A DNA stretch of 64,000 nt, from assembly GCA_964016885.1 (NCBI GenBank), contig OZ024760.1, positions 34,100,001-34,164,000 of the forward strand, written 5' to 3'. This document shows positions 1 to 64,000 of the stretch, one piece after another. The notes beneath the pieces were generated by a model that was not told where the DNA came from, ran no database searches, and saw nothing but the letters and a program-made list of their open reading frames with translations. Made by a program: the position numbers and the translations under genes. Origin of the DNA: Eledone cirrhosa (taxonomy: Eukaryota). Positions within the stretch are counted from its first letter, which is position 1, and each line of letters starts with the position of its first letter.

Positions 1-1875
1 TGGTGCCTTCTTAGAAACACCCTTACACAGGGACCCATCAGTCCAGCTGACAGACAGTGGTCACTTCTTAGACACACCCTTACACAGGGACCCATCAAAC
101 CAGCTGACAGACAGTGGTCCCTTCTTAGACACACCCTTACAGAGGGACCCATCAGACCAGCTGACAGACAGTGGTCCCTTCTTAGACACACCCTTACACA
201 GGGACCCATCAGACCAGCTGACAAACAGTGGTCCCTTCTTAGACACACCCTTACACAGGGACCCATCAGACCAGCTGACAGACAGTGGTCCCTTCTTAGA
301 CACACCCTTACACAGGGACCCATCAGACCAGCTGACAGACAGTGGTCCCTTCTTAGACACACCCTTACACAGGGACCCATCAAACCAGCTGACAGACAGT
401 GGTCCCTTCTTAGACTCACCCTTACACAGGGACCCATCAGTCCAGCTGACAGACAGTGGTCCCTTCTTAGACTCACCCTGACACAGGGACCCATCAGACC
501 AGCTGACAGACAGTGGACCCTTCTTAGACTCACCCTTACACAGGGACCCATCAGACCAGCTGACAGACAGTGGTCCCTTCTTAGACTCACACATACACAG
601 GGACCCATCAGCCCAGCTGACAGACAGTGGTCCCTTCTTAGACTCACCCTTACACAGGGACCCATCAGACCAGCTGACAGATAGTGGACCCTTCTTAGAC
701 ACACCCTTACATAGGGACCCATCAGACCAGCTGACAGACAGTGGTCCCTTCTTAGACACACCCTTACATAGGGACCCATCAGACCAGCTGACACACAGTG
801 GTCCCTTCTTAGACCCACCCTTACATAGCGACCCATCAGACCAGCTGACAGACAGTGGTCCCTTCTTAGACACACCCTTACACAGGGACCCATCAGACCA
901 GCTGACAGACAGTGGTCCCTTCTTAGACACATCCTTACACAGGGACCCATCAGACCAACTGACAGACAGTGGTCCCTTCATAGACACACCCTTACACAGG
1001 GACCATCAGACCAGCTGAGAGACAGTGGTCCCTTCTTAGACACACCATTTACAGAGGGACCCATCAGACCTACTGACAGACAGTGGTCCCTTCTGAGACA
1101 CACTCTTACACAGATACACATCAGACCAGCTGACACAGTGGTCCCTTCTTAGACACACACTTACACAGGGACCCATCAGACCAGCTGACAGACAGTGGTC
1201 CCTTCTAAGACACACCCTTACACAGGGACCCATCAGACCAGCTGACAGACAGTGGGCCCTTCTTAGACACACCCTTACATAGGGACCCATCAGACCAGCT
1301 GAGAAGACAGTGGTTCCTTCTTAGAAACACCCTTACACAGGGACACATCAGTCCATCTGACAGACAGTGGTCACTTCTTAGACACACCCTTACACAGGGA
1401 CCCATCAGACCAGCTGACAGACAGTGGGCCCTTCTTAGACACACCCTTACATAGGGACCCATCAGACCAGCTGAGAAGACAGTGGTTCCTTCTTAGAAAC
1501 ACCCTTACACAGGGACACATCAGTCCAGCTGACAGACAGTGGTCCCTTCTTAGACACACCCTTACAGAGGGACCCATCAGACCAGCTGACAGACAGTGGT
1601 CCCTTCTTAGACACACCCTTACACAGGGACCCATCAGACCAGCTGACAGACAGTGGTCCCTTCTTAGACACACCCTTACACAGGGACCCATCAGACCAGC
1701 TGACAGACAGTGGTCCCTTCTTAGACACACCCTTACACAGGGACCCATCAGACCAGCTGACAGACAGTGGTCCCTTCTTAGACACACCCTTACACAGGGA
1801 CCCATCAGACCAGCTGAAAGACAGTGGTCCCTTTTTAGACACACCCTTACATGGGGTCCCATCAGACTAGCTAAC
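1..1875. repeat. 57-bp tandem repeat array (~33 copies), runs off the window start
   Basis: Unit GGTCCCTTCTTAGACACACCCTTACACAGGGACCCATCAGACCAGCTGACAGACAGT, with an internal GGTCCCT/AGGGACC inverted repeat. It produces the 19-aa periodic pseudo-ORFs. Confidence 0.97.
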
Positions 1876-4800
1876 ATATCTTCTCACGTCTGTCATGTCT
1901 TACCATGTCTGTCATGTCTTCTCACGTCTGTCATGTCTTCTCACGTCTGTCAAGTCTTCTCACGTCTGTAACGTCTTCTCGTGTCTGTCATCTCTTCTCG
2001 TGTCTGTCATGTCTTCTCGTGCCAGTCATGTCTTCTCACGTCTGTCATGTCTTCTAATGTCTGTCATGTTTTCTCCCGTCTATCATATCTTCGCCCGGCT
2101 GTCATGTCTTCTCCAGTCTATCATGTCTTCTCGAGTCTGTCATGTCTTCTCACGTCTGTCATGTCTTCTCGTGTCTGTCATGTCTTCCCACGTCTGTCGT
2201 CTTCCCACGTCTGTCGTCTGCCCACGTCTGTCATCTCTTCTCGTGTCTGTCATGTCTTCTCGTGCCTGTCATGTCTTCTCACGTCTGTCATGTCTTCTAA
2301 TGTCTGTCATGTTTTCTCCCGTCTATCATATCTTCGCCCGGCTGTCATGTCTTCTCCCGTCTATCATGTCTTCTCGAGTCTGTCATGTCTTCTCACGTCT
2401 GTCATGTCTTCTCGTGTCTGTCATGTCTTCCCACGTCTGTCGTCTTCCCACGTCTGTCGTCTGCCCACGTCTGTCATCTCTTCTCGTGCCTGTCATGTTT
2501 TCTCGTGACTATCATGTCTTCTCGCGTCTGTCATGTCTTCTCGTGTCTGTCATGTCTTCTCGTGTCTGTCATGTCTTCTCACGTCTGTCATGTTTTCTCA
2601 CGTATGTCATGAATTCCCACGTCTGTTATGTCTTCTCACGTCTGTCATGTCTCCTCGCGTCTGTCATGTCTTCTCCTGTCTGTCATGTTTTCTCCTCTCT
2701 GTCACGTCTGTAATGTTTTCTCACGCCTGTCATGTCTTCTCGTGTCTGTCATGTCTTCTCACCTCTGTCATGTTTTCTCACGTCTGTCATGTCTTTTCCT
2801 GTCTCTCATGTCTTCGCACTCTGTTATGTCTTCTCACGTCTGTCATGTCATCTCATGTCTTCTGAGGTCTCTCATGTTTTCTCACGTCTGCCATGTCTTC
2901 TCACGTCTGTCATGTATTCTCTTGTCTGTCATGTCTTCTCACATATGTCATATCTTCTCACGTCTGTCATATCTTTTCACGTCTGTCATGTCTTCTCAGG
3001 TCTGTCCTGTCTTCTCACGTCTGTCATGTCTTCTCATGTCTCTCATGTCTTCTGAGGTCTCTCATGTTTTCTCGTGTCTGCCATGTCTTCTCACGTCTCT
3101 CATATTGTCTAACGTATGTCATGTCTTCTGAGGTCTCTCATGTTTTCTCACGTCTGCCATGTCTTCTCACATATGTCATATCTTCTCACTGCTGTCATAT
3201 CTTCCCACGTCTGTCATGTCCTCTCACGTCTGTCATGTCTTATCACGTCTGTCATGTCTTATCACGTCTGTCATGTCTTCACGTGTCTGTCATGTCTTCT
3301 CGTGTCTGTCATATCTTCTCGTGTCTGTCATGTATTCTCACGTCTATCATGTCTTCTCACGTGTGTCAAGTCATCTCACATCTTTCACGTCTTCTCGTGT
3401 CTGTCATGTCTTCTCGTTGCTGTCATGTCTTTTCGTGTCTGTCATGTCTTCTCACGTCTGTCATGTCTTCACACGACTATCATGTCTTCTGACGCCTGTC
3501 ATGTCTTCTCACCTCTCTCATGTATTCTCACCTCTGATATGTCTTCTCACGCCTGTCAACTCTTCTCGTGTATGTCATGTCTTCTCGTGTCTGTCATGTC
3601 TTCTCACGTCTGTCATATTTTCTCACGTCTCGCATGTCTTTTCGTGTCTCTCATGGCTTCTCATATCTGTCATGTCTTCTCACGTCTGTCATCTCTTCTC
3701 TTGTCTGTCATGTCTTCTCTTGTCTGTCATGTCTTCTCACTTCTGTCATGTATTCTCACGTCTGTCATGTCTTCTCACCTCTCTCATGTCTTCTCACGTC
3801 TGTCCTGTTTTCTCACATCTGTCATGTCTCATCACATCTGTCATCTCTTCTCACGTCTGTCATGTCTTCTTACGTCTGCCATGTTTTCACACGTCTCTCA
3901 TGTCTTCTCACGCCTGTCATGTCTTCTCACACCTGTCATGTCTTCTCACGCCTGTCATATCTTCTCGTGTATGTCATGTCTTCTCATGTCTTTCATGTCT
4001 TCTCACGTCTCTCATGTCTTCTCGCGTCTGTCATGTCTTCTCCCCGTATCTCATGTCTTCACACGTCTTTCATGTCTGCTCACGTCTCTGATATCTTCTC
4101 GTGTCTGTAATGTCTTGTCGTGGCTGTCATCTCTTCTCACGTCTGTCATGTATTCTCACGTCTGTCATGTCTTCTCACGTCTGTAATGTTTTCTAATGTC
4201 TGCCATGTCTTTTCGTGTCTGTCGTGTCTTCTCACGTCAGTCATGTCCTCTCACGTCTGTCATGTTTTCTCCCGTCCCTCATGTCTACTCACGTCTGTCA
4301 TATCTTCTCACGCCTGTCATGTCTTCTAGTGTCTGTCATGTCTTCTCACGTATGACACATCATCTCACGTCTGTCATGTCTTCTCGTGTCTGTCATGTCT
4401 TCTCACCTATGTCATGTTTTCTCACGTCTGTTATGTCTTTTCGTGTTTCTCATGTCTTCTCACGTCTGTTATGTCTTCTCACGTCTGTTATGCCATCTCA
4501 CGTCTCTCATGTTTTCTCACGTCTGTCATATCTTCTAACGTCTGTCATGTCTTCTCAGGTCTGTCATGTCTTCTCAGATCTGTCATGTCTTCGCACGTCT
4601 GTCATGTCTTCTCACTTCTGTCATGTCTTCTCACATTTGACATGTCTTCCCACGTCTGTAATGTCTTCTCGTTTCTGTCATGTCTTCTCGTGTCTGTCAT
4701 GTCTTCTCGTGTGTATCACGTCTTCTCACGACTGTCACGCCTTCTCGTGTCTGTCATGTCTTCTCAGGTCTGTCATGTCTTCTCACCTCTGTCATGACTT

Positions 4801-7800
4801 CTAGTGTCTGTCATGTTTTCTCGTGTCTGTCATGTCTTCCCAAGTCTGTCATGTCTTCTCCCGTCTGTCACGTCTTCTTATGTCTGTCATGTCTTCTCAC
4901 ATATGTGACATCTTCTCGTGCCTGCCATGTCTTCTCACGTCTGTCATGTCTTATCGTGTCTGTCATGTCTTCCCACGTCTGTCATATCTTATCGTATCTG
5001 TCATGTCTTCTCACGTCTGTCATGTTCCTTACATCTGTCACGTCTTCTCGTGTCTGTCATCTCTTCTCGCGTCTGTCATGTCTTCTCACGTCTGTCATGT
5101 CTTCACACGTCTGTCATGTCTTCTCGTGTCTGTTATGCCTTCTCACGTCTGTCATGTCTTCTCCCGTCTGTCATATCTTCTACCATCTGTCATGTCTTCT
5201 CGTGTCTGTCATGTCTTCTCACGTCTGTCATGTATTTTTATGTCTGTCATGCCCTCGCGTGTCTATCATGTCTTATCACGTCTGTCAAGTCTTTTCACGT
5301 CTGTCATGTCTTTTCACGTCTGTCATGTCTTCTTACGTATGTCAAGTCTTGCCACCTTTGTCATGTCTTCTCACGTCTGTCATGTCTTCTCGCGTCTGTC
5401 ATGTCTTCCCTCGTCTGTCATGTCTTCTCACATCTGTCATGTCTTCCCACGTTTTTCATGTCTTCTCACATCTGTCATGTCTTCCAACGTCTGTCATGTC
5501 GTCCCGTTTCTGCCATGTCATCTCGTGTCTGTCATGTCTTTTCGTATCTGTCATGTCTTCTCATGTCTACCATGTCTTCTCTTGTCTGTCATGTCTTCTC
5601 GTGTCTGTCATGTCTTCCCATATCTGTCATGTCTTCTCAGGTCTGTCAGGTCGTCTCACTTCTGTCATGTCTTCTAGTGTCTGTCATGTGTTCTCGTGTC
5701 TGTCATGTCTTCCCACGTCTGTCATGTCTTCTCACGTCTGTCATGTCTTCTTGTGTCTGTCATGTCTTCTCACGTCTGTCATGTCTTCTTACGTCTGTCA
5801 TGTCTGCTACTGTCTGTCATGTCTTCTCGTGTCTGTCATAACTTCTCGTGTCTGTCATGTCTTCTCACGTCTGTCAAGTCTTCTCACGTCTGTCACGTCT
5901 TCTCGTGCCTGTCATGTCTTCTCGTGTTTGTCATGTCTTCGCGCGTCTGTCATGTCTTCTCACGTCTGTCATGTCTTCTCACGTCTGTCATGTCTTCTCA
6001 CGTCTGTCATGTCTTCTCACGACTGTCATGTCTTCTCACCTCTGTCATGTCTTTTCGTGTCTGTCATGTCTCCTCACGTCTGTCATGTCTTCTCAAGTCT
6101 CTAATTTCTTCCCACGGCTGTCATGTCTTCTCACGTCTGTCATGTCTTTTTATGTCTGTCATGCCCTCTCGTGTCTATCATGTCTTCTCACATCTGTCAT
6201 GTCTTCCCACGTTTGTCATGTCTTGTCACATCTGTCATGTCTTCCAACGTCTGTCATGTCATCTCGTTTCTGCCATGTCATCTCGTGTCTGTCATGTCTT
6301 TTCGTATTTGTCATGTCTTCTCGTGTCTATCATGTCTTCTCACGTCTGTCATGTCTTCTCGTGTCTGTCATGTCTTCCCATATCTGTCATATCTTCTCAC
6401 GTCTGTCATGTCTTCTTATGTATGTCATGTCTTCTCACGTCTGTCATGTCTTCTAGTGTATGTCATGTGTTCTTGTGTCTGTCATGTCTTCCCACGTCTG
6501 TCATGTCTTCTCACGTCTGTCATGTCTTCTTATGTCTGTCATGTCTTCTCACGTCTGTCATGTCTTCTCACGTCTGTCATGTCTTCTTACGTCTGTCATG
6601 TCTGCTACTGTCTGTCATGTCTTCTCGTGTCTGTCAAAACTTCTCGTGTCTGTCATGTCTTCTCACGTCTGTCAAGTCTGCTCACGTCTGTCACGTGTTC
6701 TCGTGCCTGTCATGTCTTCTCGTGTTTGTCATGTCTTCGCGCGTCTGTCATGTCTTCTCACGTCTGTCATGTCTTCTCATGTCTGTCATGTCTTCTCCCG
6801 TGTGTCATGTCTTCTCACGACTGTCATGTCTTCTCACCTCTGTCATGTCTTCTCACGTATGTCATGTCTTCCCACGTCTGTCATGTATTTTCGTGACTCT
6901 CATGTCTTCTCACGTGTCTTATGTCTTCTCCCATCTCTCATGTCTTCTCACGTCTGTCATGTTTTCTCACGTCTGTCATGTATTTTCGTGACTCTCATGT
7001 CTTCTCACGTGTCTTATGTATTCTCCCATCTCTCATGTCTTCTCGTGTCTGTCATGTTTTCTCACGTCTGTCATGTCCTCTCACGCCTGTCATGTCTTCT
7101 CCTGTCTCTCATCTCTTATCACGTAAGTCATGTCTTCTCATGTCTGTCATGTCTTCTCGTGTCTGTCATGTCTGCTCGTGTCCCTGCATATCTTCTCGCG
7201 TCTGTCATGTCTTTTCACGTATTTCAAGTCATCTCACGTCTGTCACGTCTTCTCGTGTCTGTCATGTCTTCTCATGGCTGTCATGTCTTCTCGTTTCTGT
7301 CATGTCTTCTCCCGCCTGTCATGTCTTCTCACGCCTGTCATATCTTCTCGTGTATGTCATGTCTTGTTATGTCTGTCATGTCTTCTCGCGTCTGTCATGT
7401 CTTCTCGCGTCTGTCATGTCTTCTCGCGTCTGTCATGTCTTCTCACGTCTGTCAAGTCTTCTCACGCATGTCATGTTTTCTCCCGTCTGTTATGCCTTCA
7501 CAGGTCTTTCATGTCTGCTCACGTCTCTGATATATTCTCGTGTCTGTCATCTCATCTCACGTCTGTCATGTCTTCCCACATCTGTCATGTCTTCTCACGT
7601 CCGTCATGTCATCTGACGTCTGTCATGTCTTCTCGTTTATCTCAGGTCTGTAATGTCGTCACGTCTGTCATGTCTTCACACGTCTTTCATGTCTTCTCAC
7701 GTCTGTGATATCTTCTCGTGTCTGTCATGTCTTCTCACGTCTGTCATGTCTTCCCACGTCTGTCATATCTTCTCATGTCTGTCATATCTTTTCGTTTCTG

Positions 7801-10800
7801 TCATGTCTTCTCGTGTCTCTCATGTCTTCTAACGTCCGTCATGTCTTCCCACGTCTGTCATGTCTTCTTACATCTGTCATGTCTTCCCGTGTCTGTTATG
7901 TCTTCTCGTTTCTGTCATGTCTTCTCGTGTCTGTCATGTCTTCTCGTGTCTGTCATGTCTTCTCGTGTCTAACATGTCTTCTCACGTCTGTCATGTCTTT
8001 TAATGTCTGTCATGTCTTCTCCCGTCTGTCATGTATTCCCATCTCTGTCATGTCTTCTCAGGTCTGTTATATCTTCTACCATCTGTCATGTTTTCTCGTG
8101 TCTGTCATGTCTCCTCACGTCAATCATGTCTTCTCATATCTGTCATGTCTTCTCACGTCTGTCATGTCTTCTCACGTCTGTCATGTTTTCTCTTGTCTGT
8201 CATGACTTCTCGTGGCTGTCATGTCTTCTAATGTCTGTCATGTCTTCTCACGTATGTCATGTCTTGCCACGTCTGTCATGTCTTCTCACGTCTGTCATGT
8301 CTTCTCGTTTCTGTCATGTCTTCGCGTCTCTATCACGTCTTCGCGTGTCTGTCACGTCTTCTCGTGTCTGTTATGCCTTCTCACGTTTGTCATGTCTTCT
8401 CACGTCTTTCATGTCTTCTCGTGTCTGTCATGTCTTCTCTTCCCGTGTCTGTTATGTCTTCTCACGTCTGTCATGTCCTCTCACGTCTGTCATATTTTCC
8501 CCCGTCTCTCATTTCTTCTCACGTCTGTCATGTCTTCTCACGATTGTCATGTATTATCATGTATGTCATGTCTTCTCACGTCTGTTATGTCTTCTCACAT
8601 CTGTCATGTCTTCTCAAGTCTGTCATGCCTTCTCACGTCTGTCATGTTTTCTCGTGTCTGTCATGTCTTCTCGTGTCTGTCATGTTTTCTAACGTCTGTC
8701 ATGTCTTCTCACGTCTGTCATATTTCTGACGTCTGTCATGTCCTCTCACGTCGGTCATGTATTCTCCTGTCTATCATGTTTTATCACGTAGGTCATAACT
8801 TATCATGTCTTATCACGTAGGACATAACAGTCTCGAGAAGACGTAACAGACGTGAGAAGACTTGACAGATGTGAGTAGACATGACATACATGATAATACA
8901 TGACAGGCGTGAGAAGACATGACAGACGTGAGAAGAAATGAGAGACGGGAGAAAATATGACAGACGTGAGAGGACATGACAGACGTGAGAAGACATAACA
9001 GACACGGGAAGAGAAGACATGACAGACACGAGAAGACATGAAAGACGTGAGAAGACATGACAAACGTGAGAAGGCATAACAGACACGAGAAGACGAGACA
9101 GACACGCGAAGACGAGATAGAGACGCGAAGACATGACAGAAACGAGAAGACATGACAGACGTGAGAAGACATGACAGACGTGGCAAGAAATGAGAGCCGT
9201 GAGAAGACATGACAGACACAAGAAAACATGACAGACGTGAGAAGACATGACAGACGTGGGAAGACATGACACACACGAGAACACATGACAGAGGTGAGAA
9301 GACCTGACAGACCTGAGAAGACATGACAGGCATGGGAAGACATGACAGGCGGGAGAAGACATGACAGAGGTGAGAAGACATGACAGTCGTGAGGAGACAT
9401 GACAGAAGTGAGACGACATGACAGACAAGAGAAGACATGATAGACACGAGAAGACATGACAGAAACGAGAAGACATGAGAGAGGTGAGAAGACATGACAG
9501 ACGTGAGAATACATGTCAGAAGTGAGACGACATGACAGACAAGAGAAGACATACAGGCGTGAGAAGACATGAAATACGTTAGAAAACATGAGAAACGTGA
9601 GAAGACAAGACAAGACAGACATGAGAAGATATGAGAGACGTGAGAAGACATGACACACACGAGAACACATGACAGAGGTGAGAAGACCTGACAGACCTGA
9701 GAAGACATGACAGGCATGGGAAGACATGACAGGCGGGAGAAGACATGACAGAGGTGAGAAGACATGACAGTCGTCAGAAGACATGACAGAAGTGAGACGA
9801 CATGACAGACAAGAGAAGACATGATAGACACGAGAAGACATGACAGAAACGAGAAGACATGACAGACGTGAGAAGACATGACAGACGTGAGAAGACATGA
9901 GAGAGGTGAGAAGACATGACAGACGTGAGAATACATGTCAGAAGTGAGACGACATGACAGACAAGAGAAGACATACAGGCGTGAGAAGACATGAAATACG
10001 TTAGAAAACATGAGAAACGTGAGAAGACAAGACAAGACAGACATGAGAAGATATGAGAGACGTGAGAAGACATGACAGACGTGAGAAGACATGACAGAAG
10101 AAGATATGCCAGACATGAGGAGACATGACAGACACGAGAAGACATGACAGACGTAAGAATTCATGACCTACATGATAAGACATGATAGACAAGAGAATAC
10201 AGGACCGACGTGAGAGGACATGACAGACGTGAGAAACATGACAGACGTGAGAAGACATGACAAACGTTAGAAAACATAACAGACACGAGAAGACATGACA
10301 GACACGAGAAAACATGACAGACGTGAGAAGACATGACAGACTTGAGAAGACATGACAGATGTGGGAAGACATAACAGACGTGAGAAGACATGACATACAT
10401 GATAATATATGACACGCGTGAGAAGACATGACAGACGTGAGAAGAAATGAGAGACGGGAGAAAATATGACAGACGTGAGAGGACATGACAGACGTGGGAA
10501 GACATAACAGACACGGGAAGAGAAGACTTGAAAGACGTGAGAAGACATGACAGATGTGGGAAGACATGACAGACGTGAGAAGAGATGACAGACACGAGAA
10601 TATATCAGAGACGTGAGCAGACATGAAAGCATGAAAGACGTTTGAAGGCATAACAGACGGGAGAAGACATGACATGCGTGAGAAAACATAACAGACGTGA
10701 GAACACATGACATACGTGAGAATACATGACAGACGCGAGAAGACATGACAGACATAACAAGACGTGACATACACGAGAAGATATGACAGGCGTGAGAAAA

Positions 10801-13800
10801 CATGACAGGCGTGAGAAGACATGACAGACACGAGAAGACATGACAGACACGAGAAGACGTGACAGACGTGAGATGAATTGAAATACGTGAAAAGACATGA
10901 GAGACGCGAGAAGACATGACAGACGCGAGAAGACATGACAGACATGAGAAGACATGACTTACGTGATAAGAGATGAGAGACAGGAGAAGACATGACAGAC
11001 GTGAGAGGACATGACAGACGTGAGAAAACATGAGAGATGGGAGAAGACATAAGACACGTGAGAAGACATGAGAGTCACGAAAATACATGATAGGCGTGAG
11101 AAAACATGAGAGACGATAGAAGACATGACAGAGACGAGAAGACATGACAGACGTGAGAAGATATGAGAGACGTGAGAAGAATGAGAAGACATGACAGGCA
11201 TGAGAAGACATGTCATACGTGACAAGATATGAGAGACGGGAGAAAACATGACAGACGTGAGAGGACTTGACAGACGTGAGGAGACATAATAGACACGGGA
11301 AGACAAGACATGACTGACACGAGAAGACATGACAAACGTGAGAAGGCATAACGGACACGAGAATACATGATAGACACGAGAAGACATGACAGAAACGAGA
11401 AGACATGACAGACGTGAGAAACATGACAGACGTGGGAAGACATGACATACGTGAAAAGACATGACAGACGTGGGAAGACATGACATACGTGAGCAGACAT
11501 CACAGAGATGAGAAGACATGATAGACACGCGAAGATATGACAGAGACGAGAAAACATGACAGACGTGAGAAGACATGACAGATATGAGAAGACATGACAG
11601 ACGCGCGAAGACATGACAGACACCAGAAGACATAACAATCTCGAGAAGACGTAACATAGGTGAGAAGACTTGACAGATGTGGGAAGACATGACAGACGTC
11701 AGAAGACATGACTGACACGAGAAGATATGACAGTCATGAGAAGACATGACAGATACGAGAAGACATGACAGACGTGAGAAGACATGAGAGCCGTGAGAAG
11801 ACATGACAGACACAAGAAAACATGACAGACGTGAGAAGACATGACAGACGTGGGAAGACATGACAGACACGAGAACACATAACAGAGGTGAGAAGACCTG
11901 ACAGACCTGAGAAGACATGACAGGCATGGGAAGACATGACTGGCGGGAGAAGTCATGACAGAGGTGAGAAGACATGACAGTCGTGAGAAGACATGACAGA
12001 CGTGAGAAGACATGACAGACGTGAGAATACATGTCAGAAGTGAGACGACATGACAGGCGTGAGAAGACATGAAATATGTTAGAAAACATGAGAAACGTGA
12101 GAAGACAAGACAAGACAGACATGAGAAGATATGAGAGACGTGAGAAGACATGACAGACGTGAGAAGACATGACAGAAGAAGATATGCCAGACATTAGGAG
12201 ACAGGACAGACACGAGAAAACATGACAGACGTAAGAATTCATGACCAACGTGATAAGACATGATAGACAGGAGAATACATGACCGACGTGAGAGGATATG
12301 ACAGACGTCAGAAATATGACAGACGTGAGAAGACATGTCAGACGTTAGAAAACATGACAGACACGAGAAGACATGACAGACACGAGAAAACATGACAGAC
12401 GTGAGAAGACATGACAGACTTGAGAAGACATGACAGATGTGAGAAGACATAACAGACGTGAGAAACATGACAGACGTGGGAAGACATGACATACGTGAAA
12501 AGACATGACAGACGTGGGAAGACATGACATACGTGAGCAGACATGACAGAGATGAGAAGACATGATAGACACGCGAAGATATGACAGAGACGATAAAACA
12601 TGCCCTCTCGTGTCTATCATGTCTTATCACGTCTGTCAAGTCTTTTCACGTCTGTCATGTCTTTTCACGTCTGTCATGTCTTCTTACGTATGTCAAGTCT
12701 TCCCACCTCTGTCATGTCTTCTCACGTCTGTCATGTCTTCTCGCGTCTGTCATGTCTTCCCTCGTCTGTCATGTCTTCTCACATCTGTCATGTCTTCCCA
12801 CGTTTGTCATGTCTTCTCACATCTGTCATGTCTTCCAACGTCTGTCATATCGTCTTGTTTCTGCCATATCATCTCGTGTCTGTCATGTCTTTTCGTATCT
12901 GTCATGTCTTCTCGTGTCTATCATGTCTTCTCACGTCTGTCATATTTCTGACGTCTGTCATGTCCTCTCACGTCGGTCATGTATTCTCCTGTCTATCATG
13001 TTTTATCACGTAGGTCATAACTTATCATGTCTTATCACGTAGGATATAACAGTCTCCAGAAGACGTAACAGACGTGAGAAGACTTGACATATGTGAGTAG
13101 ACATGACATACATGATAATACATGACAGGCGTGAGAAGAAATGAGAGACGGGAGAAAATATGACAGACGTGAGAGGACATGACAGACGTGAGAAGACATA
13201 ACAGACACGGGAAGAGAAGACATGACAGACACGAGAAGACATGACAAACGTGAGAAGGCATAACAGACACGAGAAGACGAGACAGACACGCGAAGACGTG
13301 ATAGAGACGCGAAGACATGACAGAAACGAGAAGACATGACAGACGTGAGAAGACATGACAGACGTGGCAAGACATGAGAGCCGTGAGAAGACATGACAGA
13401 CACAAGAAAACATGACAGACGTGAGAAGACATGACAGACGTGGGAAGACATGACACACACGAGAACACATGACAGAGGTGAGAAGACCTGACAGACCTGA
13501 GAAGACATGACAGGCATGGGAAGACATGACAGGCGGGAGAAGACATGACAGAGGTGAGAAGACATGACAGTCGTGAGGAGACATGACAGAAGTGAGACGA
13601 CATGACAGACAAGAGAAGACATGATAGACACGAGAAGACATGACAGAAACGAGAAGACATGACAGGCGTGAGAAGACATGACAGACGTGAGAAGACATGA
13701 GAGAGGTGAGAAGACATGACAGACGTGAGAATACATGTCAGAAGTGAGACGACATGACAGACAAGAGAAGACATACAGGCGTGAGAAGACATGAAATACG

Positions 13801-16800
13801 TTAGAAAACATGAGAAACGTGAGAAGACAAGACAAGACAGACATGAGAAGATATGAGAGACGTGAGAAGACATGACAGACGTGAGAAGACATGACAGAAG
13901 AAGATATGCCAGACATGAGGAGACATGACAGACGTAAAAATTCATGACCTACATGATAAGACATGATAGACAGGAGAATACAGGACCGACGTGAGAGGAC
14001 ATGACAGACGTGAGAAACATGACAGACGTGAGAAGACATGACAGACGTTAGAAAACATAACAGACACGAGAAGACATGACAGACACGAGAAAACATGACA
14101 GACGTGAGAAGACATGACAGACTTGAGAAGACATGACAGATGTGGGAAGACAAAACAGACGTGAGAAGACATGACATACATGATAATATATGACAGGCGT
14201 GAGAAGAAATGACAGACGTGAGAAGAAATGAGAGACGGGAGAAAATATGACAGACGTGAGAGGACATGACAGACGTGAGAAGACATAACAGACACGGGAA
14301 GAGAAGACTTGAAAGACGTGAGAAGACATGACAGATGTGGGAAGACATGACAGACGTGAGAAGAGATGACAGACACGAGAATATATCAGAGACGTGAGCA
14401 GACATGAAAGACGTGTGAAGGCATAACAGACGAGAGAAGACATGACATGCGTGAGAAAACATAACAGACGTGAGAAGACATGACAGACGTGAGAAGACAT
14501 GACAGACGCGAGAAGACATGATAGACATAACAAGACATGACATACACGAGAAGATATGACAGGCGTGAGAAGACATGACAGGCGGGAGAAGACATGAGAG
14601 ACACGAGAAGACATGACAGACACGAGAAGACGTGACAGAATTGAGATGACTTGAAATACGTGAAAAGACACGAGAGACGCGAGAAGACATGACAGACATG
14701 AGAAGACATGACTTACGTGATAAGAGATGAGAGACAGGAGAAGACATGACAGACGTGAGAGGACATGACAGACGTGAGAAAACATGAGAGATCGGAGAAG
14801 ACATAAGACACGTGAGAAGACATGAGAGTCACGAAAATACATGATAGACGAGAGAAAACATGAGAGACGATAGAAGACATGACAGAGACGAGAAAACATG
14901 ACAGACGTGAGAAGATATGAGAGACGTGAGAAGACATGAGAAGACATGACAGGCGTGAGAAGACATGTCATACGTGACAAGATATGAGAGACGGGAGAAA
15001 ACATGACAGACGTGAGAGGACTTGACAGACGTGAGAAGACATAATAGACACGGGAAGACAAGACATGACTGACACGAGAAGACATGACAGACGTGAGAAG
15101 ACATGACAAACGTGAGAAGGCATAACGGACACGAGAATACGTGATAGACACGCGAAGACATGACAGAAACGAGAAGACATGACAGACGTGAGAAACATGA
15201 CAGACGTGGGAAGACATGAGATACGTGAAAAGACATGACAGACGTGGGAAGACATGACATACGTGAGCAGACATGACAGAGATGAGAAGACATGATAGAC
15301 ACGCGAAGATATGACAGAGACGAGAAAACATGACAGACGTGAGAAGACATGACAGATATGAGAAGACATGACAGACGCGCGAAGACATGACAGACACCAG
15401 AAGACATAACAGTCTCGAGAAGACGTAACATACGTGAGAAGACTTGACAGATGTGAGAAGACATGACAGACGTCAGAAGACATGTCTGACACGAGAAGAT
15501 ATGACAGTCACGAGAAGACATGACAGACACGAGAAGACATGACAGACGTGGCAAGACATGAGAGCCGTGAGAAGACATGACAGACACAAGAAAACATGAC
15601 AGACGTGAGAAGACATGACAGACGTGGGAAGACATGACAGACACGAGAACACATGACAGGCATGGGAAGACATGACAGGCGGGAGAAGTCATGACAGAGG
15701 TGAGAAGACATGACAGTCGTGAGAAGACATGACACACGGGAGAAGACATGACAGACGTGAGAAGACATGACAGAAGTGAGACGGCATGACAGACAAGAGA
15801 AGACATGATAGACACGAGAAGACATGACAGACGTGAGAAGACATGAGAGAGGTGAGAAGACATGACAGACGTGAGAATACATGTCAGAAGTGAGACGACA
15901 TGACAGACAAGAGAAGACATGACAGGCGTGAGAAGACATGAAATATGTTAGAAAACATGAGAAACGTGAGAAGACAAGACAAGACAGACATGAGAAGATA
16001 TGAGAGATGTGAGAAGACATGACAGACGTGAGAAGACATGACAGAAGAAGATATGCCAGACATTAGGAGACATGCCAGACACGAGAAGACATGACAGACG
16101 TAAGAATTCATGACCTACGTGATAAGACATGATAGACAGGAGAATACATGACCGACGTGAGAGGATATGACAGACGTCAGAAATATGACAGACGTGAGAA
16201 GACATGTCAGACGTTAGAAAACATGACAGACACGAGAAGACATGACAGACACGAGAAAACATGACAGACGTGAGAAGACATGACAGACTTGAGAAGACAT
16301 GACAGATGTGAGAAGACATAACAGACGTGAGAAACATGACAGACGTGGGAAGACATGACATACGTGAAAAGACATGACAGACGTGGGAAGACATGACATA
16401 CGTGAGCAGACATGACAGAGATGAGAAGACATGATAGACACGCGAAGATATGACAGAGACGATAAAACATGCCCTCTCGTGTCTATCATGTCTTATCACG
16501 TCTGTCAAGTCTTTTCACGTCTGTCATGTCTTTTCACGTCTGTCATGTCTTCTTACGTATGTCAAGTCTTCCCACCTCTGTCATGTCTTCTCACGTCTGT
16601 CATGTCTTCTCGCGTCTGTCATGTCTTCCCGCGTCTGTCATGTCTTCTCACATCTGTCATGTCTTCCCACGTTTGTCATGTCTTCTCACATCTGTCATGT
16701 CTTCCAACGTCTGTCATATCGTCTTGTTTCTGCCATGTCATCTCGTGTCTGTCATGTCTTTTCGTATCTGTCATGTCTTCTCGTGTCTATCATGTCTTCT

Positions 16801-19800
16801 TACGTCTGTAATGTCTTCTTGTATCTGTCATGTCTTCTCACGTCTGTCATGTCATCTTACCTCTGTCATGTCTGCTACTGTCTGTCATGTCTTCTCGTGT
16901 CTGTCATAACTTCTCGTGTCTGTCATGTCTTCTCACGTCTGTCATTCTGCTACTGTCTGTCATGTCTTCTCGTGTCTGTCATAACTTCTGGTGTCTGTCA
17001 TGTCTTCTCACGTCTGTCATTCTGCTACTGTCTGTCATGTCTTGTGTCGGTCATAACTTCTCGTGTCTGTCATGTCTTCTCACGTCTGTCAAGTCTGCTC
17101 ACGTCTGTCACGTCTTCTCGTGCCTGTCATGTCTTCTCGTGTTTGTCATGTCTTCGCGCGTCTGTCATGTCTTCTCACGTCTGTCATGTCTTCTCACGTC
17201 TGTCATGTCTTCTCCAGTGTGTCATGTCTTCACACGTCTGTCATGTCTTCTCACGTCTGTCATGTCTTCCCGTTTCTGTCATGTCTTCTCATGTCTGACA
17301 TGTCTTCTCACGTATGTCATGTCTGTTATGTCTTCTCGTATCTGTTCTGTCTTCTCACGTTTGTCATGTCTTCTCGTGTCTGTCATGTCTTGTCGTCTCG
17401 TGTTTATCATGTCTTCTCACGTCTGTCATGTCTTCTCGTATCAGTCATATATTCTCGTGTCTGTTATTTCTTCTCACGTCTGTCACGTCCTCTCCCGTCT
17501 GTCATGTTTTCTCCCGTCTCTCATGACTTCTCACGTATGTCATGTCTTCTCACGCCTGTCATGTCTTCTCGTGTCAGTCATATCTTCTCGTATCTGTCAT
17601 GTCTTCTCACGACTGTCATATCTTTTCACGTCTGTCATGTCTTTTCGTTACTCTCGTCTTCTCACGTCTGTTATGTCTTCTCACGTCTGTCATGTTTCTC
17701 ACGTCTGTCATGTCCTCTCATGCATGTCATGTTTTCTCCTGTCTCTCATGTCTTATCACGTAGGTCATGACTTCTCACGTCTGTCATGTCTTCTCGTGTC
17801 TGTCATGTCTTCTCGTGTCTGTCATGTCTTCTCAGGTCTGTCAGGTCTTCTAACTTCTGTCATGTCTTCTAGTGTCTGTCATGTGTTCTCGTGTCTGTCA
17901 TGTCTTCCCACGTCTGTCATGTCTTCTCACGTCTGTCATGTCTTCTTACGTCTGTCATGTCTACTAGTGTCTGTCATGTCTTCTCACGTATGACATATCT
18001 TCTCACGTCTGTCATGGCTTTTCACGTATGTCAAGTTTTTTCACGTCTGTCACGTCTTCTCGTGCCTGTCATGTCTTCTCGTATGTGTCATGTCTTCGCG
18101 CGTCTGTCATGTCTTCTCACGTCTGTCATGTCTTCTCACGTCTGTTATGTTTTTTCACGTCTGTCATGTCTTCTCCCGTCTGTTATACCTTCACACGTCT
18201 TTCATGTCTGCTCACGTCTCTGATATATTCTCGTGTCTGTCATGTCTTCTCTCGTCTCTCATGTCTTCCCACATCTGTCATGTCTTCTCACGTCCGTCAT
18301 GTCTTCTGACGTCTGTCATGTCTTCTCACGTCTGTGATAGCTTCTCGTGTCTGACATGTCTTCTCACGCCTGTCATGTTTTCTCACGTCTGTAATGTCTT
18401 CTCGTGTCTCTCATGTCTTCTAGCGTCCGTCAGGTCTTCCCACGTCTGTCATGTCTTCTCACATCTGTCATGTCTTCCCGTGTCTGTTATGTCTTCTCGT
18501 TTCTGTCATGCCTTCTCGTGTCTGTCATGTCTTCTCGTGTCTGTCATGTCTTCTCGTCTCTGTCATGTCTTCTCACGTCTGTCATGTCTTATGTCTGTCA
18601 TGTCTTCTCCCGTCTGTCATGTCTTCCCATCTCTGTCATGTCTTCTCAGGTCTGTTATTTCTTCTACAATCTGTCATGCCATCTCATGTCTGTCATGTCT
18701 CCTCACGCCTGTCATGTCTTCTCACGTCTGTCATGTCTTCTCACGTCTGTCATGTCTTCTCGTGTCTGTCACGCCTTCTTGTGGCTGTCATGTCTTCTAA
18801 TGTCTGTCATGTCTTCTCCCGTGTGTCATGTCTTCTCACGACTGTCATGTCTTCTCACCTCTGTCATGTCTTCTCACGTATGTCATGTCTTCCCACGTCT
18901 GTCATGTCTTCTCACGTCTGTTATGTCTTCGCATCTCTGTCACGTCTTTGCGTATCTGTCACGTCTTCTCGTGTCTGTTATGCCTTCTCACGTTTGTCAT
19001 GTCTTCTCACGTCTTTCATGTCTTCACGTGTCTGTCATGGTTTCTCCCGTCTCTCATGTCTTCTCACGTCTGTCATGTATTCTCACGCCTGTCATGTATT
19101 CTCGCGTCTGTCATGTCTTCTCACGTATGTTATGTCTTCTCACGTCTCTCATGTTTTCTCACGTCTATCATGTATTTTCGTGACTCACATGTCTTCTCAC
19201 GTGTGCCATCTCTTCTCACGTCTGTCATGTCTTCTCATGTCCGTCATGTTTTCTCCCATCTATCATGTCTTCTCACGTCTCTCATGTCTTCTCGTGTCTG
19301 TCATGTTTTCTCACGTCTGTCATGTCCTCCCACGTCTGTCATGTCTTCTCCTGTCTCTCATCTCTTATCACGTAAGTCATATCTTCTAACGTCTTCATGT
19401 CTTCTCGTGCCTGTAATGTCTGCTCGTGTCTGGCATAACTTCTCACGGCTGTCATGTCTTTTCACGTATTTCAAGTCATCTCACGTCTGTCACGTCTTCT
19501 CGTGTCTGTCATGTCTTCTCCTGGCTGTCATGTCTTCTCGTAGGTGTCATGTCTTCTCCCGCCTGTCATGTCTTCTCGTGTCTGTCACGCCTTCTCCCGT
19601 GTGTCATGTCTTCTCACGACTATCATGTCTTCTCACCTCTGTCATGTCTTCTCACGTATGTCATGTCTTCCCACGTCTGTCATGCCTTCTCACGTTTGTC
19701 ATGTCTTCTCCCGTCTTTCATGTCTTCTCGTGTCTGTCATGGTTTCTCCCGTCTCTCAAGTCTTCTCACGTCTGTCATGTCTTCTCACGCCTGTCATATC

Positions 19801-22800
19801 TTCTCGTGTATATAATGTCTTCTTCTGTCTGTCATGTCTTCTCACGTCTGTCATGTGTTCTCGTGTCTGTCATGTCTTCTCACGTCTGTCATGTCTTCTC
19901 ACGTCTGTTATGTTTTTTCACGTCTGTCATGTCTTCTCCCATCTGTTATACCTTCACACGTCTTTCATGTCTGCTCACGTCTCTGATATATTCTCGTGTC
20001 TGTCATGTCTTCTCTCGTCTCTCATGTCTTCCCACATCTGTCATGTCTTCTCACGTCCGTCATGTCTTCTGACGTCTGTCATGTCTTCTCGTTTATCTCA
20101 TGACTTCTCAGGTCTGTAATGTCGTCACGTCTGTCATGTCTTCACACGTCTTTCATGTCTTCTCACGTCTGTGATAGCTTCTCGTGTCTGACATGTCTTC
20201 TCACGCCTGTCATGTCTTCTCACGTCTGTAATGTCTTCTCGTGTCTCTCATGTCTTCTAGCGTCCGTCAGGTCTTCCCACGTCTGTCATGTCTTCTCACA
20301 TCTGTCATGTCTTCTCGTGTCTGTTATGTCTTCTCGTTTCTGTCATGACTTCTCGTGTCTGTCATGTCTTCTCGTGTCTGTCATGTCTTCTCGTCTCTGT
20401 CATGTCTTCTCACGTCTGTCATGTCTTATGTCTGTCATGTCTTCTCCCGTCTGTCATGTCTTCCCATCTCTGTCATGTCTTCTCAGGTCTGTTATTTCTT
20501 CTACAATCTGTCATGCCATCTCATGTCTGTCATGTCTCCTCACATCTGTCATTTCTTCTCGTGTCTCTCATGTATTCTAGCGTCAGTCAGGTCTTCCCAC
20601 GTCTGTCATGTCTTCTCACATCTGTCATGTCTTCCCGTGTCTGTTATGTCTTCTCGTTTCTGTTATGCCTTCTCGTGTCTGTCATGTCTTTTCGTGTCTG
20701 TCATGTCTTCTCGTCTCTGTCATGTCTTCTCACGTCTGTCATGTCTTATGTCTGTCATGTCTTCTCCCGTCTATCATGTCTTCCCATCTCTGTCATGTCT
20801 TCTCAGGTCTGTTATTTCTTCTACAATCTGTCATGCCATCTCATGTCTGTCATGTCTCCTCACGTCTGTCATGTCTTCTCATGTCTGTCATGTCTCCTCA
20901 CGTCTGTCATGTCTTCTCCCGTGTGTCATGTCTTCTCACGACTGTCATGTCTTCTCACCTCTGTCATGTCTTCCCACGTCTGTCATGTCTTCTCACGTCT
21001 GTTATGTCTTCGCATCTCTGTCACGTCTTTGCGTATCTGTCACGTCTTCTCGTGTCTGTCATACCTTCTCACGTTTGTCATGTCTTCTCACGTCTTTCAT
21101 GTCTTCTTGTGTCTGTCATGGTTTCTCCCGTCTCTCATGTCTTCTTACGTCTGTCATGTCTTCTCACGCCTGTCATGTATTCTCGCGTCTGTCATGTCTT
21201 CTCACGTCTGTTATGTCTTCTCACGTCTGTCATGTTTTCTCGTGTCTGTCATGTCTTCTCGTGTCTCTCATGTTTTCTAACGTCTGTCATGTCTTCTCGT
21301 GTCTGTCACGCCTTCTCGTGGCTGTCATGTTTTCTAATGTCTGTCATGTCCTCTCCCGTGTGCCATGTCTTCTCACGACTGTCATGTCTTCTCACCTCTG
21401 TCATGTCTTCTCACGTATGTCATGTCTTCTCACGTCTGTCATGTCTTCGCATCTCTGTCACGTCTTTGCGTATCTGTCACGTCTTCCCGTGTCTGTTATG
21501 CCTTCTCAAGTTTGTCATGTTTTCTCACGCCTGTCATGTCTTCTCACGTCTGTCATGTCTTCTCACGCCTGTCATGTATTCTCGTGTCTGTCATGTCTTC
21601 TCACGTCTGTCAGTTTTCTCACATCTGTCATGTCTTCCCGTGTCTGTTATGTCTTCTCGTTTCTGTCATGTCTTCTCGTCTCTGTCATGTCTTCTCACGT
21701 CTGTCATGTCTTATGTCTGTCATGTCTTCTCCCGTCTGTCATGTCTTCCCATCTCTGTCATGTCTTCTCAGGTCTGTTATTTCTTCTACAATCTGTCATG
21801 CCATCTCATGTCTGTCATGTCTCCTCACGTCTGTCATGTCTTCTCACGTCTGTCATGTCTTCTCACGTCTGTCATGTCTTCTCGTGTCTGTCACGCCTTC
21901 TTGTGGCTGTCATGTCTTCTAATGTCTGTCATGTCTTCACACGTCTGTCATGTCTTCGCATCTCTGTCACGTCTTTGCGTATCTGTCACGTCTTCTCGTG
22001 TCTGTCACGCCTTCTCGTGGCTGTCATGTTTTCTAATATCTGTCATGTCCTCTCCCGTGTGCCATGTCTTCTCACGACTGTCATGTCTTCTCACCTCTGT
22101 CATGTCTTCTCACGTATGTCATGTCTTCCCACGTTTGTCATGTCTTCTCACGTCTTTCATGTCTTCTCGTGTCTGTCATGTTTTCTCCCGTCTCTCATGT
22201 CTTCTCGCGTCTGTCATGTCTTCTCACGCCTGTCATGTATTCTCGTGTCTGTCATGTCTTCTCACGTCTGTTATGTTTTCTCACGTCTGTCATGTCTTCT
22301 CATGTATGTCATGTCTTCTCACGTCTGTCATTTTTCTCACGTCTGTCATGTCCTCTCACGCCTGTCATATCTTCTCGTGTATGTCATGTCTTCTCACGTA
22401 TGTCATGTGATCTCGTGTCTGTCATGTCTTCTCATGTCTGTCTTGTCTTCTCACGTCTCTCACGTTTTCTAACGTATGTCATGTCTTCTCACGTCTGTCA
22501 TGTCTTCTCTTGTCTGTCATGTCGTCTCACTTCTATCATGTATTCTCACGTCTGTCATGTCTTCTCACCTCTCTCATGTCTTCTCACGTCTGTCATGTCT
22601 TCTCACATCTGTCATGTCTTCTCACCTCTGTCAGGTCTTCTCGTTTCTGTCATCTCTTCTCACGTCTGTCATGTCTTCTCACGTCTGTCCTGTCTTCCCA
22701 CGTCTGTCATGTCTTCTCACCTCTGTCATGTCTTCTGACGTCTGTCATGTCTTATAACGTCTGTCACGTCTTCTCGTTTATGTCATGTCTTCTCACGTCT

Positions 22801-25800
22801 GTAATGTCTTCACACTTCTTTCATGTCTTCTCAAGTCTGTCATGTCTTCTCATGTCTGTCATGTCATCTAACGTCTGTCATGTCTTCTCACGTCTGTCAC
22901 GTTTTCTCATGTCTGTCATGTCTTTTCGTGTCTGTCATGTCTTCTCATGTCTGTCATGTCTTCCCACGTCTGTCATGTCTTCACACGTCTGTCATGTCTT
23001 CTCATCTCTGTCATGTCTTCTCGTGTCTGTCATGTTTTCTCACGTATGTCATGTCGTCTCCCGTCTGTCATGTTTCTCACGTCGGCCATGTCCTCTCACG
23101 CCTGTTATGACTTCTCACGACAGTCATCTCTTCTCAAGTCTGTCATGTCTTCCCACGTCTGTTCTCTCTTCTCATGTCTGTCATGTCTTCTCGTGTCTGT
23201 CATGTCTTCCCAGGACTGTCATGTCTTCTCAGGTCTGTCATGTCCTCTCACGCCTGTTATGTCTTCTCACGACTGTAATGTGTTCTCATGTCTGTCATGT
23301 ATTCCCACGTCTGTCATGTCTTCTTGTTTCTGTTATGTCTTCTCGTGTCTGTCATGTCTTCCCATGGCTGCCATGTCTTCCGACGTCTGTCCTGTCTTCT
23401 CGTGTCTGTCATGTCTTCTCGTTTCTGTCATGTTTTCTCGTGTCTGTCATGTCTTCTGACGTCTGTCATGTCTTCTCACATCAGTCATGTCTTCTCACCC
23501 CTCTCATGTCTTCTCACGTATGTCATCTCTTCTTACGCCTCTCATGTCTTTTCACACCTGTCATATCTTCTCGTGTATGTAAGGACTTCTCACGTCTGTC
23601 ATGTCTTCTCACCTCTCTCATGTCTTCTAACGACTGTCATGTTTTCTCACATCTGTCATGTCTTCTCACCTCTGTCATGTCTTCTCGTGTCTGTCATGAC
23701 TTCTCGTTTCTGTCATGTCTTCTCACGTCTGTAATGTCGTCACCTCTGTCATGTATTCACACGTCTTTCATGTCTTCTCAAGTCTGTCATGTCTTCTCGT
23801 GTCCGTCATGTCTTATCACGTCTGTCATGTTTTCTCCTGTCTGTCATGTCTTTTCGTGTCTGTCATGTCTTCTCACGTCTGTCATGTCTTCTCACGTCTG
23901 TCATGTCTTCCCACGACTGTCATGCTTCTCAAGTCGGTCATGTCCTCTCACGTCTGTTATGTCTTCTCACGACAGTCATGTCTTCTCACGTCTGTCATGT
24001 CTTCTCACGTCTGTCATGTCTTCCGACGTCTGACATGTCTTCTCACGTCTGTCATGTCTTCTCGTGTCTGTCATGTCTTCTCGTGTCTATCATGTCTTCT
24101 CCCGTCTGTCATTTGTTCTCATCTCTGTCATGTCTTCTTACGTCTGTCATGTCTTCCCACGTCTGACATGTCTTCTTGTTTCTGTCATGTCTTCTCGTGT
24201 CTGTCATGTCTTCTCACGGCTTTAATGTCGGCTAACGTCTGTCATGTCTTCACACGTCTTTCATGTCTTCTCACGTCTGTTATGTCTTCTCACGGCTGTC
24301 ATGTCTTCTCATGTCTCTCACGTTGTCTAACGTATGTCATGTCTTCTCACCTCTCTCATGTCTTCTCACGTCTGTCATGTCTTCTCACATCTGTACTGTT
24401 TCTCACCTCTGTCAGGTCTTCTCGTGTCTGTCATCTCTTCTCACCTCTGTCATGTCTTGTCACGTCTGTCACGTATTCCCACGTCTGTCATGTCTTCTCA
24501 CCTCTCTCATGTCTTCTCACGTCTGTCATGTCTTCTCACGCCTGTCATATCTTCTCGTGTATGTCATGTCTTCTCACGTCTGTCATGTGATCTCGTGTCT
24601 GTCATGTCTTCTCACGTCTGTCATGTCTTCTCACGTCTGTCATGTCTTCTCCCGTCTGTCATTTCTTCTCACGTCTGTCATGTCTTCTCGTGTCTGTCAT
24701 GTCTTCTCGTTTCTGTCATGTCTTCTCACGTCTGTAATGTCGTCACGTCTGTCATGTATTCACACGTCTTTCATGTCTTCTCAAGTCTGTCATGTCTTCT
24801 CGTGTCTGTCATGTATTCTAACGTCTGTCATGTCTTATCATGTCTGTCATGTTTTCTCATGTCTGTCATGCCTTCACACGTCTGTCATGTTTTCTCAACT
24901 CTTTCATGTCTTCTCGTGACTGTCATGTTTCCTCACGTCTGACATGTCTTCTCACGTCTGTCATGTCTTCTCACGACTGTCATGTCTTCTCACGTCTGTC
25001 ATGTTTTCTCACATTTGTCATGTCTTCTCACCTCTGTCAGGTCTTCTCGTGTCTGTCATCTCTTCTGGCGTCTGTCATGTCTTCTCACGTCTGTCATGTA
25101 TTCCCACGTCTGTCATGTCTTCTCACCTCTCTCATGTCTTCCCACGTCTGTCATGTCTTCTCACGTCTGTCATGTGTTCTTGTGTCTAACATGTCTTCTC
25201 GTCTATGTCATGGCTTCTTCTGTCTGTCATGTCTTTCCCGTCTGTCATGTCTTCTCCCGTCTGTCATGTCTTCTCACATCTGCACGTCCTTTCGTGTATG
25301 TCTTCTCGTTTCTGTCATGTCTTCTCACGTGTTTAATGTCGCCTCACGTCTGTCATGTCTTCACACGTCTTTCATGTCTTCTCACGTCTGTGATATCTTC
25401 TCATGTCTGTCATGTCTTCTCACGTCTGTCATGTCTTCTCACGTCTGTCATGTCTCCCCACGACTGTCGTGTTTCTCACGTTTGTCATGTCCTCTCACGT
25501 CTGTTATGTCTTCTGACGATAGTCATGTCTTGTCACGTCTGTGATGTCTTCTCACGTCTGATATATCTTCTCGTGTCTGTCATGTCTTCTCGTGTCTATC
25601 ATGTCTTCTCACGTCTGTCATTTGTTCTCGTTTCTGTCATGTCTTCCCACGTCTGTCATGTCTTCTCAATTCTGTCATGTTTTCTCACATCTGTCATGTA
25701 TTCTCACGTCTGTCATATCTTCCCACGTCTGACATGTCTTCTTGTTTCTGTCATGTCTTCTCGTGTCTGTCATGTCTTCTCGTGTCTATCATGTCTTCTC

Positions 25801-28800
25801 CTGTCTGTCATGTCTTCTCACGCCTGTCATATCTTCTCACGTCTGTCATGTCATCTCACGTCTGTCATGTCTTCTCGTGTCTGACATGTCTTCTCGTCTC
25901 TGTCATGGCTTCGTACGTCTGTCATGTCTATCCCGTCTGTCATGTCTTCTCCCGACGGTCATGTCTTCTCACGTCCTTTCGTGTCTGTCATGTCTTCTCG
26001 TTCCTGTCATGTGTAATGTCGCCTCACGTCTGTCATGTCTTCACACGTCGTTCATGTTTTCTCACGTCTGTGATATCTTCCCATGTCTGTCATGTCTTCT
26101 CACGCCTGTCATGTCTTCACGCGTCTGTCATGTTTTCTCATCTATATCATGTCTCTCGTGTCTGTCATGTCTTCTCACGGCTGTCATGTCTTCACACGTC
26201 TGTCATGTCTTCTCACGTCTGTCATGTCTTCCCACGACTGTCATGTTTCTCACGTCGGCTATGTCCTCTCACGTCTGTTATGTCTTCTGACGACAGTCAT
26301 GTCTTCTCACGTTTGTCATGTCTTCTCACGTCTGTCATGTCTTCTCACGTCTGTCATGTCTTCCCACGTCTGACATATCTTCTTGTTTTTGTCATGTCCT
26401 CTCGTGTTTCTCATGTCTTCTCGTGTATATCATGTCTTCTCACGTCTGTCATTTGTTTTCGTGTCTGTCATGTCTTCCCACGTCTGTCATGTTTTCTCAG
26501 TTCTGTCATGTCTTCTCACATCTGTCATGTCTTCTCGTGTCTGACATGTCTTCTCGTGTCTGTCATGTCTTCCCACGTCTGTCATGTCTTCTCACGTCTG
26601 TCATGTCTTTTCACGTCCGTCATGTTTTCTCACGTCTGCCATGTCTTCCCACGACTATCAACTTTCTCACGTCGGCTATGTCCTCTGACGCCTGTAATGT
26701 TTTCTCATGTCTGTCATGTCTTCTCACGTCTGTCATGCTTCTCACGTCTGTCACGTCTTCCCACGCCTGTCATATCTTCTCGTGTATGTCATGTCTTCTC
26801 ACGTCTGTCATGTTTTCTCACGTCTCGCATGTCTTTTAGTGTCTCTCATGTCTTCTCACATCTGTCATGTCTTTTCACGTCTGTCATGTCTTCTCATGTC
26901 TGTCATGTCTTCTCACGTCTCTCATGTTGTCTAACGTATGTCATGTCTTCTCAGGTATGTCATGTCTTCTCTTGTCTGTCATGTCTTCTCACTTCTGTCA
27001 TGTCTTCTCACGTCTGTTATGTCTTCTCACATCTGTCATGTCTTGTCACCTCTGTCAGGTCTTCTCGTGTCTGTCATCTCTTCTGACGTCTGTCATGTCT
27101 TCTCACGTCTCTCATGTATTCCCACGTCTGTCATGTCTTCTCACCTCTCTCATGTCTTCTCACGTCTGTCATGTCTTCTCACGCATGTCATGTCTTCTCA
27201 CGCCTGTCATATCTTCTCCTGTATGTCATGTCTTCTCACGTTTGTCATGTCTTCCCACGACTGTCATGTATTCTCACGTCTGTCATGTCTCCTCACGTCT
27301 GTCATATCTTCCCACGTTTGACATGTCTTCTTGTTTCTGTCATGTCTTCTCCTGTCTGTCATGCCTTCACACGTCTGTTATTTGTTCTCGTGTCTGTCAT
27401 TTCTTCTCCCGTCTGTCCTCTCTTCTCGTGTCTGTCATGTCTTCCCACGTCTGTCATGTCTTCTCACGTCTGTCATGTCTTCTCGTGTCTGTCATGTCTC
27501 CTCACGCCTGTCATGTCTTCCCACGTCTGTCATGTCTTCTCACCTCTGTCATGTTTTCTCGAGTCTGTCATGTCTTCTAGTGTCCGTCATGTCTTCTAAC
27601 GTCTGTCATGTCTTATCACGTCTGTCATGTTTTCTCATGCCTGTCATATCTTTTCGTGTCTGTCATGTCTTCCCACGACTGTCATGTTTCTCACGTCGGT
27701 CATGTCCTCTCACGTCTGTTATGTCTTCTCACGACAGTCCTGTGTTCCCACGTCTGTCATGTCTTCTTGTTTCTGTCATGTCTTCTCGTGTCTGTCTTGT
27801 CTTCTCGTGTCTATCATGTCTTCTCACGTCTGTCATTTGTTCTCGTGTCTGTCATGTATTCTCACGTCTGTCCTCTCTTCTCTTGTCTGTCATGTCTTCT
27901 CGTGTCTGTCATGTCTTCTCACGTCTGTTATGTCTTCTCACGTCTGTCATGTCTTCTTACGTCTGTCATGTCTTCTCATGTATGTCATGTCTTTTTAGGT
28001 CTCTCATGTTTTCTCACATTTGTCATGTCTTCTCACCTCTGTCAGGTCTTCTCGTGTCTGTCATCTCTTCTGGCGTCTGTCATGTCTTCTCACGTCTGTC
28101 ATGTATTCCCACGTCTGTCATGTCTTCTCACCTCTCTCATGTCTTCTCACGTCTGTCATGTCTTTTCACGCCTGTCATGTCTTCCCACGCCTGTCATATC
28201 TTCTCGTGTATGTCATGTCTTCTAACGTCTGTCATGTCTTCCCACGACTGTCATGTATTCTCACGTCTGTCATGTCTCCTCACGTCTGTCATATCTTCCC
28301 ACGCCTGTCATGTTTCTCACGTCGGCCATGTCCTCTCACGTCTGTTATGTCTTCTCACGACAGTCCTGTGTTCTCACTCTGTCATGTCTTCTTGTTTCTG
28401 TCATGTCTTCTCCTGTCTGTCATGTCTTCTCGTGTCTATCATGTCTTCTCACGTCTGTCATTTGTTCTCGTGTCTGTCATGTCTTCTCCCGTCTGTCCTC
28501 TCTTCTCGTGTCTGTCATGTCTTCTCGTGTCTGTCATGTCTTCCCACGTATGTCATGTCTTCTCACGTCTGTCATGTCTTCTCGTGTCTCTCATGTCTCC
28601 TCACGTTTGTCATGTCTTCTCACGTCTGTCATGTTTTCCCACGTCTGTCATGTCTTCCCACGTCTGTCATGTCTTCTCACCTCTGTCATGTTTTCTCAAG
28701 TCTGTCATGTCTTCTAGTGTCCGTCATGTCTTCTAACGTCTGTCATGTCGTATCACGTCTGTCATGTTTTCTCATGTCTGTCATATCTTTTCGTGTCTGT

Positions 28801-29180
28801 CATGTCTTCCCACGATTGTCATGTTTCTCACGCCGGCCATGTCCTCTCACGTCTGTTATGTCTTCTCACAACAGTCCCGTGTTCTCACGTCTGTCATGTC
28901 TTCTTGTTTCTGTCATGTCTTCTCGTGTCTGTCATGTCTTCTCGTGTCTATCATGTCTTCTCACGTCTGTCATTTGTTCTCGTGTCTGTCATGTATTCTA
29001 AAGTCTGTCCTCTCTTCTCGTGTCTGTCATGTCTTCTCGTGTCTGTCATGTCTTCTCACGTCTGCCATGTCTTCTCACGTCTGTCATGTCTTCCCACGTC
29101 TCTCATGTCTTCCCACGTCTGTCATGTCTTCTCACGTCTGTAATGTCTTCTCGCTTCTGTCATGTCTTCTCGCGTCTATT
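1876..29180. repeat. 19-bp satellite array (~27 kb, ~1400 monomers) with internal inversions
   Basis: Consensus GTCTTCTC(AC/GT)GTCTGTCAT. Orientation is + at 1876-~8820, - at ~8821-12600, + at ~12601-13042, - at ~13043-16469 and + at ~16470-29180. Confidence 0.98.
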
Positions 29181-29552
29181 CACGAAACACAAAACAATGT
29201 TGTCTACGATCGAGATGAAGCCAAGTCTTTATTTGAAATCATATAAAAATCAGAAAATTATCGCTAGAGCAGCCGATAAAACAGCTAAATGCTGTCAAAA
29301 AGAGCAATGGGCAAAGATTCCTCAGCGGGCAGAGACCAGCGGCCAGTGGTCAACAGAAAGACAATACACAAGGAGGCTAACAGGCAGATGAACTATAGAA
29401 ATGATTGAAAGAGGAGGAGCAGGACAAGGAGAAGTATGTTGGCACATAGAAGTGACTGGACGAAGGAAGTAAAGAAAGGCGATGTAGAAGACAAGTTTAC
29501 AGTCACATCTACAACCTCATCAGCTCTCAAACCACCAAATGGTTTCGCATGA

Positions 29553-29625
<73 letters not shown>

Positions 29626-29754
29626 CATACTAATTATTTTATGGTGTGTATGGAACATACACACCATACGCCCAGATCTGGCCATATCGACGAATTAAAA
29701 ACGTAAACTTTGTTCCACCATTATGTTTTCCTGTTTGTTTCTGTTCAAATTCTA

Positions 29755-29813
29755 GCTGCCTGATGAGGTCATAGCTGTTGAATAATGGTTATCACCGAAA
29801 TATATATTGCAGC
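29755..29813 (+). ncRNA. Type I hammerhead ribozyme motif (Penelope/retrozyme-type)
   Basis: GCTGC-CTGATGA-GGT C ATAGCTGTT gaat AATGGTTAT C ACC-GAAA-TATATA-TT-GCAGC. Stem I, both core boxes, stem II and a palindromic stem III are all present. Confidence 0.8.
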
Positions 29814-29951
29814 GAACATGAATAAATGAAGTTAATTTTAATCTGTTGACTTACACTTTTTGTTTTTTAAATTACTCCGGAGTAAACAGACCCACCTGCA
29901 CACTTTGAGTGCTCTACCCTGCATACTGAGGATGTCGGTAAGCAACACATA

Positions 29952-30031
<80 letters not shown>

Positions 30032-30187
30032 TGAATCCATACGTACATATATATATGTATGCATGTATGTATATATATATACATACTAATGTACGTCTGT
30101 ATACATATATGTATGTACGTGTACATACTTATATTTAAGTAACAGCCGTACTAAGAGTGGGAAATGAAATTTCGTTTCATTTTTTTC

Positions 30188-30301
<114 letters not shown>

Positions 30302-30971
30302 TCTGTGTTTCTGGAGGTAACATATAGAGAGTGATTTTAAACTGAGCATTGTTGGTACGTAGAGATGAACGTCAATCGACGGAGACTACTCTCGTAATTT
30401 CTCGTCCAAAACTAGTTCCGTGGGGAAGAGTTCGCCACCCGGGAAGCAGTATTCTACAGAGGGTTGCTAACTTATTCTCCAGATTCTAAAACGAGAAGGA
30501 AAGATTTTTTTTCTGTTGATCTCATAGTGATGATGGATATAGATGTAAGTGGATAAGAGTTGTACTTGATTCAGATAAAATGTTGCATTGACAGGTTCTT
30601 TTAACCTTTCAATGGGGGATTCGGTGTATTTTCACCCAATATTTTAGTACGTTTGCTAAAACCTCTGTGTCAGCCTTGCAACAACTTGTCAGTTTTCATT
30701 TAACATTTATGTATAACATTTAACATTTATGTATAACATTTAACATTTATATATTTATATATATATTGTGTAACATTTATGTTTTGTCATTTTGCATACC
30801 TGGTCAGTTTCATTTTGCATTTAACCTTTGTACGTGTGTCAATTTCTATAACATGCACTAAAGGGGTCTTTCATATGAAAATTTGGGGATTTGCTGTGCA
30901 TTTTGTGTGTGTGTGTGAGGACCACCGATCCTGAAAAGAAAGGGAGAAGGAAGAATAGAGAGAGGGTGAGA

Positions 30972-31069
<98 letters not shown>

Positions 31070-31197
31070 GAGAGAGAAAAGATCGTTGGCAGAAAACGCA
31101 GGCATAAATGGAAATGTTTTAGAAATATTTTGTGACATTGTAGGGTTCGAGACACACACATCTATATATCAAACACACGCACACACATACATAAATG

Positions 31198-31307
31198 TAT
31201 TTATTATTAGTACAGATTAAAGTTTAAGCAAAGAATTTCTGCTTTCACCCTATAAGAGGGAAAGCAGAAATTCTTTGCTTAAACTTTAATCTGAACTAAT
31301 AATAAAT
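31198..31307. repeat. ~50-bp-arm hairpin built from a dispersed repeat
   Basis: ATTAGTACAGATTAAAGTTTAAGCAAAGAATTTCTGCTTTC is followed by its reverse complement. The same arm occurs unfolded at ~41447-41490 and ~60038-60060. Confidence 0.8.
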
Positions 31308-31344
31308 ATTTGCTCTACGGGTTTATATAAACTTATATATATAT

Positions 31345-33067
31345 ATATAAAATAAAATAACAGGAGGCTGGACTGGTGTAAATCCTTGAAAGGTTTATTA
31401 TACTATGATTATTCCAATGACCGGGTTCCATATGAATCCGGTGATATCATCAGGTATTGGAATATAACAAAGGAATATGTAAAAAGCCAACTAGCTCCCT
31501 TTACCTCGGCCAGTCGCCCTCAAAGTGGTGACAACTGAATCTACTATGACCATCAGGTGAGGGGGCGAAGGCTTATAATGCACTACCACCTCTCCGTCAA
31601 GAAAAAGGGGAAGAAAGAAAGGAAGAAAAGAAGAAAAAAGAGAGAAAGAAGTCAGCGTAAGGGTCACACTACATTCATGCTAGAAAATGCCGCGAAAAAA
31701 ATGCTACTCCAAAGAATCTATAATGGGTGTCTGTATGGTCTAATGTGTGAACCGAAGATTGGAACATTAAAGTTATGTTGCGAGTTATAGGATGAAATAA
31801 AATTAAATAAAAAATATTAAATTGCAAAATGATAAATTGAAAATTAAATTATTAGAAAATTAAAGGTTAAGTTAGCGAGATTTATTTAATGAACTTACGG
31901 AGAGAGTCTTATATGAAAAAATTTATCTCGATAAGATATTAGGATGGGATATAGAGTAAAGATTTCGATTGCGAGTTCCAACCCCCCCACCACCACCACC
32001 ACCATGAGTCATAATAGTTATGCCTAAACCTGGAGTTTATAGGTGTAAGTATAATATGGCGGCCAAAACAGGCGGCGCGGTAGGACCGGGGCAAAGCAAG
32101 CCGCTCCGAGTAATTTCGTTTACCGAAAGAGGAGAAATTTATTTTTCCGAGCACTCAAGGAAGGCTGAACTTTCCGAGTGCCCAGCGCGCAGCCGGGAAA
32201 AGCTACCACATAAGTCGAAGGTAGCAACCCATTGAAAAGTGCAAATAAACCATAATTATTTTAAAGTCCCAGTTAGTCCGGGTTATAAGTAGTGTGGTTC
32301 TTAGGTGGGTAGGGGGCTATGAAAGGTGCATAATGACCTGAGTAAGGAAAGTTACAAAAAATTAATAAAAGCAGGATACAAATATAAAATACAAATATAA
32401 GGATAGAATACATTGATAAAAATACATTAATAAAATAATAAAAAATTAATAAAGGTAAATAACTAGGGATGTAGAAAGACGGAAGTATATAAGAACGTAT
32501 CGGAGGAATCACAGTGTAGGGGAAATACAATATAGATCAAGTTATCGTAAGATAATACAGGTTGTACATATAGATATAGAGGATGGAGGAGATGGAATGG
32601 TAACAGGTTGTACCTAGTGTAAAGTTCGGGTCTCTGAATTCAGTGTGAGTCACAAAAAGTCCTGAGGTATAGAGTCAAGAATTCAGTCAATACAATACAT
32701 GTTTTAGTATAATACGTAGAGTTTTGTCGGAATCGGAATCATCCCGACAAGGAAGTAGTATCAGGTGGCGGTAGATAAAGCACAGAGCAGCCAAAATATT
32801 TTTACATATTCCTTTGTTATATTCCAATACCTGATGTTACCACCGGATTCATATGAAATGATCATAGTATAATAAACCTTTCAAGGATTTACACCAGTCC
32901 AGCCTCCTGTTATTTTATTTTATTTATAATTAACTCCGCATTCGCACCACCAACTACACAAACGAAGATGGGTGAACTGCACTACGTTGAGTACTCTCCA
33001 CAATATTACACCAAGATTGACCATACGGAATGACCAATTCTATCCAGTGGTGAACCAACAAACCTAA

Positions 33068-33070
<3 letters not shown>
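31345..33070. mobile_element. Non-autonomous Penelope-like element with ~135-bp inverted terminal copies carrying degenerate hammerheads
   Basis: 31345-31485 is the reverse complement of 32797-32925. The left arm on the minus strand reads ATAC-CTGATGA-TAT C ACCGG..CCGGT C ATT-GGAA-TAATCA-TA-GTAT. The right arm reads CTGATGT..GAAA-TGATCA-TA-GTAT. Both ends abut (TA)n. Confidence 0.6.
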
Positions 33071-33149
<79 letters not shown>

Positions 33150-33508
33150 AAAGTTATATTTAAATTGTTGGGTTAACAACGAGTAAATATTTATAACTGA
33201 TATAAAAGCACTCAACAAGTATTTGGAGTATATTTATGATATTAATCTCTATCTATCTCTTTCTTTTTTCCTCTCTCTATATATCTCTCTCTGTTTCTTT
33301 ACATGAAGTTCTTCTCTTTATCTATCTTTCTATATCTCTCTATTTAGTCACATGCATTTCTTCTTTTTCTTCGTTTTTCTTTCTTTCTTTCTTTCTCTCT
33401 TTCTTTTTACAACTGTCCACAATATTTTTTACTGCCAAATCAACTTCCCAAATGCAAGTCGATTGAAAGGTTTGTCGTATCTATTTATTTATAAGACTGT
33501 TTATATTG

Positions 33509-33574
33509 TATTTTGTCTGAAGAAGGCATAACATATTGTTAATATGATATCCCTGAAATATATATAATGAAATA
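33509..33574 (+). ncRNA. Type I hammerhead ribozyme motif
   Basis: TATTTTGT-CTGAAGA-AGG C ATAACATATT gtt AATATGATAT C CCT-GAAA-TATATA-TA-ATGAAATA. The downstream flank is homologous to the copy at 59476-59538. Confidence 0.75.
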
Positions 33575-34380
33575 AATATTGTTTTATAAATATAGTTTCC
33601 ATTTATTTAATATCATATATATATATATATATACACAATCCTTATTGAGCTCTCTTCGGATTTTGGTCTTCGTAATGATTATTACTATATATATAGGGTT
33701 AGGGTTAGGTTATATATATGATACATGTATATGTGTGTGTAAATAATTGTTTCTACTTTTGGCACAAGGCAAGCAATTACCCAATGTATTACTGATACCG
33801 TAAGGATGAAAGGCAAAGTCAACCTCGGCGGGATTTGAACTTAGATCGTAAAGGGAATTAACTATTGTGTAAATAATGTTTAATAATTGAAACTATTTCA
33901 AAACATTGGTCACCACCACCCACCCATCTCTTTTGTCTTTTAATTGTATTTTACGAATTCCAAAAAAAATAAAAAGTATAGAACAATTTTTCTGAGAGTC
34001 TAGTGATCATGTAACAGACGGACAAAAACCTCCAGCACAATTCTTCTAATATAGATTAATAATGACTCAGCTCAGACATTTAAACAGTTTTATTTTATTT
34101 AGTTTCACACTGATAACAAAGGTTTCTGGTTTGAATTCTTGGTCCATGCCGTCTAATTTCATCTCCTAATGTCAAAAGATGAGTTTTCCCAAAGAACTCT
34201 TCTTATAACGTATTCGTTACCACATTCTATAATTTTCAGATCATTGAAAAAAATATATATTTAAGAGTTTCGTGTGGTGGGGATTTGTCGTTATTTAACT
34301 GGGTTTTGGAACATAACTTAATAAAGTGTCTTACATAAAATTATGATGGAAAAGCTTTCAGATAAATATAAATACTTTAA

Positions 34381-34610
34381 CCCTTTGTTACCACATTTCT
34401 AGTGAAAAACACTTCCGATAATTTACAAATCATTTTGAAAGTAATCAAGAATTTGGAGAGATTTAGTAACACATTTCCTCATTATTAAGCTGGTGTTTGG
34501 AACATAACTTAACAAGGGTCCTCACGTAAAATTATGATGGAAACGTTTTTAGATAAATATAATCACTTAAAGATAATCGTAGAACCAGCGTCGGTTTAGT
34601 AAGAAAAGGG
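34381..34610. mobile_element. piggyBac-type MITE (230 bp)
   Basis: TTAA|CCCTTTGTTAC...GTAAGAAAAGGG|TTAA. A degenerate copy lies just upstream (~34210-34376) and related fragments at ~37200-37290 and ~62960-63090. Confidence 0.65.
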
Positions 34611-34799
34611 TTAATTTTAAGGGTCACGGCTTGATTTTATCAACAATATGACTTATTTTGTACATTCTTGAGATTCACATTTCAAATAATTTCTAAATAT
34701 GATATAAAGTGATGTTGTGGAGTTCATCTTTGCTTGATGATAATAGATTGTCTGGGGAAAGTCTGGATCTGCTTGATATAGTGAGTACATTGTTGAAAT

Positions 34800-35146
34800 T
34801 CATATTTCAAACCATTCAGGAGCATGATCAGTGAAGTTGTGGAATTCATCTTTTCCCGATACTAATACAGTGGCTGGGAAAGTACGTGGCCTGTTTGGGT
34901 CTTGGACCGGGTAAGCACTGGTAGAAACATATCGAACGACAAAACCACATCGACGGCGATCAGAAAGGTTTGGTTCACTGCCATGGACTGTTAAGCCATG
35001 ATGTAATGACATTTCACCTGCATTCAGTGGGCATGGCACAGCCTTCTCAACATTGAACAAATTAAAAGGTATTTCTTGATTCGAAGTCAGTAAATTGCCC
35101 TTTTCTTTAGCTTCGGTGTGCTCCAAAATTCCAAATTTGTGGGAAC
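34800..35146 (-). CDS. PhyH-family Fe(II)/2OG dioxygenase, exon 4 (last)
   Basis: ccag acceptor. Encodes GSHKFGILEH...CPLNAGEMSLHHGLTVHGSEPNLSDRRRCGFVVRY...WFEI-stop, with the distal Fe-binding His (HGS) and the 2OG-binding Arg region. Phase matches exon 3. Confidence 0.93.
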
Positions 35147-35413
35147 CTGGACAAATACGGAAAAATAAATAAATAAATGAATAAACAATTGTTTTTGTTT
35201 TTTTTAATTTAAATTGTTTACGTAGCATCGGACGAATTTGAAAGTATGTTTGCTTTTTGTAAAGCTGCCGCAACGCAAGTTAACTAAAAAATATTTGAAT
35301 AAGTCGAGAAACTAACCCCTGGAGACGGAAAAAAGTAAGCAGAACCGTTTGTTGGATTTGAACCGCACATCCATCGTCGTATTCTGGTCGACTGCGATAT
35401 GTTCGTCTCTGGC

Positions 35414-35727
35414 AGTCTGTTAGTCAGGGTCATCTTAACTGACCAGTAAAAACCCATCTCTGGTACTCAATAGTCTGTTAGTTAGGGTCACCTTAGCTGA
35501 GCAGTAAAAACACATCTCTGGTCCTCAACAGTTTGTTAGTCAGTGTCACCTTAGCTGAGCAGTAAAAACTCAGCTCTGGCCCTCAATAGTCTGTTAGTCA
35601 GGGTTACCTTACCTGAGCAGTAAAAACACACCTCTGGCCCTCAATAGTCTGTTAGTCAGGGTTACTTTAGCTGACCAGTAAAAACACATCTCTGGCCCTC
35701 AACAGTCTGTAAGTCAGGGTCACTCGG
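35414..35727. repeat. 58-bp intronic minisatellite (~5 copies)
   Basis: AGTCTGTTAGTCAGGGTCACCTTAGCTGAGCAGTAAAAACACATCTCTGG... recurs at 35472, 35530, 35588 and 35646. Confidence 0.9.
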
Positions 35728-35883
35728 ATACTCGGATCTGTTTTAAACCCCAGTCCACATCTTGCTTCCGTCCTATCATTGACTCCACTCCAAGAATTAC
35801 AATAAACACAACCTGGGAAGTAATCCATCTTTTTGAACCCCGAACAATTAAAATAAAAAATTTTTTTTCCATAACATCTCAAC

Positions 35884-36531
35884 CTTTTACTCCACATATT
35901 AACAGCCACCATGTTGTCTTACTCCACATGTTAACAGCACCATGTCGCCTTACTCCACATGTTAACAACACCATGTTGTCTTACTCCACATGTTAACAGC
36001 GCCATGTTGTCTTACTCCACATGTTAACAGCCCCATGTCGCCTTACTCCACATGTTAACAGCACCATGTTGTTTTACTCCACATGTTAACAGCACAATGT
36101 TGTCTTACTCCACATGTTAACAGCCACCATGTTGTATTACTCCACATGTTAACAGCCACCATGTTGCATTATACCACATGTTAACAGCCACCATGTTGTC
36201 TTGCTCCACATGTTAACAGCCACCATGTTGCCTTACACTACATGTTAACAGCCACCATGTTGCCTTACACAACATGTTAACAGCCATCATTTTGCCTTAC
36301 TCCACATGTTAACAACCACCATGTTGCCTTACACTACATGTTAGCAGCCACCATGTTGCTTTACACTACATGTTAACAGCCACCATGTTGCCTTACACTA
36401 CATGTTAACAGCTTCCATGTTGTCTTACTCTACATGTTACAGCCTCCATGTCATGTTAACAGTCACCATGTTGTCTTCCACTACATGTTAACAGTTACCG
36501 TGTCTTATACTACATGTTAACAGTCACCATG
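35884..36531. repeat. 31-32-bp intronic minisatellite (~20 copies)
   Basis: Unit TTACTCCACATGTTAACAGCCACCATGTTGTC. Confidence 0.92.
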
Positions 36532-36575
36532 TAGTTTAGATTGAGAGAACAATCAGGCGGCGACAGTCTACTTAC

Positions 36576-36664
36576 CTGGAATAACCTTCATACATCCATT
36601 ATCGATATCAGCTTTATCAACAGCAAGCCACACAGTTATTACATCCCCGTCGACACCCCAATAC
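36576..36664 (-). CDS. PhyH-family dioxygenase, exon 3
   Basis: cag/GTAAGT boundaries, 89 nt. Encodes (R)YWGVDGDVITVWLAVDKADIDNGCMKVIP(G), the typical PhyH W-x-A-x-D...NGC...IPGSH motif. Confidence 0.93.
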
Positions 36665-36822
36665 CTGCAAAAACAAATTCAACAGGTTTTTTACAAAATC
36701 TTAACATTTTTTAAACACAATTCGTCACTTAAACACTTTTAACATGAAACCATTTAAAACTGCCCCTGGTTCTATGATACAAATCTATTTCTAAGCTGTC
36801 TGTTTTAAAGTGTATATACAGA

Positions 36823-37152
36823 GTGAAGGTGCGTGGCTTTGTGGTTAGGGTATTCGGCTCACGATTGTAAGGTTGTGAGTTCAACTCCCGACAGCGCGCT
36901 GTGTCCTTCAGCAAGAGACTTTATTTCACGTTACTCCAGTCCACTCAGCTGGTAAAACTGAGTTGGAAGGGCCAGCCTTGCCACATTATCTATAGTTACA
37001 AGGACCAGCCTTGCCACACTGATTCACGCTGAATCTCCCTGAGAACTATATCAAGGGTACACGTGTCTGTGGAATGTTCAGTTATTTGCACGTTAATTTC
37101 ATCTGTTGATCGTATCGACTGGAACACTCCTCGTCGTAACCGACGGGGTGCC
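36823..37152 (+). mobile_element. tRNA-derived SINE, family A
   Basis: A-box-like GTGGCTTTGTGGTTAGG, B-box-like GAGTTCAACTCC and core GTGTCCTTCAGCAAGAGACTTTATTTCACGTTACTCCAGTCCACTCAGCTGG. Related copies at ~41755-41830(-), ~44570-44895(-), ~46036-46310(-), ~47340-47470(+) and ~56481-56750(+). Confidence 0.8.
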
Positions 37153-37547
37153 TCTAATCTTTAGTATATATAGTATTTATCCATCATAGTTTTATGTAAG
37201 AACCTTTGTTACGTTATGTTCCAAACACCAGATTAATAATGGGACAATTAGTTATGTTACTAAATCACTCAAAATTATTTAGAAATCCTATATTAAGAAT
37301 ATAGGAACGAAAGAATAAGCAATGCCAATATCAGATCTGTCAACTCTCCCCGTTCGACGGGGAGATCTCCCACCCCACTTTGGAGTGGGTGAGAGATGTG
37401 AAAATGGGTATAGCTTTTATTATGTAAAATCTCCCCAGTTTGCCTAATTTCTCCCCGTTTTGGGGCACTTTTTTTCATGGTACTCCCCGTTTGGGTTTTC
37501 AGAGGTTGGCAGGTCTGCAATATTAAACAAATGTCAACTTCTCTTAC

Positions 37548-37764
37548 CTGATATCTTGATGCCAAGCAACGTATTGTTTAGCACCGTCTTTTCTAGAAGT
37601 GTCTTTCTCTGGATATTTGCAGATGAAACGAGAGTCCAACACGAAGATGTTATCTCCAAGAATGGTGCGGAGAGGATGTAAAACGTTCCGATGAGCAGCT
37701 AATTTCATCACCCAGGGAAACGTCGTGTGGACATTATGGAGAGAATATTGAGAGTTCTCTTTAC
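37548..37764 (-). CDS. PhyH-family dioxygenase, exon 2
   Basis: tttcag/GTAAG boundaries, 217 nt. Encodes GKENSQYSLHNVHTTFPWVMKLAAHRNVLHPLRTILGDNIFVLDSRFICKYP...YVAWHQDI(R), containing the H-x-D iron motif. Confidence 0.93.
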
Positions 37765-37939
37765 CTGAAAAAGGTATTTATTTATTCATTTAGATTTTTA
37801 ATTATTAAAGCAGTTAATATTCAGATGTTACCTGCTGGAACTACATAGGTGTGAGGCGAAATATCTGAAAGAAAAGACTGATACAGCTTGGTACCAGTCA
37901 TTTTATAACTTATATACACATTATATACACTATGTACAC

Positions 37940-37989
<50 letters not shown>

Positions 37990-38017
37990 ATCAAAAGATG
38001 GTTAAAGGAGTTCCATG

Positions 38018-38088
38018 TATTTTATTATGCGCATTTCAAAAACAAACATCATCATGCAATAATATTTGTGTTTTCATCAGATAAAACA
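38018..38088 (-). ncRNA. Type I hammerhead ribozyme motif (sense to PhyH pre-mRNA)
   Basis: Reverse complement of 38195-38265. Confidence 0.75.
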
Positions 38089-38194
38089 GGAGAACATGAT
38101 ATGAAGGCTAAAAAACACTTGTGGATAGTGCAGTTTTAAATCAACATCACTGCACTATCCACAAGTGTTTTTTAGCCTTCATATCATGTTCTCC

Positions 38195-38265
38195 TGTTTT
38201 ATCTGATGAAAACACAAATATTATTGCATGATGATGTTTGTTTTTGAAATGCGCATAATAAAATA
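38195..38265 (+). ncRNA. Type I hammerhead ribozyme motif
   Basis: TGTTTTAT-CTGATGA-AAA C ACAAATATT...ATGTTTGT T TTT-GAAA-TGCGCA-TA-ATAAAATA. Confidence 0.78.
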
Positions 38266-38386
38266 CATTGAACTCCTTTAACCATCTTTTGATCTTATAT
38301 TATGTATACTCCAGTCCTACAAACTGTAGAGTGCTTCTTATCCGATATCTGCATTGCTTTATTGTACTACAATAAAACTCACCTCC

Positions 38387-38417
<31 letters not shown>

Positions 38418-38609
38418 AAGAGTCGGGATCCTGACGGCTGAGCTCTTGCACACACATACATACACACACATACATACATATATATATAGTGGCTGCCCCT
38501 CGTTATCGAGTATGGCCATTGCACGAGAAGAAAAAAATAATAATAAAAATAATAATAATAACAACAATAATAATAACGACAACAACAACAACAACAATAA
38601 TAATATACA

Positions 38610-38720
<111 letters not shown>

Positions 38721-38728
38721 GATAGCAA

Positions 38729-40135
38729 TTAACAGCGCTGCGATCGAATGTGGTTTTTTAGCTCAGCCAATGATCTAAAATGTCTTGCACAGAGTTGGCA
38801 ACCAAAACATTCACTGGCTGTAGCCGGCTGTGGTTGGAGTTCATGTACTTTTGCATGTCGTTTGAGCCCTCCTGCTGATTTACATTCTCTACTACATGCT
38901 TGGTAAGCATGATGAGTAGCATCTCCAACAACAGCCTGGTAGTCAATCACTGATCTTACTTTATGACTGCGAAGATGACTTTCGAGTCCAGCTCTGCTTA
39001 GGCAGAGTCTCGCACAGACGCTGCATGTCAGCGCCATAGGAGGACCTTCGCCGTCTGGAAATGCAACAGTAATGCCCTTCCTCGCATCCCGCTTTACTTT
39101 CTCGTATGCGATTCGAGATGCCTCAAAGGCAACTTTCCTCTCATATACAGTCTTTCTCTATTTGTTACGATCAGCAGCAACATTTTCCCATGTATCAGCA
39201 GAGATGTTAGCGTCTTTCAAAAAGGCTTTCAACGAATCCTTATACCTCTTTTTTGGTTTATATGGAGGTCGTTTTCCTTTAACTAACTTTCCATAAAAGA
39301 GTTGTTTTGGTATTCTAGAATCCTTACCCTGGCAAGGTGACCACACCAACGGAATCTTTGCTTGAGCACAAAAGCTTCTATACTGTCACACAGAGAGCTT
39401 TCTAAAATCTCGACATCACTGATGTGGTCGCTCCAGTGAACGCCATGGATCCGTCTGAGACACATCTGATGGAAATGCTCCAATTGCTTAAGGTGGTGTT
39501 GATATGTGACCCAGGTCTCGCAGGCATAAAGAAGAGAAGAGAGTACACATGCCTTGTACACATTTACCATTGTCTTCTTGCATATGTCTCGCCGACCCCA
39601 GAGTCGCCTTTCTAGCTTTCCGAAAGCATCACTTGCTTTCCTTATCCTGAGTGAGATTTCATTATCAAGGTTGCTGGATTGGCAGTATCGGTAGAGGGTT
39701 GGACGCCATGCTTTCCAGCATAGTTACGTCCCTTTACGATCTGAGTTCAAATCCCGCCGAGGTTAACTTTGCCTTTCATCCTTACAGGGTCGATAAAATA
39801 AAGTACCAGTAATGCACTGGCCTTGTGCCAAAAGTAGAAACAATTATGAAGATTGCTGTATCGATTGACAGTGCTTCCCAGGTAGACAAACTGATCAACC
39901 ACTCCAAATCGTTTACCATACACATAGATATTTGGTTCACTGTACTGTTTACCAGGGGAAGGTTGGTACATGACGACGGTTTTCTTGAGACTGACAGTCA
40001 ACCCTAGGGCAGTGTAAGCATCAGAAAATGCATTCAAAATGTGCTGCAATAGCACTCTCTGTGTGTACTACAAGATCGCAATCATCTGCATACAAGAGGT
40101 CTCTTATGAGTGATGTAAATACTTTTGTTTTTTGC
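38729..40135 (-). mobile_element. 5'-truncated, frameshifted RTE-clade LINE (RT C-terminal half plus C2H2 tail)
   Basis: Fragments DLLYADDCDLV, GLTVSLKKTVVM, FVYLGS, VYKACVLSSLLYACETW, FHQMCLRRI, RWCGHLAR, RIPKQLFYG...KKRYKDSLK, then C-terminal CSVCARLCLSRAGLESHLRSH. Confidence 0.92.
39676..39842 (+). mobile_element. SINE, family B, inserted into the RTE LINE
   Basis: Contains the B-box GAGTTCAAATCC. Flanked by an imperfect 15-bp TSD: ATTATCAAGGTTGCT (39661-39675) and ATTATGAAGATTGCT (39843-39857). Same family at ~33748-33860 and 60466-60989. Confidence 0.85.
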
Positions 40136-40349
40136 AGCAAATATATATGTATGTATATATATATATATATATTGTTATATTTGGGGAGGGTCATGTTGTT
40201 ATAATATTGCCAGAAATATATAATAAAATACTCACAGAAGCGAAAACCAACCCAACACAAACAATGAGTGTGTTTGTTTCAACAGACGATTTCATATCAA
40301 AAACCTTGCAAAACAAATTCATCGCCATCACAGCCCAAACTTATAGATA

Positions 40350-40380
<31 letters not shown>

Positions 40381-40386
<6 letters not shown>

Positions 40387-40677
40387 AGAAATTAAAAGTT
40401 GGTTAAAAATGTTCCATATATTTTATTATGCGCATTTCGAAAACAACATCATCCTGGGACAAAAATTGTATCATGTTACCTTATTTTATCTGATGAGAAC
40501 ACAATGTTTGTCCCAGGATGATGTTGTTTTCGAAATGCGCATAATAAAATATATGGAACTTTTTTAACCATATTTTAATTTCTTCTTTAATATATACTCC
40601 AGTTCTACCAACTGTTGAGTGCTACTTATCGGATATATGCATAGTTTTATTGTTCTACAATATTACTCACCTTCTTC

Positions 40678-40680
<3 letters not shown>
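40381..40680. mobile_element. Second fold-back pLTR fragment, same family as 37983-38390
   Basis: 40381-40469 is inverted against 40501-40589. The tail is homologous to 38301-38390, and (TA)n lies on both sides. Confidence 0.78.
40482..40551 (+). ncRNA. Type I hammerhead ribozyme motif
   Basis: TATTTTAT-CTGATGA-GAA C ACAATG...TGTTGT T TTC-GAAA-TGCGCA-TA-ATAAAATA. Confidence 0.8.
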
Positions 40681-40719
<39 letters not shown>

Positions 40720-41377
40720 AAAAGTTATGAAACGAAAGGAGCTGTGTGGTTACTAAAAACAAGGTTTAGGATGGTGGTTAGGACGGAACAGGAGGAGAAA
40801 GGAAGAAAGGAGTTTCCATCGTCAGCTGTAAATGTATCCCGAACCGATGTTTCGGCGCTGAATTACAGGACATCGGTGTAGTTCGGGTGCGTCCGAGGCC
40901 TTTTATTAATCAAAAGACCTGGGGGAAAAGGAGACAGAAAGAGAGAAAAAAAAGGAGAGAGAAAAGGAAAGCGAGGGAAAGGAGGAAGAACAGGGGAGGG
41001 GGGGAGATGAGGAGCGAGGAAGAAGGGGAAACATAGTAAAGGAATAGAAGAAAAAAAAGTGAACAGATCCCATCGTGGGAAGACACAGGTGAAAGAAACA
41101 TGCAAAAAAGTAACCGTGGAAAAATAGGGAAAGTAAGTTGTGGCCAACCTGGGAGACTTTAGCCTGGTGGTCAGCTACGACTCAGAGCTGGTATAATCGT
41201 GCTGCCTCTCACATAGACAGGAGAAAGTGAGAGAGTGACACGGGCAACCAAAAGTGAGATAATCCAGAAGGGTTTTTTTTACGCCGGTGGTAAAAACGTG
41301 CCGCAAAGATTGCGGACAGAGAGGCCACCATGGCACGTGTAAACATGTCAACAATCAAAACCGAATGGATGGATAGA

Positions 41378-41444
<67 letters not shown>

Positions 41445-41650
41445 TAACAGATTAAAGTTTAAGCAAAGAATCGTTGCTTTCACCCTTAACGGGATCTTCT
41501 GAAACTAAAAAAGTCAATCTGTGAACGTAGAAGTAAATATTTAAAAAAACGTTGCAACCGAAGGAAGTTGCTCTACGGTTCTTATATATCTGATATATAT
41601 TTATCCTTATCGAGCCCTCTTTGGATTTTAGTCTTCAAATATATTATTAT

Positions 41651-41692
<42 letters not shown>

Positions 41693-41871
41693 GATGATGA
41701 TGATGATGATGATGATGAAGAGAAAGGCAATGACAGATACAGCTTGGCACTAGTGTCTTGTCCAGGAATCGAACTCATGTCCATACGATTGTAAGTCCAA
41801 TACCCTAACCACTAGGCCATGCTCCTTCACCAGCTGTAACAACAACAAGTATTTCTATGGAGGTTACTTAC

Positions 41872-42004
41872 CGATTTCTTCTTCCAATCCATTAAAGTTC
41901 TGCTGTAAGTCTTTGGCTTCAGTTTCAGTGAGAACCTGAAGTGCTGTGACGTAACCATTTCTGTTGAAGTCATCGTCGAGTTTTGATGAAACCTTGTCGG
42001 CCAT
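41872..42004 (-). CDS. PhyH-family dioxygenase, exon 1 (start)
   Basis: ATG at 42004. Encodes MADKVSSKLDDDFNRNGYVTALQVLTETEAKDLQQNFNGLEEEI(G), with the F-x-x-x-GY PhyH N-terminal motif and a GTAAGT donor. The four exons sum to 786 nt (261 aa plus stop) with consistent phases. Confidence 0.9.
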
Positions 42005-42024
42005 TACAAGTTATCGAACGATGC

Positions 42025-42680
42025 GATGGTTTGATGGTTGATGGTTTGATGATGTCGTCTGTGGGTTTGGTGGTTTGGTGGTTTATTTGATTGGTGGTTT
42101 TTGTCTGTGTTTAGTGGGTTGGTGGTTTGGTGGGTTGGTGGTTTGATGATGTCGTCTGTGGGTTTGGTGGTTTGGTGGTTTATTTGATTGGTGGTTTTTG
42201 TCTGTGCTTAGTGGGTTGGTGGTTTGGTGGTTTGGTGGTTTGATGATGTCGTCTGTGGTTTGGTGGTTTGGTGGTTTATTTGATTGGTGGTTTTTGTCTG
42301 TGCTTAGTGGGTTGGTGGTTTGGTGGTTTGGTGGTTTGATGATGTCGTCTGTGGGTTTGGTGGTTTGGTGGTTTATTTGATTGGTGGTTTTTGTCTGTGC
42401 TTAGAGGGTTGGTGGTTTGGTGGTTTGGTGGTTTGATGATGTCGTCTGTGGGTTTGGTCGTTTGGTCGTTTATTGGATTGGCGGTTTTTGTCTGTGCTTA
42501 GTGGGTTGGTGGTTTGGTGGGTTGGTGGTTTGATGGTTTGGTGGTTTGATGAGGTCGTCTGTGGGTTTGGTGGTTTTTGTCTGTGGCTGGTGGTTTCGTG
42601 GTTTGGTGGTTAGTGGGTTGGTGGGTTGGCGGGTTGGTGGGTGATGTTTTGTGTCTGTTAGATTGATGGTTTGATGGTTG
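42025..42680. repeat. GGTTT/GGTGGTTT-rich compound repeat with ~90-100-bp higher-order units
   Basis: Recurring GATGATGTCGTCTGTGGGTTTGGTGGTTTGGTGGTTTATTTGATTGGTGGTTTTTGTCTGTGCTTAGTGG. It starts about 20 nt upstream of the PhyH ATG. Confidence 0.9.
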
Positions 42681-42686
42681 TATACA

Positions 42687-42752
42687 AACTGACTTTGGAG
42701 TGATTCTTATGACAGCCGAATATATATAAGCGTGGGAAGATCCAAAACTAAG

Positions 42753-42818
<66 letters not shown>

Positions 42819-42931
42819 GAATGGGCGTACGTACACACATACTTACACTCACACACGTGTTTGTAAATACCTATATTGACATATGTGACTAATTGAGATC
42901 ATGTGACCATGTGACTATATGACCACGTGAC
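42687..42931 (-). promoter_or_regulatory. Candidate PhyH core promoter with upstream E-box cluster
   Basis: Minus-strand TATATATA (42721-42728) lies ~30 nt before an Inr-like TCAGTT (42687-42692). kB-like GGGAAGATCC at 42734-42743. CACGTG/CATGTG boxes at 42854, 42900, 42908 and 42924. Motif matches only. Confidence 0.35.
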
Positions 42932-43062
42932 TCTGTTTCCGTGAGTGTTGAGTGTTGTTTAGTCTAACACCCGAACTTGTTTGGATATTAAACTGCAAAA
43001 AAATAATTAAAAAATGAAAAAAAAAGAATAAAGTTTTACTGGATAAGGAAGATAGCAGGAAA

Positions 43063-44502
<1,440 letters not shown>

Positions 44503-45086
44503 ATATGGTACACCAACTAGAGAGAAATAAGAGAGAAAATATGAGTGGTAGTAGTTGTTGTTGTTGTTGACGGACCTCCGTCTGTTGCAACGACAAGTGT
44601 TTTAGTTGTCCAGTTCTCAGGGAGATTCATTGTGATAGAGTGTTTGACAAGGCTGAACATACCACAGCTACGTGTACTCCACAACGTAGTTCTCAGGGAG
44701 ACTCAGTGTGATAGAGTGTGTGTCAAGGCTGAGCATACCACAACCACGTGTACTCACAACGTAGTTTTCAATTACGGAAATAACTCATTTTTCCCCAGCT
44801 CAGATGACTGGGGCAACATAAACAAAAAAGTGTCTTGCTTAAGGACCCAATGTGCCACCAGGAATCAAACTCACATCTTTACGATCGTGAGCTGAACACA
44901 GAGGCGTAACTAGGGTGTGGCAAGCATGGCACGTGCCATGAGCGCCACATGGACTAGGAGCACGTTCTATTAAAGTCAAATAAACCTCGTCAGAGAGTAA
45001 AAACAGAAACTCCTTCAGATGTATGATCTGTCTCTATCATGGGTGAACACTATGGTGACTGGGTCATTAAACTATTTATATAAATT

Positions 45087-45580
45087 ACTAGCAATGGTAC
45101 CCGGCATTGCACGGGATAAGGTATTTTGGAACGCGGGCCGCCAACAGACGTAATCGTGGAAAAACTGCATGCCTGGACAATATGTAAAGAAAATAAACCG
45201 AATACTCTGATGGCTGGATAATCTTTAAGATTTTCCTCGATGAAGCAGAAAAAATGCAGGTTTTCACCTAGGGGATCAAGAAAATGCATAATATGCTTTG
45301 AAATTTCGGGAAAATCGGCTAGACGTAACGCCTCAAAAAAGCCCTAAAAAGCTGAAAAAATGAAGTTTCTCACCTAATGCGGGCCCTAGGCCATAAAGAA
45401 AGTTGGATTTTCTTTGCTCACGGTATGAAGAAGAGACTGAGTAATACATAGTTACAATTTCAAGGAAATCGGTCTGACAACGCCTCAAAAAAAACCCTAA
45501 AAAGCTGGGGAAAAACGCAGTTTTTCACCTAATGTGGGCTCTAGGGGATCAAAAAGTTGAATTCTTTTCCCTAGTCTCTG
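45087..45580 (+). mobile_element. Helentron/HINE-like non-autonomous element fragment
   Basis: Terminus ACTAGC...ACCCGGCATTGCACGGG and internal ~170-bp subrepeats (AACGCCTCAAAAAA..CCCTAAAAAGCTG). A possible related 3' part lies at ~60235-60420. Confidence 0.45.
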
Positions 45581-46729
45581 GCTGAACATCTTAACCACTG
45601 AGCCACGAGGAAAGCAACTGTGAAGCGGTGTAGGGTAGGATCAGTCAGAGTTACTTCCTCTTGTCACCTGAGCATGTCATCTAAAGAAGTTTATCAGATT
45701 ATATTCCAAGTTAAAAGATGCTTTGTTTAATTTGATAACAACCAGTCGTGTCTACCAGATGTCTAAGGAGATTGCTAAGACGTTTGCACTGTTCCAGGAC
45801 ATTCTTTCATTCTTTCGTTCCTTTATTCCTGTTATTGTTTTCAGTCATTAAACTGCAGCCATGCTGGAGCAACCACAGTCTTAACTCTTAACGTCCGGTA
45901 CCGCATGAAACCACATTAGCAAGTCAGCAAGATTAGAAAAGTTGAAAAAATCCCTATGAGTGCACCACGTTAATAATCTATGTCTTCTGAAACTACATAG
46001 ATGTGAATAATCATTTTTTTGTTGTTTTTAATTCCTTTGGCTCCCCGTGGGGTATTCTAAAGTCAGAAGGCTGGTTAGGCCCGTACTTATCCCAGTTTCA
46101 TGGCATGAAGCGACTGAGAGTACAAGACTTCCACTGGACAGGACGCGAGTCCATCGCAGGGTTAAACCCCCAGCTATTGCTGGTACTCATTTTCAGCTAA
46201 GCACACTGGAGCAACGTGAAATGAAGTGTTTTGCTAAAGAACACAACCCAGCCGAGGAATCAAACCCACTATATTATGATCGTAAGACCAACACTCTTAC
46301 CACTGGGCCACGTTTAAACCATTACAAAGGAAATTTTAACTTTGTATTAAATCATCATTACGTCTACGATGTCTTTGTTTATAATAGGTTCTCAACCGTC
46401 TTTAGAGATAGCTGTATAGAATTCCCTCTTATGACCGGCCTACATCTATAGGTCAGATTGACATCTTACTCCCTGCCCTTGTTCTACAGGCAAGTTCAGC
46501 CACCCCACCCCCACCCGCCGCTATGAAGGAATTTAACTGCGTTTACAAAATCTTTGACAATTCCTCCGATAAAAACAACTTTGAGAACTGTTTGACACGA
46601 CACTACTGCGACGCTCTCATTGCATGCCCATATATGGAATTACTTCTTGATAAGTTCTGCCAGGCTACTGCCGTCCTAACAAAGCTGTCGAAACGGCCGA
46701 AGCTCATCTGTCGGGGTCCTGACTCTTTT

Positions 46730-46829
<100 letters not shown>

Positions 46830-46847
46830 GTGTGTCTGTGTATGTAT

Positions 46848-46880
<33 letters not shown>

Positions 46881-47614
46881 ATGTCTATGTAGAGGGAGAG
46901 GAAGAGAGAGAGAACAATAGGAAAAGTCTGGAGCCAAGAATAATGGATATTCAAGTGCAAAAGAAAAGAAATCGATAATGAGAGGAAAAAAATATATAAA
47001 AAGTGAGAAAGTCAATGATTCACGTCAGAATTTATTCCTGAATTTTATAAAAGAAACATTTTACATCCTTTTCCCCCAGAATATATTTATTATGATAATA
47101 ATAATAATAATTGATAAGGAAAACTAAATAGAAATATTTGTTGACAAAACCTGAAGTTGTTGCCGGAAAACAAATATCTATGATTGGATTTAATAAAAGA
47201 CAGAAGAACTCTGTCTTGGAGTTCATATTTTAGTAGAAGACCGCATCACATTGAAGAGTTGTTTCACCAATACTGGACAGGTAGACCATGAGTTTCTCAT
47301 TTACAAAGGTAATTGGACACTTTATGGGTGGTTTCATTTCCTTGGCTTTGTGCGATAGGTTCACAATCGTAAGGTCAGGAGTTCGATTCCCTGCACCGTT
47401 TGGTACGTTGAGTCCTTGAGCAAGACACTTTATTTCATGTTGCTCCAGTACACTCAGCTGGCAAACATGAGGTGCAGTATCACTGGTGCCAAGATGTTCA
47501 CTGTAATTCTTATCTGTAGGTACTCTGTAACAAACGGACATATGCTATATTTATGTGTAGATACTCTGTAACAAACGGAACATACACATTGTACTCTATA
47601 TTTCTTATCTGTAG

Positions 47615-47711
47615 GCCTCGTACAAGAAATGGAAGCTGTGCTGTTTATTTTCTACAAAACACCAGCCAAAGTATCTGTCAAATTTGGAAAATACTTCAAA
47701 ATGTACACATC
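47615..47711 (+). other. Candidate upstream exon of ACOD1 (5'UTR or N-terminal extension)
   Basis: tttcttatctgtag acceptor and GTAAGT donor. Spliced to the tgcag acceptor ending at 47955, it reads openly ASYKKWKLCCLFSTKHQPKYLSNLENTSKCTHHSSS into MLHTQ. Confidence 0.4.
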
Positions 47712-47966
47712 GTAAGTAAAGCCAAAATACTTTTATATCCATCACTATCACTATCATCATTATAACCATCATCATCATCATCATCATCATCGGCATCATC
47801 ATCATCACCCACTTCATCGTCGTTTTACGTACCTCGACATTTCTATGTCTGCCAGTAAAGACACTATAAACGTTTTAAATTAACAAACCTGTATTTTAGA
47901 TATTTCTTTCTTCTGAATCATTGCAGTTAACTCTAAAGAAACGTTATACTTGCAGACTCTTCATCG

Positions 47967-48469
47967 ATGTTACACACCCAAAGTGTTACCTCACTGTTTG
48001 CAGAACTCATCAGCAACTCAAACCTAAGCAATCTGTCAGAGATAGTACAGACAAGAAGCAAAAGGATGATTTTGGACACTTTAGGTGTCGGCATCCTTGG
48101 TTTTCACAGTGAAACAACAAAAACTGTAAATTCATGGGCTGAAAACCTCGGTTACTTCGAAATACACGAAAGCAGTGTAGGAAAACCCCCAAATGTGGTG
48201 GTATGGGGTAGTTCTAATAAAAGAGCTCCTATAGGCCTCGCTACTTACCTGAATGGAATCAGCGTCCATTCAATAGATTTTGATGACACCTGGCACCCAG
48301 CCACCCATCCAAGTGGACCTGTTTTACCTGCTGTTTTGTCATTGTCTGAGTATATGACCGGTTCTTTTCGGCCAACTTCAGACGAACTTTTGGTGGCCTA
48401 CAATATCGGAATCCAAACGCAGGGTCTCCTTCTACACAGTTCAACAAAGTCCAAAAATATCCCTGAAAG
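47967..48469 (+). CDS. ACOD1: Cis-aconitate decarboxylase (IRG1, MmgE/PrpD family), first main coding exon
   Basis: RSKRMILDTLGVG, NGISVHSIDFDDTWHPATHPSGPVLPA and LLVAYNIGIQTQG closely match vertebrate ACOD1 as recalled. The 3' boundary is inferred from phase and homology, and the donor reads TTAAGT. Confidence 0.92.
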
Positions 48470-48724
48470 TTAAGTAATATTTTCCTCGTCCTCCTTTTTT
48501 TCTTTGCTTTTTACTTTCATTGTTTCTTTCTTTTGTCTTCTTTTCCTTCTTTTTCCTCTTTTTTTCTTTGTAAATAATTTGTTACACCCTTAATTATATC
48601 AACCAACAATCCTACTTTACTTTATCCATGGTAAATTTCTACAGTTGGATGCCATTCCTAATGCAAACCACATTTACAGTGTGTGCTGGGTGCTTTTTAT
48701 CATGACTCCTTCATGACCACTTTA

Positions 48725-48887
<163 letters not shown>

Positions 48888-48910
48888 GTGTGTTTATATA
48901 TATAAATATA

Positions 48911-49929
<1,019 letters not shown>

Positions 49930-49990
49930 ATATATATATATATATTCATTCAAAATATTAACAAAAATAGAACTTCATTGTGATCAAGTA

Positions 49991-50057
49991 TATTTTATTA
50001 TACATATTTCAGAGGTACTGAGCTAACTTCAACAGTACGTCCTCATCAGATAAAATA
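49991..50057 (-). ncRNA. Type I hammerhead ribozyme motif in Penelope 3' pLTR
   Basis: Reverse complement of 54715-54781. Confidence 0.78.
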
Positions 50058-52024
50058 AGATGATGCATGACATACCCTAACTTAGTAGATGGTTAAGATC
50101 CAGTCATGGTAGTGAGTAAGATATGACAAAACTCAATAGTTATATACCTTAAGATTGATACATGAAAAAACTTACATATAATACATATAGTACAGAGGGT
50201 GCGTGTAAGAAAGCTTAAAAATACATAACAGTAATTTACATAACTGTTAGAGATTCAAATAATTATTTAAGAAAGAGGAAAGTAAAAAGACAGAGAGAAA
50301 ACATATGAGGGGAAAATATAGCTAGAAGAGGTATAGAGAGCAAAGGAAAAATTGATCAAGGAAAGGGAGACAAAGAGGACTAATTATAATTATAGGGAGG
50401 GATGTATAGTTATGTATGATATATATCCATACACAACTATACATTTGGGCATAGCTATGCGATAGAGTAAACTCAAATCATTGAATTATTGAATTATCTA
50501 GAAATATTCATCAATCTAAATCCTAAATATAACTGGGTGTAATCAATAAGGGTTAATTTCCTCAGTTAATTAGATATATATACTATCCAAATGTGTCCGG
50601 TTGACCGTTAACTTTCAAATCATTTAAGTTAGTTAAGAGTAATGAATTAATTAAAGTGTATAATATTTCAGGCTATAAAAGTTTATAAATATCTGTATTA
50701 ATATTAAAGTATACTATCATATTTAATTTATAAAATCATATTTTATGAATTCATATTTAAACTATTTGTGAACATGAGAGAGAAAACATGCTATTTTTCA
50801 TCTTGTCGAAGGTAAATCTTGATAATTTTATTATAATATATTTAATTATTATATTGAAGATATAATTAAAAAAAAAAATTTTAGATTAACAATTAGAATG
50901 CCTTAAAGCATCAAAAGGCCTTATAATTAAACTTAAAAAGTTTATTATTAAATTAGCTATATGCATTTGTCTAAATATAAACAAAGATTATATTGTGTAA
51001 AGATTAAGATGATACCTATCATTTATATATAACATAATATAATACAATAAATAAGTTACTGATAATATTGTTAAAAATTAAGGTTTTAGATCAATTATTA
51101 TAATAAGGTCACGTAACACATATATACTATAAATATACAAGTCAAACTTCTTGAATCATACGGATAATAATACGATTCAAAGTAAAATAATGAATTGTCT
51201 GCGATCTTAGATTTTCTTTATAAATTTATATAGTAGTGTAATGTGTCTGTAAACATGAGAAAGAGAAAGCCTAAGGATTTCATTGACCCGAAGGTAAGCC
51301 AAATTTAATTAAATTAAATTAAATAATAATCATTATATAACTTAGAAAATTTAAAAAGTATTTAGAGCATATTTAACGATTATAACACTAGAAAATCATT
51401 AAAGTATCCAAAGTACTTATCAATAATAATCGTTATATAACTTAGAGAGTTTAGAAAATATTTAGAAAGTCATTAAAGTATTTAAAGTACTTATAAATGT
51501 AATTAGAAGCATGTTATTATACTAGATATACGGATTTGTTCAAATATAAATAGAGTATTCAGATATTAGTGATCGATATACATATAATAAATAGTACAAT
51601 CATTGTTAGTAATGTTATAATTGAAGTTTTACATCAAGATAAGTGGAAAAAAAGATTGACGACTAGTATCGTGTGTGATGCATATACCGTAAATATATAT
51701 AAATAAAAATATATAAATCAAACTTCCTGAATCTTAAAACATACTCCAGATAAGTAAATATACAAAAACATAAATGCATGAATGATTTACGGTACATTAT
51801 AATTGTTAAGCGTATAAGCCATATATTAAAAAAATATATACAAGAATCCCAGTAAAAAATTAAATATATCTTAACAATCAAAAGGTATGCACATTCCTCA
51901 AGAGATCATGTTAACCAAAAATATGTTTATATACCTAAATAGGACCCTTTAATCTAACATTAATCATATCATAAAAGAATTAAAAGATAAAAATTATTAA
52001 AGTTTTATAATCTGTTATATCGTT

Positions 52025-52852
52025 TTAGGTACACAGTTGATAAGAGACATCAAAAATTAGAACGTGGTTATTTAGTGTTTTTTTCCTGACTTTTTGCGAG
52101 GCTTGGAATGTAGACAGAGCTTTATGAAGGCAGTTTGAGAATAATTCACTCTTTTTGTTAATTAAATTTTCACAATCAGTAATTATTAAAAGGGTCTCCA
52201 TAGTACAGAGGTTGCAGTTAGGTGATATTGACGAATTCAAATAAATTCTACTATTACATAACTTCGCCCAAGAAATCGAGTATTTTAAGTTTTTGTCTTT
52301 TAATGACCATATAAGTTGTGATAAAGAAGTCGAAGATTTCCTATTAGGATTCGAAAAAGTGCATTTGTGATTCGCAAATCTAGATTTAAATGTCGAAGAA
52401 GTTGCACCTATATAGTTGTATGTGATGTTATTTGCTTTTACTGTGCATTTATATACCAAATTGCAATCAAGACAGTTATTTTGCAGAGGGCAATCAGGTC
52501 TATTTCTACAATTACACTTCGATTTATTGTTATTACTATAAATTGTACTATTTACATTAGCATTATTAATATTCCGAAATCTTCTATTGATACTGTTACT
52601 GTTATTTCTAGTGTCAATATTGTTAGTGTTATTATATTCATTATCGTTAAATGTATGTTGATTTAGAATTCTACTATTTATTTTAGCGGTGTTTTGGGCC
52701 ATATTCATAGTTGTAGAATAAGAAAGCTTAATTGTGTGTCTGTTAAATACGGAACGGTATTTATGTTGAATGGAGAAAGATTTATCTAAAGCTTTAAAGA
52801 ATAGATTTGCGAGTGGAGTTTTTATTGCTACAGAAGCCGGGGGGCAAACCAT
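52025..52852 (-). pseudogene. Penelope linker plus GIY-YIG endonuclease remnant (RT missing)
   Basis: FNRHTIKLSYS, CNCRNRPDCPLQNNC, VYKC...YIGATSSTFKSRFANH, CNLCTME...LINKKSELFSNCLH. A 1-nt frameshift falls at the upstream IWFAPP motif (~52840). Confidence 0.9.
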
Positions 52853-54714
52853 ATAACTGATTTAGTTCTGATTTTTTTTCCCCGATTTATTTCCGGTAGT
52901 GGTGTTTGTATTAACATTTTTGGAATCTCGTTTATACATGTTAATCTTATTAGGATTATAATTCAAATTATTATCCATATATTCTATATTATTTTTATAA
53001 CCTGCCTTTCGTTACTATAAGTTACTGATAATTTTTAACAATATTATCAGTAACTTATTTATTGTATTATATTATGTTATATATAAATGATAGGTATCAT
53101 CTTAATCTTTACACAATATAATCTTTGTTTATATTTAGACAAATGCATATAGCTAATTTAATAATAAACTTTTTAAGTTTAATTATAAGGCCTTTTGATG
53201 CTTTAAGGCATTCTAATTGTTAATCTAAAATTTTTTTTTTTAATTATATCTTCAATATAATAATTAAATATATTATAATAAAATTATCAAGATTTACCTT
53301 CGACAAGATGAAAAATAGCATGTTTTCTCTCTCATGTTCACAAATAGTTTAAATATGAATTCATAAAATATGATTTTATAAATTAAATATGATAGTATAC
53401 TTTAATATTAATACAGATATTTATAAACTTTTATAGCCTGAAATATTATACACTTTAATTAATTCATTACTCTTAACTAACTTAAATGATTTGAAAGTTA
53501 ACGGTCAACCGGACACATTTGGATAGTATATATAACTAATTAACTGAGGAAATTAACCCTTATTGATTACACCCAGTTATATTTAGGATTTAGATTGATG
53601 AATATTTCTAGATAATTCAATAATTCAATGATTTGAGTTTACTCTATCGCATAGCTATGCCCCAATGTATAGTTGTGTATGGATATATATCATACATAAC
53701 TATACATCCCTCCCTATAATTATAATTAGTCCTCTTTGTCTCCCTTTCCTTGATCAATTTTTCCTTTGCTCTCTATACCTCTTCTAGCTATATTTTCCCC
53801 TCATATGTTTTCTCTCTGTCTTTTTACTTTTTCTTTCTTAAATAATTATTTGAATCTCTAACAGTTATGTAAATTACTGTTATGTATTTTTAAGCTTTCT
53901 TTTTTAATTATATCTTCAATATAATAATTAAATATATTATAATAAAATTATCAAGATTTACCTTCGACAAGATGAAAAATAGCATGTTTTCTCTCTCATG
54001 TTCACAAATAGTTTAAATATGAATTCATAAAATATGATTTTATAAATTAAATATGATAGTATACTTTAATATTAATACAGATATTTATAAACTTTTATAG
54101 CCTGAAATATTATACACATTAATTAATTCATTACTCTTAACTAACTTAAATGATTTGAAAGTTAACGGTCAACCGGACACATTTGGATAGTATATATAAC
54201 TAATTAACTGAGGAAATTAACCCTTATTGATTACACCCAGTTATATTTAGCATTTAGATTGATAATTATTTCTAAATAATTCAATAATTAAATGATATGA
54301 GTTTACTCTATCGCATAGCTATGCCCAAATGTATAGTTGTGTATGGATATATATCATACATAACTATACATCCCTCCCTATAATTATAATTATTCCTCTT
54401 TGTCTCCCTTTCCTTGATCAATTATCCTTTGCTCTCTATACCTCTTCTAGCTATATCTTCCCCTCATATGTTTTCTCTCTGTCTTTTTTCTTTCCTCTTT
54501 CTTCAATAATTATTTGAATCTCTAACAGTTATGTAAATTACTGTTATGTATTTTTAAGCTTTCTTACACGCACCCTCTGTACTATATGTATTATATGTAA
54601 GTTTTTTCATGTATCAATCTTAAGGTATATAACTATTGAGTTTTGTCATATCTTACTCACTACCATGACTGGATCTTAACCATCTACTAAGTCAGGGTAT
54701 GTCATGCATCATCT

Positions 54715-54781
54715 TATTTTATCTGATGAGGACGTACTGTTGAAGTTAGCTCAGTACCTCTGAAATATGTATAATAAAATA
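54715..54781 (+). ncRNA. Type I hammerhead ribozyme motif (sense to ACOD1 pre-mRNA)
   Basis: TATTTTAT-CTGATGA-GGA C GTACTG ttgaagttagct CAGTAC C TCT-GAAA-TATGTA-TA-ATAAAATA. Confidence 0.8.
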
Positions 54782-54920
54782 TACTTGATCACAATGAAGT
54801 TCTATTTTTGTTAATATTTTGAACGAATATTAATAACTCCGGAAAACCATAACTGTTGAGTGCTTCCAATCTATTGTAAAACTAATTCTTTGATTTATTC
54901 ATCGAACCTCGTTTAACCTT

Positions 54921-55040
<120 letters not shown>

Positions 55041-55196
55041 GTGTGTGTGTGTGTGTTTATATATAAATATATATACATCACCACTATTATAACTCTTGAC
55101 AAAAAAAGAAAAGGGAGAGTACTCCCAAAATAATTATTGGTGTTTAAAATATTTTCAGATATAGATGTCAATGTGAAACATTTTCTTTTATTTCAG

Positions 55197-55408
55197 GTTT
55201 CACCCGCCAGCTGTGGTTGGAGTGATGGGATCAGCTGCTGCTGCTGCAAGATTGCTGCAGCTGGGTCCATGCAAAACAAAACATGCGCTAGCCATTGCAG
55301 CCTCTTTTGCTGGTGCACCAATGGCAAATGCTGGCACACAGTGCAAACCGTTACACGTAGGAAAATCTGCACGTTTTGGCCTGGAGGCTGCTTTAATGGC
55401 AGACAAAG
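55197..55408 (+). CDS. ACOD1: Cis-aconitate decarboxylase, second coding exon
   Basis: tttcag/GTAAGA boundaries, 212 nt. Encodes (R)FHPPAVVGVMGSAAAAARLL...AGAPMANAGTQCKPLHVGKSARFGLEAALMADK(G). Confidence 0.95.
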
Positions 55409-56069
55409 GTAAGAGATAGAACATAGCAGCCTTACTGACTTTTTCAGGTTCAAAATTGTTTTATTGTTAGGAAGGGCATCCAGCCATAGAAGTCAGTGTC
55501 GGATTTAGGACAAATGAAGCCCTGTGCTAGTTAAGTTATGAGGCTCCATACTTGGGCCCTGAAGGGGGTAGGCCCGGTAGGCCTACACAGACAGTCATCA
55601 GGAAGTTGGGCCCCTTCATGGCCAAGGGGACCCTGTACTTAAGCACACCTGAACACAGGGGTGAATCCAGCACTGATAGAAGTCCTGCGAAAATGACTTG
55701 CATGGGTTTGACATGTTGTCCTGAACTGAGATCAGACTAAATATGTGACCACAGCCTGCTTGTACAGTCCATTTTTAGATTGCTTTCTACAGCTCAATGC
55801 CCTTCCTAACACCAACCACCTTATAGTATTCACTGGGGGCATTTTATTGTATCACAAACACCAGCGCAACCACAGTTTGTTAATTTAAATGGTCGTAGTA
55901 TCTTTACTGGTGATCAAATCATTGTGAAAATTGGCTGTAAACTAAAGTAGAGATTTTAATATTTAATGTAATGCAGTCATAATGTTGTTTTATACATTTC
56001 AAGAATGTCTTGTTAATGTGGTTTTGTGGCGTACAGGGCATTAAGAGTTAAAGTTGTTTGTACTTACAG

Positions 56070-56401
56070 GAATGGAAGGGAATGAAAACATTCTTGACAC
56101 AGTGTCTGGTTTTGGTGTATTTTTTGAAGACTATTCCCCAAAAAAGTTGTTAGATGTTGCTCTAAACAACCAACAGTATATTCTTCACGATCAAGATGTC
56201 GCCATCAAACGATTCCCAGCTCATTTAGGCATGCATTGGGCTATTGATGCAGCTATGGAAGCCCGACAACAAATGACTGGGGTATTCAGCTCTGAAATAC
56301 CATATAAAGAAATCAAAGCTATCCAAATTATTGCCCCCACATCAAAATATATTGACAGACCATTTCCAAAATCTCAGCATGAAGCAAGACACTCATTTCA
56401 G
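56070..56401 (+). CDS. ACOD1: Cis-aconitate decarboxylase, third coding exon
   Basis: ttacag/GTGAGT boundaries, 332 nt. Encodes GMEGNENILD..GFG..QDVAIKRFPAHLGMHW...KYIDRPFPKSQHEARHSFQ. Confidence 0.95.
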
Positions 56402-57059
56402 GTGAGTTAATTAGTTAGATTTCTTAATTAACTTTTTAAATGATTTTAAAAGAAAATTGGTGTGTTAATTCAAATATCTAGTGGAGGCATGTGACCCAGT
56501 GGTAAGTGTGTTGGACATACAATCATTATGTCGTAGGTTCGATTCCTGGACTGGATTGCCTGTTGTGTTGTTGAGCAAAACATTTCATTTCATGTTGCTC
56601 CAGTATACTTAGCTGAAAATGAGTACCAGTAATAGCTTGGACTGGTGTCATCCTGTCCATGGGGGGGAGTCATGTACTCTCAGTCGCTTCATGCTATGAA
56701 ACCGGAATAAGCTCCAGCCTGATGATCCTTCTGGCTTAAGACGACTTCAGACTTTTTTTTTACACTTTACTGGACAGATTGTTGTAAAAATGTTAATAAA
56801 TTAGAGTAAAGACTTTAATATTTATTGTGATGCAGTCATTTTTTACAAAATGTTTCTTATGCAAGTTTGTTTATTAACTCTTAAAATCCTGTAAAGATTC
56901 AAAAGAAAATATCTAAAAATGGGTTAATTCAACTACTTATAGTATCTTTACTTATGGATAGATCATTGTCACCATCATCCCCCACTACCACTACCATCAT
57001 TACCACCTCCGTCATCATTATCATGAACAACATCATCTTCACCACAGTGTAGTGTGTAC

Positions 57060-57502
57060 ATTTTATTCTGAAACCAACGCTATCACTTTACAGAGCGTAC
57101 TGGGTGCATTATATGGTAGCAGCAACACTTCCTCTTTACAGAGTGTACTGGGTATATTTTATCATGGCACCAGCACTACCACTTTACAGAGTGTACTGGG
57201 TGTATTTTATCATGTCACCAACACTACCACTTTACAGAGTGGACTGGGTGTATTTTATCATAACACCAACACTATCACTTTACAGAGTATACTGGGTGTA
57301 TTTTATCATAACACCAACACTATCACTTTACAGAGTGTACTGGGTGTATTTTACCATGACACCAACACTACCACTTTACAGGGTGGACTGGGTGTATATT
57401 ATCATGGCACCAACACTACCACTTTACAGAGTGTACTGGGTGTATTTTATCATAACACCAACACTACTACTTTACAGAGTGTACTGGGTGTATTTTATGA
57501 TG
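57060..57502. repeat. 48-bp intronic minisatellite (~9 copies)
   Basis: Unit ACTTTACAGAGTGTACTGGGTGTATTTTATCATAACACCAACACTACC. Single-copy relatives at ~48665-48725 and ~55810-55870. Confidence 0.9.
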
Positions 57503-57605
57503 GTGCAGTTATTATATAGATTTATGTCTAAATAAGATCCACCATAATTTCAATGTCTCTTTTTTGTTTTAGCTTTTTTCAACAACTTTCTGTTTGTTAT
57601 CTTTA

Positions 57606-57831
57606 TTAACTTTTAATATCCTGTAATGACTGAGCAGAAAATATCTAAAAATAGGCCTGTTAATTTAAATATTTATAGTATTTTCACTGGTGGACAGGTC
57701 ATTGGGAAAATTTACTGTAAACTAAAGTCTTTACTTTAATTTTCAAGGCAATGCAGTCATAGTGCTGTTTTATAATATTCAAAATTGTCGTTGCTAATGC
57801 TGTTTTATGTGGTACAGGATATTAAGTGTTG
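57606..57831. mobile_element. MITE with TTAA-type termini
   Basis: TTAACTTTTAATATCCTGTA...TACAGGATATTAAGTGTT. Related pieces at ~55877-56051, ~56765-56960 and ~45880-46010(-). Confidence 0.6.
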
Positions 57832-57850
57832 CTATCAACTTTTATTGTAG

Positions 57851-58222
57851 TTCAATGTTGCTTCGACATTACTTGACGGAACAATGAGCCCAGAGAGTTA
57901 CACTTCGGGACATCACTCCAGACCAAAGTTGAAGACTCTTCTAGAAAAATGTCATTTATTTAGAAAAAAAGACAATATAGCAAACTTTAACAGAATGTAT
58001 GTTGAAGTAATTATTACCTTAACTAATAACAAGGTGTATAGAGGTCGTTGTGATACACCTTATGGCCATTGGCGGAAGCCTTTGTCAGACATTGATGTCC
58101 AGCGGAAATTTCTCAGTAACACAAAATCTCTTCCGACAGATGTTTCTGAAGCCATCATTCACTCAGTGGTGGGTTCATCAAAAAACTCAATAGAAGAAAT
58201 TTTAACCTTGTTGAAATACTGA
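57851..58222 (+). CDS. ACOD1: Cis-aconitate decarboxylase, last coding exon
   Basis: tttattgtag acceptor, phase 0. Encodes FNVASTLLDG...DNIANFNRMYVEV...CDTPYGHWRKPLS...KFLSN...LLKY-TGA. Total CDS is 1419 nt (472 aa). Confidence 0.95.
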   Translation, partial: FNVASTLLDGTMSPESYTSGHHSRPKLKTLLEKCHLFRKKDNIANFNRMYVEVIITLTNNKVYRGRCDTPYGHWRKPLSDIDVQRKFLSNTKSLPTDVSEAIIHSVVGSSKNSIEEILTLLKY

Positions 58223-58274
58223 TTTAGTTAACAATGCAACATCAACATTTGAGGATGTGTATTTTAAACCTTTA

Positions 58275-58483
58275 TCATTTACATTACTCTACATTTACTA
58301 TTATATTTTCACGGTAAAGACCTTACCTCACATAATATCTCACTTAACATTTACAATTACTCTATATATACCATTATATTTTCACGGTAAAGGCCTTACC
58401 TCACATAATATCTCACTTAACATTTACATTACTCTATATATACTATTATATTTTCACGGTAAAGGCTTTATCTCACATAATAT
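58275..58483. repeat. ~72-bp tandem triplication just 3' of the ACOD1 stop
   Basis: TTATATTTTCACGGTAAAG(G/A)CCTTACCTCACATAATATC occurs three times. Confidence 0.8.
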
Positions 58484-58518
58484 CGAATCTATGAGATTTT
58501 GATATTATTTATTTTGAG

Positions 58519-59405
58519 AACAACAGCCCGAATTACGCCGTACAGTGTTTGGAAACCATCGTCGCCTTTTTGTTCAACACTGACACAGGAACGATGTACT
58601 AGTTTCAAGCTTATTAGCTATCGTCAGCATCGTATACCTTTCTGTCAGATGATTGAACGTTTGAAAGTATATACTTTCCTTATGCATATTAACGGCTGAG
58701 CAGCCTAATTTTCATATCGAGTGAGTTAGTCGGCGAACCGAAATCGAATACCTTTCTGTCAGATGATTGAACGTTTGGTTGCCAAACACTGTACGGCGTA
58801 ATTCGGGCTGTTTGTTTACAAACAAACCGAACATTATAATAAACGTTCGGTAAACCCATACGTGCATATATATATATATATATGTACATGTATGTTTATA
58901 TATACATACTACTGTACGTCTGTATACATATATGTATGTACGTGTACATACTTACATTTAAGTATCAACCGTACTAAGAGTGAGAAATGAAATTTCGTTT
59001 CATCTTTTTCCATTTATCGTTTTCGGTTCGCCCGGCCGACTAACTCACTCGATATCCAACTTAGGCTGCTCAGCCGTTAATATGCATAAGGAAAGTATAT
59101 ACTTTCAAACGTTCAATCATCTGACAGAAAGGTATACGTTGCTGACGATAGCTAATAAGCTTGAAACTAGTGCATCGTTCCTGTGTCAGTGTTGAAAAAA
59201 AAAGAAAAAGGCGACGATGGTTGCCAAACACTGTACGGCGTAATTCGGGCTGTTTGTTTACAAACAAACCGAACATTATAATAAATGTTCGGTAAACCGA
59301 TACGTGCATATATATATATATATATATATATGTGTACATGTATATATATACATACTACTGTACGTCTGTATACATATATGTATGTACGTGTACATACTTA
59401 CATTT
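58519..59405. repeat. Composite inverted plus direct duplication of a dispersed repeat
   Basis: 58519-58742 is inverted against ~59023-59255. ~58778-58958 is repeated directly at ~59218-59405. Homologous sequence also occurs at ~30030-30190 and ~60000-60035. Confidence 0.8.
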
Positions 59406-59475
59406 ATTATTATTATATATATATATATACACAATGATATTAAATAAATGGAAACTATATTTATAAAACCATATT

Positions 59476-59538
59476 TATTTTATTATATATATTTCAAGGG
59501 TACCAAAACACATTGGTACGCTTTCCTCAGATAAAATA
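59476..59538 (-). ncRNA. Type I hammerhead ribozyme motif
   Basis: Minus strand: TATTTTAT-CTGAGGA-AAG C GTACCAA tgtgtt TTGGTAC C CTT-GAAA-TATATA-TA-ATAAAATA. Confidence 0.78.
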
Positions 59539-60465
59539 CAAAATTTGTTTTATAAATAGAGACATACTCAGAAAAATCATACCTTATCAGTTTATTCTCT
59601 GGATAGTGGAAATGTATTAGGGATGTTTCAAACTTATGGGTGAATATGCAAATGAATATGTAAATAATTGAAAAATAACCGTTTATTTAAACGACTATGG
59701 AGAGAGAGAAGAGAGAAGATAAGAAGGACAAAATAGTGAGAGAGAGAGATAGAAGAAGGAAAAAAGCTCATATAATGTTAATTTGAAGGAAATATATTCG
59801 AACAATTGTCTATGTATATATTTAAGTATGTGTATTTATATTAAAGGGATATTTTACGATTATTAGTTGTTTAAAATTTGTTTATAATATAATATTTTTC
59901 TTCTGTTATAAGTAGATAAATAAATGAATAAATAAATAAATAAATAAATAAATAGATGGGTATATCATGTTATAGATAATTGTTCTAATGAGTTTGTATT
60001 TTATAAACGTTCGGTAAACCCAGACGTGCATATATATAAAGAATCGCTGCTTTCACCCTTAACGGGATCTTCTGAAACTAAACAAATCAATCTGTGAACG
60101 CAGAAGTAAATATTTCGAAAAACGTTGCAACCGAAGGAAAACAGGAAGACGATACTTTGGTTCGTGAAGACGTTTTCGTGCAGTCAGTCAGACATACAGA
60201 CAGATATTACAAGGGCGCGACGTTATAGCTATGTATCTATCTAAAAAGACAGACTTAATGCGGTCCCTAGGGCATAGAAAATTTGAAATATGTTTTGCTC
60301 AAAACACTCACAGGACCATAAGTATTACATATGTAAAGTTTGAAAAAACTCGGTTGGGTGGTTCTCGAGGTTTAGGGAGACAGATAGACAGACATTCTCT
60401 GTTTTAGATTTTAGATAATTACAATTATAATTTAATGAGTTATCTCCCTTGAAAGTTTCATTATT

Positions 60466-60989
60466 ATGAGTTACAAATCCCGCCGAGGTTAACTTTGCCT
60501 TTCATCCTTACGGGGTCGATAAAATAAAGTACCAGTAATGTACTGGGTAATTGCTGGCCTTGTGCCAAAAGTAGAAACAATTATTATGAGTTACCGGTGA
60601 ATTGGCTGTATCGGTAGAGGGTCGGACGCCATGCTTTCCAGCATAGTTACGTCCCTTTATGGTCTGAGTTCAAATCCCGTCGAGGTCAACTTTTCCTTTC
60701 ATCCTTACGGGGTCGATAAAATAAAGTACCAGTAATGTACTGGATATTTGCTGGCCTTGTGCCAAAAGTAGAAACAATTATTATGAGTTACCGGTGGATT
60801 GGCAGTATCGGTAGAGGGTCGGACGCCATGCTTTCCAGCATAGTTACGTCCCTTTAAAATCTGAGTTCAAATCCTGCCGAGGTTGACTTTGCCTTTCATC
60901 CTTACGGGGTCGATAAAATAAAGTACCAGTAATGCACTGGTTAATTGCTGGCCTTGTGCCTAAAGTAGAAACAATTATTATGAGTTACC
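60466..60989 (+). mobile_element. Head-to-tail array of SINE family B (1 partial plus 2 full ~196-bp units)
   Basis: Units are joined by ATTATTATGAGTTAC. The array is bracketed by ATGAGTTA(T/C)CTCCCTTGAA at ~60435 and ~60980. Confidence 0.85.
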
Positions 60990-61522
60990 TCCCTTGAATA
61001 TACTATTTTAATGACAAATTATTTCAAATGTTGGCACAAGGCCAGCAATTTTGTCGCCAGAGCACGAGAGAATTAAGTTGACTGGTTACGTTATGCTATC
61101 GAGACTGGTAGGATGAAAGTTAAAGATGACGTTGGCAGAACTCTGAGAATGTGAAGATCCCTAACGTAAAGATCCCTAAATATTTTGCCCGAAGACTTTA
61201 CCAATTCTACTAATTCACCAACCCGGTCAATATAATGTGGTGAAGTGGCAGAATGGTTAAAACGTTGAAGGCAACACTTTGTGTTGCAGCTCTTTATGTT
61301 TTGAGTTCAATTCCCGGTGAGGTCAACATCACCTTCAATCTTTTCAAGGTCAGTAAATATATACACAAGTCGAGTACTGGTGTCACTCATCCCCCCTCTC
61401 TCTCCCTCCCCCCTCTCTCTCTCTCTAAGAAGAAGAAAAATAAATCAGCTGTGTTCACCTTTAGTGAGGGATGGGCGCCATTAGGTTTAAATTCCCAAGA
61501 CATGCCACATATATATATATGC

Positions 61523-62935
61523 ATGATATTCCTATATATCCCTATAATGTCCCTATATATCACTATAATGTCCCTATATATCCCTTATAATGTCCCTATA
61601 TATCACTATGATGTCCCTATATATCACTATAATGTCCCTAAATATCACTATAATGTCCCTATATATCACTATAAAGTCCCTATATAACACTATAATGCCC
61701 CTATATATCACTATAATGTCCCTATATAACACTATGATGTCCCTATATATCACTATGATATCCCTATATATCCCTATAATGTCCCTATATATCACCATAA
61801 TGTCCCTATATATCACTATAATATCCCTATATATCGCTATAATGTCCCTATATATCACTATAATGTCCCTATATAACACTATGATGTACCTATATATCAC
61901 TATAATGTCCCTATATATCACTATAATGTCCCTATATATCACTATAATATCCCTATATAACACTATGATGTCCCTATATATCACTATAATGTCCCTATAT
62001 AACACTATGATGTCCCTATATATCACTATAATGTCCCTATATATCACTATAATGTCCCTATATAACACTATGATGTCCCTATATATCACTATAATGTCCC
62101 TATATAACACTATGATGTCCCTATATATCACTATGATATCCCTAAATATCACTATAATATCCCTATGTATGCCTATAATGTCTCTAAATATCACTATAAT
62201 GTCCCTATATATCACTATAATGTCCCTATATACCACTATAATGTCCCTATATATCACTATAATGTCCCTATATCCCTATAATGTCTCTAAATATCACTAT
62301 AATGTCCCTATATATCACTCTAATGTCCCTATATCCCTATAATGTCCCTATATAACACTATGATGTCCATATATATCACTATGATATCCCTAAATATCAC
62401 TATAGTGTCCCTATATATCACTATAATGTCCCTATATATCACTATAAGGCCCCTATATATCACTATGATATCCCTATATATCACTATAATGTCCGTATAT
62501 ATCACTATGATATCCCTATATATCACTATGATGTCCCTATATATCACTATAATGTCCCTATATATCACTATAATGCCCCTATACCTATATATCACTATAA
62601 TGTCCCTATATATCACTATGATGTCCCTATATATCACTATAATGTCCCTATATAACACTATGATATCCCTATATATCACTATGATGTCCCTATATATATC
62701 ACTATAATGTCCCTATATATCACTATAATGTCCCTATATATCACTATAATGCCTCTATATATCACTATAATGTCCCTATATATCCATATAATGTCCCTAT
62801 ATATCACTATGATATCCCTATATATCACTATGATATCCCTATATATCACTATATTGTCCCTATATATCACTATGATATCCCTATATATCACTATGATATC
62901 CCTATATATCGCTATATTGTCCCTATATATCCACC
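61523..62935. repeat. 21-bp minisatellite (~66 copies)
   Basis: Unit AATGTCCCTATATATCACTAT. Confidence 0.96.
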
Positions 62936-63058
62936 ATGATTTAAATTAATGTTATATATTTAACCAGATCCCAGTGTGGACTGTCCATCATAAACTTTAT
63001 CTCGGAATATGTTGTTAAGGTATGTTCCAAACACCAGCTCATTCATGTTTACTAAATG

Positions 63059-64000
63059 TTTCACTAGAAATATAGCAAAGAAAGGGTTAATGACATAGAC
63101 AGTGTCTTTCATTAGAAATATGGTAATGAAAGGGTTAATGACATAGACAGTGTCCTTCATTAGTAATATGGTAATGAAAGGATTAATGACATAGACAGTG
63201 TCCTTCATTAGTAATATGGTAATGAAAGGATTAATGACATAGACAGTGTCTTTCATTAGAAAAATGGTAATGAAAGGGTTAATGACATAGACAGTGTCTT
63301 TCATTAGAAATATGGTAATGAAAGGATTAATGACATAGACAGTGTCTTTCATTAGAAATATGGTAATGAAAGGGTTAATGACATAGACAGTGTCTTTCAT
63401 TAGAAATATGGCAATGAAAGGATTAATGACATAGACAGTGTCATTCATTAGAAATATGGTAATGAAAGGATTAATGACATAGACAGTGTCTTTCATTAGA
63501 AATATGGTAATGAAAGGGTTAATGACATAGACAATGTCTTTCATTAGAAATATGGTAATGAAAGGATTAATGACATAGACAGTGTCCTTCATTAGTAATA
63601 TGGTAATGAAAGGATTAATGACATAGACAGTGTCTTTCATTAGAAATATGGTAATGAAAGGATTAATGACATAGACAATGTCTTTCATTAGAAATATGGT
63701 AATGAAAGGATTAATGACATAGACAATGTCTTTCATTAGAAATATGGTAATGAAAGGGTTAATGACATAGACAGTGTCTTTCATTAGAAATATGGTAATG
63801 AAAGGGTTAATGACATAGACAGTGTCTTTCATTAGAAATATGGTAATGAAAGGATTAATGACATAGACAATGTCTTTCATTAGAAATATGGTAATGAAAG
63901 GATTAATGACATAGACAATGTCTTTCATTAGAAATATGGTAATGAAAGGGTTAATGACATAGACAGTGTCTTTCATTAGTAATATGGTAATGAAAGGATT
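63059..64000. repeat. 48-bp minisatellite, runs off the window end
   Basis: Unit TTTCATTAGAAATATGGTAATGAAAGG(G/A)TTAATGACATAGACAGTGTC. Confidence 0.96.

What the first reader, a model, noticed from the sequence alone, without database searches (positions are those of the whole stretch)
34800..58222. Head-to-head ACOD1/IRG1 plus PhyH-type Fe/2OG dioxygenase: a candidate animal itaconate mini-cluster
Seen: the only two host genes in the window are divergent, with start codons about 6 kb apart (42004 and 47967). One is an ACOD1 orthologue and the other an intact 261-aa HQD...H dioxygenase of unknown substrate. Known: ACOD1 makes the antimicrobial immunometabolite itaconate. Fungal itaconate clusters include an oxygenase that converts it further (Ustilago Cyp3 to 2-hydroxyparaconate), and itaconate inhibits some 2OG dioxygenases such as TET2. 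Inference: this could be a co-induced pair in which the dioxygenase oxidises itaconate or aconitate into a defence metabolite, or is regulated by itaconate. I do not know of a described animal pairing of this kind, but adjacency alone is weak evidence.
Basis: partly seen in the sequence, partly recalled or inferred. Interest (0 to 1): 0.78.

Follow-up and report, generated by a model that had tools for sequence, protein, structure and literature searches.

The report
Ancient itaconate-dioxygenase immune gene pair
An octopus gene of the family that makes the antimicrobial metabolite itaconate sits head-to-head with an iron-dependent oxygenase of unknown substrate; database records place the two side by side in snails, sharks, sturgeon and frogs too, so they likely form an ancient immune module in which the oxygenase would further modify itaconate.

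Summary
Both genes are real and intact: a paleo-IRG1/ACOD1 (+ strand, all eight active-site positions kept) and a 261-aa PhyH-family Fe/2OG dioxygenase (- strand, H113-D115-H201). Correction: ACOD1 has an extra upstream exon and a probable start at 47288, not 47967. The pairing is not local. Of 37 species with records for both genes, 18 (9 molluscs, 9 vertebrates) have accession or locus numbers 1-6 apart, 11 share a scaffold, 8 do not. In vertebrates the partner is IRG1L, not mammal-type ACOD1 (5 of 5 unlinked), and the two are co-amplified in frogs and sturgeon. In infected zebrafish irg1l and the probable orthologue zgc:174917 rank 6th and 8th among induced genes, while phyh and phyhd1 do not move. 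Another IRG1L neighbour, GLOD5, matches the orphan gene of the Salmonella itaconate operon. A preprint labelled a '2Fe(ii) oxy' neighbour but saw no functional cluster. The substrate is untested: itaconate or a derivative is my best guess (0.45). Verdict: a conserved, probably co-regulated immune enzyme pair holding an orphan enzyme; one assay decides.

The parts
41872..42004 (-). PhyH-family dioxygenase exon 1 (ATG at 42004)
37548..37764 (-). dioxygenase exon 2 (YSLHNVH, LDSRFICK, WHQD with H113, D115)
36576..36664 (-). dioxygenase exon 3
34800..35146 (-). dioxygenase exon 4 (H201, S203, R212, RPR motif, stop)
42005..47287 (.). divergent intergenic region, largely simple repeats and dispersed repeats; three E-box/CLEAR-like motifs at 42899-42931
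   Evidence: regulatory role untested
47288..47308 (+). probable first coding exon of ACOD1 (7 aa, phase 0)
   Evidence: weak similarity to O. bimaculoides N-terminus plus donor site; inferred
47615..47711 (+).
47956..48469 (+).
55197..55408 (+). ACOD1 exon (RFHPP, KPLH)
56070..56401 (+). ACOD1 exon (KRFPAH, YIDRP)
57851..58222 (+). ACOD1 last exon, stop
49937..54835 (.). AT-rich intronic element with long inverted repeats and a 278-aa frame; Penelope-like by recalled anatomy, not part of the pair
   Evidence: no Pfam family at threshold

Best explanation
The window holds an intact paleo-IRG1/ACOD1 gene and an intact PhyH-family Fe/2OG dioxygenase gene head-to-head, and records place the same two genes together in molluscs and jawed vertebrates; they are likely a co-induced immune module in which the dioxygenase would oxidise itaconate or a direct derivative. 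Steps: (shown) both genes intact with catalytic residues; (shown by record numbers, coordinates not seen) linkage kept from octopus to sharks and frogs, co-amplified in frogs and sturgeon; (inferred from family biochemistry) ACOD1, predicted to enter mitochondria through its N-terminal extension, decarboxylates cis-aconitate to itaconate; (inferred) the dioxygenase, which lacks an obvious targeting peptide, uses Fe(II), O2 and 2-oxoglutarate in the cytosol; (inferred, weakest) it oxidises the exo-methylene or allylic carbon to an itatartarate / 2-hydroxyparaconate-like product that disarms or re-arms the electrophile.
For: Linkage: 18 of 37 species with both genes have numbers 1-6 apart, e.g. 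O. bimaculoides XP_014779083/084, Lottia ESO94484/485, Patella SNE40_004624/623, Chiloscyllium plagiosum XP_043561177/176; 11 of 37 more share a scaffold, one of only 0.71 Mb among the 18. Interleaved copies in X. laevis (OCT67397-67413), X. tropicalis, A. ruthenus, and tandem arrays of both in Pseudophryne. The 24 animal dioxygenases form one clade (SH-aLRT 99, quick tree) that splits into molluscs and chordates, the lineages reported to hold IRG1. Zebrafish Shigella infection: irg1l log2FC 5.81, zgc:174917 5.68 (6th and 8th rows of 23,516), phyh -0.26, phyhd1 -0.03. Oyster 'hypophosphite dioxygenase-like' contig up 3.34 logFC one day after bacterial challenge. Xenopus PhyH-like reported in immune cells (second-hand). 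H54, D88, R90, D229, R232, R234 are invariant in 24 of 24 animal sequences and in 0-15% of 27 bacterial relatives; R90 aligns with the acidic residue of SyrB2's WRTEFFPK, fitting a carboxylate rather than amine substrate (inference). A bird-type IRG1L contig has GLOD5 next to it, whose best non-human structure match is STM3117 (E 8e-14), the orphan gene of the Salmonella itaconate response operon. Zebrafish IRG1L makes itaconate in vitro; oyster pIRG1 is haemocyte-enriched and inducible.
Against: No substrate data; PhyH-fold enzymes take very diverse substrates and the nearest structures (ThoJ Z 26.4, PAHX 24.2, SyrB2 24.1) act on other molecules. Linkage is not seen in 6 of 6 heterobranch snails (5 on different scaffolds, 1 same chromosome but about 1000 accessions apart) nor in the rows listed for 3 sturgeon/paddlefish assemblies. 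No amniote or named bivalve was among the 37 dioxygenase hits although both have IRG1L/pIRG1 (a low-sensitivity search), so itaconate makers may do without it. Mussel haemocyte DEG supplement lists IRG1 but no phytanoyl/hypophosphite-labelled gene. zgc:174917 orthology and position were not sequence-checked. Orientation outside this genome is unknown. No MmgE/PrpD gene near 40 of 40 bacterial relatives, no dioxygenase relative in 80 of 80 ACOD-like metagenome loci, so no bacterial operon precedent. Itaconate inhibits some 2OG dioxygenases (TET2, listing), so it may bind the co-substrate site instead.
Confidence: 0.45

Rival explanations
1. The pair is a conserved co-regulated immune module, but the dioxygenase acts on a different small acid or amino-acid-like substrate; it shares an inducible control region, not a pathway, with IRG1.
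For: Explains linkage, co-amplification and co-induction equally. Nearest folds act on peptides, carrier-bound amino acids, proline, ectoine. Other neighbours (YrdC-like si:ch211-153b23.4, log2FC 4.05) have no evident itaconate chemistry.
Against: The GLOD5/STM3117 match ties a second neighbour to itaconate handling; the dioxygenase stays with the mitochondria-targeted paralogue only (5 of 5 unlinked to IRG1).
Confidence: 0.33
2. Inherited microsynteny with no functional tie; the genes simply have not been separated.
For: A few hundred unrelated neighbour pairs are kept across bilaterians (recalled). The link is lost in heterobranchs. The preprint saw no functional clustering.
Against: In this genome the other reported neighbours (YrdC-like, GLOD5-like) have moved to contig C2 while this pair stayed; joint amplification in frogs and sturgeon; matching top-ten induction in zebrafish.
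Confidence: 0.14
3. Itaconate is a regulator, not a substrate: it occupies the 2OG site and tunes the dioxygenase during infection.
For: Itaconate inhibits TET2 (search listing); co-induction places both in the same cells (inferred).
Against: Inducing an enzyme about 50-fold together with its inhibitor is uneconomical; no substrate known.
Confidence: 0.08

Closest known systems
Fungal itaconate clusters (Ustilago tad1/adi1/cyp3/itp1/mtt1; Aspergillus terreus cadA/mttA/mfsA/cypC) - recalled
   Same: Itaconate-forming decarboxylase physically linked to an oxygenase
   Different: Oxygenase is a P450, not Fe/2OG; animal CAD was acquired independently; no linked regulator or mitochondrial carrier found here
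Viperin (RSAD2)-CMPK2 - recalled
   Same: Head-to-head, co-induced animal immune enzymes with long-kept linkage
   Different: Antiviral nucleotide chemistry; shared pathway is proven there, only inferred here
pIRG1/IRG1L synteny in bioRxiv 10.1101/2022.06.17.496652
   Same: [quoted passage not shown]
   Different: States no obvious functional clustering; no mention of octopus, PhyH or dioxygenase
Xenopus XPhyH-like (Naora 2013, not readable) / zebrafish zgc:174917
   Same: X. laevis P0015 = BAN13408 'Phytanoyl-CoA dioxygenase like protein', 57% identical, probably XPhyH-like; immune-linked expression
   Different: No substrate, and no link to IRG1L in the passages seen; later papers treat it as PHYHD1, which it is not
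PHYHD1 and PHYH (PAHX)
   Same: PhyH fold, HxD...H triad
   Different: Separate loci in this genome; only local similarity (E 2e-13, 3e-10); PHYHD1 demethylates 2'-O-methyl nucleosides and is not induced
ThoJ (6ZYK/6ZYL) and SyrB2
   Same: Best sequence and fold matches (E 1.7e-38 profile; Z 26.4, rmsd 2.3, 222 aligned)
   Different: 19-28% identity; bacterial natural-product enzymes; SyrB2 is a halogenase lacking the Asp
Salmonella itaconate response operon STM3120-3117
   Same: Contains a GLOD5-like gene as the IRG1L locus does
   Different: Degrades itaconate via CoA esters; no dioxygenase among its four genes

Membership tests
cis-aconitate decarboxylase (IRG1/ACOD1) | MmgE/PrpD N and C domains | tested here: met
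cis-aconitate decarboxylase (IRG1/ACOD1) | eight active-site residues (human D93, T97, H103, H159, K207, K272, H277, Y318; numbering recalled) | tested here: met
   invariant in 26 of 26 sequences incl. window; human structure alignment E 1e-119 for O. sinensis orthologue
cis-aconitate decarboxylase (IRG1/ACOD1) | placement in the animal IRG1 clade (paleo-IRG1 branch) | tested here: met
   groups with O. bimaculoides, then gastropods and oyster
cis-aconitate decarboxylase (IRG1/ACOD1) | mitochondrial targeting extension of pIRG1/IRG1L | tested here: inconclusive
   44-aa extension, 7 K, 1 E, 13 S/T; no predictor run, first exon inferred
cis-aconitate decarboxylase (IRG1/ACOD1) | itaconate formation | not testable with these tools
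   shown for zebrafish IRG1L
PhyH-family Fe/2OG dioxygenase | HxD...H metal triad and 2OG-binding Lys/Arg | tested here: met
   H113, D115, H201, K94, R212 invariant in 51 of 51 aligned sequences
PhyH-family Fe/2OG dioxygenase | double-stranded beta-helix PhyH fold | tested here: met
   model of the 82% identical O. sinensis orthologue, pLDDT 92; PAHX Z 24.2, rmsd 2.3, 218 aligned
PHYHD1 / PHYH orthologue | reciprocal closest relative in the genome | tested here: not met
   distinct PHYHD1-like (C23) and PHYH-like (C1) loci; own clade
SyrB2-type halogenase (database name 'L-threonyl-carrier 4-chlorinase-like') | Ala/Gly in place of the metal-binding Asp | tested here: not met
   HQD in all; TIGR01762 72 bits against cut-off 226
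HtxA hypophosphite dioxygenase (database name) | orthology to HtxA and hypophosphite oxidation | not tested
   no HtxA sequence available; name is automatic annotation
Fungal-type itaconate gene cluster | linked transporter and regulator | tested here: inconclusive
   an MFS gene lies about 52 kb away; no synteny data for it; 100 kb each side screened only by ORF inspection
Fungal-type itaconate gene cluster | oxygenase converts itaconate | not testable with these tools
   needs assay
Co-regulated animal immune enzyme pair (viperin-CMPK2 type) | divergent neighbours | tested here: met
   this genome only
Co-regulated animal immune enzyme pair (viperin-CMPK2 type) | linkage conserved over long evolutionary distance | tested here: met
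   18 of 37 near-consecutive, 11 of 37 same scaffold; record numbers as proxy
Co-regulated animal immune enzyme pair (viperin-CMPK2 type) | co-induction | tested here: inconclusive
   strong in zebrafish but orthology inferred; no octopus RNA

The most novel reading that the evidence does not exclude
Bilaterian animals inherited an infection-induced itaconate gene cluster (IRG1L, this dioxygenase, GLOD5, a YrdC-like and a GAT-like enzyme) that converts itaconate into further, unknown metabolites; octopus keeps its two-gene core, and mammals lost the branch with IRG1L. The dioxygenase would be the first animal itaconate-oxidising enzyme and define a new immunometabolite.
Probability: 0.35. Interest if true: 0.9.

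Novelty: new variant of a known kind. Interest (0 to 1): 0.74.

Why it matters
Metabolic gene clusters are rare in animals, and what happens to itaconate outside mammals is open. An orphan enzyme kept beside IRG1 since the mollusc-vertebrate split, amplified with it and apparently induced with it gives a short candidate-substrate list and a one-assay test. A positive result would add a new animal immunometabolite pathway relevant to fish, frog and shellfish disease, correct misleading database names (halogenase, hypophosphite dioxygenase, PHYHD1-like) and give GLOD5 a functional lead.

Tried and rejected
Halogenase, PHYHD1 and PHYH identities rejected. The 594-aa sturgeon hit is a NEMO/TNIP-like coiled coil joined to the dioxygenase, not an ACOD1 fusion. 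Bacterial operon origin: no MmgE/PrpD in 40 of 40 GTDB loci; neighbours of 64 ORFs scanned were heterogeneous; no dioxygenase relative in 80 metagenome loci. Other cluster genes near the pair: YrdC, DJ-1/GAT and glyoxalase family hits all lie on other contigs (exon-level search, lower bounds). Expression: no RNA holder listed; three contig sets of one sample behave as DNA and gave no splice or copy-number answer. Zebrafish coordinates of zgc:174917 not found. A profile search of the dioxygenase family over the large databases could not be completed, so its absence from amniotes, bivalves and ecdysozoans is not established. The careful tree did not finish; the quick tree is quoted. Motif counts were replaced by column counts. 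No complex prediction was run: no binding is claimed. Literature searches found nothing; 19 was noise; others gave the papers cited. Earlier scan notes: nothing.
Full report
Observation. The genome is a 3.0-Gb animal assembly whose proteins are closest to Octopus (82% for the dioxygenase). The minus-strand gene has four GT-AG exons giving 261 aa with H113-Q-D115 and H201. An in-frame upstream exon at 47615-47711 resembles the N-terminus of the 521-aa O. bimaculoides protein, and a probable 7-codon first exon at 47288 gives 515 aa with a basic, acid-poor extension. The starts are therefore likely 5284 bp apart. All eight positions recalled as the human active site are kept in 26 of 26 sequences, and the protein falls in the mollusc paleo-IRG1 branch. 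A near-identical partial copy lies 10 Mb away.

What the dioxygenase is. One search returned 37 relatives from cephalopods, gastropods, amphioxus, sharks, sturgeons, a cyprinid and amphibians at 48-82% full-length identity, plus a few unnamed ones. Twenty-four animal sequences form one clade (99, quick tree; one representative per species, partial or mis-spliced models left out) divided into molluscs and chordates; the nearest bacterial sequences are about 40% identical. It is not PHYHD1 or PHYH, which have their own loci here, and not a halogenase. A model of the O. sinensis orthologue (pLDDT 92) matches ThoJ, PAHX and SyrB2 best. H54, D88, R90, D229, R232 and R234 are invariant in animals and rare in 27 bacterial relatives; R90 stands where SyrB2 has the glutamate of WRTEFFPK. 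That suggests a conserved acidic substrate, but I could not inspect coordinates to show that these residues line the pocket.

Is the adjacency more than chance? I used accession order and scaffold length as proxies; coordinates and orientation were not visible. Among 37 species with both genes and scaffold data: numbers 1-6 apart in 18 (O. bimaculoides, O. vulgaris, Argonauta, Patella caerulea, Lottia, Haliotis rufescens, Babylonia, Batillaria, Nucella; Chiloscyllium plagiosum, C. punctatum, Hemiscyllium, Acipenser ruthenus, X. laevis, X. tropicalis, Ranitomeya imitator, Pseudophryne, Mixophyes); same scaffold only in 11 (O. sinensis, P. vulgata, H. rubra, H. asinina, H. cracherodii, Biomphalaria glabrata, Hyperolius, Gastrophryne, Anomaloglossus, Dendropsophus, Leptodactylus); different scaffolds in 8 (B. 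pfeifferi, Elysia, Bulinus, Physella, Candidula, Huso, Polyodon, A. sinensis; several fragmented or only partly listed). Left out: Geotrypetes and Leptobrachium (no scaffold data) and species where only one gene was listed. In vertebrates the partner is IRG1L; the IRG1/ACOD1 paralogue is on another scaffold in 5 of 5 species. Both genes are multiplied together in X. laevis, X. tropicalis, A. ruthenus and Pseudophryne. In this genome the other reported neighbours have dispersed to other contigs while this pair stayed.

Expression. No RNA run was listed for this species. In PMC6980646 (passage and supplementary file 8 seen) Shigella infection of zebrafish raised irg1l by log2FC 5.81 and zgc:174917, annotated by the authors as PHYHD1-like, by 5.68: 6th and 8th of 23,516 rows held; si:ch211-153b23.3.4 (YrdC) and .5 rose by 6.04, 4.05 and 3.08; phyh and phyhd1 did not change. 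That zgc:174917 is the orthologue is inferred by elimination (third PhyH gene, same label as many clade members), not by sequence. PMC4133350 (table passage; supplement empty) lists an oyster 'hypophosphite dioxygenase-like' contig at logFC 3.34. X. laevis P0015 is BAN13408, probably XPhyH-like, reported in immune cells; I saw only citing passages (PMC12709175, PMC5469729, PMC10445729, PMC6212643), not the paper. Against: a mussel DEG supplement (PMC7773633) has IRG1 but no such label; PMC6401078 passages mention IRG1 only; PMC11475140 shows zgc:174917 falling under metal exposure.

A second hint. A bird-type IRG1L contig carries GLOD5 downstream; its best non-human structure match is Salmonella STM3117, which bioRxiv 10.1101/648865 (passages seen) places in the itaconate-induced operon STM3120-3117 with unknown function. 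One contig and a widespread family, so a lead; but it is independent of the dioxygenase and points to itaconate. No dioxygenase was in that 12-kb contig stretch.

Mechanism. Most likely (0.45): immune signals switch on both genes; mitochondrial pIRG1 makes itaconate; the cytosolic dioxygenase oxidises it or a direct derivative, as the fungal P450 does (recalled). Rivals: co-regulated but another substrate (0.33), neutral microsynteny (0.14), itaconate as inhibitor (0.08). Functional co-regulation of some kind is thus about 0.85; the substrate is the open step. No bacterial operon precedent was found.

[quoted passage not shown] Searches of the held library found no paper that links this enzyme to itaconate; subscription papers are not covered. 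So the synteny was glimpsed, the co-amplification, co-induction and pathway reading appear undescribed. It works like a fungal itaconate cluster or the viperin-CMPK2 pair (both recalled) without being a member of either.

Verdict. Real, conserved, probably functional; substrate unknown. Novelty: new variant of a known kind. Interest 0.74.

Noticed in passing
G000:C21:24,241,500-24,262,000 (L006-L008): Second copy of the region about 10 Mb away, exons 98-100% identical, with ACOD1 and dioxygenase exons 1-3 but not exon 4, and lacking much of the intronic inserts. Unpurged haplotype or recent segmental duplication; contigs did not decide.
   Followed up: partly
L092:10257-11304 (-): GLOD5 lies tail-to-tail with a bird-type IRG1L; one exon matches Salmonella STM3117 at 28 of 50 residues, E 8e-14. 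STM3117 is the uncharacterised fourth gene of the itaconate response operon.
   Followed up: partly
G000:C2:148,322,900-148,331,000 (L076, L077): A second, non-canonical YrdC-domain gene with an upstream same-strand membrane exon resembling GPR1/FUN34/YaaH carboxylate transporters (Atlas score 0.90, a lead only). May be the counterpart of infection-induced zebrafish si:ch211-153b23.4; unlinked here.
   Followed up: partly
G000:C21:34,054,000-34,083,000 (L017-L020): Nearest recognisable gene to the left, about 52 kb from the dioxygenase stop, is an MFS transporter, monocarboxylate-transporter-like by recalled motif.
   Followed up: partly
window 42899-42931: Three E-box/CLEAR-like motifs within 33 bp between the genes, of 5 matches in 29-64 kb; TFEB induces mammalian Acod1 (recalled). 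They form a degenerate repeat, so may be chance.
   Followed up: no
window 48900-54835: ACOD1 intron carries a mariner-like remnant and a Penelope-like element with 802-bp and 414-bp inverted repeats; dioxygenase intron 1 carries a LINE remnant with C2H2 fingers at 38732-40278.
   Followed up: no
window 1-29300: About 29 kb of tandem satellite with an internally inverted block near 8.8-16.5 kb.
   Followed up: no
P0035 (Acipenser sinensis model): Gene model fuses a NEMO/TNIP-like coiled-coil protein to the dioxygenase, hinting at an NF-kB regulator as another neighbour in sturgeon.
   Followed up: no

Follow-up and report, generated by a model that had tools for sequence, protein, structure and literature searches.

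A probably functional TT-AG intron, likely derived from an ancestral GT donor, in the ACOD1 gene of Eledone cirrhosa

No base of spliceosomal introns is under tighter constraint than the G at position +1, and a T in its place is normally scored as loss of function. In the 64,000-nucleotide stretch of Eledone cirrhosa DNA analysed here (the window), an intron of ACOD1, the gene for cis-aconitate decarboxylase, lacks this G: the upstream exon ends with ...AAT ATC CCT GAA AG at 48469, the intron begins with TTAAGTAATA and ends with ...TTTCTTTTATTTCAG, and the downstream exon continues with GTTTCACCCG from 55197. The original prediction left three options for this site, namely, a rare functional TT donor, a recent null or hypomorphic allele, and an error of the consensus. 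The question, then, is which of these holds and how such a donor could be recognized. We consider it most probable (about 0.85) that ACOD1 contains a fixed, functional U2-type TT-AG intron that was derived from an ancestral GT; the features concerned are collected in Table 1.

The ACOD1 exons matched the N- and C-terminal MmgE/PrpD domains of Pfam, and the top database match was the cis-aconitate decarboxylase of Octopus bimaculoides (82% over the exon and 81% over 470 residues). In a 19-row tree, the window protein grouped with two Octopus proteins and that of Argonauta (99/96), and protein P0126 adjoined this group (98/99). All eight active-site residues of the human enzyme, as given in PMC6789909, have counterparts in the window protein, in keeping with an ACOD1/IRG1 cis-aconitate decarboxylase; the equivalents of Asp93, Thr97, and His103 lie in the exon upstream of the intron, which ends in phase 2 with the AG of an arginine codon, and the His159 equivalent stands two codons past the intron. 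From its homology, the protein would be expected to produce itaconate from cis-aconitate. When the TT join was assumed, the exons at 47967-48469, 55197-55408, 56070-56401, and 57851-58222 gave 472 codons with one terminal stop, and the three other introns found were all GT-AG. The remainder of the gene is thus intact, as had been claimed, and a further upstream exon can be added (47615-47711), which has a canonical AG in front and GTAAGT behind; the start-codon exon lies farther upstream than 47615 and was not located. The host gene is the same as that described for molluscs as paleo-IRG1 or cis-aconitate decarboxylase (bioRxiv 10.1101/2022.06.17.496652, PMC6789909), with 81% identity to the Octopus proteins, and its recent local duplication, described below, is like that reported in the same sources for oyster and lamprey IRG1. 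The main text of bioRxiv 10.1101/2022.06.17.496652 mentions neither a cephalopod nor an intron feature. As a side observation, in the Octopus vulgaris protein CAI9739276.1 (P0122), a repeated ten-residue unit replaces the normal C-terminus, which is probably a repeat insertion or an annotation fault.

Table 1. Features of the ACOD1 locus in window coordinates (a slash marks an exon-intron border)
Feature	Position	Strand	Basis or remarks
Segmentally duplicated block	35773..64000, extending ~1.5 kb beyond the window	+	Second copy at G000:C21:24,241,557-24,262,183, where ACOD1 is intact and likewise has TT at the donor
Upstream coding exon of ACOD1 (N-terminal extension)	47615..47711	+	tblastn with the Octopus N-terminus matched it in the second copy; borders and open frame in the window
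Exon 5' of the TT donor	47956..48469	+	MmgE_PrpD_N match; ACOD1 of O. bimaculoides, 82%; X4 contig match stops at 48469
Upstream in-frame competitor GTs	48344, 48350, 48449 (48344..48450)	+	Cost 42, 40, and 7 residues
Non-canonical donor, AAG/TTAAGTAAT	48467..48478	+	T at +1 is 48470; sequence, second copy, short-read contig
Proposed TT-AG intron	48470..55196	+	6727 nt, against 1735 nt in the second copy
U-rich tract directly 3' of the donor, candidate intronic enhancer	48479..48578	+	65% T, 87% pyrimidine
Mariner/Mos1-like transposon remnant	48910..49800, approximate	-	HTH_48 match; gap in the copy-to-copy alignment (second copy without it)
Young high-copy mobile element with inverted arms, most of the intron	49935..54925, approximate	.	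Coverage map
Candidate one-base exon (G at 54696) within the young element, CAG/G/GTATGT	54693..54702	+	Both copies
Strong canonical acceptor	55180..55196	+	CAG, 86% pyrimidine tract; reads TTTTCTTTTATTTCAG
Exon 3' of the TT intron	55197..55408	+	Starts G TTT CAC (Arg-Phe-His159 equivalent); has the Lys207 equivalent
Coding exon with the Lys272, His277, and Tyr318 equivalents	56070..56401	+	
Final coding exon including the stop codon	57851..58222	+	

When four donors were tested against the acceptor at 55197, the TT join alone gave NIPERFHPP, the sequence of all four Octopus database proteins, and the prediction that a cut after 48469 is required was thereby confirmed. GTs flank the donor at -1/+1 (48469) and at +5/+6 (48474). 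Use of the one at 48469 is out of frame, as had been stated, and meets a stop 9 codons on; use of the one at 48474 retains the TAA. The in-frame GT at 48449, named earlier as the nearest rescue site, does cost 7 residues, but the list was incomplete, as in-frame GTs are also present at 48344 and 48350. The earlier view that A-to-I editing offers no remedy holds as well, since no slid register gains a canonical pair in that way, as reasoned from the sequence.

The absence of the +1 G at 48470 was upheld by the agreement of the window sequence, a short-read contig, and a second genomic copy. The short-read contig (897 nt, depth 12.6) comes from run X1, possibly made from the same sample as the assembly, and agrees with the window at every base of 47850-48684. 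A search of the assembly with the donor exon gave two matches among four candidates, both with TT. The second ACOD1 copy lies 10 Mb away, is 99% identical, and has an intact frame; 16 of its 1419 coding bases differ from the window (codon changes, 9 silent and 7 replacing), and in the upstream exon the T is kept among 6 differences. Over 48456-48486, AAG/TTAAGTAAT included, the two copies are identical. Since the short-read contig shows 0 differences and the second copy carries the same T, the T is not an assembly error.

The duplicated block measures ~21-29 kb. Its flanks are unrelated on both sides, and there is no N gap at its ends, so that the block looks like a true duplication; the same observations disfavour an uncollapsed haplotype as the origin of the second copy. 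The last exon of a PhyH-like neighbour gene is single-copy and sits beside the window's block, which makes the window the likely parent locus and the copy on G000:C21 the likely daughter. This PhyH-family gene (34800-42010, minus strand) is placed head-to-head with ACOD1, has a Pfam match for 34800-35279 only, and is duplicated by the block just in its 5' part; two likely exons of the gene at ~37544-37764 and ~41864-42010, which end in GTAAG, were chosen by eye and have no Pfam match. At the right end of the block, from 61500 to 64000 and onward, there is a tandem satellite with a 48-base period that may mark the breakpoint.

A check for a spliced join between 48469 and 55197 yielded one 968-nt contig, from run X4, that joins them with nothing between. 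Contig positions 1-452 lie on 48018-48469. On the second copy, positions 451-662 and 663-968 match the two following exons without a single difference or gap (518 nt); contig position 453 is 55197, as the match from position 451 takes in the two bases of the shared AG. The exon ends seen (48469 and 55195) are those predicted by the TT join, whereas the three GT joins predict 48471, 48475, or 48450 with 55197. The join restores R-F-H beside the His159 equivalent. Run X4 is public, contains 88 million letters, comes from sample S2 (DNA runs X1-X3 are of a different sample), and has no library type on record; it was taken as RNA-like from its small size, the lack of cover on unique intron sequence, and the two exact exon joins. 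The support for splicing is this one contig from one run, and contig depth says nothing of efficiency. In the upstream exon the contig shows 7 differences from the window, as against 6 for the second copy, and in the two downstream exons it has second-copy letters at all 7 sites that separate the copies. Because the contig has second-copy letters, the evidence for splicing concerns the second copy rather than the window's own. The RAD-seq runs X6 and X7 gave no coverage of the donor or of the acceptor exon. Of the options set out earlier, that of a rare functional TT donor is therefore favoured by a contig that joins 48469 to 55197 exactly.

The comparison with a sister species that had been proposed was made with organism B, a relative sequenced in a separate study (run X5), and revealed no change at the donor among the differences listed. 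A contig of organism B over 47925-48561 has 53 differences from the window, and among the 39 listed (47962-48479), none falls at 48451-48478. The T>G tally of organism B is two, one at 48450 and one shared with the repeat background of run X1, in which the gene contig had no differences and one T>G came from repeats, so that none is left for the donor. For the listed differences of two exons, with five codons around an indel pair excluded, dS was 0.30 and dN 0.033, a ratio of 0.11 (Fisher P = 4e-17). ACOD1 is under purifying selection (dN/dS of 0.11). The T at the donor is probably shared with organism B, at a dS of ~0.30, and predates the segmental duplication, so that the TT donor would be old. 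In organism B the GT at 48449 is destroyed, which leaves no near in-frame rescue there. The U-rich tract behind the donor can be aligned in organism B as far as 48561; no contig of organism B was found on the acceptor exon. Of the null or hypomorphic option, the recent-null part is made unlikely by a T that predates the duplication, is probably present in the relative, and lies in a gene under purifying selection; the hypomorphic part may still apply.

The position of the intron could be followed farther than its first base. Among short database proteins with a readable junction, 59 of 62 leave the enzyme sequence at this intron, and the residue at the junction is R in 59, K in 2, and S in 1. 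In a read-through frame, a final S would correspond to T or C at +1 and a final R to G or A. Three of the 62, the one with S (P0142, by visual judgement) included, are spliced models, and CGN codons likewise encode R; therefore, the junction residues show the shared intron position better than they show the +1 base. No octopod read-through frame was present among the 67 short proteins. A metagenome scan gave two fish-like loci with AG/GT at this intron position and no mollusc locus. The intron position is evidently old and common to other molluscs and vertebrates. In the Argonauta hians model GAB1610045.1 (P0002), 42 residues ending at this junction are absent, and the model reads LSL^FHPP; the gap is exactly the product of using the GT at 48344. 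This hints at a predictor that found no canonical donor; the gap is likely a mis-annotation and possibly a sign of a non-GT donor in Argonauta. The Octopus models are whole at the junction, which fits a GT donor or RNA-guided annotation alike.

The splicing machinery looks ordinary, given that all 30 of the U1 copies read (at least 42 U1 matches in the assembly) have ATACTTACCTG at the 5' end and that the assembly had 0 matches to the pattern with any other base opposite +1. A lineage with rewritten U1 and many non-GT donors was accordingly rejected; U1 is normal, and the other three ACOD1 introns are GT-AG. The U1 genes on G000:C2 and C1128 form tandem arrays with a period of ~2.67 kb; a few variant copies also occur, and the 5' end is normal throughout. 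The donor consensus of U12-type (minor) introns is RTATCCTT. A minor intron was likewise rejected, as the donor reads TTAAGTAATA; the site has the properties of a U2-type intron, being otherwise of consensus sequence, with a second GT at +5/+6 and an AG acceptor with a pyrimidine tract. The TT donor can form 8 of 11 pairs with U1, two GT donors of ACOD1 form 7 and 8, and five competing nearby GTs form 4 to 6; the GT at -1 (48469) has 4 of 11 pairs in register. Either value for the U-rich tract, 65% T or 87% pyrimidine, was attained in just 3 of the 3390 overlapping segments into which 30001-64000 was divided (the satellite half having been set aside), and two of these three are the donor tract itself. 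A TIA1-type enhancer is the natural guess for its role.

In the mechanism that we propose, the ordinary major spliceosome would cut directly before the T at 48470. U1 would pair at -2, -1, and +2 to +7, bridging a U-C mismatch at +1, and the second GT at +5/+6 would favour the +1 register, as in human reporters. The U-rich tract and the weakness of the nearby GT competitors would keep U1 at the TT donor, and the strong AG acceptor would complete the intron. A share of transcripts, cut one base early or retaining the intron, would run into a stop codon and be degraded; since a cut at -1 meets a stop 9 codons on, some transcript loss is predicted, and the TT site may lower enzyme yield.

Several other explanations for the same observations were weighed. 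An error of the assembly consensus, with G as the true base, has nothing in its favour beyond the rarity of TT donors and is practically negligible, because the X1 contig crosses the site with 0 differences and the second copy keeps its T although the exon has 6 other differences; this option of the original prediction is refuted. It is also very improbable that the individual that gave the RNA had a normal GT allele, with the TT copies of the assembly null or nearly so. Sample S2 is indeed not that of DNA runs X1-X3, and at least one letter of the X4 contig departs from the second copy in the upstream exon, but the contig equals the TT-bearing second copy over 518 nt, and such identity means that a G would require a back-mutation after the duplication. 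Moreover, just two copies were found in the assembly, both TT, with both frames intact and a dN/dS of 0.11 to organism B. A pseudogene or null allele was rejected on the same selection ratio, the intact frames, and the spliced contig. A donor that functions in the second copy only, the window copy with its longer, element-filled intron being silent or mis-spliced, is compatible with the preferred reading of a functional TT-AG intron, and we hold it to be somewhat unlikely. The sole spliced contig carries second-copy letters at all the distinguishing sites of two exons; a contig, however, follows a single path through variants and is evidence of presence rather than absence, the two copies do not differ in the donor region, and the window has an intact frame in what is apparently the parent locus.

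Other alternatives concern the route to one and the same message, as the joined mRNA does not differ between TT..AG, a slid GT..CA, and a route through a one-base exon. With an AG at either border, the intron boundaries can slide to GT..CA (48469-55195), and with the GT present at -1, this would give a canonical donor and a non-canonical acceptor. We regard this register as highly improbable: it has two wrong acceptor letters against one wrong donor letter, passes over a strong CAG one base on, and has a U1 pairing of 4 against 8 in the +1 register, and known cases in such a context have been interpreted as TT-AG in the reports cited (PMC4176328, PMC6280755). Alternatively, the GT at 48469 could be joined to the AG at 54694-54695, the G at 54696 be kept, and a second GT-AG intron (54697-55196) be removed. 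The site CAG/G/GTATGT occurs in both copies, and the second copy's 1735-nt intron contains no other of this kind; reporter constructs with TT sites are frequently cleaved at -1 (PMC6280755), and one-base exons exist, as in Arabidopsis APC11 (PMC4674806). Yet the motif is the ordinary sequence of the mobile element in which it lies, occurring in 24 of 28 other copies. The element (3497 candidates; inverted arms at ~49935-50983 and ~53126-54925) is young, with 38 other scored copies 94-98% identical, whereas the T is probably shared with organism B at a dS of 0.30; if organism B does carry the T, a working donor preceded the insertion of the element. Outside the element, the intron of the second copy has no AGGGT or AGGGC. 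Furthermore, the candidate has a weak pyrimidine tract (0.57), the -1 GT makes only its 4 of 11 pairs in register, and an equally good site arose in 6.8% of 5000 shuffles and any YAGGGT in 21%. A hidden micro-exon had been named as what could overturn the prediction; a frame-restoring canonical candidate does exist at 54696, but it sits in a young mobile element. It is improbable that a one-base exon supplied by this transposon rescues -1 cuts and yields some or all of the ACOD1 mRNA, thereby repairing a broken donor, and slightly more so that this is the main route. A functional TT-AG intron thus continues to be the reading that we prefer.

TT-AG introns are a described rare class, so that the ACOD1 intron adds a member and overturns nothing. 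Human FBXO9 (aAG TTAAGTAT) and ETV1 (aAG TTAAGTtg) contain natural U2-type TT-AG introns (PMC4176328, PMC6280755), and the donor AAG/TTAAGTAA is nearly identical to these, with GTs at -1/+1 and +5/+6 and a canonical AG acceptor. According to PMC6280755, accurate use of +1 in human reporters needs the second GT at +5/+6, TT ranks second among non-canonical donors in reporters, TIA1 sites by themselves left TT sites inactive, and the FBXO9 site is cut at both -1 and +1; the ETV1 TT-AG intron is described as constitutive in PMC4176328. In contrast to ETV1 and FBXO9, the ACOD1 intron belongs to a mollusc, occupies an old position with GT in the two outgroup loci read, splits a codon two residues before a catalytic His, and has an extreme U-rich tract behind the donor. 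FANCC c.165+1G>T (Hartmann et al. 2010, as cited in PMC6280755) is similar in its +1 G-to-T change and TTAAGTA context and in that correct mRNA is still made; however, the FANCC TT is a leaky disease allele, whereas the ACOD1 T stands in both gene copies and is probably shared by a relative, with the protein under purifying selection. The GA donor of Trema orientalis SYMRK (PMC10668435) is likewise a donor change that would look fatal to a conserved gene and yet proves functional, but it arose as GA from GC and is a local plant allele, whereas the ACOD1 donor is TT from GT at +1, apparently fixed and older. For the rival route, the one-base exons of Arabidopsis APC11 (PMC4674806) and Fusarium CYP621A (PMC12940212) are the model; the ACOD1 counterpart differs from them in sitting in a young mobile element and is a candidate by sequence only. 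In the literature covered, which was mainly open-access, neither this intron nor any cephalopod donor of its kind was found to be described, and the main text of PMC7072748 names neither octopus nor TT-AG.

This intron is distinguished by bringing together a spliced contig, two genomic copies, a probable occurrence in a second species, outgroups with GT, and an extreme U-rich tract, in a gene that may be dose sensitive. The working TT donors in the literature covered are human, and a fixed mollusc case with GT outgroups is a natural experiment on tolerance at +1, for which the near-perfect U1 pairing elsewhere, the GT at +5/+6, the U-rich tract, and the weak competitors are candidates. According to bioRxiv 10.1101/2022.06.17.496652, mollusc IRG1 needs no stimulus to be expressed, and itaconate can be harmful to the metabolism of the host itself; on this basis one may speculate that an inefficient donor could act as a throttle on ACOD1 output. 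Gene predictors restricted to GT or GC would mis-model ACOD1, and the Argonauta model lacks exactly the 42 residues whose loss would be expected from a predictor of this kind.

Other sequences in the window were noted in passing. Within the young element, a 278-codon frame on the minus strand (52025-52861) had no Pfam match at 0.01 and includes a stretch that resembles the GIY-YIG endonuclease of Penelope-like retroelements. A broken LINE-like remnant with C2H2 zinc fingers lies at 38729-40278 on the minus strand, and positions 1-29200 (~29 kb) are low-complexity satellite with a strong skew, which switches strand several times and gives rise to many spurious long frames.
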